Shown: positions 1 through 64,000 of the stretch, in pieces
Numbering within the stretch: position 1 is the stretch's first letter
Layout: the number at the start of each line of letters is the position of its first letter
NCBI GenBank assembly: GCA_025284135.1
Contig: GCA_025284135.1_3646.1
Strand: one strand, 5' to 3'
Length of the DNA stretch: 64,000 nucleotides
Origin: a phage
Notes under the pieces: generated by a model
Seen by the model: only the letters and a program-made list of their open reading frames with translations
Database searches by the model: none
What the model was told of the DNA's origin: nothing
Translations under genes and position numbers: made by a program

Positions 1-19
1 AACAAAAGGAACCTTTAAA

Positions 20-289
20 ATGTATACACTTAAAATTGTAGAGCGTGTGAATCCAACCCATACCGTAGATTTTCGTGACGATTTCAATCCTCTGGCTGTA
101 AATCTTCGAGAGTCATATCATGAACTCAGCTGCGATGCAGTGGTGGTCTTTTTTGAAGACAACTCTGAAGGGGCGGTAGCTTGTGTTGTTGATAGTGAGC
201 AGAAGTTTTATATTTACAGAGATGTAGATGCATACTTGATGAATGAAAATGCAGTTACTGTTAGAATCATCCACCGAGTGCCTCGATAA
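20..289 (+). CDS. hypothetical protein (89 aa)
   Basis: ORF from the six-frame track; no TM segment or recognisable motif; ends just before an intrinsic terminator. Position upstream of terL is compatible with a small terminase subunit, but there is no sequence support. Confidence 0.35.
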   Translation: MYTLKIVERVNPTHTVDFRDDFNPLAVNLRESYHELSCDAVVVFFEDNSEGAVACVVDSEQKFYIYRDVDAYLMNENAVTVRIIHRVPR

Positions 290-345
290 GTATTAGTCTC
301 CTTTTAGTTAGTTTCGATCTATTTAGGTTACTCAATTTTAACCCG

Positions 346-376
346 CCCCGTTAGCTGTATAGCTGCGGGGTTTTTT
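346..376 (+). terminator. intrinsic (rho-independent) terminator
   Basis: GC hairpin CCCCG...AGCT/AGCT...CGGGG followed by TTTTTT. Confidence 0.6.
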
Positions 377-394
377 CGTTTCTGGAGCCTTAAA

Positions 395-793
395 ATGATT
401 TCAGGTTTAACATGGCTTAGTAGGTATAGAGGGATCATAAAAGGTTTAGTTTTTGCAGCGGCTATAGGTACAGCTTATCTTGGGGCCGTGTATTGGTTTA
501 ACTCTAAGCTCAATGATGCTTATCAGGAAGGTGTGTCAGCAACAGAGTTAAAGTGGGAACGGATCCTTGACCAACAACAAAAGCAGGCCGACAAAATTAA
601 AATGGGCCACGCAGAGGAGGTTAAAAACCTTGAAAAATCCCTTTCTGATCTACAGGATAAATTAAATATAGCTGAGAGGGCAGGTAGAGAAAAGCAGATT
701 ATCTACCTCCAATCACCTGAAGGTAAGAAGTCAACACTTCCTGATCAGCTTATAGATATTTATAATGAGAGTATCAATCAGGAGGATCGATGA
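395..793 (+). CDS. i-spanin (Rz-like inner membrane spanin)
   Basis: 132 aa; single N-terminal TM segment (GLVFAAAIGTAYLGAVYWF) followed by charged coiled-coil region; 4-nt overlap with a downstream lipoprotein gene. Confidence 0.6.
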   Translation: MISGLTWLSRYRGIIKGLVFAAAIGTAYLGAVYWFNSKLNDAYQEGVSATELKWERILDQQQKQADKIKMGHAEEVKNLEKSLSDLQDKLNIAERAGREKQIIYLQSPEGKKSTLPDQLIDIYNESINQEDR

Positions 794-1077
794 GAGTTGC
801 CACACTGTTTATTGCGTGCTTGTTATTATGTGGGTGTGCAACCAGCGTTGAGAGAGAATACAAGATTGACCCTCCGGATGTAGGAAGGTTGATTGTTAAA
901 CCCCCAGAAGGTGCCATGAAACCACCTGCTAAAGCTATGCCTTTGAAGAAAGGTGCGCCAGATGCAGTGAATTCTGGCATTATGAGGGATAATAATCTGT
1001 CTTGTAGCAATGATAGAGCTAAATTGATCATTTTGCAAGACTATATTAGAACACTGTTTCCAAAGGAGAGAGGTTAA
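790..1077 (+). CDS. o-spanin (Rz1-like outer membrane lipoprotein)
   Basis: 95 aa; signal peptide with lipobox-like LLLCGC; proline-rich mature region (PPDVGRLIVKPPEGAMKPP); start overlaps i-spanin stop, stop overlaps terL start. Confidence 0.6.
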   Translation: MRVATLFIACLLLCGCATSVEREYKIDPPDVGRLIVKPPEGAMKPPAKAMPLKKGAPDAVNSGIMRDNNLSCSNDRAKLIILQDYIRTLFPKERG

Positions 1078-2624
1078 TGTCTAAGATTTACGGACCGTGT
1101 TCTGAAAAGCAGAAGATGATCCTCGAAAACGATGCAGATATCTTGGTAATCGGCGGTGCCGCAGGGTCTGGCAAGTCGTTCCTCTTGCAGTTGATGCCAC
1201 TTAAAATTATTGATGACCCCCACAGCTCTGTGGTTATGTTCCGAAGAACAACCCCACAGTTAGAAGGTGAGGGTGGACTATGGCCTAAAGCAGTAGCTAT
1301 TTATAGTGATCTGCCTGAAAACATTAAGCCAAAGTTCAGAGAGAAGGATCATAAGTTCATTTTTCCACGGTTTGATCCGAACACTGGTAAGTGGGATAGA
1401 AGCAAAAAGGGAGCTGTTGTAAAATACTGCCATATGGAGTATGTACAAGATAAGCTTAACCATCAGGGGCTTGAGTACACCATGGTTTGCTTCGATGAGG
1501 GCACGCAGTTCGAATGGGAGCAGATAGACTACCTGATGTCTCGTCTGCGATCTCAGTCAAAGTATCCATCAAGAATGGTTATCAGCTGTAACCCCGATTC
1601 AGAACACATGCTTGCCAAACTGGTTAGATGGTGGTTGGACGATGAAGGGTATCCAGATCCGGAGAAATGCGGTAAGAAAAGATATTTTATCCGACGCGAC
1701 GGTGAATTTATCTGGGGGGACTCTAAAGAAGAGTTGATAGAGAAATACACCACGGTTAACGGACTTGGTGTGGAGATCAAGCCAAGACCGTTGTCATTCT
1801 CGTTTATAGGCGCAACAATATTCGATAATCCTGTTTGCTTAAGAGACAACCCAGAATACCTTGCTTTCCTTGAAGGTCTGCCGGAACTGGAAAAAGCTCA
1901 GCTTCTTCATGGTAACTGGTTTGCAAAGCCTGAGGGCGCAAACTATTTTCAAAGATCTTTCCTTCGTGATGCCGATAGAGTACCCCTTGGATCAGTATCT
2001 TGCAGGGCATGGGATAAGGCAGGAACCGAGAGAACTTCCGGTAATAAATTTCCTGACTTTACCGCCAGTGTTAAGGTAAGTAAAGATAGCGACGGCTTTT
2101 ATTACCTGTCCGGTGATTATTGTCCTGAGAACGTGGATGACGGGAGGTATTCCACAGGCCTGGAAGGCAAGTTCTGTAAAAAGGCTGGTGAACGAGATGT
2201 GATCATCAGGAAACAGGCGCAGTTTGATGGTGATGATTGTATAATCGTATTCTCTGTGGACCCCGGTCAGGCAGGTAAGAGTGAGTTCTTAACCTCATCC
2301 AGATCCTTGCTCGCAGAAGGGTTCAGGGTTGAAGAAGACCCAATGCCTTCCAACAAGTCTAAACTGACAAGGTTCTCACCTTTTGCCAATCTTGCCCAAC
2401 AAGGGATGGTGAGGATTGTAAAATCCAGTTTCCATCCTGATACTCTGGAAGCATTTCTGACCGAACTTGAAAAATTCAACGGGGAAAGATCAACATTTAA
2501 CAGAAAAGACGACTGGGCCGACTGTGTAGCTTCTGCGATTAATTTCCTGGAGAAAGAGGAGGTAGCACTTCCTTGTGTGATTCCATCAATCTCCTCACCT
2601 TCTATGTTCAAGCGTTTTATCTAA
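1077..2624 (+). CDS. terL: terminase large subunit
   Basis: 515 aa; N-terminal Walker A P-loop GGAAGSGKS and ATPase-like region; C-terminal acidic nuclease-like region; immediately upstream of portal-sized gene. Confidence 0.9.
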   Translation: MSKIYGPCSEKQKMILENDADILVIGGAAGSGKSFLLQLMPLKIIDDPHSSVVMFRRTTPQLEGEGGLWPKAVAIYSDLPENIKPKFREKDHKFIFPRFDPNTGKWDRSKKGAVVKYCHMEYVQDKLNHQGLEYTMVCFDEGTQFEWEQIDYLMSRLRSQSKYPSRMVISCNPDSEHMLAKLVRWWLDDEGYPDPEKCGKKRYFIRRDGEFIWGDSKEELIEKYTTVNGLGVEIKPRPLSFSFIGATIFDNPVCLRDNPEYLAFLEGLPELEKAQLLHGNWFAKPEGANYFQRSFLRDADRVPLGSVSCRAWDKAGTERTSGNKFPDFTASVKVSKDSDGFYYLSGDYCPENVDDGRYSTGLEGKFCKKAGERDVIIRKQAQFDGDDCIIVFSVDPGQAGKSEFLTSSRSLLAEGFRVEEDPMPSNKSKLTRFSPFANLAQQGMVRIVKSSFHPDTLEAFLTELEKFNGERSTFNRKDDWADCVASAINFLEKEEVALPCVIPSISSPSMFKRFI

Positions 2625-2627
2625 GTG

Positions 2628-2656
2628 TTGCCAATCTTAATTAGATGTGGTAGAAT
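2628..2656 (+). promoter_or_regulatory. sigma70-type promoter, extended -10 (TTGCCA-N17-TGgTAGAAT)
   Basis: -35/-10 hexamers with 17-nt spacer and TG at -15/-14; same architecture recurs 7 times in the structural region. Confidence 0.5.
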
Positions 2657-2673
2657 AGAGTAATCGGAGATAC

Positions 2674-2702
2674 TAGCCCTCTAACACGAGGGCTATTTTG
2701 TT
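2674..2702 (+). promoter_or_regulatory. leader hairpin / terminator-like attenuator upstream of portal gene
   Basis: Perfect 8-bp inverted repeat TAGCCCTC-TAACAC-GAGGGCTA followed by TTTTGTT, located downstream of promoter 2628-2656 and upstream of the portal start. Confidence 0.4.
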
Positions 2703-2726
2703 ATACTGTTTTGAGGGGTAAAGCTT

Positions 2727-4283
2727 GTGTCCAAAAAGAACCGCAGGAAACACAACGCCACAGCCAAAACTGTGAATAAATCTGGGAACGCAGGCGCACC
2801 AACTCATAATGTTCGTATGAGTGAGATCGGTTCTGGCGCACTTTCCCAAATTATGGCAGAATCGCAATCTATGATGGTTGAGGAATTGCGTTGGCCTCAG
2901 CTGATTGCCACAGTGGAGACTATGAAATGTGATTCCACAGTTGCTACTGCCTTAGATACAAAATATGTTTTCATCACGAAAGCATTCAATGATTTTAAGA
3001 TCCTTTATAATGTTAAAAGTGAAGACTCTAAGAAAGCTGCCGAGCTTATAGAGTATTCTTTGCGTAATTTGGCAAACCAACAAACTCTTCGAGATATTGC
3101 AAGAAGCGCAGCTACCTTTAACGAGTATGGTTTTTCACTGTTTGAGAAAGTATACCGCAGAGAGAAAGAAGGTAAATATGCCGGGATGCTTCTTATTGAT
3201 AAAATTGCATTCCGACCTCAGGCCAGTCTGTCCAGATCAGAGCCGTTTGTCTTTGACAAGAATAGCAGAACACTGACAGGTATTTATCAGTCACCTAATG
3301 CATTTCTAAACACTCAGAATGCACGCTGGGCTGGACCTCTTGCTGCAATGCCTTCAAAAGGCTTTAATGAGCCTGAAATTTTCATCCCTGCTAAAAAGCT
3401 TATGCTCATGACCCTGTCAGGAACAGAATCTAACCCTGCAGGTGTGTCACCTATGATAGGTTGCTACAGATCTTTCCGTGAGAAAGTTCTGATTGAAAAC
3501 CTTGAGGTTGTTGGCTGTTCCAAAGACCTTGGTGGTGTGCTTGAGCTGAAAATTCCTTCCAATATTTTGAACAAGGCCAGCATTGACCCTAATTCAATGG
3601 AAGGGAGAATGGTTGCAGACCTTATGCTTGACGCAGCAAACGCCCATAGTGGTGAGCAAAGTTTCTTTATACTTCCGTCTGATAGAGATAAGTCTGGTAA
3701 AGAGCTTTACTCCATGACCCTGAAGGGGGTTGACGGTATGGGTAAGCAGTATTCCACTAAAGATTTGATTGATGCCCGTAAGAAGGCGATTCTTGACCGT
3801 TTCGGTGCTGGCTTTATTAACCTCGGTAACGATAACGTTGGATCCTTCTCTCTGTCTGAGTCAAAACAGTCTATCCATGGTCATTTTGTTCAGCGTGATA
3901 TAGATATTATCACTGAAGCCTTCAATAAAGATCTTATTCCACAGCTTCTGGCATTGAATGGTATCATCCTTGAAGATGATGATATGCCTAAACTGAAACC
4001 TGGTCTGATTGAAGAAGTGGATATGGAGAGCTTCTCCAAGTTTGTCCAGAGGATCGGTGCTGTAGGTTACTTGCCAAAAACTCCTGCAGTAATTAATAAG
4101 ATTCTTGAAGTAGGTGGGTTTGATGAAAGATTTGACGAGGACATGGATCAGGAAGAGCTGATGAAGCTCTTGGGCCAGGACATCAGTAGGGCTGGTGATG
4201 GAATGGCTGCAGGATCCACTGGTAACGGCACTTCTAAGATGTCATCAACCAGAGATAATTCCATATCCAACATGGAAAATTAA
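2727..4283 (+). CDS. portal protein (putative)
   Basis: 518 aa; GTG start with GAGGGG Shine-Dalgarno; canonical position directly after terL and before scaffold/capsid genes; size typical of portal proteins; no motif confirmation. Confidence 0.7.
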   Translation: MSKKNRRKHNATAKTVNKSGNAGAPTHNVRMSEIGSGALSQIMAESQSMMVEELRWPQLIATVETMKCDSTVATALDTKYVFITKAFNDFKILYNVKSEDSKKAAELIEYSLRNLANQQTLRDIARSAATFNEYGFSLFEKVYRREKEGKYAGMLLIDKIAFRPQASLSRSEPFVFDKNSRTLTGIYQSPNAFLNTQNARWAGPLAAMPSKGFNEPEIFIPAKKLMLMTLSGTESNPAGVSPMIGCYRSFREKVLIENLEVVGCSKDLGGVLELKIPSNILNKASIDPNSMEGRMVADLMLDAANAHSGEQSFFILPSDRDKSGKELYSMTLKGVDGMGKQYSTKDLIDARKKAILDRFGAGFINLGNDNVGSFSLSESKQSIHGHFVQRDIDIITEAFNKDLIPQLLALNGIILEDDDMPKLKPGLIEEVDMESFSKFVQRIGAVGYLPKTPAVINKILEVGGFDERFDEDMDQEELMKLLGQDISRAGDGMAAGSTGNGTSKMSSTRDNSISNMEN

Positions 4284-4350
4284 AAATTATCAACACAGGG
4301 GGTTGCAAAACCTCCTTTGGCGTGATAAAATAATCCACATGGGGAATAAT

Positions 4351-4770
4351 ATGCCACAGGAAGAAATGATTTCCTACGAAATCATCTACGAGCCTGACAC
4401 TAAAGATGCTCACGGTGAGTGGATGAGTAAAGACACCATCAAAAAGGCTAAAGATAACTGGGACGCAGCATACGCCGCAGGCCTAGTTTCTGAGAACCTT
4501 TTCCACTTGACCTCTACAGATGCTTTCACCATTGAAAAGACGTGGATTCAAGAAGAGTTTGATGTTGTAGTAATTGGCACTGAGCAGGTCATCAAGGCTG
4601 GCTCTTGGGTTGCTAAAGTTAAATACAATAATCCTGAACTATGGGAAGCTAAGAAGGCTGGCATTGTTGGTGGCCTAAGCATTCAGGCAACAGGTAATGT
4701 TGATGAAGAAACTGGTGAAATTACCAACGTAAACTTCGGGATCAGTGTTGTAGAAGAGGGCAATGAATAA
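4351..4770 (+). CDS. head morphogenesis protein, possibly XkdF-type prohead protease-like
   Basis: Track ORF 4195-4770 overlaps portal by ~90 nt; internal ATG at 4351 preferred. Motif PDTKDAHGEWMSKDTIKKA resembles the conserved N-terminal D-x-H-G-D/E segment of XkdF-like phage proteins; position between portal and scaffold. Confidence 0.35.
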   Translation: MPQEEMISYEIIYEPDTKDAHGEWMSKDTIKKAKDNWDAAYAAGLVSENLFHLTSTDAFTIEKTWIQEEFDVVVIGTEQVIKAGSWVAKVKYNNPELWEAKKAGIVGGLSIQATGNVDEETGEITNVNFGISVVEEGNE

Positions 4771-5747
4771 TGTCTGAAAAAACGATTACTATTAAAGAGA
4801 AGGGGATTGCCCTGTGCCATAAGGCGCAAGGCTATAGCGCTAACAACAGACCTGTATCTCTTTTGATGAAGAGTGATCTTAAGCCTGAGCAGTTAACAGA
4901 CGATATTGTTAAGGCACTTCGCCAAGTTACTGTGGAGCTTAGTTTTGAAGAATACCTGCGTCGTTTCTTCGATATGTGGTATGATGATGCTAAAGCACTT
5001 GCACACATGCTTGGTTTTGAGATTGAAGAGGAGGCTTGGGCTAAAGAGCATCCTGATTGGGAATGGGCGCAAGCTGACGCAGAGTCTTGTATTGCATGGC
5101 TGGAAGAGCGTTGTGATAACGTGACCATTCATAAGGCTGCAAAAGAAGGCAAGCAGCTTAGTGTGGTAGATCAGTACAGCCTGTTAAAAACACAACAGAT
5201 TTTTGAACAAGTAACCGCTGATCTCTTCGATAAAGAAGGGAACCTGATCAAGGCGGTACAGGAACCTGCTGAGGTGGATAAAACTACCGAGGTGGATGAT
5301 GTTGCAAAATCCGCAAATACCGAGGAGAATCCGGTGGACGTAACCAAAACTAAAGAGTATCTGGATCTGCTGAAGCAAGTAGAAGAGCTGAAAGCAACCC
5401 AGAGTAAAGCTGAAGAAATCATCAAGGCCCAGGTTGAAGTTGAAAAAGCTAAAATGCTGACTAAGGCTCAAGCTTTAAGCTTTGTTGGTGAAGAAGATCA
5501 CGCAACCCTGGTTGACTTCATGCTGGAGAAAGCTAACGAACCTATCGTAGCTATGCTGGAGAAAGCTCAAGCAAAAATTGAAGAGCTGGAAGCAGAGGTG
5601 CATAAAACTAAAGAAGAGTTTGCCACCACTGAACATGGTAATGATGGCGAACCTGTTGTGGATGATATTGCAAAATCCGCAGAAGAAATTCTTGCTGAAA
5701 ACGTTGCAAAAGCACTTGCTCGTGCACGTGCAGAATCTAACAAATAA
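4770..5747 (+). CDS. scaffolding protein (putative)
   Basis: 325 aa; acidic, Ala/Glu/Lys-rich with long predicted coiled coils (EELKATQSKAEEIIKAQVEVEKAKMLTKAQA); located between portal and major capsid genes. Confidence 0.6.
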   Translation: MSEKTITIKEKGIALCHKAQGYSANNRPVSLLMKSDLKPEQLTDDIVKALRQVTVELSFEEYLRRFFDMWYDDAKALAHMLGFEIEEEAWAKEHPDWEWAQADAESCIAWLEERCDNVTIHKAAKEGKQLSVVDQYSLLKTQQIFEQVTADLFDKEGNLIKAVQEPAEVDKTTEVDDVAKSANTEENPVDVTKTKEYLDLLKQVEELKATQSKAEEIIKAQVEVEKAKMLTKAQALSFVGEEDHATLVDFMLEKANEPIVAMLEKAQAKIEELEAEVHKTKEEFATTEHGNDGEPVVDDIAKSAEEILAENVAKALARARAESNK

Positions 5748-5767
5748 GACATTAACGGGGGAAATAA

Positions 5768-6154
5768 ATGATTACCGCTCAATATTCTGATATCGTGCTC
5801 GGCAAAGTTGATTCTAGCGATGCTGGCTACAATTTTAAAGAGATTAAGGTAACACTGACAGAGCATCACCACGCTGGTACTGTTGTAACAAAAACAGGTA
5901 CCATCGCTAACGCAGACGGTTCTGATGTGTACGGCGTTCTTGTTGACCGTGCTCTTGTCAAAGATGCTGGTACGGTTCATCTTGCAAAACCTTTAGAAGT
6001 AGGTCAATCCTATAACCTGGTTGTTGCCGTCCATGGTGTTACCTTTGCAAAAGATATGCTGTTAGGTGCAGATGGAGCTAAAGCAGACCAAAGAATTCTG
6101 GATAAGTTGGAAGCTTTAGGTAACAAAGTTCACGTCCAGACTCTTGGTGAATAA
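5768..6154 (+). CDS. head decoration/auxiliary capsid protein (putative)
   Basis: 128 aa; position immediately upstream of major capsid gene as for lambda gpD; no convincing sequence similarity to gpD itself. Confidence 0.35.
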   Translation: MITAQYSDIVLGKVDSSDAGYNFKEIKVTLTEHHHAGTVVTKTGTIANADGSDVYGVLVDRALVKDAGTVHLAKPLEVGQSYNLVVAVHGVTFAKDMLLGADGAKADQRILDKLEALGNKVHVQTLGE

Positions 6155-6205
6155 TAAGCCCTAAATTGTTCGGGAAAATATTTAAGTTTTACTTTGGAGA
6201 AATAA

Positions 6206-7216
6206 ATGATTACTCGTAAAGATGAATTTGGCATTGTCGATTTAGGTGCTACTCTGGACCTTGTTCCGCGCCAATTCCGACTGATCACCGGTATGGATCT
6301 GTTCGAAACCCGTCTCGGCACCTCAACAATTGCTCAGATCGAGCGTGTTGATGAAGTTGTAACCGACATTCCGGCACGCCGTCGTGGTGGTGAACGTAAC
6401 TATGTTGGTAGTGAACGTGCTCAGGTTAAAAACCTGAACATCCCGTTCTTCCCTCTGGACAAAGGCATCACTGCCGCAGATGTTCAGAACTTCCGTCGTT
6501 ACTTCACTCCTGATGCTCCGAAAACTGTTCAGGACGTAGTAACCCGCGTTGTTCGTCGTATCCGTGTTTCTCATGAAGCACTGCGTGAGAAAGCTCTGTT
6601 CCAGGCTATTCTGGGTAAATCCTATGCACCTGGTGACGCTACCTGCCAGTATGATTACTACACTCTGTGGGGTGTGTCTCAGAAATCTGTTGAGATCGAC
6701 CCTGCAAAAGCAGATCAGGATCCTATGGAGGTTCTGGAAGAAGCTCGTCTGCACATCGCACTGCAAGCTGGCGATAATGCAGCTGGCTATCGCATCGTAG
6801 CCCTGTGCTCACCAGAGTTCTTCAGTGCTATTACCCATCACCCGCTGGTAGAACTGGCATACACCTATTACGGCTCTGCTCAGGAACCTCTGCGTCGCCG
6901 TCTGGGTGCGGGTGGTCAAGACAGCGTATACCGTGTGTTTGAGCATAAAGGTATCACCTTTATCGAAGATATCTCTGGCAATATTCCGAAGAAAGAAGCT
7001 CGCATTCTGCCTATGGGTATTGATCAGATGTTCCAGCTGCACTTTGCTCCAGCAGATGATGTTAACGAAGCAAATACCCCAGCTCAGGAACTGTACATGT
7101 GGTATAAACACTCTGCATACCTGCGTGAAGAGAAGATTGAATCTGAAACTTCCATGCTGGCAGTTAACACCCGTCCAGAGCTGGTTGTTAAAGTAACTCT
7201 GAAAAACGGTGGCTAA
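6206..7216 (+). CDS. major capsid protein (lambda gpE-like family, putative)
   Basis: 336 aa; segment patterns reminiscent of phage major capsid protein E (e.g. HEALREKALFQAILGKSY vs lambda EELAIAQVEEMQAVSAVLKGKY); strongly host-optimised codon usage (CTG, CGT, GGT, CCG); followed by a perfect 10-bp terminator hairpin. Confidence 0.8.
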   Translation: MITRKDEFGIVDLGATLDLVPRQFRLITGMDLFETRLGTSTIAQIERVDEVVTDIPARRRGGERNYVGSERAQVKNLNIPFFPLDKGITAADVQNFRRYFTPDAPKTVQDVVTRVVRRIRVSHEALREKALFQAILGKSYAPGDATCQYDYYTLWGVSQKSVEIDPAKADQDPMEVLEEARLHIALQAGDNAAGYRIVALCSPEFFSAITHHPLVELAYTYYGSAQEPLRRRLGAGGQDSVYRVFEHKGITFIEDISGNIPKKEARILPMGIDQMFQLHFAPADDVNEANTPAQELYMWYKHSAYLREEKIESETSMLAVNTRPELVVKVTLKNGG

Positions 7217-7240
7217 TCACTGATGTGATTCATCCCATAT

Positions 7241-7270
7241 GGGGAGGGGGTTCTCCCCCTCCCCTTTTTA
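7241..7270 (+). terminator. intrinsic terminator
   Basis: Perfect 10-bp stem GGGGAGGGGG-TTCT-CCCCCTCCCC followed by TTTTT. Confidence 0.8.
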
Positions 7271-7297
7271 CTTATTAGGGTTTAACAGGAGTGTCCC

Positions 7298-8143
7298 GTG
7301 AAGCGAACCGTCTACCCAGTCGAGTATGATCCTCTATTAAGAGTTTTCAACAATCAGTTAAGTTTTTATCAATTTTTAGCACAATATAACCCAGAAATCA
7401 ATGTTGGTTTATCAGCCCTGCTGCCGCCAACAGAATTCGTTATTGGCAGTGTGCACTATCCATGCAGAACGATTGTAGACTTCTTCCAGAAGATTGCAAA
7501 ACACACAGGCCTGCCAATTGATACTGGTATTTCAACTATCCGTATGGGTGTTATTCTTCTGTTCTTCACAGAGAACCTTGATGAAAGCACTTTAACACTG
7601 CAAAGTGGGGATGTCAATATCACACTCACCCCGTCAGTGTTTAAAGAGGTAGATGCGGCTTTCCAAGTTTCCGTGGCAGAGGGCCATCTATGGGACCCTG
7701 TAGGGATGCCTAAAAAGGTGACCATAAACGATGAGCAATGCAACGTTGTTTATGAAGAAGATACCCAAACTTTCACCATTGAGTGGCCTAAGAAACGTTC
7801 TCAGGTTGTAAATCTTGGGCTGGTCTCTACGATAGCTCCACCGCCTCAACCAGAGCCGGAGCCGCCTGTAGGTCCTACTGAACCTGGTGGTGGTGAAGAA
7901 TCCCAAGGTCCGACTGTACCGGAGGGAGGCACTGAGCAGGATCCTGAACAGGCACAAGAATCAAGATCTTCTCGCAGTGATGTTGATGCCCTACTACAGC
8001 AGGCCGCAGCTCTTAACAACGAAGATGACAAAAGTGGTTCAAAAGATGCACTCCAAACCTTCGCCAAAGAGCACGGTGTTACCTTAAGTAAGGCAAAAAC
8101 TTTCCAAAATATGATGAAAGATTTTGAGGCTGCACTGGCATAA
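7298..8143 (+). CDS. hypothetical structural protein (head/neck region)
   Basis: 281 aa; GTG start with AGGAG SD; Pro/Glu-rich linker (PPPQPEPEPPVGPTEPGGGEE); position between capsid and tail genes. Confidence 0.35.
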   Translation: MKRTVYPVEYDPLLRVFNNQLSFYQFLAQYNPEINVGLSALLPPTEFVIGSVHYPCRTIVDFFQKIAKHTGLPIDTGISTIRMGVILLFFTENLDESTLTLQSGDVNITLTPSVFKEVDAAFQVSVAEGHLWDPVGMPKKVTINDEQCNVVYEEDTQTFTIEWPKKRSQVVNLGLVSTIAPPPQPEPEPPVGPTEPGGGEESQGPTVPEGGTEQDPEQAQESRSSRSDVDALLQQAAALNNEDDKSGSKDALQTFAKEHGVTLSKAKTFQNMMKDFEAALA

Positions 8144-8152
8144 TTTTGTTAA

Positions 8153-8187
8153 GGCCCCTTCCAAATTAGGAATGGGGCTTTATTTTT
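8153..8187 (+). terminator. intrinsic terminator
   Basis: GCCCCTTCC...GGAATGGGGC hairpin followed by T-rich run TTTATTTTTA. Confidence 0.55.
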
Positions 8188-8202
8188 ACGAGGTATTTTC
8201 AA

Positions 8203-8823
8203 ATGGCATGGTATGAAGATGAAGAGATTATCCCGTCCCCGCCTAACCATGATGGTGCAGTAGATACCCCAGAAGAACCACCAAAAGAAGATCCTGTACC
8301 TCCGGAACCTGATCCAGACCAACCTCTTATTAATATTATGAGGTTGTTGCTTGGCAATGTTGATGAGGAAACCCTCCCTGACGAGGTAATTAAAACATTC
8401 CTTGACATGGAGAAGTTGAAACTAAATTATCCGGCAGATCCTGATAAGCTGCCTCTGCTTAAGTACAATGTGCTTGTGCAGCTTGTGCGGTGGCTGATGA
8501 TGCAGGAAGTGTCCAGCGGTAATGCAAGTATAACTTCCCGTCTGGAAAAAATAGGTGATGAGACCATAGAGATTCGTGGTGGATCTTCCTACGCCCAATG
8601 GAAAGATTTCCTTGATTGGCTGCTGGCACACCCAGACTATGTAGATTCTGAGTTAGATGCTTACAGCAGAATGATTATCATTGGTGGTGTTCGTGTAGAC
8701 GAAGGAATTCGGGTTAAATTTAATGAAAACAGCAACGGACCGTTCGATGTCCAGGGGATTACACCTATCAGTGGTCTAAATAACCAACCTCCTCGCCACC
8801 CAAGACGCAAACGCAGTTTTTAA
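8203..8823 (+). CDS. hypothetical protein (putative neck/head-tail joining)
   Basis: 206 aa; acidic Pro-rich N-terminus; positional inference only. Confidence 0.3.
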   Translation: MAWYEDEEIIPSPPNHDGAVDTPEEPPKEDPVPPEPDPDQPLINIMRLLLGNVDEETLPDEVIKTFLDMEKLKLNYPADPDKLPLLKYNVLVQLVRWLMMQEVSSGNASITSRLEKIGDETIEIRGGSSYAQWKDFLDWLLAHPDYVDSELDAYSRMIIIGGVRVDEGIRVKFNENSNGPFDVQGITPISGLNNQPPRHPRRKRSF

Positions 8824-8829
8824 AAATTG

Positions 8830-8858
8830 TTGCTTTTGATGTATCTTTGTGGTAAAAT
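8830..8858 (+). promoter_or_regulatory. sigma70-type promoter, extended -10 (TTGCTT-N17-TGgTAAAAT)
   Basis: Shares the GGTAAAATAC -10 motif with promoters at 12352, 26507, 32324. Confidence 0.4.
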
Positions 8859-8876
8859 ACATTAGTGAGGGATATA

Positions 8877-9335
8877 ATGCTAAAGGTTAAATGTCAAACA
8901 AGGTTCAACCTAAAGCGTTTAGATCGCTTCTACAAAGAACTTGTGAGACTTGAAAGTAAAACAATAACCTACGGCTTTTATGACGAACCTCACCCGTCAG
9001 GCTTAAATATGGCAACATTGGCAGCCATTCACAACTTCGGTTGGAACGGGCTGCCTGTTCGCAATTTCATGGAGACAGCCTTTGCATTTCACAGCACTCA
9101 ACTACAGACCTTGACAGAAAAATTGTTGAGAGCTATGGCTAGAGGATCAAGTGCAGAGGCTATTCTTAAGCAGATGGGGGACACAGGGGCCAAAGCTATC
9201 CAGTTTGTTATTGAGGCTGGGCAGTTTAGTAATCCTACTGTTAGCGAGCAGTGGGCACAAGAGAAAGGCTTCAACGAGGCTATGCGGCATTACGATGTGC
9301 TGCTTGAATCTGCAACCTTTAAAATCGGACAGTAA
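8877..9335 (+). CDS. hypothetical protein (putative neck/head completion)
   Basis: Track ORF starts at GTG 8865; ATG 8877 with GAGG SD preferred; positional inference only. Confidence 0.3.
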   Translation: MLKVKCQTRFNLKRLDRFYKELVRLESKTITYGFYDEPHPSGLNMATLAAIHNFGWNGLPVRNFMETAFAFHSTQLQTLTEKLLRAMARGSSAEAILKQMGDTGAKAIQFVIEAGQFSNPTVSEQWAQEKGFNEAMRHYDVLLESATFKIGQ

Positions 9336-9350
9336 AAATAAGGGGGTTGA

Positions 9351-9776
9351 GTGGCAGCAGGTTATAAGCTGATAGGAAAGAACAGACTAATACCTCGTAA
9401 AACATTCAAAGGTCGCCACAGAGTGTATAACAAAACAGTTGGTGGCCCTTTTGCCAACGAGGGGTTAGAACTTGAGTATGAAGAGTTTGATGTCTTAGAG
9501 TGTGTTGTGCAGCCGTTGACAGGAAGGGCGGCTAAAGATTACTCCTCTCAAATAAACCCTGAAGGTGACAGACAGTACGAGGCTTTTACAGTTTACTCCT
9601 CAACCAAGTTGTATAGTCCGGATGAAGGAACATACGCAATGGCTGATCAAATTCAACTTCCTGACATCCGTGGTGACTTGAAATGGTTTACCGTTTTAAA
9701 ATGCGATGCATATGTTACCTCTGGTGGTGGGAGATATAGATTTTTTGTGGTAGAAGAGCCTGAAGGAGAAAACTAA
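9351..9776 (+). CDS. hypothetical protein (putative neck/tail completion)
   Basis: 141 aa; GTG start with AGGGGG SD; positional inference. Confidence 0.3.
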   Translation: MAAGYKLIGKNRLIPRKTFKGRHRVYNKTVGGPFANEGLELEYEEFDVLECVVQPLTGRAAKDYSSQINPEGDRQYEAFTVYSSTKLYSPDEGTYAMADQIQLPDIRGDLKWFTVLKCDAYVTSGGGRYRFFVVEEPEGEN

Positions 9777-10327
9777 TGGAAGCTTTCGAAAAAGTTTTTT
9801 CTGATCTTGAAACAACCATTGCTAAGCTTGTCAAGGTTGCCACAGGAAGAACTGTAGTTCTGGCAGAAAGCTCTACCATACCGAAGCCGGAAGGTGAGTT
9901 TGTACTTTTACAAACCTTGGCGATAAATCCTACCACTTGGGAAGATAATGAGTTTCAAGATGCGGAGGGTAATGCTTACGTCACCCACAGCTATACTGTT
10001 ACCTATCTGCTAACAGCTTATCGTGGCAGGGCATATGCTGCACTTAGCAGAGTATTGCAAGCAATAAATCTTCCAATGTTTTATGACAAGTATTTCCCTC
10101 TGGGGTCGTGCTTTGCCTACTCTAACAATTCAACAATCTCACCTCAAAGAGTGCCGTTGAATAAGCAGACGTATGAAAATAGAGCCACTGTGATGCTGAC
10201 ATTTAACGTAAGGTTTGTTGAAACAGACATTGGGGCTTTTGAGGATCTTCAGGGAATTAAGGCTGAAATAACCACACACTTCCCTTCACCCAATTCTGGT
10301 AAAGCGGTTACAGACAGTGGTCAGTAA
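9776..10327 (+). CDS. hypothetical protein (putative tail terminator/neck)
   Basis: 183 aa; start overlaps previous stop (TAATGG); immediately upstream of sheath gene. Confidence 0.3.
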   Translation: MEAFEKVFSDLETTIAKLVKVATGRTVVLAESSTIPKPEGEFVLLQTLAINPTTWEDNEFQDAEGNAYVTHSYTVTYLLTAYRGRAYAALSRVLQAINLPMFYDKYFPLGSCFAYSNNSTISPQRVPLNKQTYENRATVMLTFNVRFVETDIGAFEDLQGIKAEITTHFPSPNSGKAVTDSGQ

Positions 10328-10342
10328 TCGTTATAATTGTGT

Positions 10343-10359
10343 AGTGTAATGATTACACT
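10343..10359 (+). promoter_or_regulatory. perfect 17-bp palindrome AGTGTAAT-G-ATTACACT (candidate operator or RNA hairpin)
   Basis: Perfect dyad symmetry seen directly in sequence, just downstream of a TATAAT hexamer (10332-10337) and ~40 nt upstream of the sheath start. Confidence 0.4.
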
Positions 10360-10399
10360 GCGTGTTTGATATCCGTGCACAGATATTAAGAGGAAACAA

Positions 10400-11776
10400 A
10401 TGCCATATTTAGATAAGGTGGTAGATGTTACAGTTAACCTCGGAACCCAGCCTATTGACACTGTAGGTTTCGAAACTCCCCTGTTCATCGCTATCCACAA
10501 CAACTTTACTGAGCGAGCTCGCGTATATGCGGAGCTGGATCAGATGGTGGAAGATGGTTTCGCACAAGGCTCTGCAGCGTATGAGTTTGCAGCAAAAGCT
10601 TTTGGTGGTGTATTCCCTCCACAATACGTTATGATCGGCAGACAGGCCAAAGAAAAGACCACTGTAGATTTTAAAGGTATTGCTGCCGCAGCTGATACCG
10701 ATGTCGTAATGACTATTGCAAAAGGTAGCTACAATACTTCTTTGATAGTGCCTATCTCTGGTGGAACAGGTGCAACTCAGATTGCAGAGTCAATGAAGAC
10801 TAAAATTGAAGCAGATGATAGCTTGAACGATATCACTGTAGAGGCTGCTGAAGGTGTTCTCACCATCACTGGTAACTGCACTGTTGGTTATCATACTGGT
10901 AACTACACAATCAAAAATATCGCCAATGCTGAAAAACCTTCTACAGTAGTTGATAAGATCAATGCTGAGCGTGACAATTGGTACTTCCTGTGCCATGAAG
11001 ACCACACCGACATTGAAGCATGTGCCAAGTGGGCTCAGGCTAACTATAAGCTGCATGTCTACTCTACTGCAGAAGATGTGACTGGCAAAGATAATAACAT
11101 CGCCACCAAACTGATGGCTGCACAGTATGACAGTGTCGGCATGTACGATCCTCGTGCTGATAAAGATTTTCCAGAGGGTGGTATCGTAGGCGCTATGGCA
11201 TCCAACGATCCGTCTTACGGTGACAGCTTGCACTTAAAACAGATGCCGGGTGTGATTGCACCATCTCTGACTTTAACTCAGCGCATGGCGATTTGGGAAA
11301 ACCACGTTAACTTCTATAGAATGATTAACGGTGTTGGTGCTTTCTGGGAAGGTAAGTGTGCTTCAGGTCAGTATGCAGACGCTATTCGTTTTGCACACTG
11401 GATCAAGTTCAGATCTGAAGAATCTATGTTTGGGTACATGCATCGCCGCTCCAACATGGGTTTAAGCATGAAGATGTCTGATGATGATCTTCCGGTTATC
11501 AAGTCTGTCTTGATGAACAACCCAATCAACACTGGCATTAAGAATGGTGCGATCCTGACAGGTTTCGACGAAGACAATAATGTATTCTACGACCCGATCA
11601 TTACAGTTCCTAAACGTGCAGAAATCCCAACTAATCAGTTGGCTGCTCGTGTTCTGGAAGGTGTGAAAGTAGAACTGGTGTATAACAACGCCCTGCACTT
11701 CGTTCGTATCCGGATCAACGTCCTTCTGGACAAAGTTGGTTCTAAATCCACCAATGCTGTTGCAATGACTGAATAA
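10400..11776 (+). CDS. tail sheath protein (putative)
   Basis: 458 aa; followed by tube-sized gene, frameshifted chaperone and tape measure (canonical contractile-tail order); C-terminal segment MINGVGAFWEGKCASGQYADAIRFAHWIKFRSE resembles the conserved sheath C-terminal motif; host-optimised codons. Confidence 0.6.
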   Translation: MPYLDKVVDVTVNLGTQPIDTVGFETPLFIAIHNNFTERARVYAELDQMVEDGFAQGSAAYEFAAKAFGGVFPPQYVMIGRQAKEKTTVDFKGIAAAADTDVVMTIAKGSYNTSLIVPISGGTGATQIAESMKTKIEADDSLNDITVEAAEGVLTITGNCTVGYHTGNYTIKNIANAEKPSTVVDKINAERDNWYFLCHEDHTDIEACAKWAQANYKLHVYSTAEDVTGKDNNIATKLMAAQYDSVGMYDPRADKDFPEGGIVGAMASNDPSYGDSLHLKQMPGVIAPSLTLTQRMAIWENHVNFYRMINGVGAFWEGKCASGQYADAIRFAHWIKFRSEESMFGYMHRRSNMGLSMKMSDDDLPVIKSVLMNNPINTGIKNGAILTGFDEDNNVFYDPIITVPKRAEIPTNQLAARVLEGVKVELVYNNALHFVRIRINVLLDKVGSKSTNAVAMTE

Positions 11777-11786
11777 GGAAGCCTAG

Positions 11787-12260
11787 ATGGAAACTCAAAT
11801 TTTAACTCCTTATGCGTATGACCCTAAAAAGGTCAAACTGTATCTGATGCAGCAGCGTGTCACTGGCTTCGCTGCTGACACCAAGATTGTTGTTTCAAGA
11901 AACGAAGACAACATTTATCCTCACGTCGGCGTGGATGGTGAAATGTCTGCAGCTCTGTCCCGTAACCAATCTGGTGTTATGACTGTATCTTTGCAGAACA
12001 CTTCTGTATGGAACGCTTACCTTTCCGACTGGCAGAAACAGGCATCGATTACTGGCCTGGTATTCTTCCCGGTTCTGCTGGAAGGTAGCCAGGGCCCTGG
12101 TATTTCCACAATCGGTTGGATCCAGAAACAGCCTGACCTGACTTACGGAACCGAAGTAGGTCAACTGGACTGGGATATCGGTATTCTGGATGCATGGCTC
12201 AACCGTGATAACATCACTGGTGCTCTTACTGGCCTCGCAGGTCTTGCAGGTATTATCTAA
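11787..12260 (+). CDS. tail tube protein (putative)
   Basis: 157 aa; position between sheath and chaperone genes; host-optimised codons; followed by terminator. Confidence 0.5.
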   Translation: METQILTPYAYDPKKVKLYLMQQRVTGFAADTKIVVSRNEDNIYPHVGVDGEMSAALSRNQSGVMTVSLQNTSVWNAYLSDWQKQASITGLVFFPVLLEGSQGPGISTIGWIQKQPDLTYGTEVGQLDWDIGILDAWLNRDNITGALTGLAGLAGII

Positions 12261-12277
12261 GGGCACACTTTAGCATA

Positions 12278-12310
12278 AGCCTCACCTTCGGGTGGGGCTT
12301 TTTGCTTTTT
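12278..12310 (+). terminator. intrinsic terminator (UUCG tetraloop)
   Basis: AGCCTCACC-TTCG-GGTGGGGCT stem-loop followed by TTTTGCTTTTT. Confidence 0.7.
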
Positions 12311-12351
12311 ATGGTTTTGACACACGTTCTTGAATTGCTTGAAAGGTTAAA

Positions 12352-12380
12352 TTGACAATGCACCATAATCATGGTAAAAT
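12352..12380 (+). promoter_or_regulatory. sigma70-type promoter, extended -10 (TTGACA-N17-TGgTAAAAT)
   Basis: Consensus -35 TTGACA, 17-nt spacer, TG-extended -10; bracketed by a 9-bp inverted repeat TGCACCATA/TATGGTGCA (12359-12367 and 12388-12396). Confidence 0.6.
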
Positions 12381-12423
12381 ACACAAATATGGTGCACAAC
12401 ATGACTAATAAGGATGCTATAAA

Positions 12424-12891
12424 ATGGCTATAAACTTTAGACCTACAACAGAGATTGATTTAGCAGGGCACAACTTTGTGATCACCCACTGGGGACCGAT
12501 GAAAGCAATGAAAAACATGCCTAAAATCGGTAAGATTGTGGCTGTTCCGCTAGGTGCTATCGGTGGATCTATTATCTCAGGCGGTCAGAATATGGCAGAG
12601 GTACTTCCTACTGCTCTGGCTTACCTGTTCCAAGAACTTGATGATAACTCTATTGAAGAGTTATTTAAAATCTTGTTCGAAGATATTACCGTGGATGGTG
12701 TGGATAAGCTTAACCCGGATGTTGTGTTTGCAGGACATCTGCTGGAGATGATTAAGCTGGCAGGTAAGGTTCTGGAGGTTAACTACGGCTGTTTTTTCAC
12801 ACAAGACGGTTTAGGAAGCCTTCTGGAGATGTTACAGCAGATGGGTATGATTCAGCAGGTGAACAACCTGGATCAGACTCCGGAAGAGTAG
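12424..12891 (+). CDS. tail assembly chaperone (gpG/gpE-like, frame-0 product)
   Basis: 155 aa; between tube and tape measure genes; contains slippery heptamer T_TTT_TTC near its 3' end with an open -1 frame continuing to 13157. Confidence 0.6.
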   Translation: MAINFRPTTEIDLAGHNFVITHWGPMKAMKNMPKIGKIVAVPLGAIGGSIISGGQNMAEVLPTALAYLFQELDDNSIEELFKILFEDITVDGVDKLNPDVVFAGHLLEMIKLAGKVLEVNYGCFFTQDGLGSLLEMLQQMGMIQQVNNLDQTPEE

Positions 12892-13157
12892 GAATAAGCA
12901 AGGTTGTTGTGAGGGCCAGTGAGTGGGCAGCTAAGAACAGTTCACTCAACTGGTTCGACTTTCTTTGGTGCAGGGTGCTCAAGAATTTCAAAGGGGAAAA
13001 TTTTGAATCGCTAAATCTTGCAGATATGGCGTATTTCCTGAAGCTATGTGAGTATCTTGATATCGAAGAATTCCTAGATACCGTCCAAAACAGGGAAATG
13101 GAGCGGGAGCAGAAGGCTGCCGCAGCTGCTGCGAAAGCTAAGCGCAGGAGAGGATAA
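12424..13157 (+). CDS. tail assembly chaperone, predicted -1 programmed frameshift fusion product (gpGT/gpE+E'-like)
   Basis: -1 frame is open from 12783 to 13157 and overlaps the 3' end of the upstream ORF; slippery site T TTT TTC at 12792-12798 in the correct zero frame; conserved position upstream of tape measure gene. Confidence 0.5.
12792..12798 (+). other. candidate -1 ribosomal frameshift slippery heptamer (T_TTT_TTC)
   Basis: X_XXY_YYZ heptamer in frame of ORF 12424-12891 (codons TTT TTC = FF of ...NYGCFFTQ...). Confidence 0.5.
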
Positions 13158-13160
13158 TCT

Positions 13161-13198
13161 AAGGGCCGGATTCCTTTTCTGGGATCTGGCCCTTTTTA
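13161..13198 (+). terminator. intrinsic terminator/attenuator
   Basis: Long imperfect stem AGGGCCGGATTCC...GGGATCTGGCCCT followed by TTTTTATT; lies between chaperone and tape measure genes. Confidence 0.5.
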
Positions 13199-13211
13199 TT
13201 ATGAGGAAACC

Positions 13212-15548
13212 ATGGCTACAAACAAAATAGTTGCCACAACAGTCAACAAGATTGGCTTTGAGATAGAGAACTCCTCCTACAAAAAAGCTGTAGAGAAAAT
13301 TCGCAGTATTGGGAGGGAGTTCAGGAAACTGGGCGAGGATTTTAACTCAGCCAACCCCATGAGTAGATGGCAGGCAGTGGCGGTTAAAACTCAGCAGACA
13401 ATGCAACGTGTTGCCAGACAACAATCTCAAGCAAATGCTAAACTGCACAGGGAGAGCGTTGCTCAGGCCAAGAAAGAGGCTGCAGTAAAGGCTGCAATAG
13501 AGCGTAGGGAGAATGCAAGACGTAGGCAAGCTGTAGGCAATCTTACCGCCAAAAACCCAGAGATGGCTAGGATGCGTAAGTTCTACCAGCAGCAAGCTAA
13601 AGAGGCTAAAAAAGCTGCCAAATCTGCACCAGTATCCTATGGGGGTTATAAGGCACCTAAGGCAAGAGTTCTTGCTAACGCCAAGTCTTTCAGATATATT
13701 CCAGGCAACCCGAACATGGGTGGGGTGGCTTCAGATCCTAATCTTGTGAAAGCCCAGACCGCTGCCATGAATCGTTATCATAGACAGCTAAGAAGAGACA
13801 GTAAAGCTGGTATGGATAATAGGCTTATGTCGGATCGTGAGGCAAGGAGAACCCACCTCTACAACTCCGCGATAAGACTTTCTGCCAAGTATGGGGCCGG
13901 ATTCCGTGGAAGCTTGCCAGGATACTCAGAGTTAGAGTCTAGGTTTGCTCGCGGGGAGATGAAAAAGTCAACCTTTAACGCCCACCTGTCAGCTCTGCAG
14001 TCTGGATTTAAAAGCGCCACCAGCCAAACGCTTACACTAGGCGATGCCATGAGAGACTTACGTAGATCTGTTATTAATGCAACAGCTGCGTATACAGCTT
14101 TTTCTGGATTTGCTGCGGTTAACAGATCCGGTCACATGATGGAGGGGGCAAGTGCTGCTCTTACTGCTGTTACTGGAGATCCAAACAAAGCCAACAGTGA
14201 GGTTGCGTTTGTCCAGCAAGAGGCTATGCGTCTTGGTTTTGATCTCAAATCTGGTCTTCAAGGTTACGCCCAGATGTCGGTAAACGCCAAAAACCAGATG
14301 ACAAATCAGGAAGTGCATGAGCTGTTTTCTGCATACTCCCAGTATGCTGCTGCTTATGGTGCTGATGAGGTAAAATATCAGCGCGGTATCATGGCAATCC
14401 AGCAGATGCTTGGCAAGGGACAAGTAATGTCCGAGGAACTGAAGCAACAGCTTGCTGAAGCATTACCTGGTGCATACGAACCTTTTATCAAGGCCACCAA
14501 AGAGGCTTTTGGTCTTTCTGAACTCTCCATGGATCAGTTCATGGACATGATGAAGAAAGGTGAGGTTAAAACAGCCAAGATCATGAAGTATGTGGCTAAG
14601 TACATGAACGAGGCATCTGCAGCTGGTTATGAAAGAATGCAGAAGTCTAACGTGCTGGCAGAAAACAGACTGAAAACCTTCATCGAACTGACTCGTCAGA
14701 AACTGTTCACCCGTTGGTCTGACGAACTGACAGAGTTCTATTATACACTGATCCGCACTGGTGAGACTCTGCAATTTGTATGGGATGCCTCTGGTGATTT
14801 TGTTAGCGGGTTTGTGAGAGGCCTTAACTGGGTAGTTGGTGAACTAAACAACACCATAGTCAAGATCCGCATGTTTTTCCTTGAATGGGGGATTAAATGG
14901 GGATTCATAACAGCTAAGACGAAGGAATATTCTGAAGAGCTTCATGACACCTTTAGCTATGCTAAATGGGCAGGGTTTGCTGCTGCCATCATGCTGGTCG
15001 TCAACGCTCTAACAAAAGGTTTTGTCATGGCATCCATGCTTGTAAAAACCTTTAAATTCCTTAACTCTCTAAGAGGTGCAGCTGGAGCAGCAGGTGCCGC
15101 TACTGCAGAAGGATCTGGTGGTGGCGCTCCGGCAGGAAAAGGTGGGGGTGGCCTCAAGACACCTGGTGGCAAAGTTGGTCTGCTCGGTAAGCTGGGCATT
15201 ATCGGCACAATACTAAGCGCCGGGGAATTATTTAATGACCGTTACAACCCGCTAAGTGAAAGAAATCAGCAGCTGGATACTATCAGCGATATGATTCGCA
15301 AAGATATCATATCGGGAGGTAACGGGTTTGTTAATCCTTTGGACACCTTACCTGGTGGGACTCTTCCGTTGCCAGGTGGCCCTGGTTTTGCTTCTCAATT
15401 AAGAACTATGGAAATGCTACCTTTAGAGATCAGTGATGGGAAAATCACGATTTCAATAGATGAGGGCGAGTTTAACAAAATATTTGATGCAAAACTTGAG
15501 TGGGAGAACAATAAAGATATCAACTTCATGTCTACCGACCTTTGGTAA
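13212..15548 (+). CDS. tail tape measure protein
   Basis: 778 aa; Ala/Lys/Gln-rich helical N-terminal half, hydrophobic segment and Gly-rich stretch (GAAGAAGAATAEGSGGGAPAGKGGGG) near C-terminus; position after frameshifted chaperone. Confidence 0.8.
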   Translation: MATNKIVATTVNKIGFEIENSSYKKAVEKIRSIGREFRKLGEDFNSANPMSRWQAVAVKTQQTMQRVARQQSQANAKLHRESVAQAKKEAAVKAAIERRENARRRQAVGNLTAKNPEMARMRKFYQQQAKEAKKAAKSAPVSYGGYKAPKARVLANAKSFRYIPGNPNMGGVASDPNLVKAQTAAMNRYHRQLRRDSKAGMDNRLMSDREARRTHLYNSAIRLSAKYGAGFRGSLPGYSELESRFARGEMKKSTFNAHLSALQSGFKSATSQTLTLGDAMRDLRRSVINATAAYTAFSGFAAVNRSGHMMEGASAALTAVTGDPNKANSEVAFVQQEAMRLGFDLKSGLQGYAQMSVNAKNQMTNQEVHELFSAYSQYAAAYGADEVKYQRGIMAIQQMLGKGQVMSEELKQQLAEALPGAYEPFIKATKEAFGLSELSMDQFMDMMKKGEVKTAKIMKYVAKYMNEASAAGYERMQKSNVLAENRLKTFIELTRQKLFTRWSDELTEFYYTLIRTGETLQFVWDASGDFVSGFVRGLNWVVGELNNTIVKIRMFFLEWGIKWGFITAKTKEYSEELHDTFSYAKWAGFAAAIMLVVNALTKGFVMASMLVKTFKFLNSLRGAAGAAGAATAEGSGGGAPAGKGGGGLKTPGGKVGLLGKLGIIGTILSAGELFNDRYNPLSERNQQLDTISDMIRKDIISGGNGFVNPLDTLPGGTLPLPGGPGFASQLRTMEMLPLEISDGKITISIDEGEFNKIFDAKLEWENNKDINFMSTDLW

Positions 15549-15559
15549 TAAACTGTGCA

Positions 15560-15585
15560 GGGGGCTCCGGGCCCCCTTTATTTTA
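15560..15585 (+). terminator. intrinsic terminator
   Basis: GGGGGC-TCCGG-GCCCCC hairpin followed by TTTATTTTA. Confidence 0.7.
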
Positions 15586-15591
15586 TCGGTG

Positions 15592-15620
15592 TTGTAAAAA
15601 CAGCTATTTTATGATACAAT
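15592..15620 (+). promoter_or_regulatory. sigma70-type promoter, extended -10 (TTGTAA-N17-TGaTACAAT)
   Basis: Hexamers with 17-nt spacer directly after terminator; first ATG (15627) lies ~7 nt after the -10, so a leaderless start is possible. Confidence 0.5.
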
Positions 15621-15626
15621 ATCTAG

Positions 15627-16538
15627 ATGGTATCGGAGTGTCCTGGAGAGGTTATGCCAAGCAATATAGTTGATGAAAAAGACCTGTACAAGCCTCAAGA
15701 GGTTAAATCTCCAAAGGCTGAAAAGGCAGAGCAGCAAACTGAAAGCGATGTAAAGTACACTATGTTTGTCAGCGGTCTTAACTATGGTGGTCGCAATACG
15801 GAGATGAAGGGTAAAAACTTTACTAACGATCTTGCCATTATCTTCGACCAGGTTGAGAACTATTCTTTCAAACATTCTGTTGATAAGACTGATTTTGCAG
15901 TGGAAGATAAATCTACCCTGTCAGACCACGCTGTAATTAAAGATGGTGTATTTTCTTTTACTGGTAGGGTAAATACATCACCACATATAATCTATGAGCA
16001 AAACTACATTGACAGGAATACTGACTCTAAAAACCCTGCAGCATCTATGCGACCGGGCGCTGCACTGGAGGCTTTGACTGAAATCATTAATAAGCGCCAA
16101 TTGGTTTCTTTGGTTACCGAGGAAAGACTCCTTGAGAACTACATTATAACCAGCCTTTCTGCCAGCAAGTCTGTTGGCGAAGGTGCTGCAATGGTTTTTG
16201 ATGTAGAGCTTACAGAGTTCCGCACATTCTACTTGAACAAGGTTGTTAATGCAACTGTATACAGCAATCCTAAGAAAGTAGGCAAGACCCAACAAAAAGG
16301 TGCTGTCAACGACTGTAAGAATGGTAGTAACGTAGGTAACAAGAGGGACACAGGAGCATTCGCAGACACTGCATCCACAAACGCTGCAGAGGAGTGGCAG
16401 CCATACAAATCTATGATGTGGACAGATGAAAACGGTGTTACCCAATCGGCTGCGGATTGGTATTATCAGGAATATGGAAGACCTTCTACCATAGTCCCAT
16501 CTGAGCAGGGAAACTACAACAAAGTTAACGGGAAATAA
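15627..16538 (+). CDS. tail/baseplate-associated protein (hypothetical)
   Basis: 303 aa from track; alternative start at ATG 15654 with GGAGAGG SD; position after tape measure (as Mu gp43 / P2 gpU); no motif support. Confidence 0.3.
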   Translation: MVSECPGEVMPSNIVDEKDLYKPQEVKSPKAEKAEQQTESDVKYTMFVSGLNYGGRNTEMKGKNFTNDLAIIFDQVENYSFKHSVDKTDFAVEDKSTLSDHAVIKDGVFSFTGRVNTSPHIIYEQNYIDRNTDSKNPAASMRPGAALEALTEIINKRQLVSLVTEERLLENYIITSLSASKSVGEGAAMVFDVELTEFRTFYLNKVVNATVYSNPKKVGKTQQKGAVNDCKNGSNVGNKRDTGAFADTASTNAAEEWQPYKSMMWTDENGVTQSAADWYYQEYGRPSTIVPSEQGNYNKVNGK

Positions 16539-16550
16539 GGGGAGCGTATA

Positions 16551-16931
16551 ATGGAGCTTAAAGATTGGTGCATAATCACCTTTGTGTGGGACATTGACGG
16601 CTTTCCTGATCAAACCATGCGTGTTGTTTTAGACAACGAAACGTATGAAATGCGTATGCAATGGAATGAGAGGGATGAGTCTTGGTGGTTATCTCTTGGT
16701 CCAGTAGGTGACAGCCCTTTAGTAACCAGAAAAGTAACAGCTTGTCAAGATATCTTAGACGGACTGCATTATAGAGACGATTTACCGAAAGGTAGATTGA
16801 TGGCACTGTCGTTTAAAGATGATCAATATTGGGGCAGGGTTGGAAGATACAACCTTGGAGCAAGATCCGAGCTACAACTTGTATACGGCACCCCAGTTGA
16901 TCTTTACAAGGAACAGCAAGGGTTAGAATAA
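16551..16931 (+). CDS. hypothetical tail protein
   Basis: 126 aa; positional inference. Confidence 0.3.
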   Translation: MELKDWCIITFVWDIDGFPDQTMRVVLDNETYEMRMQWNERDESWWLSLGPVGDSPLVTRKVTACQDILDGLHYRDDLPKGRLMALSFKDDQYWGRVGRYNLGARSELQLVYGTPVDLYKEQQGLE

Positions 16932-17935
16932 TGGCAGAGTACAGACGTAGAACATGGCGATTATTGTTTGGTCGTCCTGTAGAACATGGCGGTAAATCAA
17001 AAACCAATATCCCAAAATCTGTTGAAAAGAAAGGGGAGAGTGATTCCGGAGTTTATGAAGTTAGCTCAGACACTGGTGCTGCCAATATAGAGTTTGACAT
17101 ACAAAAGGACAATACCAAAGAGCCAAACAAAGGTTATGTGACAGTTTACAACCTGTCCGACGATACAGTTAACTATCTGGATATGCATCAGGCTGATGCT
17201 CTTGCAGTTATGTTTGAAGCTGGCTATGATAATGAGAACCAGTTGATATTCTCCGGAACTGTGGAGTTTGTTGAAGACAGATGGGAAGGTCCTACCAGAA
17301 AAACTAAGTTCATCTTTGGGGATGGCACTGAGAACATCATTAAGTGCCAAAGCACAAGATCTTATCAGAAAGGCACACCTCTGAACTCTGTGCTTAATGA
17401 CTTACTGAAGGATATGAACTTGCCAAAAGGTAGGGTTGTTGGTTTTGGAAACCAGACTTTGCAATACTCTATGGCTTTCTCTGGAAACACTGCAGAGAAC
17501 CTCCGCAGGTTTGCAAGGCTGACCAACTCAACATTTAGCGTTCAGGATGGGGCTTTGTATTGGACCAAGGTTGGAAAAAGGTTCAAAGACTCTGTGTTTG
17601 AAATAAGCGCAGAGTCTGGGATGCACGGATCTCCTACCCCTAAAAACCCAGAACCTGCTAAAAAACGAAAAGCTAAAGCTGCTGCCAAAGGTGGTTCGAC
17701 ATCTAAAAAGAAAAAGAAAAACCCGAGAGAGGATGTTGGCCTTACTGTAACCACATGCCTTAACGGAGCTATCCTCCCAGAGTCCACTATTTATCTTAAA
17801 AGCAAGCAATATACAGGCTTCTATAAGGTGATCACGGTGCATCATAAGGGCACCATAGAAGGTGGTGATTACACTACAGAGCTTGGCCTTGGGGAAACAG
17901 TGGGTGGAGTTGTTGACAAAACTGAGGAGGTATAA
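16931..17935 (+). CDS. baseplate hub-like protein (putative, Mu gp44 / P2 gpD position)
   Basis: 334 aa; positional inference; contains a poly-lysine linker (KKRKAKAAAKGGSTSKKKKKNP) encoded by an A-rich tract near 17640-17720. Confidence 0.3.
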   Translation: MAEYRRRTWRLLFGRPVEHGGKSKTNIPKSVEKKGESDSGVYEVSSDTGAANIEFDIQKDNTKEPNKGYVTVYNLSDDTVNYLDMHQADALAVMFEAGYDNENQLIFSGTVEFVEDRWEGPTRKTKFIFGDGTENIIKCQSTRSYQKGTPLNSVLNDLLKDMNLPKGRVVGFGNQTLQYSMAFSGNTAENLRRFARLTNSTFSVQDGALYWTKVGKRFKDSVFEISAESGMHGSPTPKNPEPAKKRKAKAAAKGGSTSKKKKKNPREDVGLTVTTCLNGAILPESTIYLKSKQYTGFYKVITVHHKGTIEGGDYTTELGLGETVGGVVDKTEEV

Positions 17936-18612
17936 TGGCAATAAATAGGAAAGATGCTGCTGTAAGATCCTTCATAGAAAAAATAATGAGGGACTACCAC
18001 ACCAGTATCAGGGCCAGAGTTGTCAGTGTAGACTACAGTATCCCTTCTGCATCTGTGCAGCCAATAGCTGAAACCACGTTTGATGACGGAGATGTGGAGA
18101 GATACCCCCTTATCTATGACGTTCCAATTCAGGTGATGTCTGCAAACAGCGGAAAGGCAAGGTTAACACTTCCTATTAAGGCCGGAGATGTTGTAGGATT
18201 GCAGTTTTCAGAGAGGAATGAAAACAATAACGACGATCAACAAACTCACGGCCTGTTTCCAGGGTGGGCAATCACCTCCGTTCATTCAGACTCAAACGCT
18301 TTACAGATCGATCCTGATAACGTAGAGTTATGGAATGATAGGGTTTATTTTAAACTGACACCTTCTGGCGATTTTGAGCTTCAGACACCGGGTGGAACAT
18401 TACGGTGCGACAGCAGCGGGGAGTTTTCTTTCACTAACGGTGCTGCCAATTTGCGAGCTGCTGTGGATGGAAATATCAGAATGAATGGTGCCACAATAGA
18501 CCCATCTGGTAGAATTATAACTGCTGCTGGCGTGGATTTGGATTCATTCTATGCAGAATATAAAGGTCATACCCACTCTTGCCCTGATGGCGAGACAAGT
18601 GGACCGCACTAA
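17935..18612 (+). CDS. baseplate spike protein (P2 gpV / Mu gp45-like)
   Basis: 225 aa; C-terminal apex motif YKGHTHSCPDGETSGPH closely resembles the P2 gpV C-terminus (LHTHKHPGDSGGTTGSPL, metal-binding HxH). Confidence 0.6.
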   Translation: MAINRKDAAVRSFIEKIMRDYHTSIRARVVSVDYSIPSASVQPIAETTFDDGDVERYPLIYDVPIQVMSANSGKARLTLPIKAGDVVGLQFSERNENNNDDQQTHGLFPGWAITSVHSDSNALQIDPDNVELWNDRVYFKLTPSGDFELQTPGGTLRCDSSGEFSFTNGAANLRAAVDGNIRMNGATIDPSGRIITAAGVDLDSFYAEYKGHTHSCPDGETSGPH

Positions 18613-18624
18613 TAGAGGGCTTTC

Positions 18625-19341
18625 ATGGCTACGCTTTATAGTGATATATTGATGGACCCACAGACAGGCGATTTGGCGATAGACAAAGGTCTTGAGTTGA
18701 TAGATTCAAACCAGGTGAGTCTGCGCCAGCGCTTGTGGATGAGATTTAATACGTGGAAGGGGAGCTGGTACTTTGACGAGTTGTTTGGCTTTCCTTATAT
18801 GGACTTTCTCAGTAAGAAGGTCATGAAGACTGTTCTTGATAACAAGATTATGGAAGTGGCAAGACAAGAGCCGGATGTGCTAAACATCATAAACTTCCAG
18901 TCTACCATGGATCGAAGATCGAGAACATACCAAGCGTTCTTTGAGGTTGTTACCAAAGAGAACGAGATTGTAAGGCTGGCTTTCGTAGGTCTTGATCAGT
19001 TTACCTACCCACAGCCTGATTCTGGGACAACCTCTCTCTGTGATGATGAAGGTTGGATTAAGTGGGCTAATAAACTGTACTACCTGATCAACTTCAGATT
19101 GCCTAGAACCGGAGATGCCACATGGTGGAACCAGTATGCTGGTCCTGAGATGGAAAACCCGATCCCTGTAGGCTCTCTGTTGACTCAGGATAAAGATCTG
19201 CTGATGACCGAGGCAGAACAAACCATTAACCGCAATACCTGGACGCTTGCTCCAGATGAGCGCGAATACTCTGGTGTTATTGCTACCTCCAATGATGAGG
19301 CTATTGCCAACCAGTCTGGTCGTGCTATTGATGTTAACTAA
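18625..19341 (+). CDS. baseplate wedge protein (gp25/gpW- or XkdS-like, putative)
   Basis: 238 aa; position directly after spike; N-terminal pattern D-x-x-TGDL...SLRQRL...TWKGSWYFDELFGFP compatible with gp25/W-like small wedge proteins. Confidence 0.35.
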   Translation: MATLYSDILMDPQTGDLAIDKGLELIDSNQVSLRQRLWMRFNTWKGSWYFDELFGFPYMDFLSKKVMKTVLDNKIMEVARQEPDVLNIINFQSTMDRRSRTYQAFFEVVTKENEIVRLAFVGLDQFTYPQPDSGTTSLCDDEGWIKWANKLYYLINFRLPRTGDATWWNQYAGPEMENPIPVGSLLTQDKDLLMTEAEQTINRNTWTLAPDEREYSGVIATSNDEAIANQSGRAIDVN

Positions 19342-19350
19342 GGAGAAATC

Positions 19351-20019
19351 ATGGCTGTAGCTTATCCTACAATACCAATTCCAGATCTTGAAGATGCAGA
19401 AACAGTCCTGAGTGATGACTTCTTGGTTGTCAACCAGACTGATGGGACAAGAAAGGCTAAGATTGATGATGTTGTCAACGATCTCAGCATTACTAAAATA
19501 GTCTATTTCACAGAGGGTGGTTATCTTAAGAGCAAGAAGGACTTTGCTTATGATCCAGAGACCAAGCGCTACTACACGTGGAACGGGGACTATCCTAAAA
19601 TAATCCTCCCAGACTCCACTGTAGAGGGTGCTGGGGGTGTGTCTGCAAATGCCTGGTCTGTTTTTGGTGAGCTTGCTGCAACTTCTTCTGGCAGAATAGT
19701 TGATTACGGATCTATCGGTGGTCAGCTTAATATGGATCTTGAAGTTGCGGATACCTTTAAGGTTCGACTAACTTCAAATACCACAATCTCTTTTGAAAAT
19801 CAAACAGAAGGTCTTGAAGGGGTGGCGAGAACTATAACCGTATGCATTACTCAGACCTCTGGCGGCAACAAAGTCTATTGGCCCGGCAATGTTAAATGGT
19901 CCTACGGAAGAGATCCTATCCTAACATTTACAGCTGGTGCAACAGACATTTTCAAGTTGGAAACCTACGACAACGGGTTAACTTGGTACGGGGCACTGAT
20001 TATCGCAGGAGCTATCTAA
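19351..20019 (+). CDS. tail fibre/tailspike anchor-domain protein
   Basis: 222 aa; N-terminal ~100 aa clearly paralogous to the N-terminus of the 1270-aa fibre at 22655 (DDFLVVNQTDGTRKAKIDDVV...FTEGGYLKSKKDFAY vs DDYLVVQQPDLTRRVKIGDVV...FKEGGKLNGPMDFAY). Confidence 0.5.
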   Translation: MAVAYPTIPIPDLEDAETVLSDDFLVVNQTDGTRKAKIDDVVNDLSITKIVYFTEGGYLKSKKDFAYDPETKRYYTWNGDYPKIILPDSTVEGAGGVSANAWSVFGELAATSSGRIVDYGSIGGQLNMDLEVADTFKVRLTSNTTISFENQTEGLEGVARTITVCITQTSGGNKVYWPGNVKWSYGRDPILTFTAGATDIFKLETYDNGLTWYGALIIAGAI

Positions 20020-20020
20020 G

Positions 20021-22618
20021 ATGCGTATTCAACATAACATTGATAACGTATTTCAGATGATTGAGGGGCACAGGAAGTGCCTCGATAACAACACAGGTAT
20101 TACCAACACCCCTACACAAAATAAGCTAGTAAACCCTGATGGTCTTATAGCTGCAGGGTGGGCAGGTAATAAGATAAATAATGATTGGGCAATGCATGAG
20201 TCCCAAGCTGTGTTGATTCTGGGATACATTGAAGCATACAGGGCATCGAAAAGCGATTTCTATCTGGATAGGGCAAAAGATGCTTGGGAAGCTTACAATA
20301 GTCATCTTCTGGGTGCATATGCAGTAGAAAGTAAAATGCAAAGATTGTCCCACTACCCTCTATCTACAGATGGGGTTCCATCACATGGTGGGTTTAAAGA
20401 TGTGGTGGTGTCTTTTACCAATGGTAGAGGAAAAATCCCAGCTGGATCTCCGACATGGGGAGAATACCTGGACAAGGCATTCCAAGCGTATAACGGTGTG
20501 TTAGGAAGAAACACGGTAGACTCCGATGTTTACGGTGGCACAGATGCTGACCCAGATTGGACAACATCCGGATTAAGTTGGTGGGTTGAGTGGTATATAG
20601 CATGGGATGGTAACCGCTATTGGGCTAACGGTAGCATAGCCGACAGTGGTCATACGTCTGTAGAGTTCGGCACAATCCAATTACAAGATAAGGGTGTTAC
20701 AGGAAGCCACAAGGTAACCTATTGTGTAAGATTACCTCAAGAGCAGGGTGGATCGGTGATACCTGCAGGATCCCCTGTAATTGTGAATCCTATAAACGTG
20801 GTTGCAGACAATCAAGCCCCAGAGTTGGACGGGGAAGAAATGTGGTGTGACGCTTGTTATCAACTCTACACCTTGACAGGTGAGGAAAAGTATTACACCG
20901 CGTTTAAACAGTCTTACAACAAGTTGCTTAATTTCAGTGATATAAACGCCTACGACAAACTGTTTAGAAAGACCACGTTGATTAAGGCACCATTTACAGA
21001 TGGTGCTTGTCTTGTTGCAGGAACAGTTCCTGTCATGAGCAGGGATAGTGACGGGTATATCAATTTTAGAATGAACGCACGCCAGCCTTGCGAAATAATT
21101 CAAAAAGGGACTACATACAAAATAGGCAGAGATGCTGAAATTGTTATGAATTTCGGAGGAGAAGGGGTTCTGTTCCAGCCACATTTCATCCTTAATGATG
21201 GCAACAATAACAAAAAACAGTACAGGATAGGTGTTCCTTTTGGGGGTGCAGAGGTAACAGAAATAGTTGCCAAGGTTACTGATTTCGTAGAGGTAGTTGG
21301 TAAAGACGGTAATCCGTACCTCTTACCTAAAGAGGAAAACATTGCCGTGAGCGGTGGTGCCAGTGTTAGTATGCAGTACGATACCGACATTTACAACCAC
21401 TCTGACAACTTCACCCGTTGTAATATAGCAAGGGGCAAAGTAACTTTCAATTTTGGAAGAGAGATTTCTTTAAACTCAGTAACTTATCGATCAGATGATG
21501 AGATGGTAAGGGTCAAATTTCTTGACAAAGACAGGTGGTTATGGTATGCTGATCTATATGCCACTAATGGACAATGGATAACAGAAACTCTTACTCTAGG
21601 AGATTTCAAACTAGATCCGACACAACCTCATCACACCGAAGAAGAGATTAAACCTTTCTTTGCTAATCCTAAGGGGCTCACCTCTGTAGATTTCAGCCTA
21701 AGCGACAGGCAGATAGGTAATGGCTTGTTTGACCTATATTGCGTCAACACACTGCCACAATTTTATATTGCAGATAGAGATGCTTATCTAATCTGGTTTA
21801 GCGTATGGATGGCAAGCAAGACAGAATCAACCGCTAGGGTTGGCGATTGCTATGTCAGAAACTACAAGCAAGGCGCATACAGGCACACACCGGGTGTGTT
21901 CCCTGCCGGAAAGGTGATAGATAAGGAAAACTATCTCTTAGAGGAAAAGCCAAATTGGCCCTACCCTGGCATGCAATATCCAGCAATCTACTGCATGGGT
22001 GCAGAAAACATAGATCGCCATAGATTGTCAAATACAATAGGCTTTCTGTATGACGCTCAAGTCTGGTATAATAATACATTTAAGACAGAGGGTCCAGTTG
22101 CCTCGCGTTATGTATGGCAGAGAGGTAATGAAGGGCTGACTGGTTGGTGGGAGATGGTAGATAACTCTAAACTCCAGTCAAGATCTTTTGTTGCTGCGTG
22201 CCGCACAATATATGAGCTCAAGAAACATAAAGAACCTGTTGATGAAAGACTATTCCTGTTCTGCCAGAAATGGGCATGGTTCCTCAACAGATTCCAGTCA
22301 TCTCATTCAGGAAATCTGCCCACAGACTTTAACACCTCTGGGGGATATTCTTATCAAGACAGAGGAGACAGGATGTGGGTGGTAGGTGAATGGCTTGCAG
22401 GTTGCTGCTGGCTAGGTCTGTGCGGGTATTCAGAGACAATACCTCAAATAGATATTGTTGTGGAAGCCTGTGTGAAGCTACTGCAAAAGCACCACTTCAT
22501 TAATGGGGATAATATTTTAAACGGCTGCTGGGCAGTTTCTGATCCGGTTGGCTATCACTCTGGCGAAATCCTTCGCGGTCTGGGCCTTTATGCTCAATAC
22601 CGTGGATTGTACCTTTAA
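20021..22618 (+). CDS. large tail-associated protein, possibly enzymatic (depolymerase-like?)
   Basis: 865 aa; Trp/Tyr-rich, no fibre-like repeats; start 2 nt after the anchor-domain gene; function inferred from context only. Confidence 0.3.
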   Translation: MRIQHNIDNVFQMIEGHRKCLDNNTGITNTPTQNKLVNPDGLIAAGWAGNKINNDWAMHESQAVLILGYIEAYRASKSDFYLDRAKDAWEAYNSHLLGAYAVESKMQRLSHYPLSTDGVPSHGGFKDVVVSFTNGRGKIPAGSPTWGEYLDKAFQAYNGVLGRNTVDSDVYGGTDADPDWTTSGLSWWVEWYIAWDGNRYWANGSIADSGHTSVEFGTIQLQDKGVTGSHKVTYCVRLPQEQGGSVIPAGSPVIVNPINVVADNQAPELDGEEMWCDACYQLYTLTGEEKYYTAFKQSYNKLLNFSDINAYDKLFRKTTLIKAPFTDGACLVAGTVPVMSRDSDGYINFRMNARQPCEIIQKGTTYKIGRDAEIVMNFGGEGVLFQPHFILNDGNNNKKQYRIGVPFGGAEVTEIVAKVTDFVEVVGKDGNPYLLPKEENIAVSGGASVSMQYDTDIYNHSDNFTRCNIARGKVTFNFGREISLNSVTYRSDDEMVRVKFLDKDRWLWYADLYATNGQWITETLTLGDFKLDPTQPHHTEEEIKPFFANPKGLTSVDFSLSDRQIGNGLFDLYCVNTLPQFYIADRDAYLIWFSVWMASKTESTARVGDCYVRNYKQGAYRHTPGVFPAGKVIDKENYLLEEKPNWPYPGMQYPAIYCMGAENIDRHRLSNTIGFLYDAQVWYNNTFKTEGPVASRYVWQRGNEGLTGWWEMVDNSKLQSRSFVAACRTIYELKKHKEPVDERLFLFCQKWAWFLNRFQSSHSGNLPTDFNTSGGYSYQDRGDRMWVVGEWLAGCCWLGLCGYSETIPQIDIVVEACVKLLQKHHFINGDNILNGCWAVSDPVGYHSGEILRGLGLYAQYRGLYL

Positions 22619-22622
22619 CATA

Positions 22623-22644
22623 GGGGGGCTGTTTGCCCCCTTTC
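22623..22644 (+). terminator. weak intrinsic terminator/attenuator
   Basis: GGGGGGC-TGTTT-GCCCCC hairpin followed by only TTT. Confidence 0.35.
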
Positions 22645-22654
22645 AGGAGAAAGA

Positions 22655-25600
22655 ATGGCTGATATTAAAGTTGTCAGAATTGAATCTCTTCCTGCCACTA
22701 CCGCAGTGACAGAGGATGATTACCTGGTTGTTCAACAACCAGACCTGACCCGTCGTGTAAAAATTGGCGATGTTGTCCATGTTGATGGGACTGTTTCTCA
22801 TGTAATCTCCTTTAAGGAAGGTGGTAAGTTAAACGGCCCAATGGATTTTGCCTACTTCGAAGAGGAAGACCTCTACCTGCGTTGGAAAGGCGAATTTCCG
22901 CACACTGTTCCTGCACTATCTTCACCGTACTCCGATGGCGGGATTACTGACGCTGCATGGATGGTATATACAGACCCGTCATTAAGGGAGGAGCTGGAAT
23001 CTACCATTGGCGCATCTATGATCATGACAGCCGAAGGGCAGTCTGTCCAGGATGTAATGGATGTTACTGTTCAGACAGCTAACGATGCCAAAGCACTTGC
23101 ACAGCGTGTAGATTTTGGTACAGTGCACACTGTAGGCGATGTTATTCACCTTGATAACTTTGTTGGCCCTGCAGTTATTGAAGAGGGAAGAACTACCAAC
23201 TACCCTTCTGCAGCAGCTGGTGAAAAATTTCTGAACGGTGTGGTATCTCGTCGTGATACTACAACTGTTGATGGTATTTTCCGTGGCGCTACCTCCGGAG
23301 CCATGTATACCATTGCAGTAACCAACGGTGTAGCAACAACAAAAAGAATAGCACTTCGTGATGAATTTAAACGCCTGGAGGCAAACAACCCAACAAGAAC
23401 AGTTATCCGTGCTGGAGATGATTTAAACACGGCAGGGTACTTGCAGCTTGATGCAACAGGCCGTTGGGGTATGTGGAACCAACAAACAGCCTCGTGGCAA
23501 CCTCTTGCTATAGAGCAAGGCGGTACAGGGGCCAGAGATGCCGCTGGAGTCCGTATCAATATCGGGGCTTTCTATAAGCAACGTGCAGCCCTTGAGCCAA
23601 ATTTCAATATCAATAACTTGACTGGTAATCAGGATGGTGTATACTACCAGCCGATGACTGCTTATGCAACTGAGGCAAATGGTTATCCTGCAGGTTCTGG
23701 TGCTGGTCACTTGATTGTTTGGCAGAACAATGCTAACGGTGGTACAGGTTGTCGTCAGGAATACTATCCATTCTCTAACGTAGATGTTTGGTATTTGAGA
23801 ACCTATCAGGCCAATACAAACCAGTGGACTGCATGGCAGCCGATGGTCAGACCTCGTAACGATGATACCTTTAGATCGCACATCGGCCTTGGTAAAAACA
23901 ACTCACCAGCCTTCGGGCACCTTTACTTAGCTCAATACTCTGGAGATGTCAAATCGGCCTCAGGTATTCTCCATGGAGATAAATATAACACTGATGGTGT
24001 TCTTGAGCATGGCTATAGGATCTATTCTGAGGTAAGAAACGACAATAAGGCTTGGTTGACAATCCACCTGCACAAAGGTGCAAAAGGATCTGAAACCCAT
24101 AGATATTTAGGCTTCCGTGAGGATGGGGTCTTAGATTGTCCTAAATATATGCAGGTTGGTGATCTGAACGGTCAGATGGCAAACTGGGGACTTGGAGAAT
24201 GGATCCGCAGTTCAGGAGCAGAAAGAGGTTTCTGGGGATCTAAGAAAGCCGCCAAGATGGTCATCTGGGATGGCGGTATGGACGAGCAAGGTGAAGGAAC
24301 GCTTGAGTGGGGTGTTTATAACAACCGGAAAGCCAAATGGGAACCACTACCGATAGCTTGTGGTGGTACCAGTGCCAGGACTGTAGGGGATGCTCAAGCA
24401 CAATTCAGAATCCCTCTGGCAGCAGGTACTAGACCATATGTAAACCTGCCTAGAACTGCAGCTATGCAGGACGGTAAGTATTATCCTATTATCGTCAGAA
24501 CTGACCCCAACTTTGCAGCAACTATCGGGACAGATTTAACCATTGTCACCAGATCTTCTTCTGGCGGCGACCCAATGAACTGTGCTACACTACAGTGTCA
24601 CTACAGAACTGGTGGCTGGACAGACAGAGGTGATTCTTTCCAAGGGGTTATTAATTTCTACCAAAACGAGAAAGCAATCCTCGGATGTGTATCTCCAACC
24701 AGAGGTAAGCAGGAGTATGTTGCATTCTATGTAGAGGCACGTGCATTCCCTGTTACAGTATATGCTGGTGCTACTGTAATAGAAGTGTCAACCAGGGAGG
24801 TTGATTGGCAGGTAGGCAACGTGACAGGTAACCAAGATGGTGTCAAGTTCTGTGCTCCTCTGGCATCTGCAGATTTGAGTCTTGCAATCAAAGGTGATGA
24901 TGTAACAAACACCAGACCTCTGGTTGAGTTCAAAGGAACATCAGGTTTCTACACTGGTGGTGGAACTATGTGGCACTACCTGGGGACTCCTGAACGCTAT
25001 GCAGTGATGAGCAAAATGAACATGCCTAAAGTCGAGCTTTGGGCAGACGGTATTGACTACATTTGTCCTGGTAGTCAGACCACTAGAAAAGCACTGTTCT
25101 CTAACGCAGGGTTCCAAGCTGCATCGGAAGGAACAGAGGATCTGATCAACAACACCTTTACCTCTAAATGTGGTAATGGTGCAAGACTGCAAGGCCAGGC
25201 AGAGTTCAGATCTACTCCGGAAGCTGGTCAAGTTATCGTTCGCGATGTTGTAGGTACAGCTCATAAGTTCTACAATTTCAACAAAGACGGCACATTTTTC
25301 CCTCCTGGAGGCTATGTTTGCCAGACAGGCGCTGACTGGAACAATCAGTTTGGTAATACAAACCCCTCCAAGATAATGGCTGGCAATGTCAACGGGCCGG
25401 AAGGTTCGATGGTTGTTGGAGGACTGTCTGTGGCGTTTTCTGGAAACTATGCTTTCCAAATGGCTGGTCGCCTTGATCAGTTATACACCAGATCTATCGA
25501 GGGTGGTAACCATAGGGCATGGAACAAAGTTATTCAGCACCGTGGTCAAGGTCTGGGGACAGAAGACCTTAATAACTACGATGGTAGCCGTGAAGGTTTC

Positions 25601-26467
25601 TATCACCAGGGTTCAAACGCTGACGCACTTGTAATAGCTCGTCACTACCCTGCTCCGTACGCTGGTACGCTGCTTGTTTACAAAAACACAGCCAACAGAC
25701 CGCAAGGTTGTGTGCAGGAATACATTACCTATTTTGGTGACAGATATACTCGTGCTGGTAACTACGTTGGCGATGTCTTTACTTGGGAAGAATGGAGACA
25801 CGATGCTGGTAAGGGCATTCAGTTAAGACCTAATTACAATTTCGGTGAAAACAGTACTCAGCTGGAAATTCATGTTGGTGCTAATGGTCTTCCATCCAAC
25901 GCCGATAACTTACCTACCAACAGTGCTATACTCCATTATTGGGGTAACGGCAGTGCAGGGACTCGTCCAAACGTGTTAGAGTTTAAGGTTCTTGACGAGT
26001 CTCAATCGGCTTATGTATGGCATTGCGGTACCTTGCCGGATAAATCAAGATATCTTTCTGTAAACGGTGCTGTGAATTGCACATCTGTCAATCAGAGTTC
26101 TGACAGAGACCTGAAAGATAACATATCTGTTATTCCTGATGCGTTAGAAGCTATCCGGAAGATGAAGGGTTATACTTACACTCTTAAAGAGAACGGTATG
26201 CCTTATGCAGGTGTTATAGCACAAGAAGTGCTTGAAGCGTTGCCGGAAGCAGTTAGCTCTTTCGTGCAAAGAAAGGAAATCCCAAACCCTGATCAAGATG
26301 GAACTCCTTTGATAACAGAGGAAAGATTCTACAGCGTGGATTACGCAGCCGTAACAGGCTTGCTTGTCCAGGTTTGCAGGGAACAGGACGATAAAATAAC
26401 CGCCCTTGAGGAGCAGGTTAAAAAATTGACGGAGGTTGTTACTGGGTTGCAAGAGAAACTGAAGTAA
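22655..26467 (+). CDS. tail fibre/tailspike protein with C-terminal intramolecular chaperone (peptidase S74-like) domain
   Basis: 1270 aa; N-terminal anchor domain shared with 19351 gene; C-terminal 122 aa (SDRDLKDNISVIPDALEAIRKMKGYTYTLKENG...AGVIAQEVLEALPEAV...coiled coil) matches the auto-cleaving chaperone domain of endosialidases and T5 L-shaped fibres. Confidence 0.8.
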   Translation: MADIKVVRIESLPATTAVTEDDYLVVQQPDLTRRVKIGDVVHVDGTVSHVISFKEGGKLNGPMDFAYFEEEDLYLRWKGEFPHTVPALSSPYSDGGITDAAWMVYTDPSLREELESTIGASMIMTAEGQSVQDVMDVTVQTANDAKALAQRVDFGTVHTVGDVIHLDNFVGPAVIEEGRTTNYPSAAAGEKFLNGVVSRRDTTTVDGIFRGATSGAMYTIAVTNGVATTKRIALRDEFKRLEANNPTRTVIRAGDDLNTAGYLQLDATGRWGMWNQQTASWQPLAIEQGGTGARDAAGVRINIGAFYKQRAALEPNFNINNLTGNQDGVYYQPMTAYATEANGYPAGSGAGHLIVWQNNANGGTGCRQEYYPFSNVDVWYLRTYQANTNQWTAWQPMVRPRNDDTFRSHIGLGKNNSPAFGHLYLAQYSGDVKSASGILHGDKYNTDGVLEHGYRIYSEVRNDNKAWLTIHLHKGAKGSETHRYLGFREDGVLDCPKYMQVGDLNGQMANWGLGEWIRSSGAERGFWGSKKAAKMVIWDGGMDEQGEGTLEWGVYNNRKAKWEPLPIACGGTSARTVGDAQAQFRIPLAAGTRPYVNLPRTAAMQDGKYYPIIVRTDPNFAATIGTDLTIVTRSSSGGDPMNCATLQCHYRTGGWTDRGDSFQGVINFYQNEKAILGCVSPTRGKQEYVAFYVEARAFPVTVYAGATVIEVSTREVDWQVGNVTGNQDGVKFCAPLASADLSLAIKGDDVTNTRPLVEFKGTSGFYTGGGTMWHYLGTPERYAVMSKMNMPKVELWADGIDYICPGSQTTRKALFSNAGFQAASEGTEDLINNTFTSKCGNGARLQGQAEFRSTPEAGQVIVRDVVGTAHKFYNFNKDGTFFPPGGYVCQTGADWNNQFGNTNPSKIMAGNVNGPEGSMVVGGLSVAFSGNYAFQMAGRLDQLYTRSIEGGNHRAWNKVIQHRGQGLGTEDLNNYDGSREGFYHQGSNADALVIARHYPAPYAGTLLVYKNTANRPQGCVQEYITYFGDRYTRAGNYVGDVFTWEEWRHDAGKGIQLRPNYNFGENSTQLEIHVGANGLPSNADNLPTNSAILHYWGNGSAGTRPNVLEFKVLDESQSAYVWHCGTLPDKSRYLSVNGAVNCTSVNQSSDRDLKDNISVIPDALEAIRKMKGYTYTLKENGMPYAGVIAQEVLEALPEAVSSFVQRKEIPNPDQDGTPLITEERFYSVDYAAVTGLLVQVCREQDDKITALEEQVKKLTEVVTGLQEKLK
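26096..26467 (+). other. intramolecular chaperone auto-processing domain (S74-like) within fibre gene
   Basis: S-D-x-x-L-K signature (QSSDRDLK) with predicted cleavage before the Ser; ends in a coiled-coil segment. Confidence 0.7.
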
Positions 26468-26474
26468 CTGTTTT

Positions 26475-26504
26475 GCCCTCGCTTCGGCGGGGGCTTTTTG
26501 TTTG
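26475..26504 (+). terminator. intrinsic terminator (UUCG tetraloop)
   Basis: GCCCTCGC-TTCG-GCGGGGGC followed by TTTTT. Confidence 0.75.
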
Positions 26505-26506
26505 TA

Positions 26507-26535
26507 TTGCGTATTAACTCAAAATCTGGTAAAAT
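26507..26535 (+). promoter_or_regulatory. sigma70-type promoter, extended -10 (TTGCGT-N17-TGgTAAAAT)
   Basis: Immediately downstream of terminator; shared GGTAAAATA motif. Confidence 0.5.
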
Positions 26536-26566
26536 AACTATCATGATTGTTTAACCTGGAGGCACA

Positions 26567-27157
26567 ATGTTTTTATGGGAAAGGCCTAGATACCTTCCAG
26601 ATATTAGATTGGAGCTGCTGGCAGATATTGTTACGTTTAAAAGTCCGTTTACAGGTAAAACGCAAAAAGTAACCTATGCCACACCTAACTGGAAAGGCAC
26701 TTTGACGGTTTCCAATATCAGCGAGTCACAGTTGCTAGAGCTTAAGAGCTTTGTTGATCAGGTGTATAAAGATGGAAACATCTTTCTTATTAAAACTTAC
26801 GGTCACTCAGTAACAGCTAATGAGCCAATCGCCCTTGGGCCTACTGGTAACGATGATTTTTTGAGGACGGTTGGGTGGGAGCCAAACAGAGACATAGCCA
26901 GAGTTGGGGATAAAATATCTGTCAATGATGAATTGAAAGTGGTAACAGCTCCAGTGCGTAGCGATGGTGTTGGGTCTGCTGTTATAAGCATATCTCCAAG
27001 ACTTAGAAAACCTATTGCCGCAGGGGACACTATGAAGATAATAACTCAATCCCCGAAGGGTAGGTTTCATATCAGAGATATTTATAAAATTAAGCAAAAA
27101 GTCGATGCTATGCAAAAAGGTGATAATATAGTTATCAACTTCTTTGAGGATTTCTAA
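26567..27157 (+). CDS. minor tail protein, lambda gpM-like (putative)
   Basis: 196 aa; segment WKGTLTVSNISESQLLELKSFVDQVYKDGNIFL resembles lambda gpM TYSVTLSVPREEATVLESFLEEHGGWKSFLW (recalled from memory); first gene of an M-L-K-J-like set. Confidence 0.45.
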   Translation: MFLWERPRYLPDIRLELLADIVTFKSPFTGKTQKVTYATPNWKGTLTVSNISESQLLELKSFVDQVYKDGNIFLIKTYGHSVTANEPIALGPTGNDDFLRTVGWEPNRDIARVGDKISVNDELKVVTAPVRSDGVGSAVISISPRLRKPIAAGDTMKIITQSPKGRFHIRDIYKIKQKVDAMQKGDNIVINFFEDF

Positions 27158-27710
27158 GATGATCAGAGCGCCATTAGATAATTTATTTCTTGAAAAGCTG
27201 GAGCTTGATGGTGTTGAGATCTTAATTGCTGCAAAGCTGGAGCTACCGACAGGAACTGTCAGGGTGTGCTCAGGCACTGGTGTTGTAGTAATTGAGGGGC
27301 AACATTTTATAGGGATAGGTGGGTCAGCAACATTAACCGCTGTGTCTGAGAAAGATGCCACCAACTTCGGATCTGTGGTAGCGACATTGAACGGGTTTGA
27401 TCCTAAGTATGTGGGTGATCTGCTGAAGACTGAGTATTCTGGTTGTCGTGCCACGTTGTACATTACCGCTATGGAGAATGGTCTGCCTGTTACAACTAAT
27501 GGCTTGTTTGACGGCCTTATAACAGATATGGCTATTCAGACGGGTGAGAATAGCGCTTTGTCCATATCCATCTCTTCCATCTTCAACAGTTGGTTAAGAG
27601 GTTTTCCTTATCGGTACACGGAGGAAAGCCACAGCTCAAGAAACGATAACGACAGATTTTTTAAATATGTGGATCAGGTGGCGAGCCGCCCGATCATTTG
27701 GGAGGTTTAA
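27144..27710 (+). CDS. minor tail protein, lambda gpL-like (putative)
   Basis: 188 aa; position between M-like and K-like genes; loose pattern similarity to gpL N-terminal region; overlaps neighbours by a few codons. Confidence 0.4.
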   Translation: MRISKMIRAPLDNLFLEKLELDGVEILIAAKLELPTGTVRVCSGTGVVVIEGQHFIGIGGSATLTAVSEKDATNFGSVVATLNGFDPKYVGDLLKTEYSGCRATLYITAMENGLPVTTNGLFDGLITDMAIQTGENSALSISISSIFNSWLRGFPYRYTEESHSSRNDNDRFFKYVDQVASRPIIWEV

Positions 27711-28135
27711 TGAGCACACATCCTCGTCTAGTGGACTGGCAAGAAAGATTGTGGAAAGTGTTTGACGAAGAGGCCACCATACCTTTTGAATGGGGATTCC
27801 ACGATTGTTGCACCTTTGCAGCTAAGTGTGTTGATGCCCAATACGGAACAGATTTTCTTTCTAACTTCGAAGGAACGTATAAAACAGAGTTGGAAAGCAA
27901 AAGATGGTGCATGCTCCGTTTCAAAACCACACACCTGCCTACTATTTTTGATCTCTTTATGACTCGGCTGGATACTCCTAAACAGGTTCAGCGTGGAGAT
28001 ATTGTCATTTTCGAAGGTCTGAACGGCCTCACCGCCGGTGTGTTCTGGAACAACCAGATTTGGGCGAAAGGTGATAAAGGGGTCTTTATGTTCGATATGA
28101 AAGATTCTATCGTTGTTGATGTCTGGAGGTATTAA
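27698..28135 (+). CDS. tail assembly protein with NlpC/P60-like motifs (lambda gpK-like, putative)
   Basis: 145 aa; candidate catalytic Cys in WGFHDCCTF and downstream GDIVIFEG...GVFW pattern typical of NlpC/P60 folds; directly upstream of J-like gene. Confidence 0.45.
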   Translation: MGGLMSTHPRLVDWQERLWKVFDEEATIPFEWGFHDCCTFAAKCVDAQYGTDFLSNFEGTYKTELESKRWCMLRFKTTHLPTIFDLFMTRLDTPKQVQRGDIVIFEGLNGLTAGVFWNNQIWAKGDKGVFMFDMKDSIVVDVWRY

Positions 28136-31100
28136 TGCCAATTGCAATGATTGATAACATCGTTGCTTCTGCAAGATCTTCAAGTTATGACTGGAACGCA
28201 TCCAAGGCAGCTCTGGCTGACAGCCTGAACACTGTTACCACCAGAACTCTGGATAAGATTTTTGAGGGCAACAAATCTTACAGAAGTCAGCAAGATAGAC
28301 AAAAGCTTCTCAGATCTTCTGCTGCACCCTGCTCTGTAGTGTATGGAAAGACACGCACATCTGGATTGCTTGCGTTTTTGGAGCAGGATAGAGACAAAAC
28401 CCTCCATTGTGCTATTGTTCTTGCCAATCACCCTCTGGAAGGTATAGAAGATATACTTATCGACGGTAATCCGATTTCCTCGTATGGAGATCTGGTATCG
28501 TGGGAGCTACATAACGACAGAAAAACATCTGATCCTTTCATGGGTACACACTGCCCATCATGGTCACCAGACATGATAGGTAGAGGGATCAGTTGGCTAC
28601 GTGCCAGCTTCAGGTTTGACCCTAACAAGTTTCCTTTTGGGTTGCCAAACGTTACACTTGTCAAGGTTGGTAAAAAATGCTATGATCCTCGTATCAGTAA
28701 AGAGGTGTATACCAATAACGCGGCCTTGGTGATTCTGGACTATTTAAGAACGTACCTTAAATGTCCTGACGAAACCATCAACTGGGAGTCCTTCAAGGAG
28801 GCTGCCAACATATGCGATGAGGCGGTAAAAAACGCTGACGGAACCAGTGAGCGCCGTTACACAATTAATGGCGAGTTCGATATGGATGAGGCTCCAGCAA
28901 GTATTATGGCAGAAATGCTGAAAGCTTGTGGAGCAGATCTCAGCTATGTAGCTGGTAAGTATGGTTTGCTGGTCGGTGCATATTATGGTCCGGCAACAAT
29001 GACACTGAGTGAGGATTGTGTCTGCGGTGAGGTAAAGATCTATCCGGAAGCCTCATTTGACAAAAGATCCAACACAATAACTGGCAGATTCACTAGTCCG
29101 ACCAAAGGGTATTCTGAAACAGATTTTCCATCAGTGTTTGTCCCAGAGTGGATAGAGAAGGATGGAGAAAGAAAGATAATCGATATAGACTATCGCTTTG
29201 TTACCAGTCCTTATCAAGCTCAACGTGTTTCTGCAATCTTCCTAAGACGTGCCAGAGCTGGCAGGATTATTGAAGTCACCTGCAATATGCGAGGTTTTAA
29301 ATTTAAGCCTGGCCGTTACGTTACAATGAATCTTCCAAGTATTGGTATAGTAGGCCAAGAAATGAGGGTTCTTGAATGGGAGTTCACCAAAAAGGGTGGT
29401 GTCAAGGTAAAACTTCGTCAAGATGCTAAAGAGTGGAATGATGCCACAGGGCAACTTCCGGATTCTGGTGATGTAGATATTCCGATATCTCCATCTGGTG
29501 TAGCTCAACCGCAAAACTTCAGATACTCCGTCCTCCAAGCTGGGGAAATAACTCACGGTGTTCTGGCTTGGGACAACGTTGGGACTTACGCTCAAAATAT
29601 TGTGCAGGTAAGAAAGAACGGAGAGATTGTTTGGACAGCACAGACAGTTGAGCAGTTTGTCCGAGTAGAAGGCTTGACCAAGGGGTCATACACAGCAACC
29701 GTGGTTGCAACATCTTATAAAGGTGGTGTATCTCCAGAAGCGTACTGCGAGTTTAACATTCAGGCACCTGAAGCTCCTGTTTCTGTAGAGGTTAAGCAGG
29801 GATACTTTGCTATCACCTTGATTCCACACAGCAGGGATTTAGCAAGTGTAAGCACCCAGTATGACTTTTGGACATCTGGTATGACAAGGTTGCCCGACAC
29901 CAGCGATGCAACCGTTACTTCAAACGCCACCCGTATGGGTGTTGGTTCAACTTGGACATCCGAAGGTCTGCAGAACGATAAGGTTTATTATTGGTATATT
30001 CGAACCACAAACGCTTTTGGTAGCTCTCAGTTTGTAGAGTGTGCTGCACGCTGCTATACCTCCATTGAGGATTTGATGCCTCAGATAGATGCTGAATTCA
30101 AAAAGACAGAAACTTATAAAGAGTTGATGAGCACTTTGGATTCCTCTATTGAAGAGGTTGAAAATCGTGTCACAGAACTTAACAGGTACATGGATGGTAG
30201 AGTTGACGAGGCTTTTGACCACATGGAAGGTGAGTTCTCTAGAGTAGACAAGCTGTATGCTCAGTTGGGAGATAGGGTTGGAATATTCATCCAAGAAACC
30301 CACGACAACTTCCAGGACGTTAATGGAACGCTTACCACTCTAGATCAGAAACTGGTAGCCACTCAGAACAAGTTTGCAGATGATCTTTCTAAAGAAAGTG
30401 GCAAGCTTGCTTCTCTAATCCAGACCACTAACAAAGCTACAACCGATCTGTTAAATCAGAAAACTGAAGCTTTGGACGAGAAGATTGTTTCAACCAGGGG
30501 TGAGTTGGAAGATGCTTTAGCGCAGGAAAGCTCTGAGCTGAACTCCCTGATTGTATCAACCAATAAAACGACTACAGATCTCCTTAATCGGAAAACCGAG
30601 GCTTTAGACAATAAGCTGACGGCAACGAAAGGTGAGTTGACCAACAATCTGCAGAATGAGAGTGCTAAACTATCGTCCTTGATTGAGTCAACCAACAAAT
30701 CCACCACTGATCTTCTTAATAAGAAAACAGAGGCGTTGGATGAAAAACTGGTTGCTGCACAGGGCGAGTTGACTGAGCAGATCGGAGATGTTGAAAAAGG
30801 CTATCTGGCTGGTGATAAGAGCCTAGAGGGCAAGTTGAATACTCAAAGATCTGAGTTGGATGCGAGCATTCTGAGCACTAACCAGGCCACTGTGGACTTG
30901 CTGAACAGAACTTCTGAGACTCTTGACCAGAAGATTAGCCAGACCAACGCCACAGTGTCCAAAAACTACACCACGCTTGATGGTAAGATAAACACCGCCA
31001 AGTCTGATCTTAATACGTTGATTTCTACCACCAACAAGGCCACAACTGACCTGTTGAATCAGAAAACGGCAGCTTTGACTGAGCAGTTAACCACTGCTAA

Positions 31101-32280
31101 AGGGCAGATTACAACCAACACCAATAATATTACTGGGTTGGACAATAAGCTGACTCAGACTAAGAAAGATTTGTCTGCGAATATTTCTGAAACTAATAAC
31201 GCCACTGTTGATCTGATTAACGGCACAGCGTCAGCTATTCGTCAAGAACTTGCTGTTGCTAAGCAGGAGATCATTGATGGTGTTGGTGATGTGTCCGAGA
31301 TCAGGGCTGCAGTAGCTACAACAGCTAAGGCTGTAACCGACTTGGAGGGTAAAGTAAGTGCTCAATGGGGCACAAAAATACAGGTAGACTCCGCAGGGAA
31401 TAAATATGTTGCAGGTATCCAGTTGGGGATGGAAGGGTCTGGGGGCCAAGTTCAATCCTACTTCATGGTTAGTGCAAACAATTTTGCGGTATACAACCCT
31501 GGCAATGGAACAGCAACCCTTGCTTTTGCAATCAAGAACAACCAAGCGTTCTTGAAAGACGCTTTTATAGAGAACGGGACGATTTCATCTGCCAAGATCG
31601 CACAAGAAATCTCGTCAAACAACTACGATGGCAACGGGTACCATAAATACGGTTGGTATATTAACAAGAACGGGCACGCCCAATTTATGGATGTGTGGGT
31701 GAAAGGCAACATCAACGCTAGTTCTGGTAACTTCACAGGGGCAGTTAACGCCACTAGTGGTACCTTCCGTGGGGATGTTTATGCCAATAATGGTAGCTTT
31801 AGAGGCACCATAGATGCAACCGGAGGTACCTTCCGTGGTCGTGTAGAAGCTTCTGTTATCCGTGCTAACCAGTTCGAAGGTGCAATTGTTGCGCACAGGA
31901 CTTATGGGGATTGTGCTCCAGTATATAACTCCCGGCAAAGGGTTTGCCGTTGGAGGTGGAGATACGTAGATAACGTTTCAGGTCAGGGTAAGAACGTAAC
32001 ATTCTTCTTTAAACTGAATGGTACTCTTGCCAGCTCCCAGCTCAACGTTTGGATAGCCGGACATCAAATCCTTGCAGGTAAGAAGTACGGAAACGACAAC
32101 AACGGTATGTGTGCGGTAGGGATAACAGGTCTTGGTGAACAAACCATAGATATTGTTGTTGAAATCTACACACCATGGTCAACGTCTTCTGTAACAGGGG
32201 TCGCAATATCCTGTCCTACTGTTGTGGTAAGCCGTTCTAACTCAAGCTTCCAGGGACCTTGGAACGAGTCTCACGACTAA
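28135..32280 (+). CDS. central tail fibre / tip attachment protein, lambda gpJ-like, with inserted coiled-coil repeat array
   Basis: 1381 aa; N-terminal HPLEGIEDILIDGNPIS and AALVILDYLRTYLKCPDETINWESFKEAANICDEAV, FN3-like GYFAITLIPH...YYWYIRTTNAFGSSQFVE, and C-terminal KYVAGIQLGMEGSGGQVQSYFMVSANNFAVYNPGNG...AFLKDAFI all parallel recalled lambda gpJ segments. Confidence 0.75.
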   Translation: MPIAMIDNIVASARSSSYDWNASKAALADSLNTVTTRTLDKIFEGNKSYRSQQDRQKLLRSSAAPCSVVYGKTRTSGLLAFLEQDRDKTLHCAIVLANHPLEGIEDILIDGNPISSYGDLVSWELHNDRKTSDPFMGTHCPSWSPDMIGRGISWLRASFRFDPNKFPFGLPNVTLVKVGKKCYDPRISKEVYTNNAALVILDYLRTYLKCPDETINWESFKEAANICDEAVKNADGTSERRYTINGEFDMDEAPASIMAEMLKACGADLSYVAGKYGLLVGAYYGPATMTLSEDCVCGEVKIYPEASFDKRSNTITGRFTSPTKGYSETDFPSVFVPEWIEKDGERKIIDIDYRFVTSPYQAQRVSAIFLRRARAGRIIEVTCNMRGFKFKPGRYVTMNLPSIGIVGQEMRVLEWEFTKKGGVKVKLRQDAKEWNDATGQLPDSGDVDIPISPSGVAQPQNFRYSVLQAGEITHGVLAWDNVGTYAQNIVQVRKNGEIVWTAQTVEQFVRVEGLTKGSYTATVVATSYKGGVSPEAYCEFNIQAPEAPVSVEVKQGYFAITLIPHSRDLASVSTQYDFWTSGMTRLPDTSDATVTSNATRMGVGSTWTSEGLQNDKVYYWYIRTTNAFGSSQFVECAARCYTSIEDLMPQIDAEFKKTETYKELMSTLDSSIEEVENRVTELNRYMDGRVDEAFDHMEGEFSRVDKLYAQLGDRVGIFIQETHDNFQDVNGTLTTLDQKLVATQNKFADDLSKESGKLASLIQTTNKATTDLLNQKTEALDEKIVSTRGELEDALAQESSELNSLIVSTNKTTTDLLNRKTEALDNKLTATKGELTNNLQNESAKLSSLIESTNKSTTDLLNKKTEALDEKLVAAQGELTEQIGDVEKGYLAGDKSLEGKLNTQRSELDASILSTNQATVDLLNRTSETLDQKISQTNATVSKNYTTLDGKINTAKSDLNTLISTTNKATTDLLNQKTAALTEQLTTAKGQITTNTNNITGLDNKLTQTKKDLSANISETNNATVDLINGTASAIRQELAVAKQEIIDGVGDVSEIRAAVATTAKAVTDLEGKVSAQWGTKIQVDSAGNKYVAGIQLGMEGSGGQVQSYFMVSANNFAVYNPGNGTATLAFAIKNNQAFLKDAFIENGTISSAKIAQEISSNNYDGNGYHKYGWYINKNGHAQFMDVWVKGNINASSGNFTGAVNATSGTFRGDVYANNGSFRGTIDATGGTFRGRVEASVIRANQFEGAIVAHRTYGDCAPVYNSRQRVCRWRWRYVDNVSGQGKNVTFFFKLNGTLASSQLNVWIAGHQILAGKKYGNDNNGMCAVGITGLGEQTIDIVVEIYTPWSTSSVTGVAISCPTVVVSRSNSSFQGPWNESHD
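30394..31266 (+). repeat. in-frame array of ~6 diverged ~132-nt (44-aa) coiled-coil repeats inside J-like gene
   Basis: Protein repeats of the form ES(G/S/A)KL(A/N/S)SLIxSTNKxTTDLLNxKTEALDxKL; first three units exactly 132 nt apart (30394, 30526, 30658); DNA diverged mostly at synonymous positions. Confidence 0.7.
31720..31851 (+). repeat. four tandem 33-nt (11-aa) Gly-rich repeats inside J-like gene
   Basis: SSGNFTGAVNA / TSGTFRGDVYA / NNGSFRGTIDA / TGGTFRGRVEA. Confidence 0.7.
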
Positions 32281-32286
32281 CCTTTA

Positions 32287-32315
32287 AAGCCCCGCTTCGG
32301 CGGGGTTTATTTTTA
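32287..32315 (+). terminator. intrinsic terminator (UUCG tetraloop)
   Basis: CCCCGC-TTCG-GCGGGG followed by TTTATTTTTAT. Confidence 0.8.
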
Positions 32316-32323
32316 TGCTCAGA

Positions 32324-32352
32324 TTGACTATTGTTACAAAATTTGGTAAAAT
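32324..32352 (+). promoter_or_regulatory. sigma70-type promoter, extended -10 (TTGACT-N17-TGgTAAAAT)
   Basis: Hexamers with 17-nt spacer directly after terminator. Confidence 0.55.
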
Positions 32353-32385
32353 ACCTTGTAGAGATTTTCATACCGGAGGAGTGAC

Positions 32386-33876
32386 GTGGCTAAGTATGGA
32401 TTGACAGAGGCTGGTTTCGTTATACCAACCCTAAATGACCTAATCGTTGAAACTAAGCAAAGCCTGATCCGTGCTTTTGGCGAAAACTTCAACGTACAGA
32501 GTAACTCCGTTGCAGATAAGCTGACCACTATCTTCAACGAGCGAGAGTATCAACTTATTCTTATGGCAGCATCTGTATATGCATCACAGACGCTGTATGG
32601 GGCAGAAGGTATTTACCTAGATGAGCTTCTTGGAAGACAGGGTATTTACCGAAGAGGCCGTTCTAAATCATCAGGTACCTGCCAGTTGACAATCAACACA
32701 ACTGTGCCGTACAATATGATTTATGATTCCAAAACTTATACGCTGGACAGTGGCAACTTTGTTCTTAGCAACGATGTGCAAGTAGCAGGGAATCTTATTG
32801 CTCACAGAATAAATGCTCCAGACCTAAGGATTGGGAAATACAACTTCCAAATTACCAACCAGACAGATGGAAGTATCAAAACAAAAAGCCTGGTTTTAAC
32901 AGATAAGTCTCTGGACTCTTCTGATTTGCCAAGCTTTTACGGAGAGATTAAGCAATTCATTGTCGATAATACAACTCTGTTGAACGACGATTTGATTCAA
33001 ATCGATATGTTGACAGGAACGTTGTGGATAGGGTACAATTCGAATCTTGATCAGGTTGGACTTAATAGTAGGGTAGATTTCAGAGTATCCCCGATTGTAG
33101 GGGAAAGAACTATCACTCTAGATGTTATCGCTAACGAGGCTGGTGAGCTGTCAAGGGAGGCAGAAACCGTGACAACAATGTCGCCTACCCCCAGCGGATT
33201 TATTAAGCTTACCAACCGAGAAAGATTCAATGAGGGAAGGGATGTTGAAAAAGACTCAGAGTATCGCTTAAGAGCTTCCAGCACAAAACAGTTAACATCG
33301 AAGGCTACCCGTCCTGCAATCCTTAGCGCTGTAAGCGAGGTAAAAGGTGTTGAGAAAGTGAGAGTGTTCTCCAACAACACCGATAAAACTGATGCTAAAG
33401 GTATACCTCCTTACAAGTTCCAAGTGGTTGTGTTTGGTGGTGCAACGGAGGACATTTGCCAAGCACTTTACCAAACTATAGCCTGTACGAACAGGACTTA
33501 TGGTAATATTTTCTACGATATCGCTACATCTGACGGTCAAACTGAAAGAATTTATTACTCCAGGGCAAATACCTACCGCCTAGATGTAAGAATTACCTAT
33601 TCCGGCGCTGCGCTTTCCACAACCGAAAAAGATGCCATTGTAGAGGCTCTTTTGCAGGTTGTTAACGGACTTGATGTTGCAGATACGTTGTACAATATCC
33701 AATTGGTCGGTGCTGCATCCGCTGCTGTGTCGATAGGTAGATTTAATAGACTGGTAATTCAAGTTAAACCAGTAGGAGCTTCTGATGAAGCTTACACGAC
33801 AAACGATATTGTTGCGAACATGACCGAGGTGTTTGACCTCGACGAAAGTAATATAACTTTCCAACAAACTATTTAA
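32386..33876 (+). CDS. baseplate wedge protein, Baseplate_J-like (P2 gpJ / Mu gp47-like, putative)
   Basis: 496 aa; GTG start with GGAGG SD; DSEYRLRA motif matching the D-x-D-Y-R-L-R signature recalled from P2 gpJ, followed by alternating beta-strand-like segments. Confidence 0.5.
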   Translation: MAKYGLTEAGFVIPTLNDLIVETKQSLIRAFGENFNVQSNSVADKLTTIFNEREYQLILMAASVYASQTLYGAEGIYLDELLGRQGIYRRGRSKSSGTCQLTINTTVPYNMIYDSKTYTLDSGNFVLSNDVQVAGNLIAHRINAPDLRIGKYNFQITNQTDGSIKTKSLVLTDKSLDSSDLPSFYGEIKQFIVDNTTLLNDDLIQIDMLTGTLWIGYNSNLDQVGLNSRVDFRVSPIVGERTITLDVIANEAGELSREAETVTTMSPTPSGFIKLTNRERFNEGRDVEKDSEYRLRASSTKQLTSKATRPAILSAVSEVKGVEKVRVFSNNTDKTDAKGIPPYKFQVVVFGGATEDICQALYQTIACTNRTYGNIFYDIATSDGQTERIYYSRANTYRLDVRITYSGAALSTTEKDAIVEALLQVVNGLDVADTLYNIQLVGAASAAVSIGRFNRLVIQVKPVGASDEAYTTNDIVANMTEVFDLDESNITFQQTI

Positions 33877-33887
33877 GGCGGCGAGAT

Positions 33888-34574
33888 ATGGCAGAGATTA
33901 AGTCGGATGTTAACCACATCCACACTCTGCCAGATTTTGTTCAGGGAGGTCTTGACTACCTACCTGGAGATTTTCTGGCTGAGAAGGTTAATTTAGTCAC
34001 ATTCTTAACCGTATACCTTAAAAGGTTGGAGGATGTTGATAAGATGCTGGTAGGTTTGGCTGAAGGAAGATTGCTTAACAATGCCAGCGGAAGATACCTT
34101 GACGAAGTTGGTAATCAACTTGGTATTCTTAGGAATGGACTTTCAGATGCTGATTTTCGTGCCACACTAATTATTCAGCAGGCCGCAGCATCAAGGGGCG
34201 GGACTCGCGAAGATGTCATCTCCACCTTGCGACAATTGTTCGGAAGAGACAATTTCGATACGTGGAAAGGAGACAACTTCAGGTTTGACATAAATATTAG
34301 AAAAACTTGCTTTGACATATTGCAGTCTATCGATCAGATCTTAGATATGCTACCATTACCTTGTCATTTGCGTCTTACAGAATCGCAAGGGCAAGCTTTT
34401 GGTTTTGAAGGGGACTCTACAGCTCTTGGCTTCGGATCAGTGTGGGAAGAAAACCAATTCGGAGTTGGTGGGCTGGCTACTTTGCTATATGTTCCTGACG
34501 TAAGACCTGATTGGGACACCACAACCATTTATTGTGAAAGTATTACAGTAAACGCAACTAGACAGGAGGGTTAA
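33888..34574 (+). CDS. baseplate protein, XkdU / P2 gpI-like (putative)
   Basis: 228 aa; N-terminal YLPGDFLAEKVNLVTFLTVYLKRLEDVDKMLVGLAEGRLL resembles the tail protein I/XkdU family motif; position directly after J-like wedge gene. Confidence 0.45.
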   Translation: MAEIKSDVNHIHTLPDFVQGGLDYLPGDFLAEKVNLVTFLTVYLKRLEDVDKMLVGLAEGRLLNNASGRYLDEVGNQLGILRNGLSDADFRATLIIQQAAASRGGTREDVISTLRQLFGRDNFDTWKGDNFRFDINIRKTCFDILQSIDQILDMLPLPCHLRLTESQGQAFGFEGDSTALGFGSVWEENQFGVGGLATLLYVPDVRPDWDTTTIYCESITVNATRQEG

Positions 34575-36646
34575 TGGCAACAGCTGTTTTTAAACCTTAC
34601 CGTGATTACTCTACAATGGCTGCACAGTTTCATTACCGAACAGTTCAGGATACTGCCGTTCCTGGTAGGGATTATAATCATGTTGAGGGCGATGTAACTA
34701 TCCCAATTGGGGCAACCAGTATTGAAATCCCAGTGGAAATTGTTGACAAATTACCCAACAGGTTACCAAGAAGCTTCTTTATGGAGTTTTCATCAAAATC
34801 TCAAGGGGTGATGATTGGGACACAAAGGGCAAAATGTACAATAGTTTCAGATGAGAATCTTGACAGGATATCTTGGGATACTGTTGAGGAGAGAATGTTT
34901 CACCCAAGATATTGGGTTACAAATACTCAGCAGACTGAAAGTACCTGTATTGTTGCAGATGACAACTGTTGTATTAACCGTTTAGTGTCAAGAACATATG
35001 GAGGTATGGCTGGGTGCATTTGGGAAACAGTTGACAAGTATGACCATTTCGGTATTGGGTTTGATGATCACTATGAGATGAGAAACACCAAGCTTTGGTT
35101 CAGAATGTCAATAACCAATGCCAGCAACTTCTCCACCCCTGAAAAGATGATTATGACTGTAGACCTTGTCGATGGCACAATCATCTATGTTCCTTTAGCT
35201 CAATATGCTGTCAGCATCTCAGAGGATAAGAATGTTGCAGAAATTCATATTGATTTTGAGGACTGCGTCGGGATGGACCAGAACAACAACATGATGGGTG
35301 TTGATCCTCGGCAGGTTAGAAGGATTTTAATACCACTCATGCCTAAAGACTGGGTAAGTAATAGCACAGACCCGAGAACGGAAAATGTAGAGTGTGAGTT
35401 GCGCCTAGATTTGCTTCAGCCAGACACAGGCTGGAAAATGATGCAACTTAACAATATTCAGGTGAGAGAGCACGACGTTGGGATCTGCACCGCATATGAC
35501 GATATGTGGAACGTATCCCCTTTAAGGGTGTTGAACAATATCAAGCGTCTGGGCTATACCGGAACCATAAACCATTATGTTGGTATGAGTCATTATTATG
35601 ACTACACATGGTCAGGAACTCAATGGTCTATAAACAGAACAGGAGCGCTAAACGCTGCAGCTTATAAATGGCATGATGATTTTATGTACAATGCCAAACG
35701 ACATAACTTCGACGTTATGCAATCTGTAAGTTTTGAGCTTTTCAGCGATGCCTGCCCGTTGGAATGGACCCAAAGAGACTGGAACGATAACTACGCTAAA
35801 ACAGGGTATACACCTTGTAGCTACCTCCTGTCTCCAACCATTGAAGAGGGTATGAATTTCCTTACTGCAGTATTTAAGAATTTTGCATCAGCCGCTATGA
35901 GAAACAACCTGCCAGTGATTATGCAGGTTGGTGAACCGTGGTGGTGGTACAATACCGATACTCGTAGACCTTGTATTTATGATTACCCTACAAAACAGGC
36001 GTTTTATGATGAGACAGGCGAGTATGCATTAGATATTGGGACTATTGACGATCCTAAAACTGGCGGTGTTTACGATAAGTATGTAGCATTTTGTCGTGGT
36101 AAGCTTGGCGCTCGTATTGCGGCTATTTCAAAGGCAATAAAGGCACACGCTGCATCAGCTCAGATGACAGCTCTGCTGTTTTTCCCAACCATTATGGAAA
36201 CCGAGCTTACGCAAAAGCTTAACCTTGCTGACCAATATAAAAAGGAAGCAGGTGCTCTTGATTTCTTCTGCACCGAGTGCTACGATTGGGTGATGCAGGG
36301 AGGTATTGAAAAGGCAAAAGAGTCTGTAAACATACCTATCGTTAAGTTAGGTTGGCAACCGTCTGAAATACAATACCTTGCAGGGTTCGTTCCTAGTAAA
36401 GAGCTTGCTCCGGTATATGGCTACGACCCAACCAGGAATTACCAAGAATTTTTATGGAGATGTATTTGCGGAAACATGGCAACTATAGAGTATAGATACC
36501 CTGAGGTAAAACAGTATGTGTGGGCATACCCGCAAGTAATGTCTGACAGCATCACTGTTACCGCTAGAGATTCTACCGTGCTTCATATGGGGCAGGTTGC
36601 TCTGAAAGGGTATGTAGAAGATGTTGTCCCGCCAGACTTCTCATAA
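34574..36646 (+). CDS. baseplate-associated protein with N-terminal Calx-beta-like segment
   Basis: 690 aa; N-terminal AVPGRDYNHVEGDVTIPIGATSIEIPVEIVD resembles the Calx-beta motif; Trp/Tyr-rich remainder; function unknown. Confidence 0.3.
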   Translation: MATAVFKPYRDYSTMAAQFHYRTVQDTAVPGRDYNHVEGDVTIPIGATSIEIPVEIVDKLPNRLPRSFFMEFSSKSQGVMIGTQRAKCTIVSDENLDRISWDTVEERMFHPRYWVTNTQQTESTCIVADDNCCINRLVSRTYGGMAGCIWETVDKYDHFGIGFDDHYEMRNTKLWFRMSITNASNFSTPEKMIMTVDLVDGTIIYVPLAQYAVSISEDKNVAEIHIDFEDCVGMDQNNNMMGVDPRQVRRILIPLMPKDWVSNSTDPRTENVECELRLDLLQPDTGWKMMQLNNIQVREHDVGICTAYDDMWNVSPLRVLNNIKRLGYTGTINHYVGMSHYYDYTWSGTQWSINRTGALNAAAYKWHDDFMYNAKRHNFDVMQSVSFELFSDACPLEWTQRDWNDNYAKTGYTPCSYLLSPTIEEGMNFLTAVFKNFASAAMRNNLPVIMQVGEPWWWYNTDTRRPCIYDYPTKQAFYDETGEYALDIGTIDDPKTGGVYDKYVAFCRGKLGARIAAISKAIKAHAASAQMTALLFFPTIMETELTQKLNLADQYKKEAGALDFFCTECYDWVMQGGIEKAKESVNIPIVKLGWQPSEIQYLAGFVPSKELAPVYGYDPTRNYQEFLWRCICGNMATIEYRYPEVKQYVWAYPQVMSDSITVTARDSTVLHMGQVALKGYVEDVVPPDFS

Positions 36647-36658
36647 TCAGGAGATAAA

Positions 36659-37699
36659 ATGTCAAAACCTAGTTTTCCATTAGAGATTTGGGCAGAGGAG
36701 GATCAGGTTCTGCCTAACACCCACAGACAGAACAGGCTACGCCCGATTGATGATTTGTGGAGAAAAGGTTGGGATCTTGGTCAAAAGCCCTCATGTGAAG
36801 AACTTAACTATATTTTCAATATGCTCGGAACTTGGGCAAAATACATTGCTGACGAGCAGATCCCCGCTCAAGAAGGCCGTTATCTGGTACGTGATAATAA
36901 CTTGAGTGATCTTTTGAACATCCCTGTTGCCCGTAGAAACCTTGGGATTATTACCAAGGAAGAGGCAGACGCCAGGTATGTAAAAGTTACAGGTGATACA
37001 ATGACAGGCCCATTGGGTTTGCAACGTATCAACTTTAAGGCTGCCGAGACAGATAAGGCTTGGATAGAGACAACTATTGGCCCAGATAAGACAACTCTCG
37101 ACTTCGGGTTAAGTGATAATATTGGGTCGTTTGATGATGGTGGTACATCTACAGTAGATGCGTTTCGTTGGAGATTCCAGCCAACTCAGCCGGATATTAA
37201 TCCAGAGTTCACTTTGATGTACCTTAACGCGATCACGGCGAACCGTGCGCTGTTGAAAGTGGTAGGCAATGTTGAAGTTGTCGATAACATGAGGTGCAAT
37301 AACCTTACTATCAGCAATACAGCAACATTCACCAACTGTAATGTGGCTAGTCAGTTGACGGCTGGGTCAGTATATGTTAATGGTGGTGCAAGTTGTGACA
37401 GCATGGTTGTAAGAAGTCAGCACTGTGTTGTCGGTAACAGAAATGTGGTTCGCTCTGTGAACGGAGTGACGGCTAACGGTAACGGTGATGTAACGATCAC
37501 TATCCCGCAGACAGGTGTGCAAGACATCAGAATCGGTGCAAGACTTGTTGACGGCGTTTCTGAATCTCCAATTCGCAACGGCTACGTTGTCACAGGCTGG
37601 CATTTCGGTGACAAAAAAGAGATGCGTGGTTCAACCTACTGGGCAGGACCTTTACAAAAACTTGTAAATGGTCAATGGATCACTGTTAATTATGCATAG
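36659..37699 (+). CDS. tail fibre protein (P2 gpH / Mu S-type C-terminus), paralog A
   Basis: 346 aa; C-terminus YWAGPLQKLVNGQWITVNYA parallels P2 gpH C-terminus (...RPIQKYINGTWYNVAQV); followed by a Tfa-type chaperone gene; paralog at 38714. Confidence 0.7.
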   Translation: MSKPSFPLEIWAEEDQVLPNTHRQNRLRPIDDLWRKGWDLGQKPSCEELNYIFNMLGTWAKYIADEQIPAQEGRYLVRDNNLSDLLNIPVARRNLGIITKEEADARYVKVTGDTMTGPLGLQRINFKAAETDKAWIETTIGPDKTTLDFGLSDNIGSFDDGGTSTVDAFRWRFQPTQPDINPEFTLMYLNAITANRALLKVVGNVEVVDNMRCNNLTISNTATFTNCNVASQLTAGSVYVNGGASCDSMVVRSQHCVVGNRNVVRSVNGVTANGNGDVTITIPQTGVQDIRIGARLVDGVSESPIRNGYVVTGWHFGDKKEMRGSTYWAGPLQKLVNGQWITVNYA

Positions 37700-37713
37700 A
37701 TCGGAGGACTAGC

Positions 37714-38298
37714 ATGAAAATACTTCAAGAGTTTAAACTTTACCAACCGGGATCTGGCGAATACCACGCCAACAAGGAAACCAAAGAGCTGACCCCTCAA
37801 GAGGTTGAGGATTACACCGCATACACTGGGTATTTTTTACGTAATGATGATGGCGATTGGTATGTGCAGTCACGAACATTACGACAAGAAAATCCGGGTT
37901 GTATCTTCCTACTTGTTGACGAGAAGGGAATTCTTAAGACATCTACAGAAGAACCTGATGCCTTATGGCCTGCTCCAGGTCTTCGTGTGGTTATCGCCAA
38001 AAAAGAAGAGGTACCAGAAAACATTATGCTTCACCACGACGCTTTGCGTTTAGTTGGTGATGAATTTGTCACAGATAATGAATTCTTTGTTCAACAGGCA
38101 GAGGGTGTCATAGAGACAGAACTTGCTTGGGCTACTGCTAGAATTGGTGCCTATCAAGACATGATTGACCTTGAATATGATCTTACTGATGACCAGAAAC
38201 GTAACATCAGGGATTTGAAAATGTACAGGGTAAAACTTCTTGAAATAGATACATCTAAAGCCCCTGACATTTTCTTCCCGGAGCGACCTACCCTCTAA
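37714..38298 (+). CDS. tail fibre assembly chaperone (Tfa-like)
   Basis: 194 aa; C-terminal motif LKMYRVKLLEIDTSKAPDIFFPERP matches the Tfa signature (W/Y-R-x-x-L-x-x-D-x-S-x-APDI-x-W/F-P). Confidence 0.75.
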   Translation: MKILQEFKLYQPGSGEYHANKETKELTPQEVEDYTAYTGYFLRNDDGDWYVQSRTLRQENPGCIFLLVDEKGILKTSTEEPDALWPAPGLRVVIAKKEEVPENIMLHHDALRLVGDEFVTDNEFFVQQAEGVIETELAWATARIGAYQDMIDLEYDLTDDQKRNIRDLKMYRVKLLEIDTSKAPDIFFPERPTL

Positions 38299-38309
38299 GA
38301 GGAGGTGTT

Positions 38310-38624
38310 GTGGAGTTGGATTTGGCGGCATTGTACGGTATCTGCATGGGTACCGTTGTCCCGATCTGTGTATGGGCTTTCAACCAGTGGCACACTAAAT
38401 GGAAAGGTATTTCCAAGAGGTTGGATGAACTGGAGAAAGACCTCATCTTAGTGAAAAACAGTATGGTTACAAAAGATAAACTTGATTCCGTTATCGAGAC
38501 CCGGTTAAGCAAGCTAGAGGCCGATATTAACGACCTTAAGCAGGATGTCAGGACAGATGTCTCCGGTATCCGAGCTGATGTACAAAAGATTTTGCACATG
38601 CTTGTAGAGCATAGTAAAAGGTAA
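38310..38624 (+). CDS. small membrane-anchored coiled-coil protein (function unknown; holin/antiholin-like or exclusion candidate)
   Basis: 104 aa; GTG start with GAGGAGG SD; one N-terminal TM (LAALYGICMGTVVPICVWAF) then coiled coil; sits between Tfa and second fibre gene. Confidence 0.35.
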   Translation: MELDLAALYGICMGTVVPICVWAFNQWHTKWKGISKRLDELEKDLILVKNSMVTKDKLDSVIETRLSKLEADINDLKQDVRTDVSGIRADVQKILHMLVEHSKR

Positions 38625-38654
38625 ACAAAGGTCAGAACGGAAAGGACTCCGTTC

Positions 38655-38683
38655 TTGCATTTTGTTCTCTAAAGTGTTAAAAT
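38655..38683 (+). promoter_or_regulatory. sigma70-type promoter, extended -10 (TTGCAT-N17-TGtTAAAAT)
   Basis: Hexamers with 17-nt spacer upstream of second fibre paralog. Confidence 0.5.
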
Positions 38684-38713
38684 AGTCCTAAGGAATTTTC
38701 TCAGGAGAACGTG

Positions 38714-39757
38714 ATGACTAAACCAGTTATCCCTCTTGATATTTGGGCCAATCAGGATGTTGTGCTTGAAAATACGGGAGAGTTGAATAAGTCTCAACCA
38801 AAAAAAGAAGATAGATTGAAAGGTTGGGATATGACACAAAGAATGGCATGTGAAGTTGTTAACTTTGAACTTCACATGCTTTCTGCGTGGTTGAAGCATT
38901 TAACAGAAGATGTTGTCCCGGGATGGGATAATAGATTCTTAAGGGTCACTAATAATCTAGCAGACGTTCCAGACAAAGCTGCTGCACGTCAAGTTCTCAA
39001 TGTATACTCGCCTGAAGAAATGGACGATCTATATGTTGACAAGTCTGGAGACATAATGACTCAGACTCAAACTTTAGGTCTTCAAAGAATCGAGTTTGCA
39101 TCTGCGTCAACAGACAATGCGGCAATATATACCACCATAACTCCAGACAAGACGACAATGGACTTCTGGATTATGGACAACATCGGCGGTGCTGACGGCA
39201 CAGACCTTGATGATCCTTCTCACCAAATAGACGGGTTCCGTTGGAGATTTCAACCTTCTGGTGGTCAGCCTGTGTTTTCGGCTATGAAGCTCAATGCTAT
39301 AACTGCCAACCGTGCAAGACTGGCTATCCAAGGAAATCTTGAATGCAACGATGCAAAAAGTTCCTCTGCAAATGCCAATGCGGTCACGATACCAAGAGCC
39401 ACTGTTAACGGACAACAGTCCTGCGGAAGCGCTCAAATAGGTGAAAGAGTTGATTGTAACGATGAAACCGTTAGGGGCCAATATGCAACAGTCGGTGGAA
39501 GAAACGTGGTCCGTAGGGTAAATGGTAGTAGCGCAGACAGTAGTGGTAACCTTACTATTCCTATGCCTAGTAGGGGTGTTGAAGATGTAAGGATAGCAAA
39601 CCGTTTCAGAACCACCTACAGAGAATCAAGAGTATACCCTGGGCATGTAATGTGCTCCGGCAATTACGCCTATAAACACCCGTATCAGGGCGACTATTGG
39701 ACTGGAGCCATTCAAAAATTTGTAAATGGTCAATGGATCACTATATCTTATGCTTAA
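38714..39757 (+). CDS. tail fibre protein (P2 gpH-type C-terminus), paralog B
   Basis: 347 aa from ATG 38714 (track gives GTG 38711); N-terminus (PLDIWANQDVVLEN...) and C-terminus (YWTGAIQKFVNGQWITISYA) paralogous to 36659 gene, central region diverged. Confidence 0.7.
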   Translation: MTKPVIPLDIWANQDVVLENTGELNKSQPKKEDRLKGWDMTQRMACEVVNFELHMLSAWLKHLTEDVVPGWDNRFLRVTNNLADVPDKAAARQVLNVYSPEEMDDLYVDKSGDIMTQTQTLGLQRIEFASASTDNAAIYTTITPDKTTMDFWIMDNIGGADGTDLDDPSHQIDGFRWRFQPSGGQPVFSAMKLNAITANRARLAIQGNLECNDAKSSSANANAVTIPRATVNGQQSCGSAQIGERVDCNDETVRGQYATVGGRNVVRRVNGSSADSSGNLTIPMPSRGVEDVRIANRFRTTYRESRVYPGHVMCSGNYAYKHPYQGDYWTGAIQKFVNGQWITISYA

Positions 39758-39768
39758 AAAGAGGGTAA

Positions 39769-40035
39769 ATGAAACTAACTCAGTTTTTATGGGGACTGGT
39801 TGCGGCATCTGATGACCCTACGAAAGTGTCCCAATCTAAGCTATGGTCGAATATAGGCATGGCGGTGATGACTGGGGTGTTTATTCATATGGGGTATAAT
39901 GATACGCTTCCGGAATGGTATGCGTGGATATACGCACCTTCAGTAGCCTGCCCCCAGCTTATTAGCAAATTCATCTCGCTCCGGTGGGGTTGCCAGCACC
40001 CTGACCACGTTAAAAACGAAGAGCAAAAAGCTTAA
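39769..40035 (+). CDS. small hydrophobic protein (holin-like candidate)
   Basis: 88 aa; two to three hydrophobic segments (FLWGLVAA, IGMAVMTGVFIHMG, WYAWIYAPSVA) and charged C-terminus; no motif match. Confidence 0.3.
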   Translation: MKLTQFLWGLVAASDDPTKVSQSKLWSNIGMAVMTGVFIHMGYNDTLPEWYAWIYAPSVACPQLISKFISLRWGCQHPDHVKNEEQKA

Positions 40036-40044
40036 GGAGAAATC

Positions 40045-41790
40045 ATGGCGCAAGACATGACAAGCTTTGAGCAGGCGGTAGATCAAGTAATTGTTGATTC
40101 TGAACGTTTGCACTTGGTTGTCAACGGTAACGCTGTGGATGAAGTTGTCGTAGAGGATGGGACCACCATCCCTACGGTACGAAAAGCCATGCTTGACAAC
40201 CTTTATTTTAAAACGCCACCGATCCCTTGGGCGTATGGTGCATCCACAACAGTTTTTAACCAGCTGTATGAGTTTAAAGGGGACACAGGCCCTCAATGGT
40301 GGTACGCTCCCGCAGCATCAAAATCTAACCCGGTTAGAATGCCAGCAGATCCTTCACAATCTCCAAACTGGAGATTATACACCGACTCTGCAGTAATGGC
40401 AAAATACTACGCAAAACTTAACAGCCCAAGGTTCGAAGGTGACCCGCGAGTACCTACACCTCCAATGGACGATAAGTCTGAGTCTATAGCAAACACAGAG
40501 TTTGTTGTTGACTATGTGGATAGCATATTTAAAGCCATGGAGGGGATGAAAGTTACTGTAGGGTCTTTGGTGGTAAAAGGTCTTACAGAACTAGCTAACA
40601 CCATAGTTGGGGGCACCCTTACCTTACATGGGCCTGTTAATGGAGCAGATTCTACTGCACGCTTCAGGAACCTAATCCTCACGGCAAATACTTCTACACT
40701 TACTTTTGCGTGGAGCGATCCTAAGCATGCAGACTGGAGAAGCACAGAGCTGCAACCTCATGAAGTGTCCACCCACAGGGTTATAGCTGACACTATAACC
40801 TCTGGGAAACCAGTGGCTAATAATAACGATGTACATTTTGATGGTCTGGGTAATAACTTTTTTGACTACGTGTACATTCGTGGTAATGCCATGAAGGCAG
40901 CAACCGAACCTACATTGCAGGTCGATGGGACCGCCAGGGTTAAGAACCTTGAGGTGACAGGCACCGTTACAGGGATAACCTACTCTGTCGATGGTACCAT
41001 GATCTACCCTAGCTATATTGAAAGCACGGGTGATGCATTGATAAATGGCGATTTAGAGGTTGGTGGGTCTGTAGTTATTCGAGGTACAGCCTCTATCCAA
41101 AACATAGCTCTGAACACTCTGAGAGTCAATGAGCGTGCAACTTTTGAAGGGGAAGGGCTTACAGCTAACAAAGGCATAATTACCGAGCTGACAACAACTA
41201 CTTTAACTGCAACAACTGCAAACTCTGAAAACTGCAACGTTACCAGAAACTTGCAGGTAAACGGCGATGTTAGCTTAAATGACAACGGCACAGGAACAAC
41301 ACGCCTTCATAACCTTGAAATATCCGGCACAGTGACTGGGTGGCTGCCAGACTTCTCTAATGTCAATTTTGTTTGTAATGGTATTAACTCCAGCGGTAAG
41401 ATAACCACCTCTCAAGGAATTGAGGCTGGTAAAACCATCACTGCCCCTACTTTCCACGCAGGAAAAGTAGACTTTGACTTAGAGGAGGTTGACGCATCTA
41501 GTGGGATATGGACACCTAACGGGCAGGCCAGTATGTATGTTGTCCACGCTAAAGGGGATTTTACAATAGGGCAGTGGCCTGGGACATCAGCGGAAGATAA
41601 ACCTTATCCATTCACTGCAGTTATCTATGTCATTCAGGATGCCGTAGGTCACAACGTGACTTTGCACGATAAGTATGCTATCCTGTCGGCAACACCTGTT
41701 ATTAACAACAAGGCTAACAGTGTTACCCTGCTGCAATTAACATATTGTGGTGTTGGTGATATCGTAGACGTGGTAATTGCACAACGTTAA
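40045..41790 (+). CDS. tail fibre protein
   Basis: 581 aa; conserved fibre collar-type motif NSPRFEGDPRVPTPPMDDKSESIANTEFVVDYV (cf. P2 gpH NSPALTGTPTTPTARQGTNNTQIASTAFV); repeated NL-x-V-x-G-x-VTG beta-helix-like segments. Confidence 0.6.
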   Translation: MAQDMTSFEQAVDQVIVDSERLHLVVNGNAVDEVVVEDGTTIPTVRKAMLDNLYFKTPPIPWAYGASTTVFNQLYEFKGDTGPQWWYAPAASKSNPVRMPADPSQSPNWRLYTDSAVMAKYYAKLNSPRFEGDPRVPTPPMDDKSESIANTEFVVDYVDSIFKAMEGMKVTVGSLVVKGLTELANTIVGGTLTLHGPVNGADSTARFRNLILTANTSTLTFAWSDPKHADWRSTELQPHEVSTHRVIADTITSGKPVANNNDVHFDGLGNNFFDYVYIRGNAMKAATEPTLQVDGTARVKNLEVTGTVTGITYSVDGTMIYPSYIESTGDALINGDLEVGGSVVIRGTASIQNIALNTLRVNERATFEGEGLTANKGIITELTTTTLTATTANSENCNVTRNLQVNGDVSLNDNGTGTTRLHNLEISGTVTGWLPDFSNVNFVCNGINSSGKITTSQGIEAGKTITAPTFHAGKVDFDLEEVDASSGIWTPNGQASMYVVHAKGDFTIGQWPGTSAEDKPYPFTAVIYVIQDAVGHNVTLHDKYAILSATPVINNKANSVTLLQLTYCGVGDIVDVVIAQR

Positions 41791-41798
41791 TATATCTA

Positions 41799-41825
41799 AC
41801 CGCTCCTGACGGGGCGGTTTTCTTA
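41799..41825 (+). terminator. intrinsic terminator/attenuator
   Basis: ACCGCTCC-TGAC-GGGGCGGT hairpin followed by TTTTCTT. Confidence 0.5.
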
Positions 41826-41838
41826 TCTGGAGAACACA

Positions 41839-44800
41839 ATGCTTCCAATCCCTTTGCTAAAACTTGGTCGTCATTTCCTCGATAAGAGGGGTGGAATTAA
41901 GGAACTTGCTGTTCTGTCATACCCAATAGACAACAGTGACGGTACAAGCACTACAGTATCCTATGTAAACAGCTTGGCTATACTTTTTGACGATGGTCAA
42001 CTTAATATTACGGGCTATAACAAGTTCGGGGAGTGTCGCACTGGGGATCGTAACCCTATAAACTACCCGAGCGAAACAGCATGGAATGTTGATCATGTGT
42101 GGAGAGCAGACCGTGCGTTTGTGATCCGAACTTTTGATAATCAGTTTTTCTACATCGGCTGCACTGCAGGGCTTATTGGATCTGATGCTGCAGGTGGTAA
42201 TGATGTTTGTGTAAGGGAGTGGACACCTCTTCCTGAACAGATTGTTAAAGGGTTGCACCTTGACACCCACCCGGAGCGCCTTGTTGAGGTGATGGGTGGT
42301 ATTAACAACACTGTCTGGGTTATTGCAGAGGCAGAAGGCACAGGCATACTGAATCTGTATGGGTCTGGTAACAACACCTACGGATCTTTGCATGTAGATA
42401 AAAATCAGCATGCAACCCCTGTAAAGATTGGTGAGACATCGGAAAATCCTGAAACAGGCCCTTGGAAAAACCCAAGCATTAACTGCGAGGTGCATGACAA
42501 CTCTGTTATTTTCGGTGGTCCTAGAGGTTTCTGGATTGCTGGATACGACTTTCTGAGAAATAACAGTAGAAACGACCTTGTTTGGCCTCCTGTGCAGATT
42601 ACTCGTAACGATTTGAGAGGCATTCCTGCAGATGAGGAGTGGAAAGGGTTTATGTGTGGTCCTAACGGGGCAATAATCGCCACACAGAGGATGCACACAC
42701 CCAATGACCAGCAGCTTGTTAACGTATTCTACGGGCAAGACGTCTGGGGAGATGACACATGGCGTTCCTTAAATATCACCTACACCCATGAGGTGATAAT
42801 GGCTCGTGGATACGGCACAAGTGGCATTTTCTTCAATAATGGCACTAAGCAGTATCGTGGATTCTCTCGCAACTTGTGCAATGATATTGGTGCACAATCT
42901 GCAAACAATAGCCCTAGGGCTAATTTTATCCACTATCGGGCTCTTGCTACAGCTAAATATGTTGAGCAACGCCTGCCAGTTAGCTGGACAGAGAGTGTTT
43001 ATTTCCAAGGCATTCACAGGGAAGGTTTCTTAGGAACCTTTACTGTTGTTAATGGCAAACTTTGGTGGTCAGGCATCCCAAGGGGAAGTTTTGCAGGCTC
43101 TAACAACCTGTTTGGCGGCAGACTTAATAGTCAGGGGTTCACAGAGGTTCCTGAGAATTGGTATAAAAATGTCCCGGTAGATAGTTGGGGTGTTGATGAT
43201 ATTTTCGACGTTAACGGTGTTAGCAGCGTTAGCAATATTTACATTGGTGACACGGTCAAGATGAAATTGAAGCCTCAGCCAGAGGGGGCTACGTTCATTA
43301 TTGACAAGATTGAACTGGTAAATGCTGCAGGCACGGTTGTTACAGATGCAAATTACCAATTCTCCACCAACTGGAACCACGGCGGGGCCAACGAAGTTGT
43401 TGTTACCCAGTATAACAGAAATGTTAACAGACGTGGCCTGTACTCTGTAAAAATAACCTATCATGACAAGCATGGCACAGGCAGAACTCACACAACAAGG
43501 ACTTTGAACTGGAACACCATAGTTCCTGCGTATCCGTCCAACGGCAAGTGGCATACTGTCGGTAGAAACAAACAGTTCCATGTCAACAACACTGTATACT
43601 TTGGACTGAATGGGGCTCAGCCTGTAGTAGAAGGTGATACAGCATACATGGTCAGACTACATAGAATGGATGCTGGATCAGCCACGTATGATGTTACCCA
43701 AGAGATTTATGATCAGCGACGAAATACTTACAACAACTTGGTGCAGACACAAGCTGTATGGGAGTTCAATCCTAACGGCAGAGGTGGTAAAATGTTACAG
43801 GTTAACGAGCAAAACGGAACATCGTTGACTGTCCACGAACACCCAGACCCTTGGCGTGATCCTGGAAAACCTAACCCAGGCGCTCGTACACTGAAAATTG
43901 TCAGCCATGATGTAGGATATTTCGGAATACGCTGGGAAGCTACAGTAAGATATGCCGACGGGACGACAAACAATATTGGGATCACCCTTGGTGGCACTAG
44001 TGAGGATAACTCACTGAAAATTGCCTATACACCTAGAGGAATCTCTATTGATAGTATGGATGTTGTTCGCAACGGTTACGGCGATGTGAATGTCAAAGTT
44101 ACTCTTGGCGAACATCTTGGTGGGGAAAGGATCATCATGTATGCCTTTGATCATGACCCTCGCACCAATGGAACCTATGCAGACCAAGCATGGAGTTACC
44201 TGATAAGCGCACCTGAGCCAAATACTAAAGAATTCTACTATGGTATGAAACGAGATGTGTGCAAGAAAACAGGAACACATGACTGGATTGCTATCTGCGT
44301 TAAAGATGAACGAACAGCTTGGGATGAGCCTGTTAACAGATGGTTCATAGGAATTCCTGCCCGAAGTGATAAATATGTTGAAGAATATATTGTGTGCATG
44401 GGAGGCACCAACCTGAACTTGTGTTGGAACGAGGATGCAAACAAATACTCTGATTATGACTATATGCGGGACTATTCTTGCAATCAGTGGTTTAACCAAC
44501 CCGGATATGCTGATCGACAGGCAAGGGTGAATCCTGCAATCTTTACAGATACACAGGTTTTCTTGACAAAACAGGCTAACGAGGTTCAGACCTTCAAGAA
44601 CAAATACGATCCTAACAAGTGGTTTTATAACTGTTATGGCGCATTTTTCTGGGGTCCTGGCGAACTACCTAATGGAGGATCTTGCTTCGAGGCTGCAACT
44701 TACGCCAGTGACAGGTTTATGGGGCAGGTTAAGAAGTACAAGATAATCCCCGGTCCTGAAACTCTGGGCAATGCCGTTGACCCTTATATCGTCATGACTG

Positions 44801-47463
44801 TGCTGAGATCAAACATGGATGGGACATCCATGTCTATGCAAGTTCCAGTAACAAACGGGTACAAACGTGTTGTGATGATCATTAAGTGCGACTTAATAGG
44901 TAAGCAAGTTCTTGCAGAAAACGGAACCTCAACACATTTATTCGAGACTGCTCTGCATTATCAGTTTGCTGATTCACCTTTTGCAGGGGATAAGAGAATA
45001 TCTGATACAGACAATGCTCGATGCAAGAAATTTATGCTTGGTGGTGGATGGTGGTGGTATGAATTTGATTTAACAGACAAATTCACTGACACGTCTAAAG
45101 TGGTGACAGGGCTTCGTCTAGATCTTGGCGAAAACATGCACAAAAGTGTTTGTGATGGCACCTACGGTGACCCAACAATCTACTTAAAGTATGTTTCTTT
45201 TGAGCACCCAGAGGATGTCGTTTATGGTCCAAAACTGAGACTGTTTGGCAATTGGATTGCTAAAGACAGGGCAGGTATGGGTAAAAAGGTAAGAGGGTTC
45301 TTAGTGGATGCAGGAACAGAAGACATGTTGGTTAATGCAGTGTGGCCTGAATTACCGGGAACTCAGTGGGACAACTCTGCTAAATCTATAAACTGGTTCA
45401 ACATTCACAGAGCTATGTGGACAACTAACTGCTACCTGTGGAAAGAGTTGAATGACGGCGCTTTCGGGTTTACAGGTGGCAGAAGAATGGCAATCATCTG
45501 CTGGACAACGCTGCAAAGATGTTATGACCATGACTACGAGATTGGAGGTAGGGCATGGAAAAATATTAGAGATAGAATCATAACTAACTTCGCAGACCCT
45601 AATGGTGGTGGAGCGTATGGCTTCGACTGCAGCAGGCTCATCCATTTGAACGGGTCCTCTGCATATAAGAAAGAGGGTTACTCTGGGTCCATGATTGAGT
45701 GGGGTCTGGTGAAAGATGCTCGCGTATTGATGGGTCAACAACTTGCTGCTGCAATAGGACCGAACGCAGTACAATCTGTTAAACCAGCGTGGTTCGATAT
45801 CCCATTATGGTCCTCTGGAACACCAGGAACTGCTGTGATCAACCCTACCACTGGGGATCTGGAAATCTCTTGGGAGGACTTGAAGCAGGTCGGTGGTTGG
45901 GACAAAACAGGGTATCAGGTTCAATGGTGGAGGGCTGATGGATCTTTAGCCGCTGATGAGTTTGTTAGGGACAATTTCTACACCATGTCCTCTGCAAAAG
46001 CACAACAACTGTTCGGTCAGGCTACCCCGTCAACGATCACCATGTCCATGTGCTGTAAAGACAACAGGACTGGAGCTTTGGGGCCAAGGGTTGCTAAAGT
46101 TTTCTCAGGTATCAAATGGAATCTTCCTGTTCAAAGTGTTGCATGGAAGCAAATAGGTGATAACAAGCTGCTGGTTACTCCTGCTTGTCAGTTCAACGCA
46201 ACTCTTAACGTTGATCCTGCTGTTGCGGCAAACTCAGCTAAAGCTTCTGACTTCTCTGTGTCTAACACTGCTATGGCAGATGTGAGGAAGATTGACACGC
46301 TGAACGCCAGAATTACCTGTAAAAACACTTATGGCACATTCCAGATCATCAACAACTTCACAGACGCGGACTCTAAGGTAGTGAGGACAGCAAGCCAGAC
46401 TCTGAGTTTAGGAACTCTGGCCTATGCGGCCCTGATCACTGAACAGTCAGCAACACTCCAAGGGGGTGGTGTAGGCAAGTCCATTACAACACCTGTGTGG
46501 AAGCCAAATGAGTGGGTTGTGTTTGATTTGACTGTAGACTTCTCCAGCGATAATAACTGGACATGGGTAAGGAATTGTTTGTCACAGTTGATGGGCGGTC
46601 CAAGCTCCATTAGCGATAGTCACGACTCTACTGACCCGAGTGTGTTCCAGGTAGGCAAAACTCACCCGGAGACTGGAGCAACGTTGCCTGACAGGAAGTA
46701 TGCTTTGGTTTGCATCTCTTACGGGAAGGCAGATGTCACCTTCTCAGGGACACACACTTATAACGGAACCTACAATTTCTCAAGGAAGTATAGTCTCAAA
46801 GCGGGAAACATTGTAGACGAGGTTGGTGTGCTGTATAATCCTGGCAACGGCATAGGGATTGTGGGTGGTAAACTGCAGATGCAGGAACCTTCTATTACCC
46901 CTTCCAATGTGTCTGGGATTAGAAAGACTTGGGAAAGCAGTAATACCAACATTGCAACAGTGGATGCTACCACAGGGCTGGTAACATTTAAAGCTACTGG
47001 GAATGTCACCATAAAGTTTGTAGTTACTGATGATGCAGGGCGCAAAACGTCTTCAACATCGTTTACTGTCAGACAGATGGCACCTCAGTGGTTTATTTGG
47101 GAAGGAAATCCTCTTGACGGGACTTACCCTAGACCTGCAGGAACGTCCAATATGAGGGTCTTTACCGGTCCGGTCATGGACAATCCGACCACAACCACCA
47201 ACCCTACATTTTTTGGTGCTTACATACCTGAAATTATTGGCCTACCAAGGAACCAGATACAACTGCTTTTCGGAGCAGGTGTTGATGGCCTAGCCACTTT
47301 TGGGTACAGTGACAACATCGATGCAGCCAGAAGCTCGGGTTGGATTGGATTTAAGTTCCAGTGGAACCCTGGTGGTAGAACATTAGGTCTTGCAAGCATA
47401 GGTGTTATGCTACCTGGTAACCAGCAATACCATCTCGAAGCTTATACAAACTTCCCTAGTTAA
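41839..47463 (+). CDS. giant structural protein (1874 aa) with RCC1-like repeats and C-terminal Ig-like (Big_2-like) domain; probable adhesin/fibre
   Basis: N-terminal repeated Gly-rich blades (ITGYNKFGECRTGD, LYGSGNNTYGSLHVD, FYGQDVWGDDTWR) resembling RCC1/beta-propeller repeats; C-terminal SNVSGIRKTWESSNTNIATVDATTGLVTFKATGNVTIKFVVTDDAGRKTSSTSFTV resembles bacterial Ig-like group 2 domains; last gene of the plus-strand structural block. Confidence 0.45.
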   Translation: MLPIPLLKLGRHFLDKRGGIKELAVLSYPIDNSDGTSTTVSYVNSLAILFDDGQLNITGYNKFGECRTGDRNPINYPSETAWNVDHVWRADRAFVIRTFDNQFFYIGCTAGLIGSDAAGGNDVCVREWTPLPEQIVKGLHLDTHPERLVEVMGGINNTVWVIAEAEGTGILNLYGSGNNTYGSLHVDKNQHATPVKIGETSENPETGPWKNPSINCEVHDNSVIFGGPRGFWIAGYDFLRNNSRNDLVWPPVQITRNDLRGIPADEEWKGFMCGPNGAIIATQRMHTPNDQQLVNVFYGQDVWGDDTWRSLNITYTHEVIMARGYGTSGIFFNNGTKQYRGFSRNLCNDIGAQSANNSPRANFIHYRALATAKYVEQRLPVSWTESVYFQGIHREGFLGTFTVVNGKLWWSGIPRGSFAGSNNLFGGRLNSQGFTEVPENWYKNVPVDSWGVDDIFDVNGVSSVSNIYIGDTVKMKLKPQPEGATFIIDKIELVNAAGTVVTDANYQFSTNWNHGGANEVVVTQYNRNVNRRGLYSVKITYHDKHGTGRTHTTRTLNWNTIVPAYPSNGKWHTVGRNKQFHVNNTVYFGLNGAQPVVEGDTAYMVRLHRMDAGSATYDVTQEIYDQRRNTYNNLVQTQAVWEFNPNGRGGKMLQVNEQNGTSLTVHEHPDPWRDPGKPNPGARTLKIVSHDVGYFGIRWEATVRYADGTTNNIGITLGGTSEDNSLKIAYTPRGISIDSMDVVRNGYGDVNVKVTLGEHLGGERIIMYAFDHDPRTNGTYADQAWSYLISAPEPNTKEFYYGMKRDVCKKTGTHDWIAICVKDERTAWDEPVNRWFIGIPARSDKYVEEYIVCMGGTNLNLCWNEDANKYSDYDYMRDYSCNQWFNQPGYADRQARVNPAIFTDTQVFLTKQANEVQTFKNKYDPNKWFYNCYGAFFWGPGELPNGGSCFEAATYASDRFMGQVKKYKIIPGPETLGNAVDPYIVMTVLRSNMDGTSMSMQVPVTNGYKRVVMIIKCDLIGKQVLAENGTSTHLFETALHYQFADSPFAGDKRISDTDNARCKKFMLGGGWWWYEFDLTDKFTDTSKVVTGLRLDLGENMHKSVCDGTYGDPTIYLKYVSFEHPEDVVYGPKLRLFGNWIAKDRAGMGKKVRGFLVDAGTEDMLVNAVWPELPGTQWDNSAKSINWFNIHRAMWTTNCYLWKELNDGAFGFTGGRRMAIICWTTLQRCYDHDYEIGGRAWKNIRDRIITNFADPNGGGAYGFDCSRLIHLNGSSAYKKEGYSGSMIEWGLVKDARVLMGQQLAAAIGPNAVQSVKPAWFDIPLWSSGTPGTAVINPTTGDLEISWEDLKQVGGWDKTGYQVQWWRADGSLAADEFVRDNFYTMSSAKAQQLFGQATPSTITMSMCCKDNRTGALGPRVAKVFSGIKWNLPVQSVAWKQIGDNKLLVTPACQFNATLNVDPAVAANSAKASDFSVSNTAMADVRKIDTLNARITCKNTYGTFQIINNFTDADSKVVRTASQTLSLGTLAYAALITEQSATLQGGGVGKSITTPVWKPNEWVVFDLTVDFSSDNNWTWVRNCLSQLMGGPSSISDSHDSTDPSVFQVGKTHPETGATLPDRKYALVCISYGKADVTFSGTHTYNGTYNFSRKYSLKAGNIVDEVGVLYNPGNGIGIVGGKLQMQEPSITPSNVSGIRKTWESSNTNIATVDATTGLVTFKATGNVTIKFVVTDDAGRKTSSTSFTVRQMAPQWFIWEGNPLDGTYPRPAGTSNMRVFTGPVMDNPTTTTNPTFFGAYIPEIIGLPRNQIQLLFGAGVDGLATFGYSDNIDAARSSGWIGFKFQWNPGGRTLGLASIGVMLPGNQQYHLEAYTNFPS

Positions 47464-47473
47464 CAGGAGGCAA

Positions 47474-47506
47474 ATAAAAAGGGGCCGTTTGGCCCCTTTC
47501 TTTTTA
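47474..47506. terminator. bidirectional intrinsic terminator between convergent transcription units
   Basis: GGGGCC-GTTT-GGCCCC hairpin flanked by A-run upstream and T-run downstream. Confidence 0.8.
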
Positions 47507-47509
47507 TAA

Positions 47510-47710
47510 TTAGTAATATTCCCAACACGACCCATCTTCAGACGGCTGGACACGCTTACCTTCATGATCGACATAGGTGTAACCACAGCCTTCACAGATA
47601 ACAGGTGCCGCGTAACCTTCCTTCCACTGCTTCTCCGTGATCAGTCCTTTCAGATCTCCGCAGTCACGACCAAACAACTCTTCAGAGCAATCTTTACAAA
47701 AATCAGCCAT
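47510..47710 (-). CDS. small zinc-ribbon protein
   Basis: 66 aa; two CxxC pairs (CKDC ... CEGC); GAGGA SD. Confidence 0.45.
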   Translation of the reverse strand: MADFCKDCSEELFGRDCGDLKGLITEKQWKEGYAAPVICEGCGYTYVDHEGKRVQPSEDGSCWEYY

Positions 47711-47713
47711 TTC

Positions 47714-48121
47714 TCAGTCCTCGCATTTAACAAATTTTTCTACAGATCCGCCAAGCACAGCTTGTTGCTTGATGGCACTTCCTTCATCATAGTGGATAGA
47801 TTTATGCTCCGTTCCACCAAACTTCCCTGTGTGGAAGGTGTGCACCCAAATCTCTTTGGGAAGGGATTTATTCTCTTCTTCCACCAACTCCCACATTCCC
47901 CATAGGTGATCTGTGATATCTCTGATGAAATATCCCTCGCCGAGGTTTGTATTCACACTATAGGCCGATTCGTGAACTGGGTGAGTATAACGGAAGGCAG
48001 TGTACTCTTTTCCCGGTGTGAAGTGGGTATCCATTAGTATAGCTGTTAAAGAATAAGGGTCTCGAAAGCCCAAGAACTTTAGTTTAACAATTTCGACATT
48101 CACACTTGCAAGATTCTCCAT
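47714..48121 (-). CDS. hypothetical protein (135 aa)
   Basis: ORF with compact spacing in minus-strand operon; His-rich (HTFHTGKFGGTEH) but no assignable motif. Confidence 0.4.
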   Translation of the reverse strand: MENLASVNVEIVKLKFLGFRDPYSLTAILMDTHFTPGKEYTAFRYTHPVHESAYSVNTNLGEGYFIRDITDHLWGMWELVEEENKSLPKEIWVHTFHTGKFGGTEHKSIHYDEGSAIKQQAVLGGSVEKFVKCED

Positions 48122-48150
48122 GACAGTCTCCTCTGTTCGGTTGGTGAGAT

Positions 48151-48179
48151 AATCCTATACAAATCTGGTATTGGTGTCA
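48151..48179 (-). promoter_or_regulatory. candidate sigma70-type promoter on minus strand (TTGACA-N17-TAGGAT)
   Basis: Read on minus strand in the 164-nt gap upstream of gene 47714-48121; -10 is weak. Confidence 0.3.
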
Positions 48180-48257
48180 AGCTTAATTTTAAGAGATCTG
48201 AGATGGTATTTTATTCAGGAAGGCAATCGCACAGGGTGTGGCAATTTATGAAGGCAC

Positions 48258-48275
48258 AGGCCTCTTTTGAGGCCT
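48258..48275. other. perfect 7-bp hairpin AGGCCTC-TTTT-GAGGCCT in intergenic gap
   Basis: Seen directly; no adjacent U-run on either strand, so not a canonical terminator. Confidence 0.3.
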
Positions 48276-48284
48276 TAAAATCGA

Positions 48285-48665
48285 TTATGACACTTTGACG
48301 TAGCGCTCTGACAGAGCTGGAAAGCCAAAAGCAGTACCTATACTGCCGTATGCTACCCACCATTGAAGTTCATCGTGACACCATTTTCCGATCAGGAAGA
48401 TGCTGGGGTATCGGGTCAGTATTTTGGCATAAGCTTTAGGGTCTGCATCTTCTGGGATAATGATACTTGGAACATCTTTGTTATGACCACAGCAGCAGTT
48501 TAGAGTTTTCAATCCTGCCGCCCATAGACTCATGATAGGCTTAGCCATGCACTTATCAAGGCACACACGTTTTTTGCCGTCACGGAGCTTTTTAGGCACA
48601 TCAACGATAACATTTTGATGCTTGGCACCTTTCACTTTCCAATTATAGGATTTACACTTGCACAT
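48285..48665 (-). CDS. Cys-rich putative zinc-binding protein (nuclease-like?)
   Basis: 126 aa; CKCK...C-x3-C...CCCGHN cysteine/histidine clusters; family not identifiable by eye. Confidence 0.4.
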   Translation of the reverse strand: MCKCKSYNWKVKGAKHQNVIVDVPKKLRDGKKRVCLDKCMAKPIMSLWAAGLKTLNCCCGHNKDVPSIIIPEDADPKAYAKILTRYPSIFLIGKWCHDELQWWVAYGSIGTAFGFPALSERYVKVS

Positions 48666-48686
48666 TTAATCAGTCTCCATCTAGAA

Positions 48687-48866
48687 AGCAATACTTTACT
48701 TAAAATCTTTGTCACCTATTACGATTGCACGAATCCACTCATTGTGATGTTCGATGGCGGTAAGGTGCAACATAATGCAGTGATTGTCATTACCAAACAC
48801 GGTGCGGTAAGCTTTAGCAGCACCATGATATAACTTCCACATCAGGTAATGATATCTTCGCCTCAT
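48687..48866 (-). CDS. small ORF (59 aa), below the track length cutoff
   Basis: My own translation of the minus strand: MRRRYHYLMWKLYHGAAKAYRTVFGNDNHCIMLHLTAIEHHNEWIRAIVIGDKDFK; start ATG overlaps the stop of upstream gene (ATGA), suggesting translational coupling; fills an otherwise 198-nt gap. Confidence 0.3.
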
Positions 48867-49342
48867 GGCTCTTTCTCCGGTTCAGGATCTGGGTAATCTT
48901 CAATAATAAAAGGCCATCCATTACGCTTTGCTTCAGACTTATACTTAATCTCCTTCATTGCAAACTCTAATTGATTCTTAGCCGGAATACATGCCGGAGA
49001 ATCATCAATCCAGATATCTGGGTAGATATCAAACTGCGCCAGATAGGCTGCCTTCTGAACACCTCCAGTATAAAACACACCAACATCAAGCTCCTTGCGC
49101 CAATACTCAATGTCTACATTGTCTTGAGTAATGAATCGGAAAGTCACAAGGTAGACTGCCCACCCCTCCTTCTTCAGATCTCTGATCAGGCGGGAGAAGA
49201 TGAAAGGACTCGCATTAAATGTTCCATCAAAGTCAATGGCAATGATGTGCGTTCCGTGGCGAGTCTCATATGGATTGCTTGTGGTAAGATTGCTGTAGTT
49301 AAAAGGGACCTCTTCCCCGCAGTAGCTGTAGTCCATATTCAC
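48863..49342 (-). CDS. HAD-superfamily phosphatase (putative nucleotidase/phosphoesterase)
   Basis: 159 aa; HAD motif I DxDGT in HIIAIDFDGTFN; additional downstream Asp-rich motifs (IWIDDSP). Confidence 0.55.
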   Translation of the reverse strand: MNMDYSYCGEEVPFNYSNLTTSNPYETRHGTHIIAIDFDGTFNASPFIFSRLIRDLKKEGWAVYLVTFRFITQDNVDIEYWRKELDVGVFYTGGVQKAAYLAQFDIYPDIWIDDSPACIPAKNQLEFAMKEIKYKSEAKRNGWPFIIEDYPDPEPEKEP

Positions 49343-49614
49343 ACCTTCTCGTTGATAAATTTACGGGCGGTTTGGTGAGTTGTTTCTGCTGTCTTCAGAA
49401 TGATATTAATTTTATCGTCAAGATCATTCATCTCAGCAGTTAATTCAGGAATCTCCCCGGCATGCATGGTGAAATCATACATAGACATGCCCAGGATCTC
49501 ATTGATTCGGCGGTTGCATTCTGCAGCACGTTGGTTCATTTTCCAAGCTAACACCAGAGCCTCTTGCGTAGCCTCCAGTGCAAAGTCTAATACGTCGGCT
49601 TCTTCTTTCGTCAT
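49339..49614 (-). CDS. hypothetical acidic protein (91 aa)
   Basis: ORF with tight operon spacing; no motif. Confidence 0.4.
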   Translation of the reverse strand: MTKEEADVLDFALEATQEALVLAWKMNQRAAECNRRINEILGMSMYDFTMHAGEIPELTAEMNDLDDKINIILKTAETTHQTARKFINEKV

Positions 49615-49669
49615 CTCAGTCTCTCTTGTTGTATTGTTAGTAGGTGCATGAACACCTTATATCTTACTT

Positions 49670-50236
49670 TTATTCAAACTGCAATAGCAAGTCCACCACC
49701 GCACTAGGCCTGTCAACAAATTCCCCAGGCCCACATGCCCATAGAGGGTATCCATCAACATACCGCCATATCCAACCTGCAGTGTGAAGTTCAAGCAGGG
49801 CAGTGCCGTCCTTACTGTCAACCACCCTTTCCCACAGTGTTGGGCAGCGAAGCTTGAGAATCGGGTCCCCGCCCTTATACCCATCCATGTAGATACCCAT
49901 TGCAAAGTTCAGCATCATCTTTTTGTGCACTGATCTCTTATTGAGAGTGCTCATCACTTCCTCTTTGTGAATGTTTGTAAGCTTCTCTCTGGCTACCCGC
50001 AGATCGTTGCAACCATTGTTCAGAAGATCTTCCAGGCACTTGATCCGAAGGTCGTGAATGTCTTTGTCGTGTACCGTTGGCACAGGGTCGTAGCGGTATA
50101 GCACTGTTGATACAAGATTGCTCGGGTGTGGGTCTGACAGCAACCCATAACCCCAATACTCTTCTGTATCTGAAAGGACAAGACACCCAATATCTCTGTC
50201 AAGCTTTCCTGTGTTGTAAGCCACATTGACAGCCAT
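49670..50236 (-). CDS. hypothetical protein (188 aa)
   Basis: ORF in minus-strand operon; no motif recognised. Confidence 0.4.
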   Translation of the reverse strand: MAVNVAYNTGKLDRDIGCLVLSDTEEYWGYGLLSDPHPSNLVSTVLYRYDPVPTVHDKDIHDLRIKCLEDLLNNGCNDLRVAREKLTNIHKEEVMSTLNKRSVHKKMMLNFAMGIYMDGYKGGDPILKLRCPTLWERVVDSKDGTALLELHTAGWIWRYVDGYPLWACGPGEFVDRPSAVVDLLLQFE

Positions 50237-50238
50237 GG

Positions 50239-50484
50239 CTATAGCTCCACTAGCAAAGTGCTTTCAAAGTGCCGTTCATGCAAACCGTTGTAAGGGACCA
50301 CTTCTACAACGCCATCACGGACATATGGGGCCATCATGGTGGTATAATCTCCAAACGGGTTGGTATTGTCACTAACCACAACCACCTTCTGCCCTTCCTT
50401 GGCAGAGTGCCAAATAGATCTGCACTTCATCAGGTGTTCGAGAGCTCCAGGTAAAATTTTGTTACGTTCTTTACGGGTCTTCAT
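50239..50484 (-). CDS. hypothetical protein (81 aa)
   Basis: ORF with tight operon spacing. Confidence 0.4.
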   Translation of the reverse strand: MKTRKERNKILPGALEHLMKCRSIWHSAKEGQKVVVVSDNTNPFGDYTTMMAPYVRDGVVEVVPYNGLHERHFESTLLVEL

Positions 50485-50930
50485 AACAGATATAGCTCCT
50501 TATGAAAGTGGTCTTTTAATTTCTCACTGAGAAACTTCTTGATACCTTCCTCTAAAGTGTTTTCGATGTAGTCCAGCTTAACTGCCTCGATGGACATATC
50601 ATAGATCGCCAGCTCTAAGCTGTCAAGTCCCATCATAGCATGAACCATAAGATTTTCATCTTCAGATACATTCAGGGGACTCCCTATAACATCTGTAGGT
50701 AGGATAGTTTCCCAATTATTCTGGGGGGTAGTTCTCCCGCCATCCACTTTACGGCGCAGTTCGAAGGTGTTTTTAGTGTAGAACACTTCATAGGAAACGA
50801 TACGACTGTCGCTCTCATAATAAACGAAGTTCAGGTAGGAGCCTAGCCGCAGTCGGCAAACTTCTACCCCAAACCATTGTTTCTTATAAGAATTCAGGCT
50901 AATGCTGTCGCATTCACGCTTGCTCAACAC
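50481..50930 (-). CDS. hypothetical protein (149 aa)
   Basis: ORF overlapping neighbour by 4 nt. Confidence 0.4.
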   Translation of the reverse strand: MLSKRECDSISLNSYKKQWFGVEVCRLRLGSYLNFVYYESDSRIVSYEVFYTKNTFELRRKVDGGRTTPQNNWETILPTDVIGSPLNVSEDENLMVHAMMGLDSLELAIYDMSIEAVKLDYIENTLEEGIKKFLSEKLKDHFHKELYLL

Positions 50931-50946
50931 GGCTATCTCCTTTTTG

Positions 50947-51180
50947 TTAATCTTCGTAAATCAGGATTTCTGCTTTAGGTTTTCGTGCTTTCAGGTCCAG
51001 CTCTATCCAGTGCACCATAGCTGTTTCAAGAAAAACAGCTTGGATGCATCCGTCCTCAGCGTGCCCCACCAACATAACAAGATCTTCACATTCGTCATCT
51101 GCATCACGAACATACAGAATCTCTCCAGATTCAAAGTCTTTCACAACCTGATTGCTGGATAATTTACGAATTTTTGCCAT
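50947..51180 (-). CDS. hypothetical acidic protein (77 aa)
   Basis: ORF; net negative charge. Confidence 0.4.
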   Translation of the reverse strand: MAKIRKLSSNQVVKDFESGEILYVRDADDECEDLVMLVGHAEDGCIQAVFLETAMVHWIELDLKARKPKAEILIYED

Positions 51181-51181
51181 A

Positions 51182-51445
51182 TCAGAAACCCTCTAAAAAG
51201 CTCTTGTAGAAAATAATTTCAGTGTCCACACCTGTCACGATCTTATCGTTTCGGATCTCATCTGTGAGGTAGGTATCGAAACGTAGTACTTGTGTGGTAT
51301 TGTCACACATCCACTCAGCTGTGACCATTGCGAAAATCTTAGCATCTTCATTATCTGGTGTGAATGTTACCACCTCGCCGCACTTAAACTTTTCGATAGG
51401 TTGAGTGTTAGCTTTCGGTTCTGCGATAGTGATTTTCGTGGTCAT
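51182..51445 (-). CDS. hypothetical protein (87 aa)
   Basis: ORF with 1-nt spacing to neighbours. Confidence 0.4.
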   Translation of the reverse strand: MTTKITIAEPKANTQPIEKFKCGEVVTFTPDNEDAKIFAMVTAEWMCDNTTQVLRFDTYLTDEIRNDKIVTGVDTEIIFYKSFLEGF

Positions 51446-51711
51446 TACTCTTCCTCCATAGTTTCACCAAATACTTCGATACGAGCATCGAGCTCGGTTG
51501 CTTTCAGCTCCCCAACAAAATCTTTTAGTTCTTTCTCGTCCAGATCGTAAGCCCACACACAAGAAGAACATGCAGATTTCACAATCAGCAGAGTAGATAC
51601 CTGTCCTGACTCTGTAATCAGGCTCACAACAGTTCCCACAGGGAACGTGTTGAGAGCTTTTTTAACCGGGCGCTCAGCTTTAATTACTACCTCTGTTGCC
51701 ATAAATAACAC
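51445..51711 (-). CDS. hypothetical acidic protein (88 aa)
   Basis: ORF; acidic C-terminus (GETMEEE). Confidence 0.4.
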   Translation of the reverse strand: MLFMATEVVIKAERPVKKALNTFPVGTVVSLITESGQVSTLLIVKSACSSCVWAYDLDEKELKDFVGELKATELDARIEVFGETMEEE

Positions 51712-51717
51712 CCTTTC

Positions 51718-53199
51718 TTACTTAGCGTACTCGATTAATTCCACAGTTTTCCCAAAGCTCGGGATATAATTTTTATTATACCCTTCGGTGAGAACCCACA
51801 AAGTATCGTACTTTTTCCACTTGTTGTCAACAGCCTTTTGTTCAAAGTTATGCTCAAAGTATAGGTCGGTCAGGACGATGACATCTTTTGCATTCGGTAT
51901 GTTGGCATCCAAATACTCGAACACGCAAGCAGCTGTTGTGCCCCATGTTGAGTGGACCTCATAGTTGATCATCTCGTCTATGTTGCCGCGAGTATATACT
52001 TTAACCTCTCCGACTTCAGTTGACCAACAGAACATTGTAACCTTAAACTCTTTATACAGGTTGCACAATCCGGTGATTTCATTGAACATTTTCTTTAAAG
52101 TTCTTTGAGAGATCGAGCCAGAAACGTCTAAAGCCACCACAATATCTATAGTGTTTTCCGGATTACGACCCGGAACAATAACGTGTTGGTTCTTGTTTAT
52201 AGCTCCAACTTTTCGCATTGTGCTGGTCAAAGACCCAGATCGGCGACCAGGTTTTCTGTAGGTCAGTTCGGCCTTTCGTTTAGACAACATGCGTTGCTTG
52301 ATGATGTCTATATAATTGATTACAGGCTTACCTCTGTTCTTGACAAACTCACGAACCGCCTCAGGGCAACGACCTCCGGAAGCTTGCATTGCTGCCTCCA
52401 GCATGTCACCAGAGTCCTGCATGGCCTGATCTTTATCAGATTGGCTGATTACAGGTTGTGGCTGATCATACCCCATAGCCTTTCCAAGATCATCACTAGT
52501 GCCACCGTTCCCACTCATGTGATCATCGGTTTGTCGCTTATCACCTTGAGAGTTCTCACCTTTACCGTTCTTACTTTTACCGTTATTTTGATCTCTTTGC
52601 TTATCAAGAACTGCATAAACGTTCTCAGCAATCCATCCATGAAACTTCATGTCGCAGTAGCAGCTGGCTAAGAAGCCAAAAGGCTTACCTTTTACGAACG
52701 TAGTGCTTTTCCCTTTTGGGAAGAAAACACAAGGAGGCTTGCTAAAGTCAACCACAAGGCCTGTGTTGATGACGTGATCACAAGCAATGTTGAACAGTTC
52801 CGGTTCAAAGCTTTTACCACGGACCAGGTGATCACAGATAATATGTCCCACCTCATGTGACAGAAGAAAGGCCACCTCTTTCACAGATTTGGGGGAATAG
52901 AAAACCTCAGCCATCTCAAACTGCCCGTCAGTTAGAGAAGCCTTAAGAATAGCCTTGCGTTCATCAGCCAACCCCATAATGAACTCAGGACTGTAATAGA
53001 TGCGTTTATGGTCGGTTGCCATGGTGGAGCACCATGTGTGGTTTTCTACGAACTGCAACCCTGACAGTAGCGTGCCATAAAACGGCAGCTTTTCAAGAAG
53101 ATACATACGTGCAGCTTGCAACATTCTCAGGGCATCATCTTTCTGTGAGGCAATGATTTCTGAACTTCTGCTATCCATTAAAACTCCAGAAGGGGCCAT
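51718..53199 (-). CDS. putative zinc metallopeptidase domain + von Willebrand factor A (vWA) domain protein (DUF2201-like)
   Basis: 493 aa; HExxH motif in LLSHEVGHIICDH with downstream ACDHVINTGL; C-terminal vWA-like MIDAS motif DxSGS in VVALDVSGSIS; more likely start is the second in-frame ATG at 53178 (GGAG SD) because the first ATG sits inside a GC hairpin. Confidence 0.65.
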   Translation of the reverse strand: MAPSGVLMDSRSSEIIASQKDDALRMLQAARMYLLEKLPFYGTLLSGLQFVENHTWCSTMATDHKRIYYSPEFIMGLADERKAILKASLTDGQFEMAEVFYSPKSVKEVAFLLSHEVGHIICDHLVRGKSFEPELFNIACDHVINTGLVVDFSKPPCVFFPKGKSTTFVKGKPFGFLASCYCDMKFHGWIAENVYAVLDKQRDQNNGKSKNGKGENSQGDKRQTDDHMSGNGGTSDDLGKAMGYDQPQPVISQSDKDQAMQDSGDMLEAAMQASGGRCPEAVREFVKNRGKPVINYIDIIKQRMLSKRKAELTYRKPGRRSGSLTSTMRKVGAINKNQHVIVPGRNPENTIDIVVALDVSGSISQRTLKKMFNEITGLCNLYKEFKVTMFCWSTEVGEVKVYTRGNIDEMINYEVHSTWGTTAACVFEYLDANIPNAKDVIVLTDLYFEHNFEQKAVDNKWKKYDTLWVLTEGYNKNYIPSFGKTVELIEYAK

Positions 53200-53211
53200 T
53201 GGCCCCTGTCA

Positions 53212-54255
53212 TTATTTAACGTGTTTGAAAATACCTGCCAACTCGGTCATTGTCATGCGGGTGGTCTTCATAAGATCTGTCATAGCTTTCTCCATAATTG
53301 GAGATACTACCATAAAGTTTCCTTTAGTGAAACCTTTATTCCAGTCGGTCACCAACAGTGGTTTAAGTCCAGCTCCGAGACGTTCACCAGTTAAAGCACA
53401 GCATTTGCGAATATACGAACTCTTAAATTGGCTGAACGACAGATCAACTTTCATACCTGCATCGTAGAACGTTTGACAATAGAAAGTGTAAGCCTTAGCA
53501 ATCTCAACATCATCAGGCAGTGCAGGAACTTCTTCTGCAATACCCTCTTCGACCTCCTGAGGATCTTTTTCCTCTTCAGAGTTCTGTTCTTCAATTTCTT
53601 CTGTCACAGTCTCGTTTACGATGTCTGAAATGTGTTTGTTGGCTGCACGATCAGCCATGAAATTTTTAAAGTCCTGCATTGGTGACATATCTTCCTCCTC
53701 TTCGTCAAATAGTGCTAGTTTATCTTCTTCTGTCCCGTATTGCAAGATGAAATCTTCAAAAGTATAATCACCTTTCAATTTCTCCATACGCTCTTCGCTC
53801 AGGTGGAGCATCATCTGCTGGACAATTTTTCGATCAGTTTTGTCTTTTATCAAGATTGCAGTCTTTTTATCTACCAGACAGTCCTTCAGAGCGTTGCACC
53901 TCAATCCCACCACACAACAATTATCAATTGAGTAAGGACCTTCATCATCTATCCGCTCCAGAGATGGATAGAAAGGATTTCCCAGCCCGTTTTCATCTGT
54001 GTGCATGTCAAAAGGTATAAGGGTGTAATCGCACACTCCATCTCCTAAAAGTTTTTTACCAAATAGGAGGTATTCTTCCCATGACAGGTTGAACTCTATA
54101 TCCCGTTTCCGTGCATTATTCTGTTTGCGTCTATATTTTTTGAGCAGGCGCTCTAACTCTTCTGGTGTATAATATTTTTCAAGATTCATGAGTTGTCTCT
54201 TGTGCTCTGTAGGTGAAGAAATCTTATCAAGTGCCTCAACAGATGTCAACCTCAA
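53212..54255 (-). CDS. HNH-like endonuclease candidate with acidic central linker
   Basis: 347 aa; segment SLERIDDEGPYSIDNCCVVGLRCNALKD resembles the R/H-I-D...N...CN-x-x-K core of HNH/His-Me finger nucleases; track start is TTG, so the true start is uncertain. Confidence 0.3.
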   Translation of the reverse strand: MRLTSVEALDKISSPTEHKRQLMNLEKYYTPEELERLLKKYRRKQNNARKRDIEFNLSWEEYLLFGKKLLGDGVCDYTLIPFDMHTDENGLGNPFYPSLERIDDEGPYSIDNCCVVGLRCNALKDCLVDKKTAILIKDKTDRKIVQQMMLHLSEERMEKLKGDYTFEDFILQYGTEEDKLALFDEEEEDMSPMQDFKNFMADRAANKHISDIVNETVTEEIEEQNSEEEKDPQEVEEGIAEEVPALPDDVEIAKAYTFYCQTFYDAGMKVDLSFSQFKSSYIRKCCALTGERLGAGLKPLLVTDWNKGFTKGNFMVVSPIMEKAMTDLMKTTRMTMTELAGIFKHVK

Positions 54256-54262
54256 AAACGTG

Positions 54263-54291
54263 TTGACTTTACCCTAAATCCACGATATAGT
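54263..54291 (+). promoter_or_regulatory. sigma70-type promoter (TTGACT-N17-TATAGT) in divergent intergenic region
   Basis: Hexamers with 17-nt spacer; lies inside the track-predicted 5' extension of ORF 54290, supporting the downstream ATG 54332 as the start. Confidence 0.5.
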
Positions 54292-54331
54292 GCACCCATT
54301 CGAAAGAAAACGAACACAGGAGTACTTAATC

Positions 54332-55243
54332 ATGGCAAATCTTAACAGCTTTAGCACTCGGTGGAAACAAGATATCACAACCAATCTCTCAGCAGGCGAT
54401 ATCCTTTCTGCAATTTACGAGGCTTTGGATGATAAAGCTACTTCAAAAGCGGTTTGTACCAACCCACTAATTCCTGTAGTGATGAAGGTTATTGAGCGTA
54501 GATTGGTATCTGGGTCTGATAAGTGGACATATTTAGATAATGAAGGACACACCTATTCCAATGGGTACGTCGATATAAAAGTAGAATACGCGGTATCATA
54601 CCGCCGGAGCGGTTCTGTAACTTTCAACTTCTCTGGAGGTTTTCGATCTCTGGCTACCTCACCTTTTGTTTCCTCAGAGGAGAAGTATGAGCTTCCATTT
54701 CTTTGGATGATGGCTAACGCGACAGGAAAAACCCCCGTTAGCATCCGAGTAAAATACAACTACAACGGATCTAGTAAGATCTATGCCGAGAGTGTCTCAG
54801 CAAGTTTTTATTTTGTGATGGGGGATGGAATCCTCAAACATATAAAGATGTGCGATATGCATGATGTTATAAATGAAGTGACTGATAAGAATGTTCTGGT
54901 GAAGGATCTCAACAATTTTTATACACCCGGAGACTATTACGTCAGCCGTCCACTGTGCATCTTTAATGCCGCACACCCTCTAGGTGAGTATTTGATCGCC
55001 AATAGCGATATTGCCAATAACCGCTTCGAGGTAGCAAGAGTACAGAATGAGGTATTGACATCTTGCAAGAGCGGTGATAAGTTTACCGAAGAAGAGATGG
55101 GTGTTTTAGAAATGATGGGATATAAGTGTAGCCTTTGGGTAGATGAGGTGTTTAATGATTGCATCTATGGACAGGATATTTACCCATTAAAGAAGTATAC
55201 TGATTCCAGTTTAATATTTGACTATGATGAAGTCATGTGGTAG
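54332..55243 (+). CDS. hypothetical protein (303 aa)
   Basis: ATG 54332 with CAGGAG SD; first gene of plus-strand operon; no motif recognised. Confidence 0.45.
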   Translation: MANLNSFSTRWKQDITTNLSAGDILSAIYEALDDKATSKAVCTNPLIPVVMKVIERRLVSGSDKWTYLDNEGHTYSNGYVDIKVEYAVSYRRSGSVTFNFSGGFRSLATSPFVSSEEKYELPFLWMMANATGKTPVSIRVKYNYNGSSKIYAESVSASFYFVMGDGILKHIKMCDMHDVINEVTDKNVLVKDLNNFYTPGDYYVSRPLCIFNAAHPLGEYLIANSDIANNRFEVARVQNEVLTSCKSGDKFTEEEMGVLEMMGYKCSLWVDEVFNDCIYGQDIYPLKKYTDSSLIFDYDEVMW

Positions 55244-55496
55244 TGTATATTATGTTGGTGAGAATGTTCAGGCAGATAGTGTGTGGAAATCCATTAAGTC
55301 CACCACCGATGATGCCTTTCTGAGCGGGTTATGCTTTCCCAGCCCAGGGGACACTCTCCCTTACCCTGGAGATTTTGTTGTCAACAAGATGGACGGTTAT
55401 ACCGTGTGCCTGATGGTTGAAAAAATCTTTTTAGACACTAGACACAATCACCGTCTTGTGTTAAAATTTCAAGAATGTAAAATGACAATTGCCTAA
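55218..55496 (+). CDS. hypothetical protein (92 aa)
   Basis: Track ORF with TTG start overlapping previous gene; real start probably an internal ATG. Confidence 0.3.
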   Translation: MTMMKSCGSVYYVGENVQADSVWKSIKSTTDDAFLSGLCFPSPGDTLPYPGDFVVNKMDGYTVCLMVEKIFLDTRHNHRLVLKFQECKMTIA

Positions 55497-55509
55497 GGAG
55501 ACCTTGCCG

Positions 55510-55866
55510 ATGTCTAAAGTTACTTATCGTGCAGCTATTTACTGCAATGAACACCCAATCTATAATGATGGTCACTGCCTTTTTAAAGAAAATCAATTGG
55601 GCTGTATTGTCCTCCCTGATGAAGGTGAAGGTTATCTGATTGCGTTGACAGGGTTTGAACCTGAAGCTCTGGAAGCCAATCTTGACTACCTGGTAGAAGA
55701 GGGTGCTGCAGACCTGGTTGCCAATGGCCTATCCGTAAGCCTTGATGAAGTGGAGCGCTTCATGGGCAATTACCGTGTAGTGCGTGAGTTTACTATCGAG
55801 GTGGAAACTCCAGAGTGGGGTAGCACTGAAACTAATGCCGAAGAAAAAGAAGAGGAGGTAGAATAA
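55510..55866 (+). CDS. strongly acidic small protein (DNA-mimic/anti-restriction candidate)
   Basis: ATG 55510 with AAGGAG SD (track gives TTG 55489); about 27 Asp/Glu vs about 7 Lys/Arg; acidic tail EEKEEEVE. Confidence 0.45.
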   Translation: MSKVTYRAAIYCNEHPIYNDGHCLFKENQLGCIVLPDEGEGYLIALTGFEPEALEANLDYLVEEGAADLVANGLSVSLDEVERFMGNYRVVREFTIEVETPEWGSTETNAEEKEEEVE

Positions 55867-56123
55867 TGAAAGTGCAGATCTTGACTAATGCCGAGAAGAT
55901 GTTTATTGAAGATACACCTTTTGAAGCTGGTGAGCTACAGTTCGTTTATTTTGTTGACTTAGATAAGGTGTTCCCTGCACTGAATCTGGGTCTGGATGAA
56001 GTTCCTCATAAGGTTTTGTGCCAAGTTGTTCGTGCCTTAGCGGCAGAGGGGGAGTTCCACACCCTTCAAGATATCCAGACCTACGGGTATCTTGAACTAC
56101 AACGAGAAGAAGAGGTGGACTGA
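55866..56123 (+). CDS. acidic small protein (85 aa)
   Basis: Start overlaps previous stop (TAATGA); net charge about -11. Confidence 0.45.
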   Translation: MKVQILTNAEKMFIEDTPFEAGELQFVYFVDLDKVFPALNLGLDEVPHKVLCQVVRALAAEGEFHTLQDIQTYGYLELQREEEVD

Positions 56124-56125
56124 TA

Positions 56126-56506
56126 ATGGCTCAGTGGAAGACAACAGTTGACCTTCATGATCAGTGGTTAGGACGCATCACTGAAGACGGGAAGTTAGTT
56201 GAGTGGGACAATAAGCATGTTAGCGAGTTGGCAAGTATTGTGGCTGGCAAGTTACGATCCAAGTTCCCTGAACAACTGGATCCTGATAGTTCAAAGTTCG
56301 ATCCTGAGTTGGAGGATGTTGTATACTACTTCGACACCGTGGATGACTACGATGCGTGGTTTGCAGCACGGGAGCTTTACCCACAAGGATCTGCTATGCG
56401 CCAGATGGAAGAAGATTATCCTCCGTGCGAGCAATTCAATAGTGCAATGACTTGCCTCTACGATTGGGCAGATAAGAACCTTGTCTGGATTCGGACTGCA
56501 TTTTAG
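56126..56506 (+). CDS. acidic small protein (126 aa)
   Basis: Asp-rich (DTVDDYDAW); net charge about -13. Confidence 0.45.
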   Translation: MAQWKTTVDLHDQWLGRITEDGKLVEWDNKHVSELASIVAGKLRSKFPEQLDPDSSKFDPELEDVVYYFDTVDDYDAWFAARELYPQGSAMRQMEEDYPPCEQFNSAMTCLYDWADKNLVWIRTAF

Positions 56507-56550
56507 TGGGCAGGAATGGCGGCAAGGATGCTGCTTAAGGAGTAGTAGAG

Positions 56551-56820
56551 ATGTTATACCAGCAATATGAACTTCGTGCAGAAAAAGAGTTAAATTTTGA
56601 CAAAGATATTCACAGATATTATTATGGGAAAGTTAGAGGGCAAGCAAGAAAGTGTACTCCAACACTCTTTTATGCCAGCAGACGACTAGCGCCAGAAGAG
56701 GCAACAGCAGAAAGGGTTGCGTACAACTGGAGAGTCACGTATGATATTGACAGATCCGATGTGATATCTGTTTTGGAAAACTTTGAAAACACTTACACAC
56801 AAGTAGAGGACTTTTACTAA
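56551..56820 (+). CDS. hypothetical protein (89 aa)
   Basis: ORF immediately upstream of and overlapping the AAA+ ATPase start. Confidence 0.4.
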   Translation: MLYQQYELRAEKELNFDKDIHRYYYGKVRGQARKCTPTLFYASRRLAPEEATAERVAYNWRVTYDIDRSDVISVLENFENTYTQVEDFY

Positions 56821-58004
56821 TGTCAAGAAACGTATTTGAAAGTGGTCAAATCACTGTCCGTGAGTTGCCAGCTATCATTCAGTTTGCCCAGCGTCATAAC
56901 CGATCTGTCCTGATTTTAGGACCAATGGGCGTGGGAAAGAGCCGGGTGATGAAGCAGATCGCAGACAATATGTTCGGTGAGCGAGATGACAACTTGGTTG
57001 ACGTGCGGTTGTCAGATAAAGATCCTGCCGACTTATCTGGGCTACCTATCCCTGTAGAAGCGGATGGAACTACACGTACAGTGTTTGCAATTCCAGAATT
57101 TTGGCCTGCGGATCCTGACTGGAGCGGAATTATCTTTCTGGATGAGCTCACTCATGCAGATAACTACCTGCAAAAGGTTGCAATGCAAATTATGCTCGAC
57201 CACAAGTGCGGTACCTATGCATTCCCTAAAGGTTCTGTTTTTGTGGCTGCTGGTAACCGTTCTACAGATGGTGCGGTTCTTTCGGCGCTCGAAGCCCCTC
57301 TGGCTAACCGTTTTATCATTGTAGAAGTTACAAGCAATGCAGAGGTGTTTATTGAGGACTACGCATTCCTTAATGGGGTGCATTCCTCTGTAATTGGATA
57401 TCTGAAAAGAGTTCCATCAGCTATCGATAATTATGAGGCTATGGCTGAGATTAATTGTCCATCTTTTGCCACACCGCGATCTTGGGTTGCTGCATCTGAT
57501 ATCTTGCACGATTTTGACAGCGGCATTATTTCTGACGCTATGGCCCGTGTTCTTCTGCAAGGTGCTATTGGTCACACTGCAGCGGTAGAGATCTGGACTT
57601 ACCACACCAAGAAACGCAACTTACCGGAAATCGGTCGGATTATGGCAGGAGGTTGCAAAGAATATGTAGGTCCTAAACAGCCAGACATCTTGTGGATTCT
57701 TGGATCTGAAGGTTGTATCGCTATTCGTAATATGATGGAAAATGCAAGTATCTCCGACGAAGATCTTGTTAGCTGTGTGGCAAACTTCCTCGATTTCCTT
57801 TGGGGAAACTTCAAGGATGAGAACCGAGATTTTGTATTCTCAGTCTTTATGGCGATGATGAAACCTAATGCCTTAGGAAATGCCTTGCTTATCGGTAAAG
57901 GTCGTGACAAGATTGTTGCTCAGCTGATCAAAGCATACCCAAACCTGATGAAGATTGTAAAAGAGTTTGGTGAAGAGTTTAGCGCCATTTTGGCTAAAGC
58001 TTAA
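56820..58004 (+). CDS. AAA+ ATPase, MoxR/AAA_5-like
   Basis: 394 aa; Walker A GPMGVGKS, Walker B IIFLDEL, sensor-like AAGNRSTDG; domain order typical of MoxR/CbbQ/CobS-type ATPases. Confidence 0.75.
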   Translation: MSRNVFESGQITVRELPAIIQFAQRHNRSVLILGPMGVGKSRVMKQIADNMFGERDDNLVDVRLSDKDPADLSGLPIPVEADGTTRTVFAIPEFWPADPDWSGIIFLDELTHADNYLQKVAMQIMLDHKCGTYAFPKGSVFVAAGNRSTDGAVLSALEAPLANRFIIVEVTSNAEVFIEDYAFLNGVHSSVIGYLKRVPSAIDNYEAMAEINCPSFATPRSWVAASDILHDFDSGIISDAMARVLLQGAIGHTAAVEIWTYHTKKRNLPEIGRIMAGGCKEYVGPKQPDILWILGSEGCIAIRNMMENASISDEDLVSCVANFLDFLWGNFKDENRDFVFSVFMAMMKPNALGNALLIGKGRDKIVAQLIKAYPNLMKIVKEFGEEFSAILAKA

Positions 58005-58013
58005 GGAGGTTGT

Positions 58014-58394
58014 ATGGCTAAAGTAGGTAAGCGGGGAAACTACCTAGTGGTATTGACCGAGGAGCCCGAGAAGGAGTACGAATGCAGCTCCACTTGCGTG
58101 ATCGATATCCGAGAAAAAGATGTAGATGAAATCTGGTTTGAAATATTGGACGCTTGCGATAGCAGTGATTATTTCTTCATCTATGTCAACGATAAGGCTG
58201 GGTTCTTCCATGACGACGGAGAGTTGCCGTATGAAATCTATGAACTTGTAGAGGCTTGCCATCGTGGAGATGCGGAGTTGTTTGGCTTACGGCTGAAAAG
58301 CGGTAAATTCTTCTATCAAGATGAGTGCATGAATCTTCATAACTTTGTAGAGGGAACTTGCAACGATGGAGAGATTCTGGCACACTACGATTAA
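58014..58394 (+). CDS. strongly acidic small protein (126 aa)
   Basis: About 29 Asp/Glu vs about 11 basic residues; followed by terminator. Confidence 0.45.
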   Translation: MAKVGKRGNYLVVLTEEPEKEYECSSTCVIDIREKDVDEIWFEILDACDSSDYFFIYVNDKAGFFHDDGELPYEIYELVEACHRGDAELFGLRLKSGKFFYQDECMNLHNFVEGTCNDGEILAHYD

Positions 58395-58404
58395 TTTCTA
58401 AGAC

Positions 58405-58433
58405 CACCCCGCTTCGGCGGGGATTTTCTATTT
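58405..58433 (+). terminator. intrinsic terminator (UUCG tetraloop)
   Basis: CCCCGC-TTCG-GCGGGG followed by ATTTTCTATTT; same hairpin core as at 32290. Confidence 0.75.
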
Positions 58434-58442
58434 GGAGTTATT

Positions 58443-58943
58443 GTGAAAATTAAGATCTTTGCTATTATTTTGAGCGCATTTTTATCGCTGCCTGTTGTTG
58501 CAGCACCAAAACAAAAAGTATACCATACTTGCAAGCCATCAGATACTAAGGAAAACATTCTAGCATGCAATATCTACAGGGAAGCTAGAGGAGATGGCAC
58601 GATGGGTATGCTGGCATCTGGGTTTGCCACCCTAAACAGAAAATCTCATCCCAAATACCCAGACACTATAAGAAAGATTGTCTACCAACCTAATCAGTTT
58701 TCGTGGACAAACTACGGCAAAACTTTTAAGGTGACAGAAAAAGATTCATGGGATCACGCTAAAAGTCTTGCAAAGATGCTTCTAAAGGTCTATAATAACA
58801 ACCATGTTGCATACATGGCTATGGATATAACAGGTGGAGCAACACACTACCATACAACCAAAGTACGACCGAAATGGGCAAAAAAGATGCAGAGGACAGC
58901 TCAATTCGGGAGCCATATCTACTACAAGGAGCGCAATAAATGA
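58443..58943 (+). CDS. secreted cell wall hydrolase, SleB/CwlJ-type (Hydrolase_2-like); endolysin candidate
   Basis: 166 aa; GTG start with GGAG SD; N-terminal signal peptide (MKIKIFAIILSAFLSLPVVAAP); motifs ACNIYREARGDG, GMLASGFATLNR, YPDTIRKIVYQPNQFSW match the conserved blocks of SleB-family hydrolases. Confidence 0.7.
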   Translation: MKIKIFAIILSAFLSLPVVAAPKQKVYHTCKPSDTKENILACNIYREARGDGTMGMLASGFATLNRKSHPKYPDTIRKIVYQPNQFSWTNYGKTFKVTEKDSWDHAKSLAKMLLKVYNNNHVAYMAMDITGGATHYHTTKVRPKWAKKMQRTAQFGSHIYYKERNK

Positions 58944-60922
58944 TCGTAAACAGTAATGAAACTAAAGCGGTACTAACCGGGAATATGGAGGTCACCAGGG
59001 GCTCAATTTCTCTGAACAAAGAGACTTTTGGGCTAATCATTAAAGGGATTTACGAAGATAAGGTGCTGGCAAGCTGCCGTGAACCAATCTTCAACGCCGT
59101 GGACTCCCATGTTGAGTCTGGACGGGGTGATGTACCGATCATTATTCACTCTCCTACAGACCTTGAACCGTACTTCTTTGTGCAGGACGTCGGATTGGGC
59201 ATGTCAGAAGAGATGGTCCGCAACACTTTCATGAACCTCGGGGAGTCAACCAAGCGCAACAGCAACGCTCTGGTAGGTAATAAAGGTGTTGGTTCAAAGG
59301 CTCCGTTCAGCATGGTGGACACTTTCGATGTGATCAGTGTGCATAATGGTGTTGAAAGCACATATCTATTGTTCTTGGATCAGGGTATCCCAAACGTTAC
59401 CAAGATTCGCGAGCGGAAGACTGAAGAGCACAACGGGGTAAAAGTTCAGTTCCATGTTAAGAAAGAGCATGTCCTGAAATATCGCACTGCTATTGCATCG
59501 TGCTTACGCTATGCGAAGTTTCCGTTCACCGTCACCGATCCCATGACCAGTAAGATGTTAGAAGGTGACAAGGTTGAGGCACAGTATCATTACGAGAAGG
59601 ATGGCTGGAAAATGACCATCCTGAAAGGTTATACCAGTTCTGATGAGAGCCGTGTTGTGATGGGTCACCAACCTTACCGCTCTAAGTTCCTGGAGACATT
59701 GACCGATTACCCTGCAATCTGCGTGGAAATTCCTATTGGGGATTGCAATATTAACCCTGGGCGTGAATGGACCATAGAGGGCCATGACGACGGTGGATTC
59801 CAGGATCGCCTGGAGGCCTTTGTCAAAGAAGGTATACGTCTTCGCGGGGCAGAAGTTGTTGCAGAACTGGAGACGGCAAAAACCTCCGCAGAAGCACGTG
59901 AAATGATGAAGAATAGTGGAGTGTTCGGGCACATCTTCGGTAAGAATTTTATGTATGACCGCTGGGAAGAAACAGGGCTAGGGAATTTGGGGGACTGCGA
60001 GATCTTCGCTGGCGGCTTAAATAAAGGCCGCATAGGTTACGCCTGCTACGGAAAGGTAGAATTCTTACGGGGAGTTTATTTAGTATTTAACGACGGAGAC
60101 GGCAAATATAACCGGAATAAGTGTAACTACTTAAGCGAGATCACCGGACGCAACGTTTTCTATTGCCGTAACACGGATCTGGTGAAAGAGTTTAAAGAGG
60201 CGGCACACCATCCGTTTTTTGCAGATACGGTCAAATTGTTATCTGAGCTTCCACGCCGACCTACGAAGAAAGGTGAAACCAAAACCCGTTACGAACCAGG
60301 CTATTGGGTTAAAAAACTTGAGAAGGATGGTTACTTCCGGCGTGAGCGTATTACTAAGGCAGAGTTCAGGAAGATTAAGTACTGCATTCCCTACGAGGGG
60401 GATATCCAACGTGGAAGTTGTTGGCTGGGACAGCTGAGTAACATCTACCAGCAAAATTATGACCGTGTGCGTGCGGCACTCCAGATTCCTGAAGGGGAAG
60501 ATCTGTACCTGGTATCGGAATCTCGTCTGCTTTGGACTGATCCTGATTGCCAGTATGTTACAGAGAAGAATGTGGAACATTTGTTGAAAGAGGATGCTTG
60601 GAAATTCTTACTGACTCGCGCAGCAAATGAAACTTCATATGACAGCCTGTATAGACAATTAGGGAAAATTATTCCCATGCAAGATTTTGGAAATTATCGG
60701 CCACATTTCCACAAGTGGGAAGGTAACACCGCGTGGAAGCACAGTGAGCTAAATCATCGTGCCAAAATCTTAATCGCCAACCGAGTTAAATGCGGGAAGG
60801 CCTATATTGCAAGATTGGAAAAGAAATACCCACTTTTGAAGCATGTAGGCTTGAAATATTGGGACACTCCTGCTATGATTGAATACCGTGAACTGATCGA
60901 TACAAAGAATAACATCAAATAA
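58940..60922 (+). CDS. rIIA: rIIA-like protein (GHKL/HATPase-like N-terminal domain)
   Basis: 660 aa; N-terminal segments REPIFNAVDSH, FFVQDVGLGMS, GNKGVGSKAPFSMVDTFDVISVH parallel T4 rIIA ([45 protein letters not shown]); followed by rIIB-like gene. Confidence 0.85.
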   Translation: MIVNSNETKAVLTGNMEVTRGSISLNKETFGLIIKGIYEDKVLASCREPIFNAVDSHVESGRGDVPIIIHSPTDLEPYFFVQDVGLGMSEEMVRNTFMNLGESTKRNSNALVGNKGVGSKAPFSMVDTFDVISVHNGVESTYLLFLDQGIPNVTKIRERKTEEHNGVKVQFHVKKEHVLKYRTAIASCLRYAKFPFTVTDPMTSKMLEGDKVEAQYHYEKDGWKMTILKGYTSSDESRVVMGHQPYRSKFLETLTDYPAICVEIPIGDCNINPGREWTIEGHDDGGFQDRLEAFVKEGIRLRGAEVVAELETAKTSAEAREMMKNSGVFGHIFGKNFMYDRWEETGLGNLGDCEIFAGGLNKGRIGYACYGKVEFLRGVYLVFNDGDGKYNRNKCNYLSEITGRNVFYCRNTDLVKEFKEAAHHPFFADTVKLLSELPRRPTKKGETKTRYEPGYWVKKLEKDGYFRRERITKAEFRKIKYCIPYEGDIQRGSCWLGQLSNIYQQNYDRVRAALQIPEGEDLYLVSESRLLWTDPDCQYVTEKNVEHLLKEDAWKFLLTRAANETSYDSLYRQLGKIIPMQDFGNYRPHFHKWEGNTAWKHSELNHRAKILIANRVKCGKAYIARLEKKYPLLKHVGLKYWDTPAMIEYRELIDTKNNIK

Positions 60923-60932
60923 GGAGACCAAG

Positions 60933-62138
60933 ATGATTTTCATCTACGAACATTTCAAAACCCGTAAAGAAGCACGAGACCGCCGTGCAGAACTTGAGAA
61001 GAAGGGTTTCACATGTGCCATTGAGAAAGGCGACACAACCTGGACACTGGCAGTTGGTGCCCCAGAGTTGTTCGATCCTGACCGTGACAGCGTCTGCTAC
61101 ACCCGTGAAGATTTTGAAACCCGCGAAGAGGCCCGTTTATTTCGATACGGTCTGGAAGATAACGGTAAGTACGCCATGATCTTAGATTTAGGCGAAGGGT
61201 CCGTTAAACGTTGGGGCGTGGTATACCCACTGTGTGTTGTTCATGGTGTGGGGTTCACTGGGGTAGCAATCAAGTCAGAAGAACCTTTAGTAGAAGTCAA
61301 AGATCCGGTGCTGGAGGTGGTGAGCAGTGTATCTCAGCAACAGACTCGAAGTATTGAGCCTTTGGTAGTTATTTGTGGGGAACTCCTCCAGATCACCTGC
61401 AACGAAGGCATTTTTGAAATTCGCCGCAGCGAAAGTGAGGAAGTTTACCAGAAAGTCTTCGACCATATCTCTGTCCAGAAATATGACGAGGCAATTGGTG
61501 AAATCCTTGTCTGGTTGGAACGCAAGAATGAGTTCACTACACTTGCAGACAACCTGATCATGAAAGATGGTAAGCTCTACTACTACGGTGTAGAGATGCG
61601 ATCCACCATTGCAAAGAAAATTGAGAAAGATTATGCAGACGGAACACTAGATGACCGCTATGTGAAATTCCTAGTTCGCCTGCTACGCAATCCTTCTGCA
61701 AAATCTGTAAACATGCTCTACGATTTTATGCAGGCCAACGATATCCAGGTTGCAGAAGATGGTCGAATCATTTGCTACAAAGGGGTTCAGTTTAACGGCA
61801 GCAAGTGGGTGGATTGGCACAGTGGTAAAGTTCCACAATACCAGGGTGCTTTTGTATCCATGCCTCGTAACTTTGTAGAGGATGATCCTGAAGCTGCGTG
61901 CTCCTATGGCTTACACTGCGCCAGCAAAGAGTATGCAAAGAGCTACGGCACTGTAATGACTGTTATGGTTGATCCTGCAGATGTGGTCAGTGTGCCATAC
62001 CAACACAATAGCGCTAAGTGCCGTGCATGCCGCTATGAGATTGTGGTAGCTCCGGAAGCACGCAAAGACGGAGACCCTATTGAATATGTAGTTGATCGTG
62101 ACGGTAACACTATCGACATTCTTTACGAGGAGGCGTAA
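60933..62138 (+). CDS. rIIB: rIIB-like protein
   Basis: 401 aa; C-terminal half parallels T4 rIIB (YDFMQANDIQVAEDGRIICYK vs FDFLVANDIEITEDGYFYAWK; GLHCASKEY...VMVDPADVVSVPYQHNSAKCRACRYEIVV vs GLHVCSKSY...VKVHPRDVVSIPIDYNDAKMRTCQYEVV). Confidence 0.85.
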   Translation: MIFIYEHFKTRKEARDRRAELEKKGFTCAIEKGDTTWTLAVGAPELFDPDRDSVCYTREDFETREEARLFRYGLEDNGKYAMILDLGEGSVKRWGVVYPLCVVHGVGFTGVAIKSEEPLVEVKDPVLEVVSSVSQQQTRSIEPLVVICGELLQITCNEGIFEIRRSESEEVYQKVFDHISVQKYDEAIGEILVWLERKNEFTTLADNLIMKDGKLYYYGVEMRSTIAKKIEKDYADGTLDDRYVKFLVRLLRNPSAKSVNMLYDFMQANDIQVAEDGRIICYKGVQFNGSKWVDWHSGKVPQYQGAFVSMPRNFVEDDPEAACSYGLHCASKEYAKSYGTVMTVMVDPADVVSVPYQHNSAKCRACRYEIVVAPEARKDGDPIEYVVDRDGNTIDILYEEA

Positions 62139-63508
62139 TGGAAAAAGGGCAGTATGATGTAGGCACAGATGCTGCCCTCGTTGCAATCATGAGCGGTGAG
62201 AATGTCTTCGTTTCAGGACCTGCAGGTTGTGGGAAGACGTATCTCATCAACATGATCCAGTCAATGTATGGAGACTCTTGCATAACGGTTGCCCCGACAG
62301 GGGTAGCCGCTTTAAACGTTAATGGAGCAACAGCACACCGAACCTTCGATCTTGCAGCAGGTGTGAGCATGGAGTCAGACTGGACCGCAATAAGGGCAAA
62401 AACAGCAAAGCCTTTGAAAAGCAAGGCATTTACCATCCTAATTATCGATGAAATCTCTATGATCCGTGCTGATAAGTTTATAGAGATGGATAGGAAACTC
62501 CGCTTCCTTCGAAAAAATGACAAACCTTTCGGAGGCATACAGGTCATATTGTTTGGCGATTTTTACCAGGCACCTCCTGTTGTCTCTTCTATGGAGAAGG
62601 AAGCCTACTTCAACTTCTACCATACGGACCTGTGTTGCTATACCGAATCTTGGAAAGAGCTTGACCTCCACAACATAGCCCTAGTAGATCAGTTCCGACA
62701 GGAGTCTATTCGATTTGCCACAATGCTCAACTGTGTTCGTGAGGGTCGTCGCATAAAAGAGGTTGTAGCAGAACTTAATGCTCGCTGTTACAAAGGCGGC
62801 GTACCAACAGATGCTCTCACAATTTGCGCCACCAACAAACAAGCAGAGGAAGTAAACAGAAGGTTCTATGATGCCATCAACGCCCCAGAGAAGGTATACA
62901 CTGGTGAAATGAAGGGTAAGTTTCCCTCCACCCTGCCAGTTGAGCAGGAGATGAAGTTGAAAATTGGTATGAAAGTTATGATAACCGCCAACGATGTTGA
63001 CCCGACGCACAAGGTACCTTATTATGTTAACGGAACACGTGCCACAATTGTTAAATTTAAGAACAAGGCGGTGGTGGTAGAGCTTGAAGATGGAACACAG
63101 GTTGACATAGAGCAGAGGTTGTGGGAGAATAACGAGTATAAGCCATCTCAGAGATACAACATTGCAGAAAGGAAGATGGAGAAGTTTATAGAGAGGGTAG
63201 TGATTGGGTCATACAAGCAACTTCCTCTGAAATCTGGGTACGCCGTAACATCTCATAAAAGTCAAGGGCTTACGCTAGATTGTTACAACCTAGACCTTGG
63301 AAAGAACGGAGCTTTCTCTCCTGGGATGACGTATGTCGCTTTGAGTAGAGTTAAGACAATACAAGGAATAAACTTGTTGCGTCCACTAAGAGAAGTTGAC
63401 ATTATTGTTGACCCGCGAGTCGTAGAGTTTTACAATACAACATTCCCTGACTTAGACAAAATTGTCAGGAAAGATTTTGAAACCAGAGCAGAAGAGGGGG
63501 ACGTATGA
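62138..63508 (+). CDS. SF1B DNA helicase, PIF1/Dda/RecD-like
   Basis: 456 aa; Walker A GPAGCGKT, motif Ia APTGVAA, Walker B ILIIDEISM, GGIQVILFGDFYQAPPV, AVTSHKSQGLT, YVALSRV. Confidence 0.85.
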   Translation: MEKGQYDVGTDAALVAIMSGENVFVSGPAGCGKTYLINMIQSMYGDSCITVAPTGVAALNVNGATAHRTFDLAAGVSMESDWTAIRAKTAKPLKSKAFTILIIDEISMIRADKFIEMDRKLRFLRKNDKPFGGIQVILFGDFYQAPPVVSSMEKEAYFNFYHTDLCCYTESWKELDLHNIALVDQFRQESIRFATMLNCVREGRRIKEVVAELNARCYKGGVPTDALTICATNKQAEEVNRRFYDAINAPEKVYTGEMKGKFPSTLPVEQEMKLKIGMKVMITANDVDPTHKVPYYVNGTRATIVKFKNKAVVVELEDGTQVDIEQRLWENNEYKPSQRYNIAERKMEKFIERVVIGSYKQLPLKSGYAVTSHKSQGLTLDCYNLDLGKNGAFSPGMTYVALSRVKTIQGINLLRPLREVDIIVDPRVVEFYNTTFPDLDKIVRKDFETRAEEGDV

Positions 63509-63846
63509 GTTTGTGGAGAAATATCGTTAACTACGTGTGTGGCAATCCGACTCCTGAAGAGAAGGATGTTGTGATTCACGATTTTACTAAAAGATCTCGT
63601 GAAAAAGATCTACTGCTAACAAAGGTGACTGATAAAGATCCTGCAGTAGGGGACTGGGCAGGTTTTGCGTTTACATCGGACAAATACACCTTTAACAAAG
63701 GTGACTACCTTGTTGTAGATTTTAACGAAGACATTGAGGGTGCTGAACCTTACTATCAAACCCTTATTGTTGCAGGGTGTGTTAATCTCTCTGCAAGCAT
63801 GCACAGTTTGATTCTTTTTGAGCTTGACTCTGAAGACCTTGAGTAG
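63505..63846 (+). CDS. hypothetical protein (113 aa)
   Basis: ORF overlapping helicase stop by 4 nt; no motif. Confidence 0.4.
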   Translation: MSLWRNIVNYVCGNPTPEEKDVVIHDFTKRSREKDLLLTKVTDKDPAVGDWAGFAFTSDKYTFNKGDYLVVDFNEDIEGAEPYYQTLIVAGCVNLSASMHSLILFELDSEDLE

Positions 63847-63863
63847 TAAGATGTGAGTATAAA

Positions 63864-63881
63864 GGGGAGGCACTCCTCCCC
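63864..63881. other. GC hairpin GGGGAGG-CACT-CCTCCCC in intergenic spacer
   Basis: Perfect 7-bp stem; flanked by A-rich sequence on the plus strand, so not a canonical plus-strand terminator. Confidence 0.3.
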
Positions 63882-63907
63882 ACAAAAACTAAGGAGAGCA
63901 CCAAACG

Positions 63908-64000
63908 ATGAGTAAAACCAAATTAGAACTTACCTGGATAGGTAAAAACGAGCGCAAAAAGTTAGAGCCGCACATTTTGTTAGAAGATTCTAGCAAATCT
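63908..64000 (+). CDS. N-terminal fragment of a probable DNA methyltransferase (truncated by window end)
   Basis: ATG with AAGGAG SD; N-terminus MSKTKLELTWIGKNERKKLEP carries an L-x-L-x-W-x-GK motif that I associate with N-termini of adenine-specific (Mod-like) DNA methyltransferases; only 31 codons visible. Confidence 0.35.
   Translation, partial: MSKTKLELTWIGKNERKKLEPHILLEDSSKS

Follow-up and report, generated by a model that had tools for sequence, protein, structure and literature searches.

Gene content of the window

The window, the whole 64-kb stretch of DNA analyzed here, comes from an ordinary rV5-like E. coli phage (Vequintavirus, a myophage) and covers less than half of a genome of ~137 kb. 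Its DNA is 95-99% identical to that of more than 110 sequenced phages. A total of 122 records match, phage nimi is 98.9% identical to the window over 6 kb, and nimi 129270->64552 is collinear with the window over its full length. Judged by its sequence, the window spans the part of a Vequintavirus genome that holds the structural and early genes. Compared with rV5, nimi, FV3, LL12, and the BASEL phages Bas48-59, it carries the same genes in the same order and with the same overlaps at 95-99% DNA identity, and this likeness covers the spanin genes and terL, the run from MoxR through a hypothetical gene, the SleB-like gene, rIIA, and rIIB to the helicase, and the small ORFs of the fibre locus. 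The differences seen from other Vequintavirus genomes are allelic only; stretches of the fibre genes vary between the window and its relatives, and terL, which is uninterrupted here, is split by an intron or an HNH gene in rV5 and others.

Spanin genes beside terL

The left end of the window carries the following features.

345..377, + strand: terminator-like GC-rich hairpin with a U-run after it, just 5' of the spanin genes; fold -16.9 kcal/mol
395..793, + strand: i-spanin, 132 aa; full-length match to phrog_4297 "Rz-like spanin" (E 2.6e-48)
790..1077, + strand: o-spanin, 95 aa; match to phrog_1267 "Rz-like spanin" (E 1.8e-22)
1077..2624, + strand: terminase large subunit (terL), 515 aa, uninterrupted; ORF, so annotated in over 100 near-identical records

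The hairpin divides an upstream region of tRNA genes and small ORFs from the spanin-terL block. The i-spanin, which is annotated as such in phages nimi and A51.2, has a single N-terminal transmembrane domain (TMD; about residues 14-32 or 14-36, N-in), preceded or flanked at its start by R10, R12, and K16 and followed by a charged, helix-prone periplasmic domain. The o-spanin has the lipobox LLCG/C16 (MRVATLFIACLLLCG/C16-A17), which was judged by eye against a PROSITE-style rule (Cys, no Asp at +2) and has Ala at +2, and its mature domain is Pro-rich. Beyond the lipobox, the o-spanin has one periplasmic Cys (C72) and the i-spanin has none. The two genes overlap by 4 nt (790-793), as expected of paired genes, and the o-spanin stop shares 1 nt with the terL start. 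The spanin census of 2018 placed the rv5 family in the "separated" class (PMC6139136). The sequence-only reading, which had set a spanin pair directly upstream of terL with no holin or endolysin adjoining it, is thus borne out on both points: both proteins match spanin families, and for the neighbor upstream, ORF 20-289, PHROG and TMD checks gave neither a function nor a TMD.

An exported SleB-like hydrolase in the rII region

The region around the SleB-like gene, about 57 kb downstream, is arranged as follows.

56597..56625, + strand: sigma-70-type promoter match, TTGACA-17-TATTAT, 11/12, the best of the region, 5' of the MoxR ATPase gene
56820..58004, + strand: MoxR-type ATPase, 394 aa (ORF and annotation); an earlier gene in this same-strand block
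58014..58394, + strand: hypothetical protein, 126 aa, acidic, Cys-rich, no TMD; phrog_12370, unknown function
58407..58432, + strand: GC hairpin CCCCGC-TTCG-GCGGGG followed by ATTTTCTATT, terminator- or attenuator-like; -15.1 kcal/mol
58443..58943, + strand: SleB/CwlJ-type (Hydrolase_2) peptidoglycan hydrolase with GTG start and signal peptide, 166 aa; PF07486, PDB 4F55/4FET
58940..60922, + strand: rIIA, 660 aa, GHKL-type ATPase domain (HATPase_c_3, E 1.8e-8); annotated rIIA in relatives
60933..62138, + strand: rIIB, 401 aa (ORF and annotation)
62138..63508, + strand: RecD-like helicase, first gene of the following replication block (ORF and annotation)

The SleB-like protein matches Pfam Hydrolase_2 (PF07486) with an E value of 4e-19 and 69.5 bits (cut-off 27) over profile positions 2-100 of 100, and it also matches the catalytic domain of SleB (PDB 4F55/4FET). 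Its E47 aligns to the Glu within GESRGE of 4F55, and all 11 homologues compared, at 31-81% identity, keep it; from SleB structures, we take this Glu to be the catalytic residue. The protein lacks an N-terminal peptidoglycan-binding domain, and the catalytic domain is preceded by a signal peptide and ~25 residues. Judged by sequence rules, the N-terminus (MKIK / IFAIILSAFLSLPVVA / APKQK) has the n-h-c layout of a signal peptide at about residues 1-20, with a VVA/A site predicted to be cleavable. By the same sequence rules, a signal peptide with an AXA-type site is present in all homologues examined, including those of CR3, phAPEC8, SSBI34, the T5-like Spc35, and KPP10. The presence of a secreted SleB/CwlJ-type hydrolase was therefore read correctly from the sequence; the stop of its gene overlaps the rIIA start (ATGA). 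The gene is annotated "SleB" (ORF 2) in the rV5 record and labelled "endolysin" in RefSeq and pharokka-style annotations, and the family is found in 1336 phage records (rV5-like, T5-like, KPP10-like, and others). When 21 tail, baseplate, and fibre proteins encoded in the window were scanned with Pfam, no further peptidoglycan hydrolase domain came to light.

The promoter match lies within the ORF preceding the MoxR gene, at a position that is equivalent to the annotated P4 of rV5 by gene order, not by alignment. The hairpin lies 11 nt 5' of the start region of the SleB-like gene, and no rV5 late-type motif is present 5' of this gene. Early or low-level expression of the gene may be supposed from one promoter match and one hairpin. 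A helicase gene also comes after the SleB-like gene in CR3, SSBI34, and KPP10, separated from it by one to three small genes, whereas rII genes adjoin the SleB-like gene only in Vequintavirus and are not beside it in CR3, SSBI34, phAPEC8, or VivaForever.

The probable main endolysin lies outside the window

In relatives, a cytoplasmic, signal-less homologue of lambda R is encoded ~9.7 kb 5' of the window start on the opposite strand, beside DNA ligase. The nimi protein (nimi_3) matches lambda lysozyme (PDB 1AM7, E 2.9e-49), with the YSEGT catalytic region kept, and phrog_90 "endolysin" (E 4.8e-52). Its N-terminus is hydrophilic, so that in the collinear relatives it is a soluble endolysin without an export signal, coded apart from the spanins. 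The locus occurs in 121 records; of the 40 that were listed, those with annotation label it lysin, lysozyme, or endolysin. In RudolfGeigy, the endolysin gene (126833-127321, -) is contiguous with the left edge of the window, which is marked there by a 270-nt ORF (137006-137275, +) equated with ORF 20-289 of the window by length and position, not by alignment. The purified LysECP26, 98% identical to the rV5 lysin, lysed EDTA-treated Gram-negative cells (PMC9728275).

There is no R-like homologue within the 64-kb window. This endolysin and the holin candidate described below are known from near-identical relatives only, because the window stops short of both. The SleB-like hydrolase is the only endolysin candidate inside the window, as had been proposed, but not at the level of the genome. 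The proposal had also named a canonical holin-endolysin cassette elsewhere, together with a lack of muralytic activity of the hydrolase, as what would speak against it. The collinear relatives have a canonical endolysin and no contiguous cassette was found; since such an endolysin exists elsewhere in the genome of these relatives, the objection essentially holds, although the SleB-like protein may be muralytic.

Holin candidates

The fibre locus carries two small ORFs that had been called holin-like.

38310..38624, + strand: 104 aa, a single N-terminal TMD followed by a long coiled coil; phrog_5345, unknown function
39769..40035, + strand: 88-aa weakly hydrophobic protein; phrog_1322 "membrane protein", moron/host-takeover category

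That description is weak for both of them. The TMD of the first (residues 5-23) has positive charges after it, and its predicted topology is N-out/C-in; the gene lies directly 3' of a tail-fibre assembly gene (Caudo_TAP), and its relatives are annotated as "hypothetical" or "tail fiber protein". The second has a maximum Kyte-Doolittle 19-residue mean of 1.05 and no segment at TMD level. Both ORFs are kept in 117 records, and neither matches a holin family in Pfam or PHROG. Given the coiled coil in one, the missing TMD in the other, and the setting among fibre genes, we regard both as poor holin candidates.

A more classical holin candidate is rV5 gp129 (PMC3606486), a 78-aa protein with two TMDs. 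In the nimi homologue, both TMDs are strong and the tail has six K/R residues, and the gene lies ~32 kb upstream, outside the window. Family databases give a holin label to no Vequintavirus protein, the gp129-like one included, and the annotators of LL12 identified no holin (PMC6658697).

A proposed model of lysis

That the lysis functions are dispersed is correct and is a published trait of rV5-like phages (PMC3606486, PMC7344957, PMC6658697). The authors of the rV5 genome paper (2013, PMC3606486) themselves compared the scattered lysis genes to T4, and the CB7 paper (2020, PMC7344957, section 2.8) describes the same layout, with the SleB-like hydrolase exported throughout the subfamily. The spanins beside terL, the missing lysis cassette, the T4-like scatter, and the exported SleB-like hydrolase are thus all already known. 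The arrangement appeared odd because the window ends short of the main cell-wall enzyme. On the whole, the sequence-only reading is partly confirmed as an observation and partly supported as an interpretation.

We consider it probable that these phages use standard three-step holin-endolysin-spanin lysis, with the genes dispersed among separate transcription units in the manner of T4 and the SleB-like enzyme as an accessory. The spanin pair opens the packaging and morphogenesis block in translational coupling to terL, so that the outer-membrane step would be produced along with the structural genes. The main endolysin would be the soluble lambda R transglycosylase homologue beside DNA ligase, which, having no export signal, would need a hole-forming holin; the gp129-like 78-aa protein, with its two TMDs and charged tail, is the best candidate for this role. 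We read the SleB-like protein as a fourth, accessory player, a putative periplasmic muralytic enzyme exported by Sec and cleaved by signal peptidase, and not as the endolysin. Its gene sits in a block that runs from the sigma-70-type promoter through MoxR to rIIA, rIIB, and the helicase, behind the attenuator-like hairpin and from a GTG start. The enzyme would then be made at a low level before lysis and be pre-positioned in the periplasm, where it may boost or speed wall breakdown after the holin collapses the membrane potential, without setting the timing of lysis as an endolysin does.

Alternative roles of the SleB-like enzyme

It is also conceivable, if unlikely, that the SleB-like enzyme has no part in terminal lysis and remodels the wall early in the periplasm, for example by loosening or turnover of peptidoglycan during infection; a functional tie to rIIA/rIIB, linked to envelope integrity in T4, may then exist. 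The translational coupling to rIIA behind a host-type promoter would fit this role, as would the position in a replication or early module 5' of the helicase in Vequintavirus, Certrevirus, SSBI34, and KPP10 and the wide spread of the family, often with another endolysin alongside. However, the adjacency to rII is confined to Vequintavirus, and toxicity on expression, which has been reported for the CB7 homologue in E. coli with data not shown there (PMC7344957), is equally consistent with a lytic role.

The sequence-only reading had favored the SleB-type hydrolase as the sole, holin-independent endolysin, routed by Sec to the wall and lysing the cell together with the spanins beside terL. The real signal peptide, the intact catalytic Glu, the status as the sole Pfam-recognisable muralytic domain found in the window, and the "endolysin" label in databases all speak for this, and so does the toxicity of the CB7 homologue. 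In Certrevirus CR3, moreover, a two-TMD protein (gp086) follows the SleB-like gene, and since the two resemble a real lysis pair, the role of SleB-like proteins in lysis may be larger than an accessory one. Nevertheless, a lambda R-type endolysin lies just outside the window in close relatives, its counterpart LysECP26 is experimentally lytic, and a two-TMD holin candidate is encoded elsewhere. The neighborhood of the SleB-like gene is one of rII and replication genes and a sigma-70 promoter and not of late genes; the gene has no rV5 late-type motif upstream and no adjacent holin, and early unregulated export of an active lysin would risk premature lysis. Another lysin also co-exists with the SleB-like gene, being R-like in Vequintavirus and a T5-type peptidase in CB7. 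We therefore regard this explanation as improbable.

Equally doubtful is a further idea, in which the SleB-like gene and the coupled rIIA/rIIB form one functional module in Vequintavirus or, more modestly, the SleB-like protein is a Sec-dependent second endolysin that works without a large-hole holin. In such a module, a potentially lethal hydrolase might be periplasmic early and be kept harmless by rII, or by membrane potential that rII maintains, until the holin fires.

The T4 holin gene t comes after tail-fibre gene 38, and small membrane proteins of fibre loci are usually receptor-blocking or exclusion types such as Cor and Llp. It is very unlikely that one of the fibre-locus ORFs is the missing holin in parallel to T4 t, although ORF 38310 with its one TMD follows a fibre assembly gene, both ORFs are conserved, and the genus has no identified holin: the predicted topology of ORF 38310 is opposite to that of T4 T, which puts its coiled coil in the cytoplasm, and its C-terminus lacks a charged tail. 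No segment of ORF 39769 makes a convincing TMD, holin families are matched by neither ORF, and the gp129-like protein is far more classical.

Comparison with known lysis systems

We compared the preferred three-step arrangement with known systems. In T4, the endolysin, holin, and spanin genes are likewise unlinked (e, t, pseT.3/pseT.2, rI, and rIIA/B are scattered), rIIA and rIIB are present, and the spanin architecture is likewise separated, with abutting stop and start, a parallel also found in the spanin census. Unlike T4, the rV5-like phages have an endolysin of the lambda R and not the T4 E type, spanins beside terL, and an extra exported SleB-like hydrolase, and no homologues of T4 T, RI, or RIII were detected. 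The three functional classes of lambda S-R-Rz/Rz1 are present or can be inferred; the endolysin is ~60% identical to lambda R, and the spanin is of the lambda-like two-component kind, a TMD protein and a lipoprotein. Unlike in lambda, the lysis genes form no cassette, the spanin genes lack the embedded arrangement, and the holin is unrelated and only a candidate.

Further systems for comparison are endolysins exported by a signal peptide, Lys44 of Oenococcus phage fOg44 being one, and SAR endolysins like P1 Lyz and R21 of phage 21. The SleB-like protein resembles them in its N-terminal export signal, through which it would reach the wall without a holin, but differs in its Gram-negative host, its Hydrolase_2 family, and a cleavable-looking AXA-type site instead of a SAR anchor, and in Vequintavirus it is neither the sole lysin nor beside a holin. 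It shares the fold family of the catalytic domain with the spore-cortex enzymes SleB and CwlJ of Bacillus, including the Glu of Y-x-E-[AS]-R-G, and, unlike Bacillus SleB, has no peptidoglycan-binding domain. Since the host has no muramic-delta-lactam cortex, its substrate must differ from theirs. The orthologous exported hydrolases CB7_83 and CR3_087 of Certrevirus (46% identity to CR3) occupy the same position in the replication module, 5' of the helicase (Buttimer et al. 2020). Where the window has rIIA/rIIB, however, the Certrevirus gene precedes a holin-like protein of 62-65 aa with two TMDs.

Significance

The account given here correctly describes one segment from a phage genus that has been sequenced well. 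The apparent oddity vanishes when the remainder of the genome is taken into account, and as it stands the account matters little. The SleB-like family is present in more than 1300 phage genomes and stands beside a conventional endolysin in rV5-like phages and CB7. If the SleB-like enzyme and rII did form one module, rII would gain a concrete biochemical partner. Proof of a Vequintavirus holin, or of what the SleB-like enzyme does, would close a gap in phage lysis biology that is modest but real.

Results

The first 6 kb of the window matched 122 phage records, 111 of them at 95-99% identity, and nearly all of these 111 are Escherichia phages of the genus Vequintavirus (rV5, FV3, nimi, LL12, and BASEL Bas48-59). 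By local megablast, the entire window is collinear with, and 93-97% identical to, the stretch of phage nimi (MN850626) descending from 129270 to 64552, and the window therefore covers less than half of a genome of ~137 kb. In terms of annotated genes, it opens at the spanin/terL end of the structural block, takes in the tail and fibre genes, and closes at the rII/helicase end of the replication block; part of its small ORFs were put through Pfam, and for the rest we relied on how they are annotated in nimi, rV5, and the BASEL phages. The gaps in the alignment with nimi (window 25596-26473, 30123-31297, 47091-47398, and 51457-51691) correspond to segments that have locally diverged or been replaced, within large tail-fibre genes and within the block of small minus-strand genes. 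About 16-19 GenBank records (MG0656xx) bear the name "Campylobacter phage" with C. jejuni as host; they share 96-98% identity with the window phage (e.g., at window 1-6000, 38250-40100, and 58000-59100) and are probably mislabelled or contaminating coliphages.

Spanin and terminase genes at the start of the window
395-793, plus strand: i-spanin, 132 aa, PHROG "Rz-like spanin" (E 2.6e-48)
790-1077, plus strand: o-spanin, 95 aa, PHROG "Rz-like spanin" (E 1.8e-22)
1077-2624, plus strand: terL, an uninterrupted ORF of 515 aa

The sequence-only reading had placed a spanin pair directly upstream of terL, and this proved exact. The i-spanin has a single N-terminal transmembrane domain (TMD) preceded by positive charges, and the o-spanin begins with MRVATLFIACLLLCG/C, a lipobox whose +2 residue is Ala, and continues into a Pro-rich domain, with one more Cys. 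The two spanin genes overlap by 4 nt, and o-spanin and terL by 1 nt. No holin or endolysin gene lies beside the spanins, as had also been claimed; on their 5' side there are just an 89-aa ORF without a TMD or known function and then a GC hairpin with a U-run (345-377). The rV5 spanins have been placed in the separated-architecture class in the 2018 spanin census (PMC6139136). In rV5, slur12/16, ECML-10, magaca, and others, intron or HNH endonuclease insertions interrupt terL, as judged from multi-piece database matches, and such interruptions have been described in the rV5 and LL12 papers (PMC3606486, PMC6658697).

A lambda R-type endolysin is encoded outside the window in its relatives. The nimi_3 protein (162 aa, "lysin"), whose gene adjoins the DNA ligase gene, gave a full-length match to lambda lysozyme R (PDB 1AM7; E 2.9e-49) in which the catalytic-site segment is conserved, and matched phrog_90 "endolysin" (E 4.8e-52). 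Pfam gave no match for this lysin at E <= 0.01, and it was identified through the PDB sequence search and PHROGs instead. Since its N terminus is hydrophilic, nimi_3 carries no export signal. The locus turned up in 121 phage records, nearly identical as a set to those matched by the window, and among the matches listed the annotated records call it lysin, lysozyme, or endolysin. In the contiguous record of RudolfGeigy (BASEL), the endolysin lies at 126833-127321 (minus strand), the tRNA cluster at 136147-136959, and a 270-nt ORF at 137006-137275 (plus strand), the last being equated with window 20-289 by the same length and position and not by alignment. These gene coordinates put the endolysin ~9.7 kb upstream of window position 1 on the opposite strand. 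The rV5 genome paper called gp89 "an obvious lysin" (PMC3606486), and LysECP26 from the rV5-like phage ECP26, which has 98% identity to the rV5 lysin and 62% to lambda lysozyme, lyses EDTA-permeabilised Gram-negative cells as a purified protein (PMC9728275). The SleB-like hydrolase had been called the only endolysin candidate. This holds within the window, where tblastn found no homologue of the R-like lysin and Pfam found no other peptidoglycan hydrolase domain in 21 tail, baseplate, and fibre proteins, but it fails in the genomes of the relatives. In these, the R-like endolysin gene is followed by a gene for a 68-aa protein (L001:3108-3314 on phage nimi DNA; phrog_4641, function not annotated) with an N-terminal signal- or lipoprotein-like sequence, and in some genomes an HNH endonuclease gene is inserted between the two. 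From where its gene lies, the protein may be an accessory or a regulator of lysis.

The SleB-like gene and its transcription signals
56597-56625, plus strand: best sigma-70 match of the region (11/12), at the position equivalent, by gene order, to the annotated promoter P4 of rV5
58407-58432, plus strand: strong hairpin with a T-rich tail (-15 kcal/mol), just before the SleB-like gene
58443-58943, plus strand: SleB-like hydrolase, 166 aa, GTG start, stop overlapping the rIIA start

The identification of a SleB/CwlJ-type hydrolase with a signal peptide at 58443-58943 was borne out by Pfam Hydrolase_2 (E 4e-19, 69.5 bits against a cut-off of 27), the SleB catalytic-domain structures 4F55 and 4FET, and the N terminus, MKIK-IFAIILSAFLSLPVVA/APKQK, whose n-h-c layout and -3/-1 pattern are those of a cleavable Sec signal. 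Among 11 aligned homologues (31-81% identity), E47, which aligns with the Glu of the SleB GESRGE motif, is invariant, as are R66, the QFS motif, and D128/T130/G132, and the enzyme is therefore very probably active. An N-terminal signal sequence is present in every homologue examined, with a clear AXA site in most, so that periplasmic export is a conserved property. The pair C30/C42, common to most homologues of the rV5, CR3, phAPEC8, and SSBI34 types, has C42 five residues before E47; this points to a disulfide formed in the periplasm close to the active site and agrees with a periplasmic location. Homologues occur in 1336 phage records, including Certrevirus, Phapecoctavirus, T5-like phages, and KPP10-like Pseudomonas phages. 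The rV5 record annotates the gene as "SleB" (ORF 2), and a hydrolase of this kind with a signal peptide has been reported in all genera of the subfamily and to be toxic on expression in E. coli (PMC7344957, section 2.8); this toxicity remark, on CB7, was all that we found in the literature on the function of SleB-like proteins from phages. A virion-associated role was rejected, as a protein with a cleavable signal peptide could not take part in assembly in the cytoplasm; the protein is also absent from the virion proteins named in the rV5 proteomics text.

From the sigma-70 match, the order of elements is the MoxR ATPase gene, a 126-aa ORF, the hairpin, and the GTG-initiated SleB-like gene. 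The gene lies in the replication module with a helicase downstream in Vequintavirus, CR3, SSBI34, and KPP10, and it co-occurs with the R-like lysozyme in rV5-like phages and with a T5-type peptidase in CB7. Among the contexts compared, rIIA/rIIB directly follow it in Vequintavirus only, and the idea of an adjacency conserved beyond the genus was rejected. In Certrevirus, the gene is overlapped and directly followed by that of a 62-aa two-TMD protein (gp086, L006:3977-4165 on Cronobacter phage CR3 DNA), whereas the window has rIIA/rIIB at that position. No membrane protein follows the SleB-like gene in phAPEC8, SSBI34, Spc35, or KPP10, and a two-TMD neighbour was thus rejected as the ancestral state. 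The N-terminal ~100 residues of rIIB (60933-62138) look like two repeats and show a weak match to the SPOR domain (E 0.0014, 19.3 bits, under the cut-off of 21); this peptidoglycan-binding fold would be curious beside an exported wall hydrolase, but the match may be due to chance.

The two ORFs in the fibre locus that had been called holin-like did not hold up as such. ORF 38310-38624 (104 aa) has a single TMD at its N terminus, then positive charges and a coiled coil of ~75 residues, with a predicted N-out/C-in orientation, and ORF 39769-40035 (88 aa) has no segment of TMD-grade hydrophobicity. The nimi homologue of rV5 gp129 (24668-24904), outside the window, contains two strongly hydrophobic segments, and 6 of its last 15 residues are K/R; it is the much better holin candidate. 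Neither Pfam nor PHROG gave a holin label to the gp129-like protein, nimi_86/87, CR3 gp086, or the fibre-locus ORFs. The fibre-locus ORFs sit much as gene t does behind gene 38 in T4, which leaves a small probability that one of them is the holin. Membrane proteins of small size in fibre loci more often serve in exclusion or in masking receptors. At the end of the fibre locus, a 1874-aa protein (41839-47463) has C-terminal Ig-like (Big_2) domains; in relatives, its annotation goes no further than hypothetical or "cell wall surface anchor."

Copies of the motif TGGTAAAATA
8850, 12372, 26527, and 32344, plus strand: exact copies, a few tens of bases before structural gene starts
Ahead of the genes at 2727 and 38711: copies with one mismatch

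The motif TGGTAAAATA has been likened to the T4 late promoter (PMC3606486). We looked for it 5' of the spanins, the SleB-like gene, the lysin, and the holin candidate and found it ahead of structural genes only, and it therefore gives no information on the timing of the lysis genes. A literature search for transcriptomic data on Vequintavirus returned nothing usable.

Discussion

From the gene identities and features, we infer timing and roles as follows. Lysis probably takes the standard route of holin, endolysin, and spanins, with the genes for these unlinked in a T4-like organisation. The soluble R-like endolysin would build up in the cytoplasm and then be freed by a holin, for which the gp129-like protein is the best candidate, and the spanins, made along with TerL and the structural proteins, would fuse the membranes. 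For the SleB-like protein, we tentatively favour an accessory role: by analogy with Sec-exported endolysins, it would be exported, cleaved, and already periplasmic before lysis, and might add to or speed wall breakdown once the membrane is de-energised. Its GTG start and the preceding hairpin point to low-level expression.

The main alternative, that this exported enzyme serves non-lytic wall remodelling, seems to us unlikely. It has also been proposed that the SleB-type hydrolase is the principal, holin-independent endolysin, acting with the spanins beside terL. Although its signal peptide and its standing as the sole candidate within the window agree with such a role, the collinear relatives carry the R-like endolysin and its orthologue LysECP26 is lytic, which makes the proposal highly improbable.

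The sequence-only description is accurate within the window, and the interpretation of an unusual lysis system is a product of where the window ends; the arrangement of the lysis genes is already in the literature. A functional coupling of the exported hydrolase with rIIA/rIIB, or a true Sec-dependent second endolysin, is a long shot.

Follow-up and report, generated by a model that had tools for sequence, protein, structure and literature searches.

Layout of the tail region

The window (the whole stretch of phage DNA analysed, 64,000 nucleotides) shares 94 to 98% nucleotide identity with rV5-type phages, and its source is assigned by sequence to the genus Vequintavirus, as an rV5-like E. coli myophage with a contractile tail. 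All open reading frames described below were present at the coordinates given, on the + strand. The tail cluster starts with the genes for the sheath (10400..11776; Pfam DUF3383, E 1e-11), annotated as such in a BASEL phage and 52 to 54% identical to the sheath-position gene of Mydovirus, Certrevirus and UPEC06, and for the tube (11787..12260; Pfam KPP10_Orf10), whose counterpart gp52 has been seen in rV5 virions by mass spectrometry (MS). They are followed by the tail assembly chaperone (12424..13157; Phage_TAC_15, E 2e-23), with a -1 frameshift extension (canonical slippery site T_TTT_TTC, in phase, at 12792; -1 frame open over 12783-13157), and the tape measure protein (13212..15548; Pfam TMP_3, E 4e-18), with a terminator 3' of its gene at 15559-15577.

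The predicted baseplate genes come next: the contractile-tail tube initiator (15627..16538; Pfam Dit_like, E 7e-23; 'tail tube initiator' in BASEL), the plug (16551..16931; Pfam Pam3_gp18, E 3e-18), a part present in phi92 as the six-copy plug gp136 surrounding the hub (PMC13450770), the hub (16931..17935; phrog_196 'baseplate hub', E 2e-83), 54 to 58% identical to the annotated hub gene of Mydovirus KNP2 and Certrevirus PBES 02, and the central spike (17935..18612; PF18352, E 1e-9). The C-terminal end of the spike is literally HTHSCPDGETSGPH, a His-rich apex motif; in the phi92 spike an Fe ion is visible (PMC13450770). The sheath initiator (gp25/W-like; 18625..19341; phrog_120) matches the phiTE 'sheath initiator' (E 5e-61 and 4e-55) and phi92 gp139 among PDB sequences, and its ortholog matches PF10934; compared with phiTE and phi92, it has about 65 extra C-terminal residues. 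Wedge 2 (Mu gp47-like; 32386..33876; Pfam Baseplate_J), which contains DSEYRLRA, and wedge 1 (gpI-like; 33888..34574; phrog_4056) match the phiTE proteins of these names (E 1e-157 and 6e-67) and phi92 gp145 and gp146, respectively.

Three fibre-related genes close the region: an N4 gp65-like (NCTSP) lateral fibre (34574..36646; Pfam TIM-barrel_NCTSP, E 4e-80, and NCTSP_N), proposed to bind ECA/NGR (PMC8594841; 2026 receptor preprint), a short tail fibre (36659..37699; BASEL annotation) and a Tfa chaperone (37714..38298; Caudo_TAP, E 8e-12; BASEL annotation), the last two being related to Mu GpS and GpU (PMC8594841). The gene order is that of Mu, phiTE and phi92. The cryo-EM baseplates of phiTE (Certrevirus) and phi92 (Justusliebigvirus) contain homologous tube initiator, plug, hub, spike, sheath initiator and wedges 1 and 2, and the core genes are common to Vequintavirus, Mydovirus, Certrevirus, UPEC06, Plateaulakevirus and phi92-like phages. 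The contractile-tail core is therefore a conserved baseplate of the phiTE/phi92 type. An initial annotation, made from the sequence, had named the sheath, tube, frameshifted chaperone, tape measure, gpV-like spike with its apex motif, gp25/W-like, baseplate-J-like, XkdU/gpI-like and Tfa genes in Mu order; profile searches and gene-order comparison upheld all of these. Its 'gpH-like fibre' was a misassignment, the genes in question being those of the NCTSP protein and the Mu GpS-related short fibre.

A 12.9 kb block between the sheath initiator and wedge 2

The sheath-initiator and wedge-2 genes are separated by 12.9 kb of additional genes (19351-32280), in agreement with the interruption of about 13 kb first noted. 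The arrangement is not an assembly artefact, since a 15-kb query across it is covered to at least 80% by 115 phage records; it is the standard layout of Vequintavirus, a well-known and often isolated genus. Extra fibre genes are found at this junction in relatives too, and the junction is uninterrupted, with the sheath-initiator gene adjoining wedge 2, in PBES 02, UPEC06, KP13-16 and W70.

The block opens with the anchor-domain, 865-aa and S74 fibre genes of the initial annotation, all recovered by profile. The first is a 222-aa anchor-domain fibre protein (19351..20019; Pfam Tail_spike_N, E 2e-10; phrog_7760 tail fiber), 43% identical to its homologue in the phi92-like phage PaulScherrer. The second, an 865-aa tail or fibre protein (20021..22618; phrog_2871 tail protein, 1182 bits), is 35% identical to a 958-aa lateral fibre protein of a phi92-like phage. 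The third is a 1270-aa fibre with a Tail_spike_N anchor and an S74 chaperone domain (22655..26467; Pfam Tail_spike_N, Peptidase_S74); it is 31% identical over 290 aa to a side-fibre gene of Seurat, and its rV5 counterpart, gp41, was found in virions by MS. The Tail_spike_N (TSP1/gp66) anchor domain of the 222-aa and 1270-aa proteins also occurs in the branched tailspikes of Ackermannviridae CBA120 (TSP1-4) and in G7C gp66, so part of the block follows a 'fibre docks on fibre' logic. The final 5.7 kb (26567-32280), a four-gene cassette, differs in this respect: it has no Tail_spike_N anchor, but a ring and a hub of its own.

A siphophage-type tail-tip cassette

The cassette constitutes a complete siphophage tail-tip module (Dit, gpL-like, DUF6950 and gpJ-type) inside the baseplate genes, as the initial annotation had proposed; it has no tape measure gene of its own. 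The first gene (26567..27157) is predicted to encode a distal tail protein (Dit, here 'Dit2') of the T5 pb9 type. It had been called gpM-like, and lambda gpM is indeed a structural match, but Dit2 has a second domain that gpM lacks, and the cassette proteins gave no signal with Pfam Phage_min_tail or Phage_tail_L. The second gene (27159..27710) would encode a gpL-like split hub N-terminal domain of the pb3-N type. Its family profile matched T5 pb3 residues 38-176 (E 5e-5), and PF09931 was found in 7 of 38 family members. An AF2 model (pLDDT 74) matched the T5 pb3 N-terminus (E 1e-6) and lambda gpL (E 8e-5) in Foldseek, with further matches to chains of the GTA virion, T1, JBD30 and Chi entries, which bears out the earlier gpL-like call. 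Lambda gpL has a four-Cys Fe-S site; the L-like protein has only two Cys and therefore cannot have this site. In both Dit2 and the L-like protein, the residues that hardly vary within the respective family are conserved.

The third gene (27710..28135; Pfam DUF6950, E 3e-33) occupies the gpK position, and its homologues give weak NLPC_P60 matches. Shared D-C and Q-x-G-D motifs are present, but the catalytic His is absent; compared with lambda gpK, to which the match was weak (hhalign 31% probability), it also lacks the MPN/JAMM domain. The position and a remote resemblance thus remain of the proposed gpK-like, NlpC/P60-like identity, and the protein may be a distant, probably non-catalytic relative of NlpC/P60. 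The fourth gene (28135..32280) encodes a 1381-aa protein of gpJ type, a predicted hub and central fibre (Pfam Phage_Tail_Tip, E 4e-39; Ig_J_second, E 1e-30; phrog_31, E 1.5e-161; PDB matches to lambda gpJ). Its domains are the hub (48-460; 91% hhalign probability against lambda gpJ 218-481), Ig/FN3 (460-650), a coiled coil of 44-aa repeats (651-1058), a tail-tip beta-helix (1059-1230) and a genus-specific C-terminal domain (1231-1381). The last was found only in 117 records, every one at least 80% identical. The shaft is polymorphic in length: the rV5 protein has 1279 aa, and compared with the 1279-aa EduardKellenberger orthologue two extra repeats and a 14-aa block are present here.

The order of ring, hub piece, P60-like protein and J is that of lambda M-L-K-I-J, with no gpI gene in the cassette. 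The J-like protein has Pfam domains and a homologous hub in common with lambda J, and the gpL and gpM likenesses are structural. As in lambda, the hub is split into L-like and J-like parts, whereas in the T5/DT57C tip (Dit pb9, hub pb3) the T5 hub is a single 949-aa chain; sequence identity of the cassette to T5 proteins is only about 11 to 17%. The description 'lambda-type' needs qualifying: the cassette resembles the Seurat/T5/T1 type more closely than it does the lambda sequence families.

Relatives and origin of the cassette

Orthologues of the cassette, gp40 to gp37, occur in rV5/V5 in the same order with about 94 to 99% identity. Outside the genus, Queuovirinae (Seurat gp16-gp19 and Nonagvirus relatives) carry all four genes in this order, with comparable sizes and 32 to 50% identity. 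The Seurat order is tape measure, Dit, tail protein, hypothetical protein and J, with identities of 32, 40, 45 and 50%, the last including the hub. The J N-terminus reaches 59% identity in this subfamily, and the match as a whole takes in the hub, Ig domains and tail-tip beta-helix; here, the shaft has about 320 aa more and the C-terminal domain is unrelated (14% identity). In a further difference from the siphophages, J is not followed here by a receptor-binding protein locus.

Among 77 siphophage-like viral contigs outside Vequintavirus, 74 had all four genes in the same order, with no rV5-type tail gene within 10 kb, and the ORF upstream of Dit was of tape-measure size in 53 of 58. The native layout is seen in L057: portal, protease, capsid, major tail protein, chaperone and tape measure, then the cassette. 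In siphophages the cassette lies directly 3' of the tape measure gene, as the terminal part of a non-contractile tail, whereas here it lies 3' of a fibre gene and a terminator within a contractile-tail cluster.

A search with the J N-terminus returned 117 records at 95% identity or more and none between 60% and 95%; below 60%, the matches listed were mostly records of about 40 to 85 kb, with no sister myophage among them. Cassette genes were absent from seven sampled relatives of related myophage genera, including PBES 02 (the phiTE genus) and PaulScherrer (phi92-like), and neither of the two solved baseplates of relatives, phiTE and phi92, has a counterpart. In a neighbour-joining tree, the Vequintavirus J hub sat on a long branch as the sister group of the siphophages sampled and was not nested in Queuovirinae, so that donor and direction rest on parsimony. 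We infer that the cassette was acquired horizontally, its donor being a lineage of enterobacterial siphophages with kinship to Queuovirinae.

The genes themselves are not new: phage records in GenBank and RefSeq already carry the labels 'distal tail protein' and 'central tail fiber J', and a 2013 study had already connected rV5 gp37 with COG4733 and with a Mu gp44-like hub domain (PMC3606486). We found no paper that treats rV5 gp40 to gp37 as a whole acquired siphophage tip module of one genus.

Expression, retention and presence in virions

The cassette is bracketed by a duplicated unit of terminator and native late promoter, a direct repeat of about 65 nt (left copy 26475..26538, right copy 32287..32355). 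Upstream, the terminator hairpin and late-promoter motif lie at 26475-26494 and 26521-26538 on the + strand and correspond to rV5 t041 and P040 (Table S4, PMC3606486); downstream they lie at 32287-32308 and 32338-32355 on the same strand, the promoter being rV5 P036 (PMC3606486). The motif occurs twice in the 64 kb, once at each cassette edge, against 0.06 occurrences expected. The terminator/promoter pairs first noted are therefore real as hairpins and late motifs, but a generic sigma-70 promoter scan was not above chance, and the promoters belong to a phage-specific late class. The cassette would then be transcribed late as its own unit.

In a divergent Vequintavirus lineage, whose neighbouring genes show 72 to 79% nucleotide identity, the layout is the same and all four cassette genes are intact. 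Between lineages dS is saturated and dN is 0.08 to 0.39, which shows purifying selection on all four genes; DUF6950 diverges much more quickly, with 57% amino-acid identity against 84 to 87% for the other three. A cassette without its own tape measure gene, at a recombination-prone fibre locus, might be taken for a decaying or neutral passenger of recombination, or for an assembly chimera. Such an origin is highly improbable and effectively refuted by the intact ORFs despite saturated synonymous divergence, the native late promoter upstream, the detection of the J-like protein in virions, and the identical layout in at least 115 independently sequenced genomes and in metagenomic contigs.

This detection comes from MS of rV5 virions, in which hub-region peptides of gp37 were found (five spectra, some of low quality) among 19 proteins in all (PMC3606486). 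The products gp38 to gp40 were not among the 19, and together with the fast evolution of DUF6950 this would fit a situation in which the J-like protein alone is structural, with a hub domain re-used for baseplate attachment, while Dit2, L-like and DUF6950 serve only during assembly and are absent from the finished particle. There is a precedent in lambda gpK, an assembly factor not known to be retained in the virion. However, in the solved siphophage tips that Dit2 and the L-like protein match, their structural counterparts are stable components of the virion, and both proteins keep their near-invariant residues. Hub, plug, tube initiator and wedge 1 likewise escaped detection in this MS, which is therefore uninformative on gp38 to gp40. 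We consider a J-only structure unlikely.

A proposed additional receptor-binding appendage

The initial annotation saw in the arrangement either a hybrid baseplate hub or a separately anchored adsorption apparatus. Most likely, the cassette products make up an additional receptor-binding fibre complex that has a mini-hub of its own. The four products would assemble as in siphophages, a J trimer and an L-like trimer making a pseudo-hexameric hub capped by a Dit hexamer, with DUF6950 perhaps as an assembly factor. A Dit hexamer normally stacks on the tail tube, and no obvious Dit partner exists at the baseplate periphery, which speaks against this proposal. Also against it, cryo-EM of two Vequintavirinae BASEL phages, with density for only three of nine annotated fibres, did not place a J-like fibre (PMC12143355).

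The ring could instead sit on the tail axis: in a hybrid coaxial hub, the Dit2 ring and L/J cone would lie below the myophage hub and enclose the spike, J being the true central fibre, and the cone would have to open like T5 pb3 to let the spike pass on contraction. In favour of this, the C6/C3 symmetry of ring and cone is that of the tail axis, their folds are those of coaxial tail-tip parts, and the retention of a whole Dit-hub set, not a simple adaptor, suggests that the ring interface is in use; RBPseg, moreover, finds in a Vequintavirinae fibre an N-terminal region of a kind common in central tail fibres (PMC12143355). Yet phiTE and phi92, in which the spike forms the distal tip, have conserved counterparts of the hub, spike and tape measure genes, and the spike here retains its His-rich apex motif. 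The baseplate cryo-EM of the BASEL phages reports no on-axis cone, which would be expected to be the best-ordered feature (PMC12143355), and the description of rV5 gives it five to six thin 70-nm fibres rather than a single one. A coaxial arrangement thus seems quite improbable.

The mini tail tip mounted on the baseplate remains our preferred reading, and as a whole (a horizontally acquired, late-expressed, self-contained appendage for additional receptor binding) we hold it to be likely. Its reach would come from a coiled-coil shaft of about 60 nm, varying in length by whole 44-aa repeats, and its specificity from the conserved genus-specific C-terminal domain. The mini tail tip would thereby give Vequintavirus one more binding activity in a multivalent adsorption apparatus.

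Phage identity and contractile-tail core

A 15-kb query from the region matched 124 phage records, 115 of which covered at least 80% of it at 92 to 98% identity; with that many records spanning the query, a chimeric assembly was rejected. Since the matching records include phage V5/rV5 (94.5% identity over 95% of the query for V5), BP9 (98%) and several BASEL phages, the window is assigned by sequence to the genus Vequintavirus, as an rV5-like E. coli myophage. By gene order and homologue comparison, it corresponds gene for gene to EduardKellenberger. GC content is flat (about 0.43 to 0.47) and every gene between 7 and 47 kb lies on the + strand; GC skew flips sign at about 47500-54300, and a minus-strand gene block starts past the last fibre gene. 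No tRNA genes were found within the 64-kb window. Positions 18000-33000 are about 94 to 95% identical to 18 GenBank records labelled 'Campylobacter phage' (MG065644-MG065690), with C. jejuni as host in 16 of them; these are probably mislabelled or co-isolated coliphages.

The initial annotation had described contractile-tail genes in Mu order, and all the ORFs that it listed are present at their coordinates. Pfam and PHROG calls identified a sheath (DUF3383), tube, chaperone (Phage_TAC_15), tape measure protein (TMP), tube initiator (Dit_like), plug (Pam3_gp18), hub (phrog_196), spike (PF18352), wedge subunit (phrog_120) and Baseplate_J protein. A sequence search of solved structures then named three genes on the + strand: 18625-19341 matched the 'sheath initiator' of phiTE and gp139 of phi92, 32386-33876 matched 'wedge 2' and gp145, and 33888-34574 matched 'wedge 1' and gp146. 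By these matches the order is real, and it is of the phiTE/phi92/Mu type: sheath, tube, chaperone, TMP, tube initiator, plug, hub, spike, sheath initiator, wedge 2, wedge 1. The conserved core itself is defined by the phiTE and phi92 structures (phi92: PMC13450770). Three details of the initial annotation were also verified: the chaperone is frameshifted, with a canonical T_TTT_TTC slippery site at 12792 in the correct phase and a -1 frame open from 12783; the spike ends at its C terminus with the apex HTHSCPDGETSGPH; and the Baseplate_J protein contains DSEYRLRA. The call of a 'gpH-like' fibre was wrong.

Checked against the myophages PBES 02, UPEC06 and KP13-16, this core order is broken in the window between sheath initiator and wedge 2. 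The interruption spans 19351-32280, or 12.9 kb, in agreement with the block of about 13 kb that had been noticed between the gp25/W-like and baseplate-J-like genes. The sheath initiator next to it has 238 aa, of which residues 1-171 only are matched by phiTE; the additional 65 or so C-terminal residues in Vequintavirus are a candidate docking site for extra fibres.

The interrupted junction in related myophages

With the wedge-2 protein as anchor, tail clusters of seven related myophages were retrieved. Sheath initiator and wedge 2 are adjacent, with nothing between them, in PBES 02 (a Certrevirus, like the solved phiTE), and almost adjacent in UPEC06 and KP13-16, where they are separated by one ORF of 40 and 93 codons, respectively. 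In the published gene table of Septuagintavirus W70 they carry consecutive locus tags. A single 713-aa gene lies between them in Aeromonas phage 4L372D, while fibre genes occupy about 6.5 to 9.5 kb in KNP2 and AV124 (Mydovirus) and about 8 kb in PaulScherrer (phi92-like). From these contents, the junction therefore tends to collect fibre genes in this phage group.

The contractile-tail core is common to the relatives, at 25 to 80% identity, when 25 window tail proteins are compared with the seven loci by local tblastn. In the same search, four genes at 26567-32280, designated the 'cassette', had no match in any of the seven; the sampled genomes of close relatives of the two solved phages, PBES 02 and PaulScherrer, thus differ from the window in being without it.

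A tip module of siphophage type

The cassette consists of four + strand genes: Dit2 (26567-27157), an L-like gene (27159-27710), a DUF6950 gene (27710-28135) and a J-like gene (28135-32280). PHROGs describes the first as 'distal tail protein' and the last as 'central tail fiber J' (E 1.5e-161). Beyond rV5-type matches at 80% or more, all tblastn matches of Dit2 were below 60% identity, and those listed include Dit genes of siphophages with genomes of 40 to 60 kb. The same arrangement is found in the siphophage Seurat (Queuovirinae), in the order TMP, Dit (194 aa), tail protein (194 aa), hypothetical protein (138 aa) and central tail fibre J (1040 aa); the cassette proteins, of 196, 183, 141 and 1381 aa, are 32, 40, 45 and 50% identical to their Seurat counterparts.

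A scan of IMG/VR with the L-like alignment yielded 255 relatives, the best 80 of which were analysed. Three of these were Vequintavirus contigs at 99 to 100%; the remaining 77 did not exceed 40%, and almost all of them measured 61 kb or less. The four genes occurred in the same order in 74 of the 77, and none of the 77 siphophage-like contigs had an rV5-type tail gene within 10 kb of them. The ORF ending just 5' of Dit was of TMP size in 53 of 58 cases (median 1038 aa). One contig illustrates the native context: portal, protease, major head protein, neck protein, major tail protein, chaperone, TMP, cassette and fibre, with no sheath gene in the layout. In the window, Dit2 does not directly follow the TMP; it is preceded by an S74 fibre gene (22655-26467) and a terminator, and the cassette is therefore without a tape measure of its own.

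The siphophage affinity of the cassette is thus established. Overall, the module combines a ring, a split hub, a P60-like protein and J, as in the tips of lambda, T1, Seurat and gene-transfer-agent (GTA) type. Its nearest counterparts are the Seurat and T5 versions. The initial annotation had seen a lambda-type M-L-K-J set inside a contractile cluster: the siphophage gene order stands, and the Seurat and T5 proteins prove closer than the lambda sequence families.

The three small proteins

Dit2 shows both the two-domain fold of T5 pb9 and profile similarity to pb9. It had been likened to lambda gpM, to whose family (Phage_min_tail, PF05939) it does not belong, with no match in Pfam up to E 10 and no signal when its family alignment was compared with lambda M by hhalign; it is instead a Dit of T5 pb9 type. 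Across the three small proteins, Pfam searches up to E 10 gave no match to Phage_min_tail, Phage_tail_L or NLPC_P60, and single-sequence searches of the PDB returned nothing.

For the L-like protein, the resemblance to gpL holds at the level of the fold. Pfam found no Phage_tail_L (PF05100) match in the window protein or in 38 family members, and hhalign of the family alignment against lambda gpL gave no signal. The profile of the 38 homologues did match residues 38-176 of T5 pb3 (E 5e-5), and seven of the 38 carry the Pfam 'baseplate hub N-terminal attachment domain'. Structures of cassette proteins were predicted from alignments built from database matches. The AlphaFold2 model of the L-like protein, of moderate confidence (pLDDT 74), adopts a predicted gpL/hub-N-terminal tube-like fold: Foldseek aligned the model with lambda gpL (8iyk_L; E 8e-5, TM 0.56), with the pb3 N terminus of T5 and DT57C (E about 1e-6 to 2e-6, TM 0.62 for T5), and with one chain each in the GTA virion, T1, JBD30, Chi and R4C entries. 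Lambda gpL has a C-terminal four-Cys iron-sulfur cluster site. This site is absent from the L-like protein, which has two Cys only (C32 and C90) in its 183 aa.

The third gene had been called gpK-like (NlpC/P60-like), a weak call. DUF6950 was the only Pfam family matched by the window protein; its homologues reach NLPC_P60 at a weak E of 0.06 to 0.09, comparison with lambda gpK by hhalign gave 31% probability over 72 columns, and the profile found chance matches only in the PDB. An alignment shows a D-C motif that is invariant and a Q-x-G-D motif that is shared, but the catalytic position lacks a His. The 141-aa protein aligns to the C-terminal part of gpK only: the N-terminal MPN/JAMM domain of gpK is absent and its HSHP region unmatched. 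Judged from these alignments, the protein would be remotely K-like at best and is probably not catalytic. Between Vequintavirus lineages it diverges fastest, with 57% aa identity to its counterpart in a divergent-lineage locus (L091, 11145-11570) compared to 84 to 87% for the Dit-like and L-like proteins.

The J-like protein

The gpJ-like call was borne out. The matches of the protein to Phage_Tail_Tip (E 4e-39) and to Ig_J_second (E 1e-30) exceed the Pfam cut-offs, with Phage-tail_3 alone falling under its own (E 0.098). PDB matches to lambda gpJ (E 1.5e-27) cover gpJ residues 666-844 and the C-terminal fibre, and the hub of the J family aligned with gpJ 218-481 at 91% probability (E 1e-6, hhalign of the family profile). 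The match to Seurat J (50% identity) begins at residue 48 and therefore includes the hub. The gene context is not that of gpJ: no TMP lies upstream, and the gene sits in a contractile-tail cluster.

Identity to Seurat J varies along the protein. It is 30% in the N-terminal segment (residues 1-47), 58% in the hub (48-460), 63% in the Ig/FN3 region (461-650), 38% over 89 aligning residues in the coiled coil (651-1058), 66% in the tail-tip beta-helix (1059-1230) and 14% in the C-terminal domain (1231-1381). This last domain is restricted to 117 rV5-type records, at 80 to 100% identity. The shaft (30412-31086) contains at least five degenerate units of 132 nt (44 aa), recovered by a repeat search other than Tandem Repeats Finder, which reported no repeats in the gene. 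The length differences between lineages (1199, 1279 and 1381 aa) are all confined to the shaft and consist of blocks of 88, 47 and fewer residues. Some 408 coiled-coil residues would span an estimated 60 nm, and rV5 virions show occasional thin fibres of 70 nm (PMC3606486); we infer that the J-like shaft may correspond to these fibres.

Distribution and origin

The cassette has a restricted distribution. For the N-terminal 655 aa of the J-like protein, 117 records reached at least 95% identity; the range from 60 to 95% was empty, and the next matches, at 59% or less, were Queuovirinae siphophages. Wedge 2 likewise gave 117 records at 95% or more. Among 1.84 billion cluster representatives, Dit2 had one close full-length cluster (95%), the other match above 47% being a 74-aa fragment (78%). 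When single proteins were used in word-indexed homologue searches, nearly all matches were to close relatives. A divergent Vequintavirus lineage, on contigs of up to 137 kb, has an identical layout, with 72 to 79% nucleotide identity in neighbouring tail genes and 61% in the DUF6950 gene.

In a neighbour-joining tree of J hubs, the two Vequintavirus sequences lie on a long branch, sister to 67 sequences sampled from enterobacterial siphophages and prophages, and the siphophage Halfdan falls outside all others. A specific donor inside Queuovirinae was dropped, as Vequintavirus is not nested there. The direction of transfer, from siphophage to myophage, rests on parsimony: the module is carried by very many siphophage lineages but by a single myophage genus, and in the sister genera of the latter the junction is empty.

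Flanking signals and selection

Terminator/promoter pairs had been proposed, and are present: hairpins at 26475 and 32287 are each accompanied by a late promoter copy. The hairpins after the TMP (15559), the S74 fibre (26475) and the J-like gene (32287) are among the strongest on the + strand between 15 and 35 kb. The 64-kb window contains exactly two copies of an 18-nt motif, AAAATnTGGTAAAATAnC (0.06 expected), one 29 nt 5' of the Dit2 start and the other 31 nt 5' of the wedge-2 start. They correspond to the late promoters P040 and P036 of rV5, and the terminator at 26475 corresponds to t041, all listed in Table S4 of the rV5 paper (PMC3606486). A generic sigma-70 scan was not above chance (36 sites, compared to 33.3 expected). 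From these signals, we infer that the cassette forms its own late transcription unit.

The cassette is bracketed by an imperfect direct repeat, about 65 nt long (26477-26539 and 32290-32356, 71 to 79% identical), in which each copy comprises a terminator and a late promoter. The divergent lineage also has this bracketing repeat, and the uninterrupted Certrevirus junction has one terminator-promoter unit before wedge 2. The pattern fits an insertion of the cassette at an intergenic terminator-promoter unit that would have duplicated the unit.

Since synonymous sites are saturated, dN/dS against the divergent lineage was not computable for several genes, and intactness and dN were used instead. 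All four ORFs are intact between the two lineages despite this saturation, and a decaying remnant was rejected on these grounds. Amino acid identity is 84% for Dit2, 87% for the L-like, 57% for the DUF6950 and 79% for the J-like protein, and cassette dN (0.08 to 0.39) is similar to that of adjoining baseplate genes. The cassette is under purifying selection.

Neighbouring fibre genes

The S74 fibre matches the Seurat side-fibre gene located just 3' of Seurat J (L002 14051-15859; 31% over 290 aa), and is also matched in 17 siphophage-like contigs; part of it may have arrived together with the cassette. Some divergent-lineage genomes have instead a 1481-aa fibre variant that lacks the S74 domain and has a 110-aa ORF after it (L090 5121-9898), and the fibre slot beside the cassette is evidently exchangeable. 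Halfdan has a 915-aa N4-gp65-like NCTSP protein inside its tip cassette (L003 8592-11339), in the order Dit-NCTSP-L-K-J, to which the window NCTSP fibre (34574-36646) is 30% identical over 375 aa, a hint that a Dit-L-K-J-type tip can serve as a docking site for NCTSP proteins. Two paralogous short tail fibre genes (36659-37699 and 38711-39757) flank the Tfa chaperone gene, such paralogues having already been noted in the BASEL paper (PMC8594841), and more large fibre genes (581 and 1874 aa) extend to about 47.5 kb.

Virion evidence and possible architecture

The J protein is present in virions: rV5 gp37, its orthologue, was found there by mass spectrometry, with hub-region peptides including GYSETDFPSVFVPEWIEK (PMC3606486), which also occurs in the window J-like protein. 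The 19 proteins detected in that experiment missed several core baseplate parts, and it is therefore uninformative on the presence or stoichiometry of gp38-40, the orthologues of the other cassette proteins. Our literature search found no paper placing the J-like protein in the virion. Of two Vequintavirinae imaged in the RBPseg study, density was obtained for three of nine annotated fibres, and one fibre with an N-terminal region typical of central fibres was left unplaced (PMC12143355).

We propose that the four products would assemble in siphophage fashion into a Dit6-L3-J3 complex, with the DUF6950 protein as assembly factor, and that this complex would be attached to the baseplate, where it would add a further receptor-binding appendage. 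The repeat shaft would set its reach, and the conserved C-terminal domain of J would bind its target. The main argument for a whole complex over a bare fibre is that ring and hub piece have been retained under selection; they were not swapped for a simple anchor domain such as the Tail_spike_N of neighbouring fibres. That virions carry complete siphophage-type tips (Dit hexamer, L-like trimer and J trimer), either as six peripheral 'mini tail tips' or as one coaxial cone around the spike, we hold to be a serious possibility, at slightly less than even chances.

The coaxial arrangement, a 'hybrid hub' with the tip on the tail axis, is the less favoured of the two. The set of hub, spike and TMP is shared, as conserved genes, with relatives in which the spike forms the distal tip; the RBPseg baseplate cryo-EM (PMC12143355) reported no cone on the axis; and EM shows several thin fibres, not one. 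For these reasons peripheral attachment is favoured, though not decisively. Neither the phiTE nor the phi92 baseplate, both of which were examined, has a grafted tip. To our knowledge, no other solved tail has this architecture.

Significance of the cassette

The observation made in the initial annotation is thus confirmed, and its interpretation supported with three corrections. The cassette genes were already known and annotated singly: the rV5 paper reported COG4733 and Mu gp44-like hub matches for gp37 (PMC3606486), and GenBank/RefSeq phage records label cassette genes 'distal tail protein' and 'central tail fiber J'. No paper was found that describes gp40-gp37 as a complete, genus-restricted siphophage tip module. 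What appears to be new is a single acquired and domesticated tip module without a place in the baseplates of the two solved relatives.

Exchange of tail modules is usually assumed to stay within one tail type, with fibres swapped at the tips. Here, a whole tip unit of ring, split hub, assembly factor and central fibre would have crossed from a non-contractile to a contractile tail, where it is tied to the recipient's late promoter and maintained by selection across a widespread and therapeutically used genus. A shaft whose length varies by whole 44-aa repeats and a conserved tip domain would offer concrete handles for host-range engineering. If the complex assembles as predicted, the questions are what the Dit ring binds without a tube end, and how the baseplate accepts a foreign hub. 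According to the BASEL authors, it is unclear which genes form which fibre (PMC8594841); the cassette would be a so far unplaced component of the 'Swiss army knife' adsorption apparatus of rV5-type phages. If virions do carry grafted tips, a whole tip assembly would be movable between tail types and reusable as an adsorption organelle.

Follow-up and report, generated by a model that had tools for sequence, protein, structure and literature searches.

An adaptor-plus-tailspike design is familiar from podoviruses: the gp37 adaptor of K1E, K1-5 and SP6 carries endosialidase or lyase spikes, and an anchor-branch arrangement is found in KP32-type phages. The K1E/K1-5 adaptor system is described in PMC13450770, the 2026 cryo-EM study of phi92, a Justusliebigvirus with a "Swiss army knife" adsorption apparatus; there, fibre II was left without an assignment and gp141 was not considered. 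Phi92 gp140, gp141 and gp143 are direct orthologues of the three proteins discussed here, which correspond to gp43, gp42 and gp41 of rV5. All three rV5 proteins have been detected in virions by mass spectrometry (PMC3606486), including gp42, whose absence from the particle had been named beforehand as evidence that would count against the original prediction of a two-component tailspike. The cryo-EM work on phi92 (PMC13450770) and on the Vequintavirinae members Bas49 and Bas54 (PMC12143355) did not place proteins of the gp43 and gp42 type; on the baseplates of both Bas49 and Bas54, however, fibres of the gp41 class are visible (PMC12143355).

The window -- the whole 64-kb stretch of DNA that was analysed -- belongs to an rV5-like Vequintavirus of E. 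coli, with 98% identity to phages BP9 and EduardKellenberger; the locus itself is already known. Its three open reading frames lie on the + strand where they had been predicted, each with a plausible ribosome-binding site: the gp43 orthologue (222 aa; 19,351-20,019, with AAGGAG upstream), the gp42 orthologue (865 aa; 20,021-22,618) and the gp41 orthologue (1270 aa; 22,655-26,467). The gp42 ATG begins at 20,021, which is 2 nt beyond the final base of the gp43 TAA stop codon (20,017-20,019), just as predicted, leaving 1 nt between stop and start. Between gp42 and gp41 there is a GC-rich hairpin followed by TTT (22,623-22,643, + strand), which may act as a weak terminator or attenuator separating the gp43-gp42 pair from gp41; its score falls short of the cut-off used in the terminator scan, and the Murica record has a terminator annotated somewhere inside the matched 7.1 kb. 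An intrinsic terminator with an 8-bp stem (7 G-C pairs) and a following T run lies 3' of gp41 (26,475-26,494, + strand). No DNA tandem repeats were found in 19,000-32,500.

Attachment module shared by gp43 and gp41

The N-termini of the short protein and of the long fibre had been called paralogous, and they are: in a single BLASTP comparison, residues 8-105 of gp43 align with residues 7-105 of gp41 over 99 aa, with 38% identity, 55% positives and E=3e-18. The shared module is a domain already catalogued in Pfam, PF18668 (Tail_spike_N), for which both proteins score above the gathering cut-off of 25 bits inside their first 105 aa -- gp43 with 41 bits at aa 51-105 and gp41 with 42.1 bits at aa 46-103. 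In gp43 the module covers aa 1-110 (19,351-19,680, + strand), with an anchor motif of about 50 aa preceding the PF18668 core; its paralogue in gp41 lies at 22,655-22,984 on the same strand. No third copy was detected when an HMM built from both N-termini was run against all six-frame ORFs of the 64 kb, the next best match having E=1.6. Among PDB sequences, the gp43 module matches the N-terminal regions of CBA120 TSP1, TSP3 and TSP4 and of G7C gp63.1.

The first 45 or so residues of gp43 are also common to gp140 of muut and phi92 and to phi92 gp143. A parallel arrangement is seen in the phi92 type, where the adaptor-like 157-aa protein of muut, standing for gp140, shares an N-terminal anchor motif of about 40 aa with the S74-bearing endosialidase spike gp143 (E=4e-8), whereas the S74 protein of the window is a long fibre. 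Proteins of the muut/phi92 gp140 type consist of the anchor motif and the C-terminal domain described below; the muut orthologue lacks the PF18668 core, which is reflected in its 157 aa as against 222 aa in gp43.

As for gp41 itself, it matches phrog_6578, is annotated in Bas59 as "lateral tail fiber protein" and shows mostly 80-90% amino acid identity among Vequintavirus records. Its C-terminus (26,099-26,464, + strand) is an intramolecular chaperone domain of the Peptidase_S74 family, PF13884 being matched at residues 1149-1200 with 50.9 bits against a cut-off of 22. The domain begins with SDRDLK (aa 1149-1154), in which Ser and Lys stand five residues apart, a spacing that would fit the catalytic Ser-Lys dyad at which S74 domains release themselves by autoproteolysis.

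The C-terminal domain of gp43 and its gp42-like neighbours

The whole of gp43 is 98% identical to Bas59_0024 and to rV5 gp43, and it matches phrog_7760, "tail fiber protein" (E=2e-119). Its C-terminal domain (aa ~115-222, ~110 aa; 19,693-20,016, + strand) is a conserved beta-sandwich which we propose as the dock for gp42. In the AF2 model, built with 15 sequences, pLDDT is moderate over aa 111-222 (about 55-81 by 10-residue block) and poor, below 50, over aa 1-114 of the monomer, so that no fold claim is drawn for the N-terminal half. The domain belongs to no Pfam family, and a profile search of PDB sequences with it gave no match. Its sole fold match in the PDB, and its only solved homologue by that measure, is the capsid spike of Pa223 (9ny6_C; prob 1.00, E=8e-4), which is not known to carry any cargo.

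What marks this domain is the company it keeps. By BLASTP it matches (E 1e-8 to 4e-28) the C-termini of proteins encoded directly upstream of gp42-like genes in eight other phages, and an HMM search also finds it in a Burkholderia prophage (E=3e-20). The upstream protein ends in this domain in Justusliebigvirus muut, Rosemountvirus SE13, Kolesnikvirus phiEa104, the Aeromonas podovirus PhiAC505, the Serratia podovirus Kaonashi, a 157-kb Vibrio phage, Achromobacter JWF and the Burkholderia prophage. Such adjacency, with the domain immediately 5' of the gp42-like gene and usually translationally coupled to it, was seen in 9 of the 10 independent unfused lineages inspected, spanning myoviruses, T7-like podoviruses and the prophage; at the junctions the two genes overlap by up to 8 nt or stand up to 12 nt apart, and a junction of this kind is also present on one GC-rich metagenome contig. 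The N-terminal halves of the domain-bearing proteins vary by phage type: PF18668 here, PF03906 (the T7 tail-fibre N-terminus) in podoviruses, an Ala/Glu-rich region in SE13 that is likely a coiled coil, and a SPRY domain in the prophage.

The two genes are also found in nearly the same phages. The domain occurs in 527 phage records by tblastn, and gp42-like genes occur in 525, with near-identical counts by genus (domain/gp42-like: Escherichia 240/243, Salmonella 101/101, Vibrio 60/62, Erwinia 33/33, Cronobacter 12/12, Aeromonas 7/7). The domain and the large protein co-diverge (r=0.80, Mantel p~2e-4), and the N-terminal anchors do not co-diverge with the large protein (rho=0.19). T7-like genomes carry the pair at the place where tail-fibre genes canonically lie, with an internal core protein on one side and holin/terminase genes on the other, and the 270-280-aa stub that bears the domain is the only T7-type fibre gene at that slot. 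The original suggestion that the 865-aa protein rides on the short anchor protein thus gains support from the near-equal record sets, the adjacency and the co-divergence, and from adjacency, translational coupling, co-occurrence and co-divergence together we infer that gp43 and gp42 probably form a physical complex.

The same observations bear on a different reading: gp43 would be a short fibre or spike that works by itself, with a receptor-binding tip at its C-terminus, gp42 would join the baseplate by an unrecognised contact of its own, and the two genes would lie side by side only as a co-transferred host-range cassette. A capsid spike as the sole fold match of the domain would fit this, as would the view of the phi92 authors that gp140 is a candidate fibre in its own right (PMC13450770), and so would the one exception to the pairing: the domain-bearing fibre of Roseobacter phage CRP-603 has an unrelated, beta-rich protein of 902 aa as its downstream neighbour, which implies that the domain does not go with gp42-like partners exclusively or may be no more than a fibre tip. 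Against it, unfused gp42-like proteins are anchor-less while every fused form brings along an anchor that can be recognised; about 270 aa is very short for a receptor-binding protein, as the T7-like stub would have to be; and the domain co-diverges with gp42 where the anchors do not, which argues for a functional unit. We therefore regard a free-standing gp43 as improbable, and a gp43 that carries gp42 remains the preferred reading.

The anchors found in cis on gp42-like modules include DUF7941 (in Goslar gp92), the lambda gpM-like Phage_min_tail and Collar; these fused forms occur only among distant relatives, and at the two loci checked (L003 and L014) they had no partner bearing the C-terminal domain. 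One apparent natural fusion, a 293-aa protein (P0067) with a gp42 N-terminus and a gp43-type C-terminal domain, was rejected as a looped assembly: along its 1.3-kb metagenome contig the domain and the start of gp42 alternate, each occurring twice and the domain coming first. Fusion in close relatives, hinted at by a phrog_2871 profile that overhangs the gp42 N-terminus by 113 positions, was likewise rejected, the nearest gp42 homologues all sharing one start position. Papers on ICP2 Gp23/Gp25, SD286 gp38, Ahp1, phi80-18 and phiTE deal with things other than this module.

A large gene placed directly 3' of a fibre-like gene and translationally coupled to it also recalls fibre-chaperone pairs, and gp42 might on that ground be an assembly chaperone for gp43, comparable to tail-fibre assembly proteins and no functional part of the virion. 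This is very improbable indeed, given that rV5 gp42 is present in virions, that gp42 has 865 aa and an enzyme-like fold, and that its module is elsewhere fused to structural anchors, DUF7941 and a distal tail protein resembling lambda gpM among them.

Fold and conserved residues of gp42

The description of gp42 as aromatic-rich and without an anchor domain agrees with its sequence: it has 27 Trp (3.1%) and 12.95% aromatic residues, begins directly with the barrel, as do most of its 363 homologues, and has no Pfam match at E<=0.1. By fold it has a complete (alpha/alpha)6 six-hairpin barrel of the glycosidase type, broken by two beta-rich inserts. The idea of a two-component device is supported by comparative genomics, with the caveat that gp42 is a six-hairpin protein and not a beta-helix tailspike.

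Barrel segment 1 (aa 1-98; 20,021-20,314; this and the following segments are all on the + strand) has helices at 2-23, 59-76 and 79-96, a near-invariant E60 and an invariant Q62. Beta insert 1 (aa 99-266; 20,315-20,818), recognised from its AF2 strands, is missing from the 537-aa homologue of Achromobacter JWF. It is followed by barrel segment 2 (aa 267-312; 20,819-20,956), with helices at 269-286 and 289-305 and a near-invariant D270, and then by beta insert 2 (aa 313-655; 20,957-21,985), a jelly-roll or beta-sandwich region that is possibly carbohydrate-binding. Strands in the AF2 model mark this insert too. Its domain also exists by itself, both in the "proximal tail fiber" of phiEa104 (E=2e-46) and in phrog_23426, and a Foldseek comparison relates it weakly to beta domains of the Vip3 and vicilin types. 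Barrel segment 3 (aa 656-865; 21,986-22,615) contributes six helices together with D678, the invariant Q680, W699 and R721. On the strength of their conservation, E60, D270 and D678 are candidate catalytic residues.

At E<=0.001 the gp42 family comprises 363 cluster representatives, and it lacks both a Pfam model and a solved structure; Pfam and NCBIfam assign gp42 to no family, glycoside hydrolase families included, and no CAZy-type Pfam family scores above threshold for it. Three of 40 homologues have sub-threshold GH76 Pfam matches (best E=0.0034). The family profile run against the PDB gives single-hairpin matches only (E~1e-3), and the cellobiose 2-epimerase and GH76 profile matches fall on profile positions 41-108, in barrel segment 1. 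Compared with the six-hairpin GH8, GH76, GH88 and GH105 families and the AGE-family epimerases, gp42 stands at 9-13% sequence identity without family-level membership, and differs in that two beta-domains, one of about 170 aa and one of about 340 aa, break its barrel. The label "glycosidase" pre-exists for gp42 and phi92 gp141 in annotation and reviews (for gp141, PMC5380687). Some of the top fold matches being epimerases, and no CAZy-type Pfam match having been found, a hydrolase activity of gp42 remains putative.

It is in this light that one must weigh whether gp42 rides on gp43 as a non-enzymatic protein, its barrel and beta inserts making up a lectin-like adhesin or a structural platform. 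Besides the lack of a glycoside hydrolase Pfam family above threshold, six-hairpin folds also occur in epimerases, in terpene cyclases and in the SSV19 tail protein VP4, and a Rosemountvirus-type homologue was pointed to as a hydrolase by HHpred with no activity reported (PMC7432712). We consider a non-enzymatic gp42 rather unlikely, though a stronger contender than a free-standing gp43.

A proposed receptor-binding unit and its known relatives

Taken together, these data make it fairly likely that the rV5-like myovirus has two receptor-binding devices using one type of attachment module. The first would be the long fibre gp41, with its N-terminal module (about 105 aa) as the anchor and its C-terminal S74 chaperone as a folding aid. 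In the second, gp43 would be a short adaptor, probably a trimer, whose N-terminus attaches it to the baseplate or else to an adjacent fibre, perhaps at the same site as gp41, and whose C-terminal beta-sandwich would hold the anchor-less gp42. The distal subunit, gp42, would then present its (alpha/alpha)6 glycosidase-like barrel and its beta-rich, probably glycan-binding inserts. The coupling of the two genes suggests that the proteins are made together. Both gp42 and gp43 keep at least 95% identity across the genus while gp41 varies, from which it follows that the gp43-gp42 unit probably recognises, and perhaps cleaves, a conserved rather than strain-specific surface glycan.

A broader proposal joins several parts: that the domain and the gp42-type protein form an unrecognised, portable two-gene receptor-binding cassette, fitted to any tail architecture by a swap of nothing but the N-terminal anchor of the small protein; that gp42 represents a new glycoside hydrolase family acting on a conserved enterobacterial glycan; and that gp140-gp141 accounts for unplaced baseplate density in phi92 and the Vequintavirus phages, for example phi92 fibre II. 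As anchors one sees Tail_spike_N in the rV5-like myoviruses, the likely coiled coil in Rosemountvirus, a direct Dit or DUF7941 fusion elsewhere, and in Autographiviridae the T7 gp17 N-terminus; in this last group no receptor-binding protein other than the cassette would be present. As a whole this is offered tentatively, being somewhat more apt to fail in one of its parts than to hold in all of them.

Phages of the rV5 and phi92 types have a broad host range and are frequent candidates for therapy and biocontrol. If gp43 carries gp42, two conserved virion proteins would receive a concrete assignment, other phage tails could be fitted with glycan-active heads by means of the docking domain, and the six-hairpin family with its 363 representatives would be a source of candidate glycan-active enzymes. 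That gp42 is so well conserved within the genus hints at a conserved receptor, which would bear on host-range prediction and on resistance.

Among the related systems already described is the phi92 cassette, its gp141 being gp42-like with 35% identity over the full length. The "evolved" Dit and similar proteins are alike in that gp42-like modules occur as C-terminal extensions of lambda gpM-like, Collar-domain and DUF7941 proteins on virions; in Goslar gp92, DUF7941 is followed by carbohydrate-binding and/or glycoside hydrolase-type domains (bioRxiv 10.64898/2026.04.21.720040). Unlike these fusions, gp42 of the window is a separate polypeptide and so needs a partner in trans. With CBA120 (TSP1-4) and G7C (gp66/gp63.1) the locus has in common the PF18668 module, a family defined on those proteins, and several receptor-binding proteins per virion with related N-terminal attachment regions. 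It differs in that a Pfam search at E<=0.1 found no T4 gp10-like branching domain in gp43, gp42 or gp41, the second protein being proposed to attach through the C-terminal domain of gp43 instead. In design there is a likeness to K1E, K1-5, SP6 and KP32, where, as proposed here, a small protein with a particle-binding N-terminus (PF18668 in gp43, PF03906 in its podoviral counterparts) bears a separately encoded protein with no particle-binding domain of its own, the glycan-degrading role being a predicted one for gp42. The cargo differs, being a six-hairpin protein with beta inserts and not a trimeric beta-helix or beta-propeller spike, as do the proposed docking element, a beta-sandwich of about 100 aa, and the distribution, cassettes of the gp43-gp42 type being found also in myoviruses, jumbo phages and prophages. 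The gp43-gp42 pair is thus most likely a variation on the known adaptor-plus-enzyme design for receptor binding, assembled from two families of proteins that are themselves uncharacterised.

Genes of the locus and the shared N-terminal module

Using megablast, 124 phage records were found to match the 7.1-kb region, the closest being those of Escherichia phages BP9, VB-EcoM-WM (98.0%) and EduardKellenberger/Bas59 (97.7%), with rV5 itself at about 93%; such matches to rV5-like phages identify the window, as judged by nucleotide similarity, as that of an rV5-like Vequintavirus. Eighteen "Campylobacter phage" records (host C. jejuni; e.g. MG065646/MG065647) contain the locus, about 93% identical in nucleotide sequence to that of E. 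coli rV5-like phages, and the Campylobacter host labels of these MG0656xx records look doubtful.

The three ORFs, all on the plus strand, are as originally described: gp43 (19351-20019, 222 aa), gp42 (20021-22618, 865 aa) and gp41 (22655-26467, 1270 aa) in rV5 numbering, flanked by the sheath-initiator-like gp44 and the lambda-like tail-tip block gp40-gp37. Depositor labels run from "hypothetical protein" upward and include "sialidase domain protein" for gp43, "lateral tail fiber protein with glycosidase domains" for gp42 and "lateral tail fiber protein" for gp41. A single nucleotide separates the gp43 stop from the gp42 start codon, and the ribosome binding site of gp42 lies within the 3' end of gp43. 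Between gp42 and gp41 lie 36 nt that hold a GC-rich hairpin, GGGGGGC-tgtt-tGCCCCC, with TTT after it (22623-22643); by attenuating read-through it may lead to unequal expression of gp43-gp42 versus gp41; a strong terminator lies directly 3' of gp41.

The tail-tip block (26567-32280) sits within a myovirus baseplate cluster and encodes a Dit/gpM-like protein of 196 aa, proteins of 188 and 145 aa, the latter a cell wall hydrolase per the Bas59 annotation and in a lambda gpK-like position, and a J-like protein of 1381 aa. This last has Phage_Tail_Tip and Ig_J domains, extends about 100 aa beyond its rV5/Bas59 counterpart (1279 aa), and contains degenerate repeats, each about 34 aa long and patterned on STNKxTTDLLNxKTEALDxKL; at the DNA level no tandem repeat was detected. 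Farther on, a 690-aa protein (34574-36646) of the rV5 gp34/phi92 gp142 type, tied to ECA recognition by the BASEL authors, has Calx-beta, PF23844 and PF23845 domains (non-contractile tail sheath N-terminal domain, TIM barrel). At about 46000-54000 the GC skew goes negative and the long ORFs move to the minus strand, marking a switch in transcription direction past the tail-fibre cluster.

The predicted paralogy of the gp43 and gp41 N-termini was borne out by pairwise BLASTP (gp43 aa 8-105 versus gp41 aa 7-105; 38% identity, E=3e-18). Both score above the gathering threshold for Pfam PF18668 (Tail_spike_N), so the module itself is an already catalogued domain, defined on CBA120 TSP1 and G7C gp66; against PDB sequences, gp43 matches CBA120 TSP1/3/4 and G7C gp63.1 in their N-terminal regions. 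An HMM of both N-termini, run over every frame of the 64 kb, found no third copy, and the module is absent from 10 other tail proteins encoded there. At its other end, gp41 carries a Peptidase_S74 chaperone domain beginning SDRDLK.

The gp42 fold and family

As originally noted, gp42 is rich in aromatic residues (12.95%, including 27 W, 3.1%) and has no anchor domain or fibre repeats: no Pfam, NCBIfam or fibre-repeat signature was detected. A word-indexed homologue search gave only 6 relatives; an exhaustive profile search gave 363 cluster representatives. The AlphaFold2 model, made from a 40-sequence alignment, is confident (pLDDT 88.8, pTM 0.83) and consists of a barrel of 11 long helices (aa 2-23, 59-96, 269-305 and 663-864) broken by two beta-rich inserts, at about aa 99-266 and 313-655. 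On the basis of this modelled barrel, gp42 is a six-hairpin, glycosidase-like protein outside any described sequence family. Among homologues down to 17% identity Q62 and Q680 never vary and E60, D270 and D678 hardly do, which is compatible with a catalytic centre, though not proof of one.

The second insert occurs alone (E=2e-46) in a 502-aa "putative proximal tail fiber" of Erwinia phage phiEa104 (4050-5558 of that locus) and so behaves as a mobile tail-fibre domain. The 537-aa homologue in Achromobacter phage JWF is the barrel only (profile positions 7-129 and 659-915), without the beta inserts; the JWF locus (L011, 4165-6403) is a minimal cassette, with a 206-aa protein carrying the gp43 C-terminal domain followed by that homologue.

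Pairing with the gp43 C-terminal domain

Beyond its N-terminal module, gp43 has a separate domain at about aa 115-222, and this half matches several small PHROG "tail fiber" families at their C-terminal ends. The domain is modelled by AlphaFold2 with moderate confidence as a beta-sandwich (pLDDT about 55-81 by block), and the N-terminal half not reliably. In the PDB the domain has a single fold match, the Pa223 capsid spike (a Pseudomonas phage; probability 1.00, E=8e-4), as the phi92 authors likewise reported for gp140 (PMC13450770).

With tblastn, 527 phage records were found to have this domain and 525 to have gp42, the two sets being spread over genera in almost the same way. A protein ending in the domain lies directly upstream of the gp42-like gene in all eight loci listed, the two genes overlapping by up to 8 nt or standing up to 12 nt apart: Justusliebigvirus muut (phi92 type), Rosemountvirus SE13, Kolesnikvirus phiEa104, the podoviruses PhiAC505 (Aeromonas) and Kaonashi (Serratia), a 157-kb Vibrio phage, Achromobacter JWF, and a Burkholderia vietnamiensis prophage, whose domain was found at E=3e-20 though its sequence had been left out of the HMM. 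The N-terminal halves of these upstream proteins are mutually unrelated and matched to phage type: PF18668 in the window, PF03906 (the T7 tail-fibre N-terminal domain) in the podoviruses, an Ala/Glu-rich, coiled-coil-looking segment in SE13, a SPRY-containing 473-aa protein in the Burkholderia prophage, and, in muut/phi92 gp140, nothing but the anchor motif (about 45 aa). In pairwise comparisons the C-terminal domain and the large protein diverge together (Pearson/Mantel r=0.80, p~2e-4), whereas the anchors do not follow (Spearman rho=0.19), a pattern that puts the recombination boundary inside the small protein, at the border of anchor and C-terminal domain.

Where gp42-like modules have an N-terminal extension, it is a recognisable virion anchor: DUF7941 in Goslar gp92, a lambda gpM-like Phage_min_tail (distal tail protein) in four representatives and a phage Collar domain in one. 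No C-terminal-domain partner is present at the Goslar locus or on the contig of a gpM fusion, which lies 3' of the tape-measure gene. The module is thus either fused to an anchor (in cis) or encoded beside the C-terminal-domain protein (in trans), as expected if docking is through that domain. The only locus to break the pairing is that of Roseobacter phage CRP-603 (L009, 3373-7502), in which a 471-aa fibre ending in the domain precedes an unrelated 902-aa beta-rich protein; this may be an alternative cargo, the domain accepting other partners, or the domain may be no more than the tip of a fibre. What looked like a fusion of gp42 with the domain, the 293-aa database protein P0067, was rejected as an assembly artefact, its contig (k127_26731778, L015) repeating the junction of domain and gp42 start twice.

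Possible virion position, conservation and known systems

In the T7-like genomes the pair occupies the canonical fibre slot, preceded by the internal core protein and followed by holin and terminase genes, and their structural module has no further gene of fibre size. The gp42-like protein there must be the distal receptor-binding part. The SE13 cassette (L005, 4336-7916) is outside the baseplate cluster, with head-tail connector genes on one side and the "major tail protein" gene on the other; given this position, the same cargo may be mounted at the neck in Rosemountvirus.

In phi92, an N-terminal motif is common to gp140 of the muut type and the endosialidase gp143 (E=4e-8). Cryo-EM places fibre I of phi92 on the wedge protein gp145, with an unassigned fibre II joined to the base of fibre I (PMC13450770); this hints at, without showing, a possible site for the gp140-gp141 pair. 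Three fibre classes have been placed in Bas49/Bas54 by cryo-EM, gp43 and gp42 not among them, and one class is modular, its members ending in an S74 domain or a lectin-like head (PMC12143355); gp41 probably belongs to that class by our assignment.

All of about 120 Vequintavirus records have gp42 at 95% or greater amino acid identity (58 at 99% or greater), and for the gp43 C-terminal domain every record except one reaches at least 95%, whereas gp41 is mostly 80-90% identical. This fits the BASEL finding that only the largest fibre genes vary, such phages depending on conserved glycans (ECA and LPS core), and suggests that gp42 has a conserved target.

The "glycosidase" label for gp42/phi92 gp141 predates this analysis. 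Receptor-binding proteins of the adaptor-plus-enzyme kind have well-known examples in K1E/K1-5/SP6, G7C and CBA120. What appears to be undescribed in the part of the literature that was searched is the link of the C-terminal domain to the six-hairpin module across morphotypes, the clean split of the small protein into swappable anchor and conserved docking domain, and the T7-like cases with the pair as only fibre. The original prediction that the short anchor protein carries gp42 is supported, though not proven, and gp42-gp43 would be a variant of the adaptor-plus-enzyme design, with docking proposed to be through the gp43 C-terminal domain.
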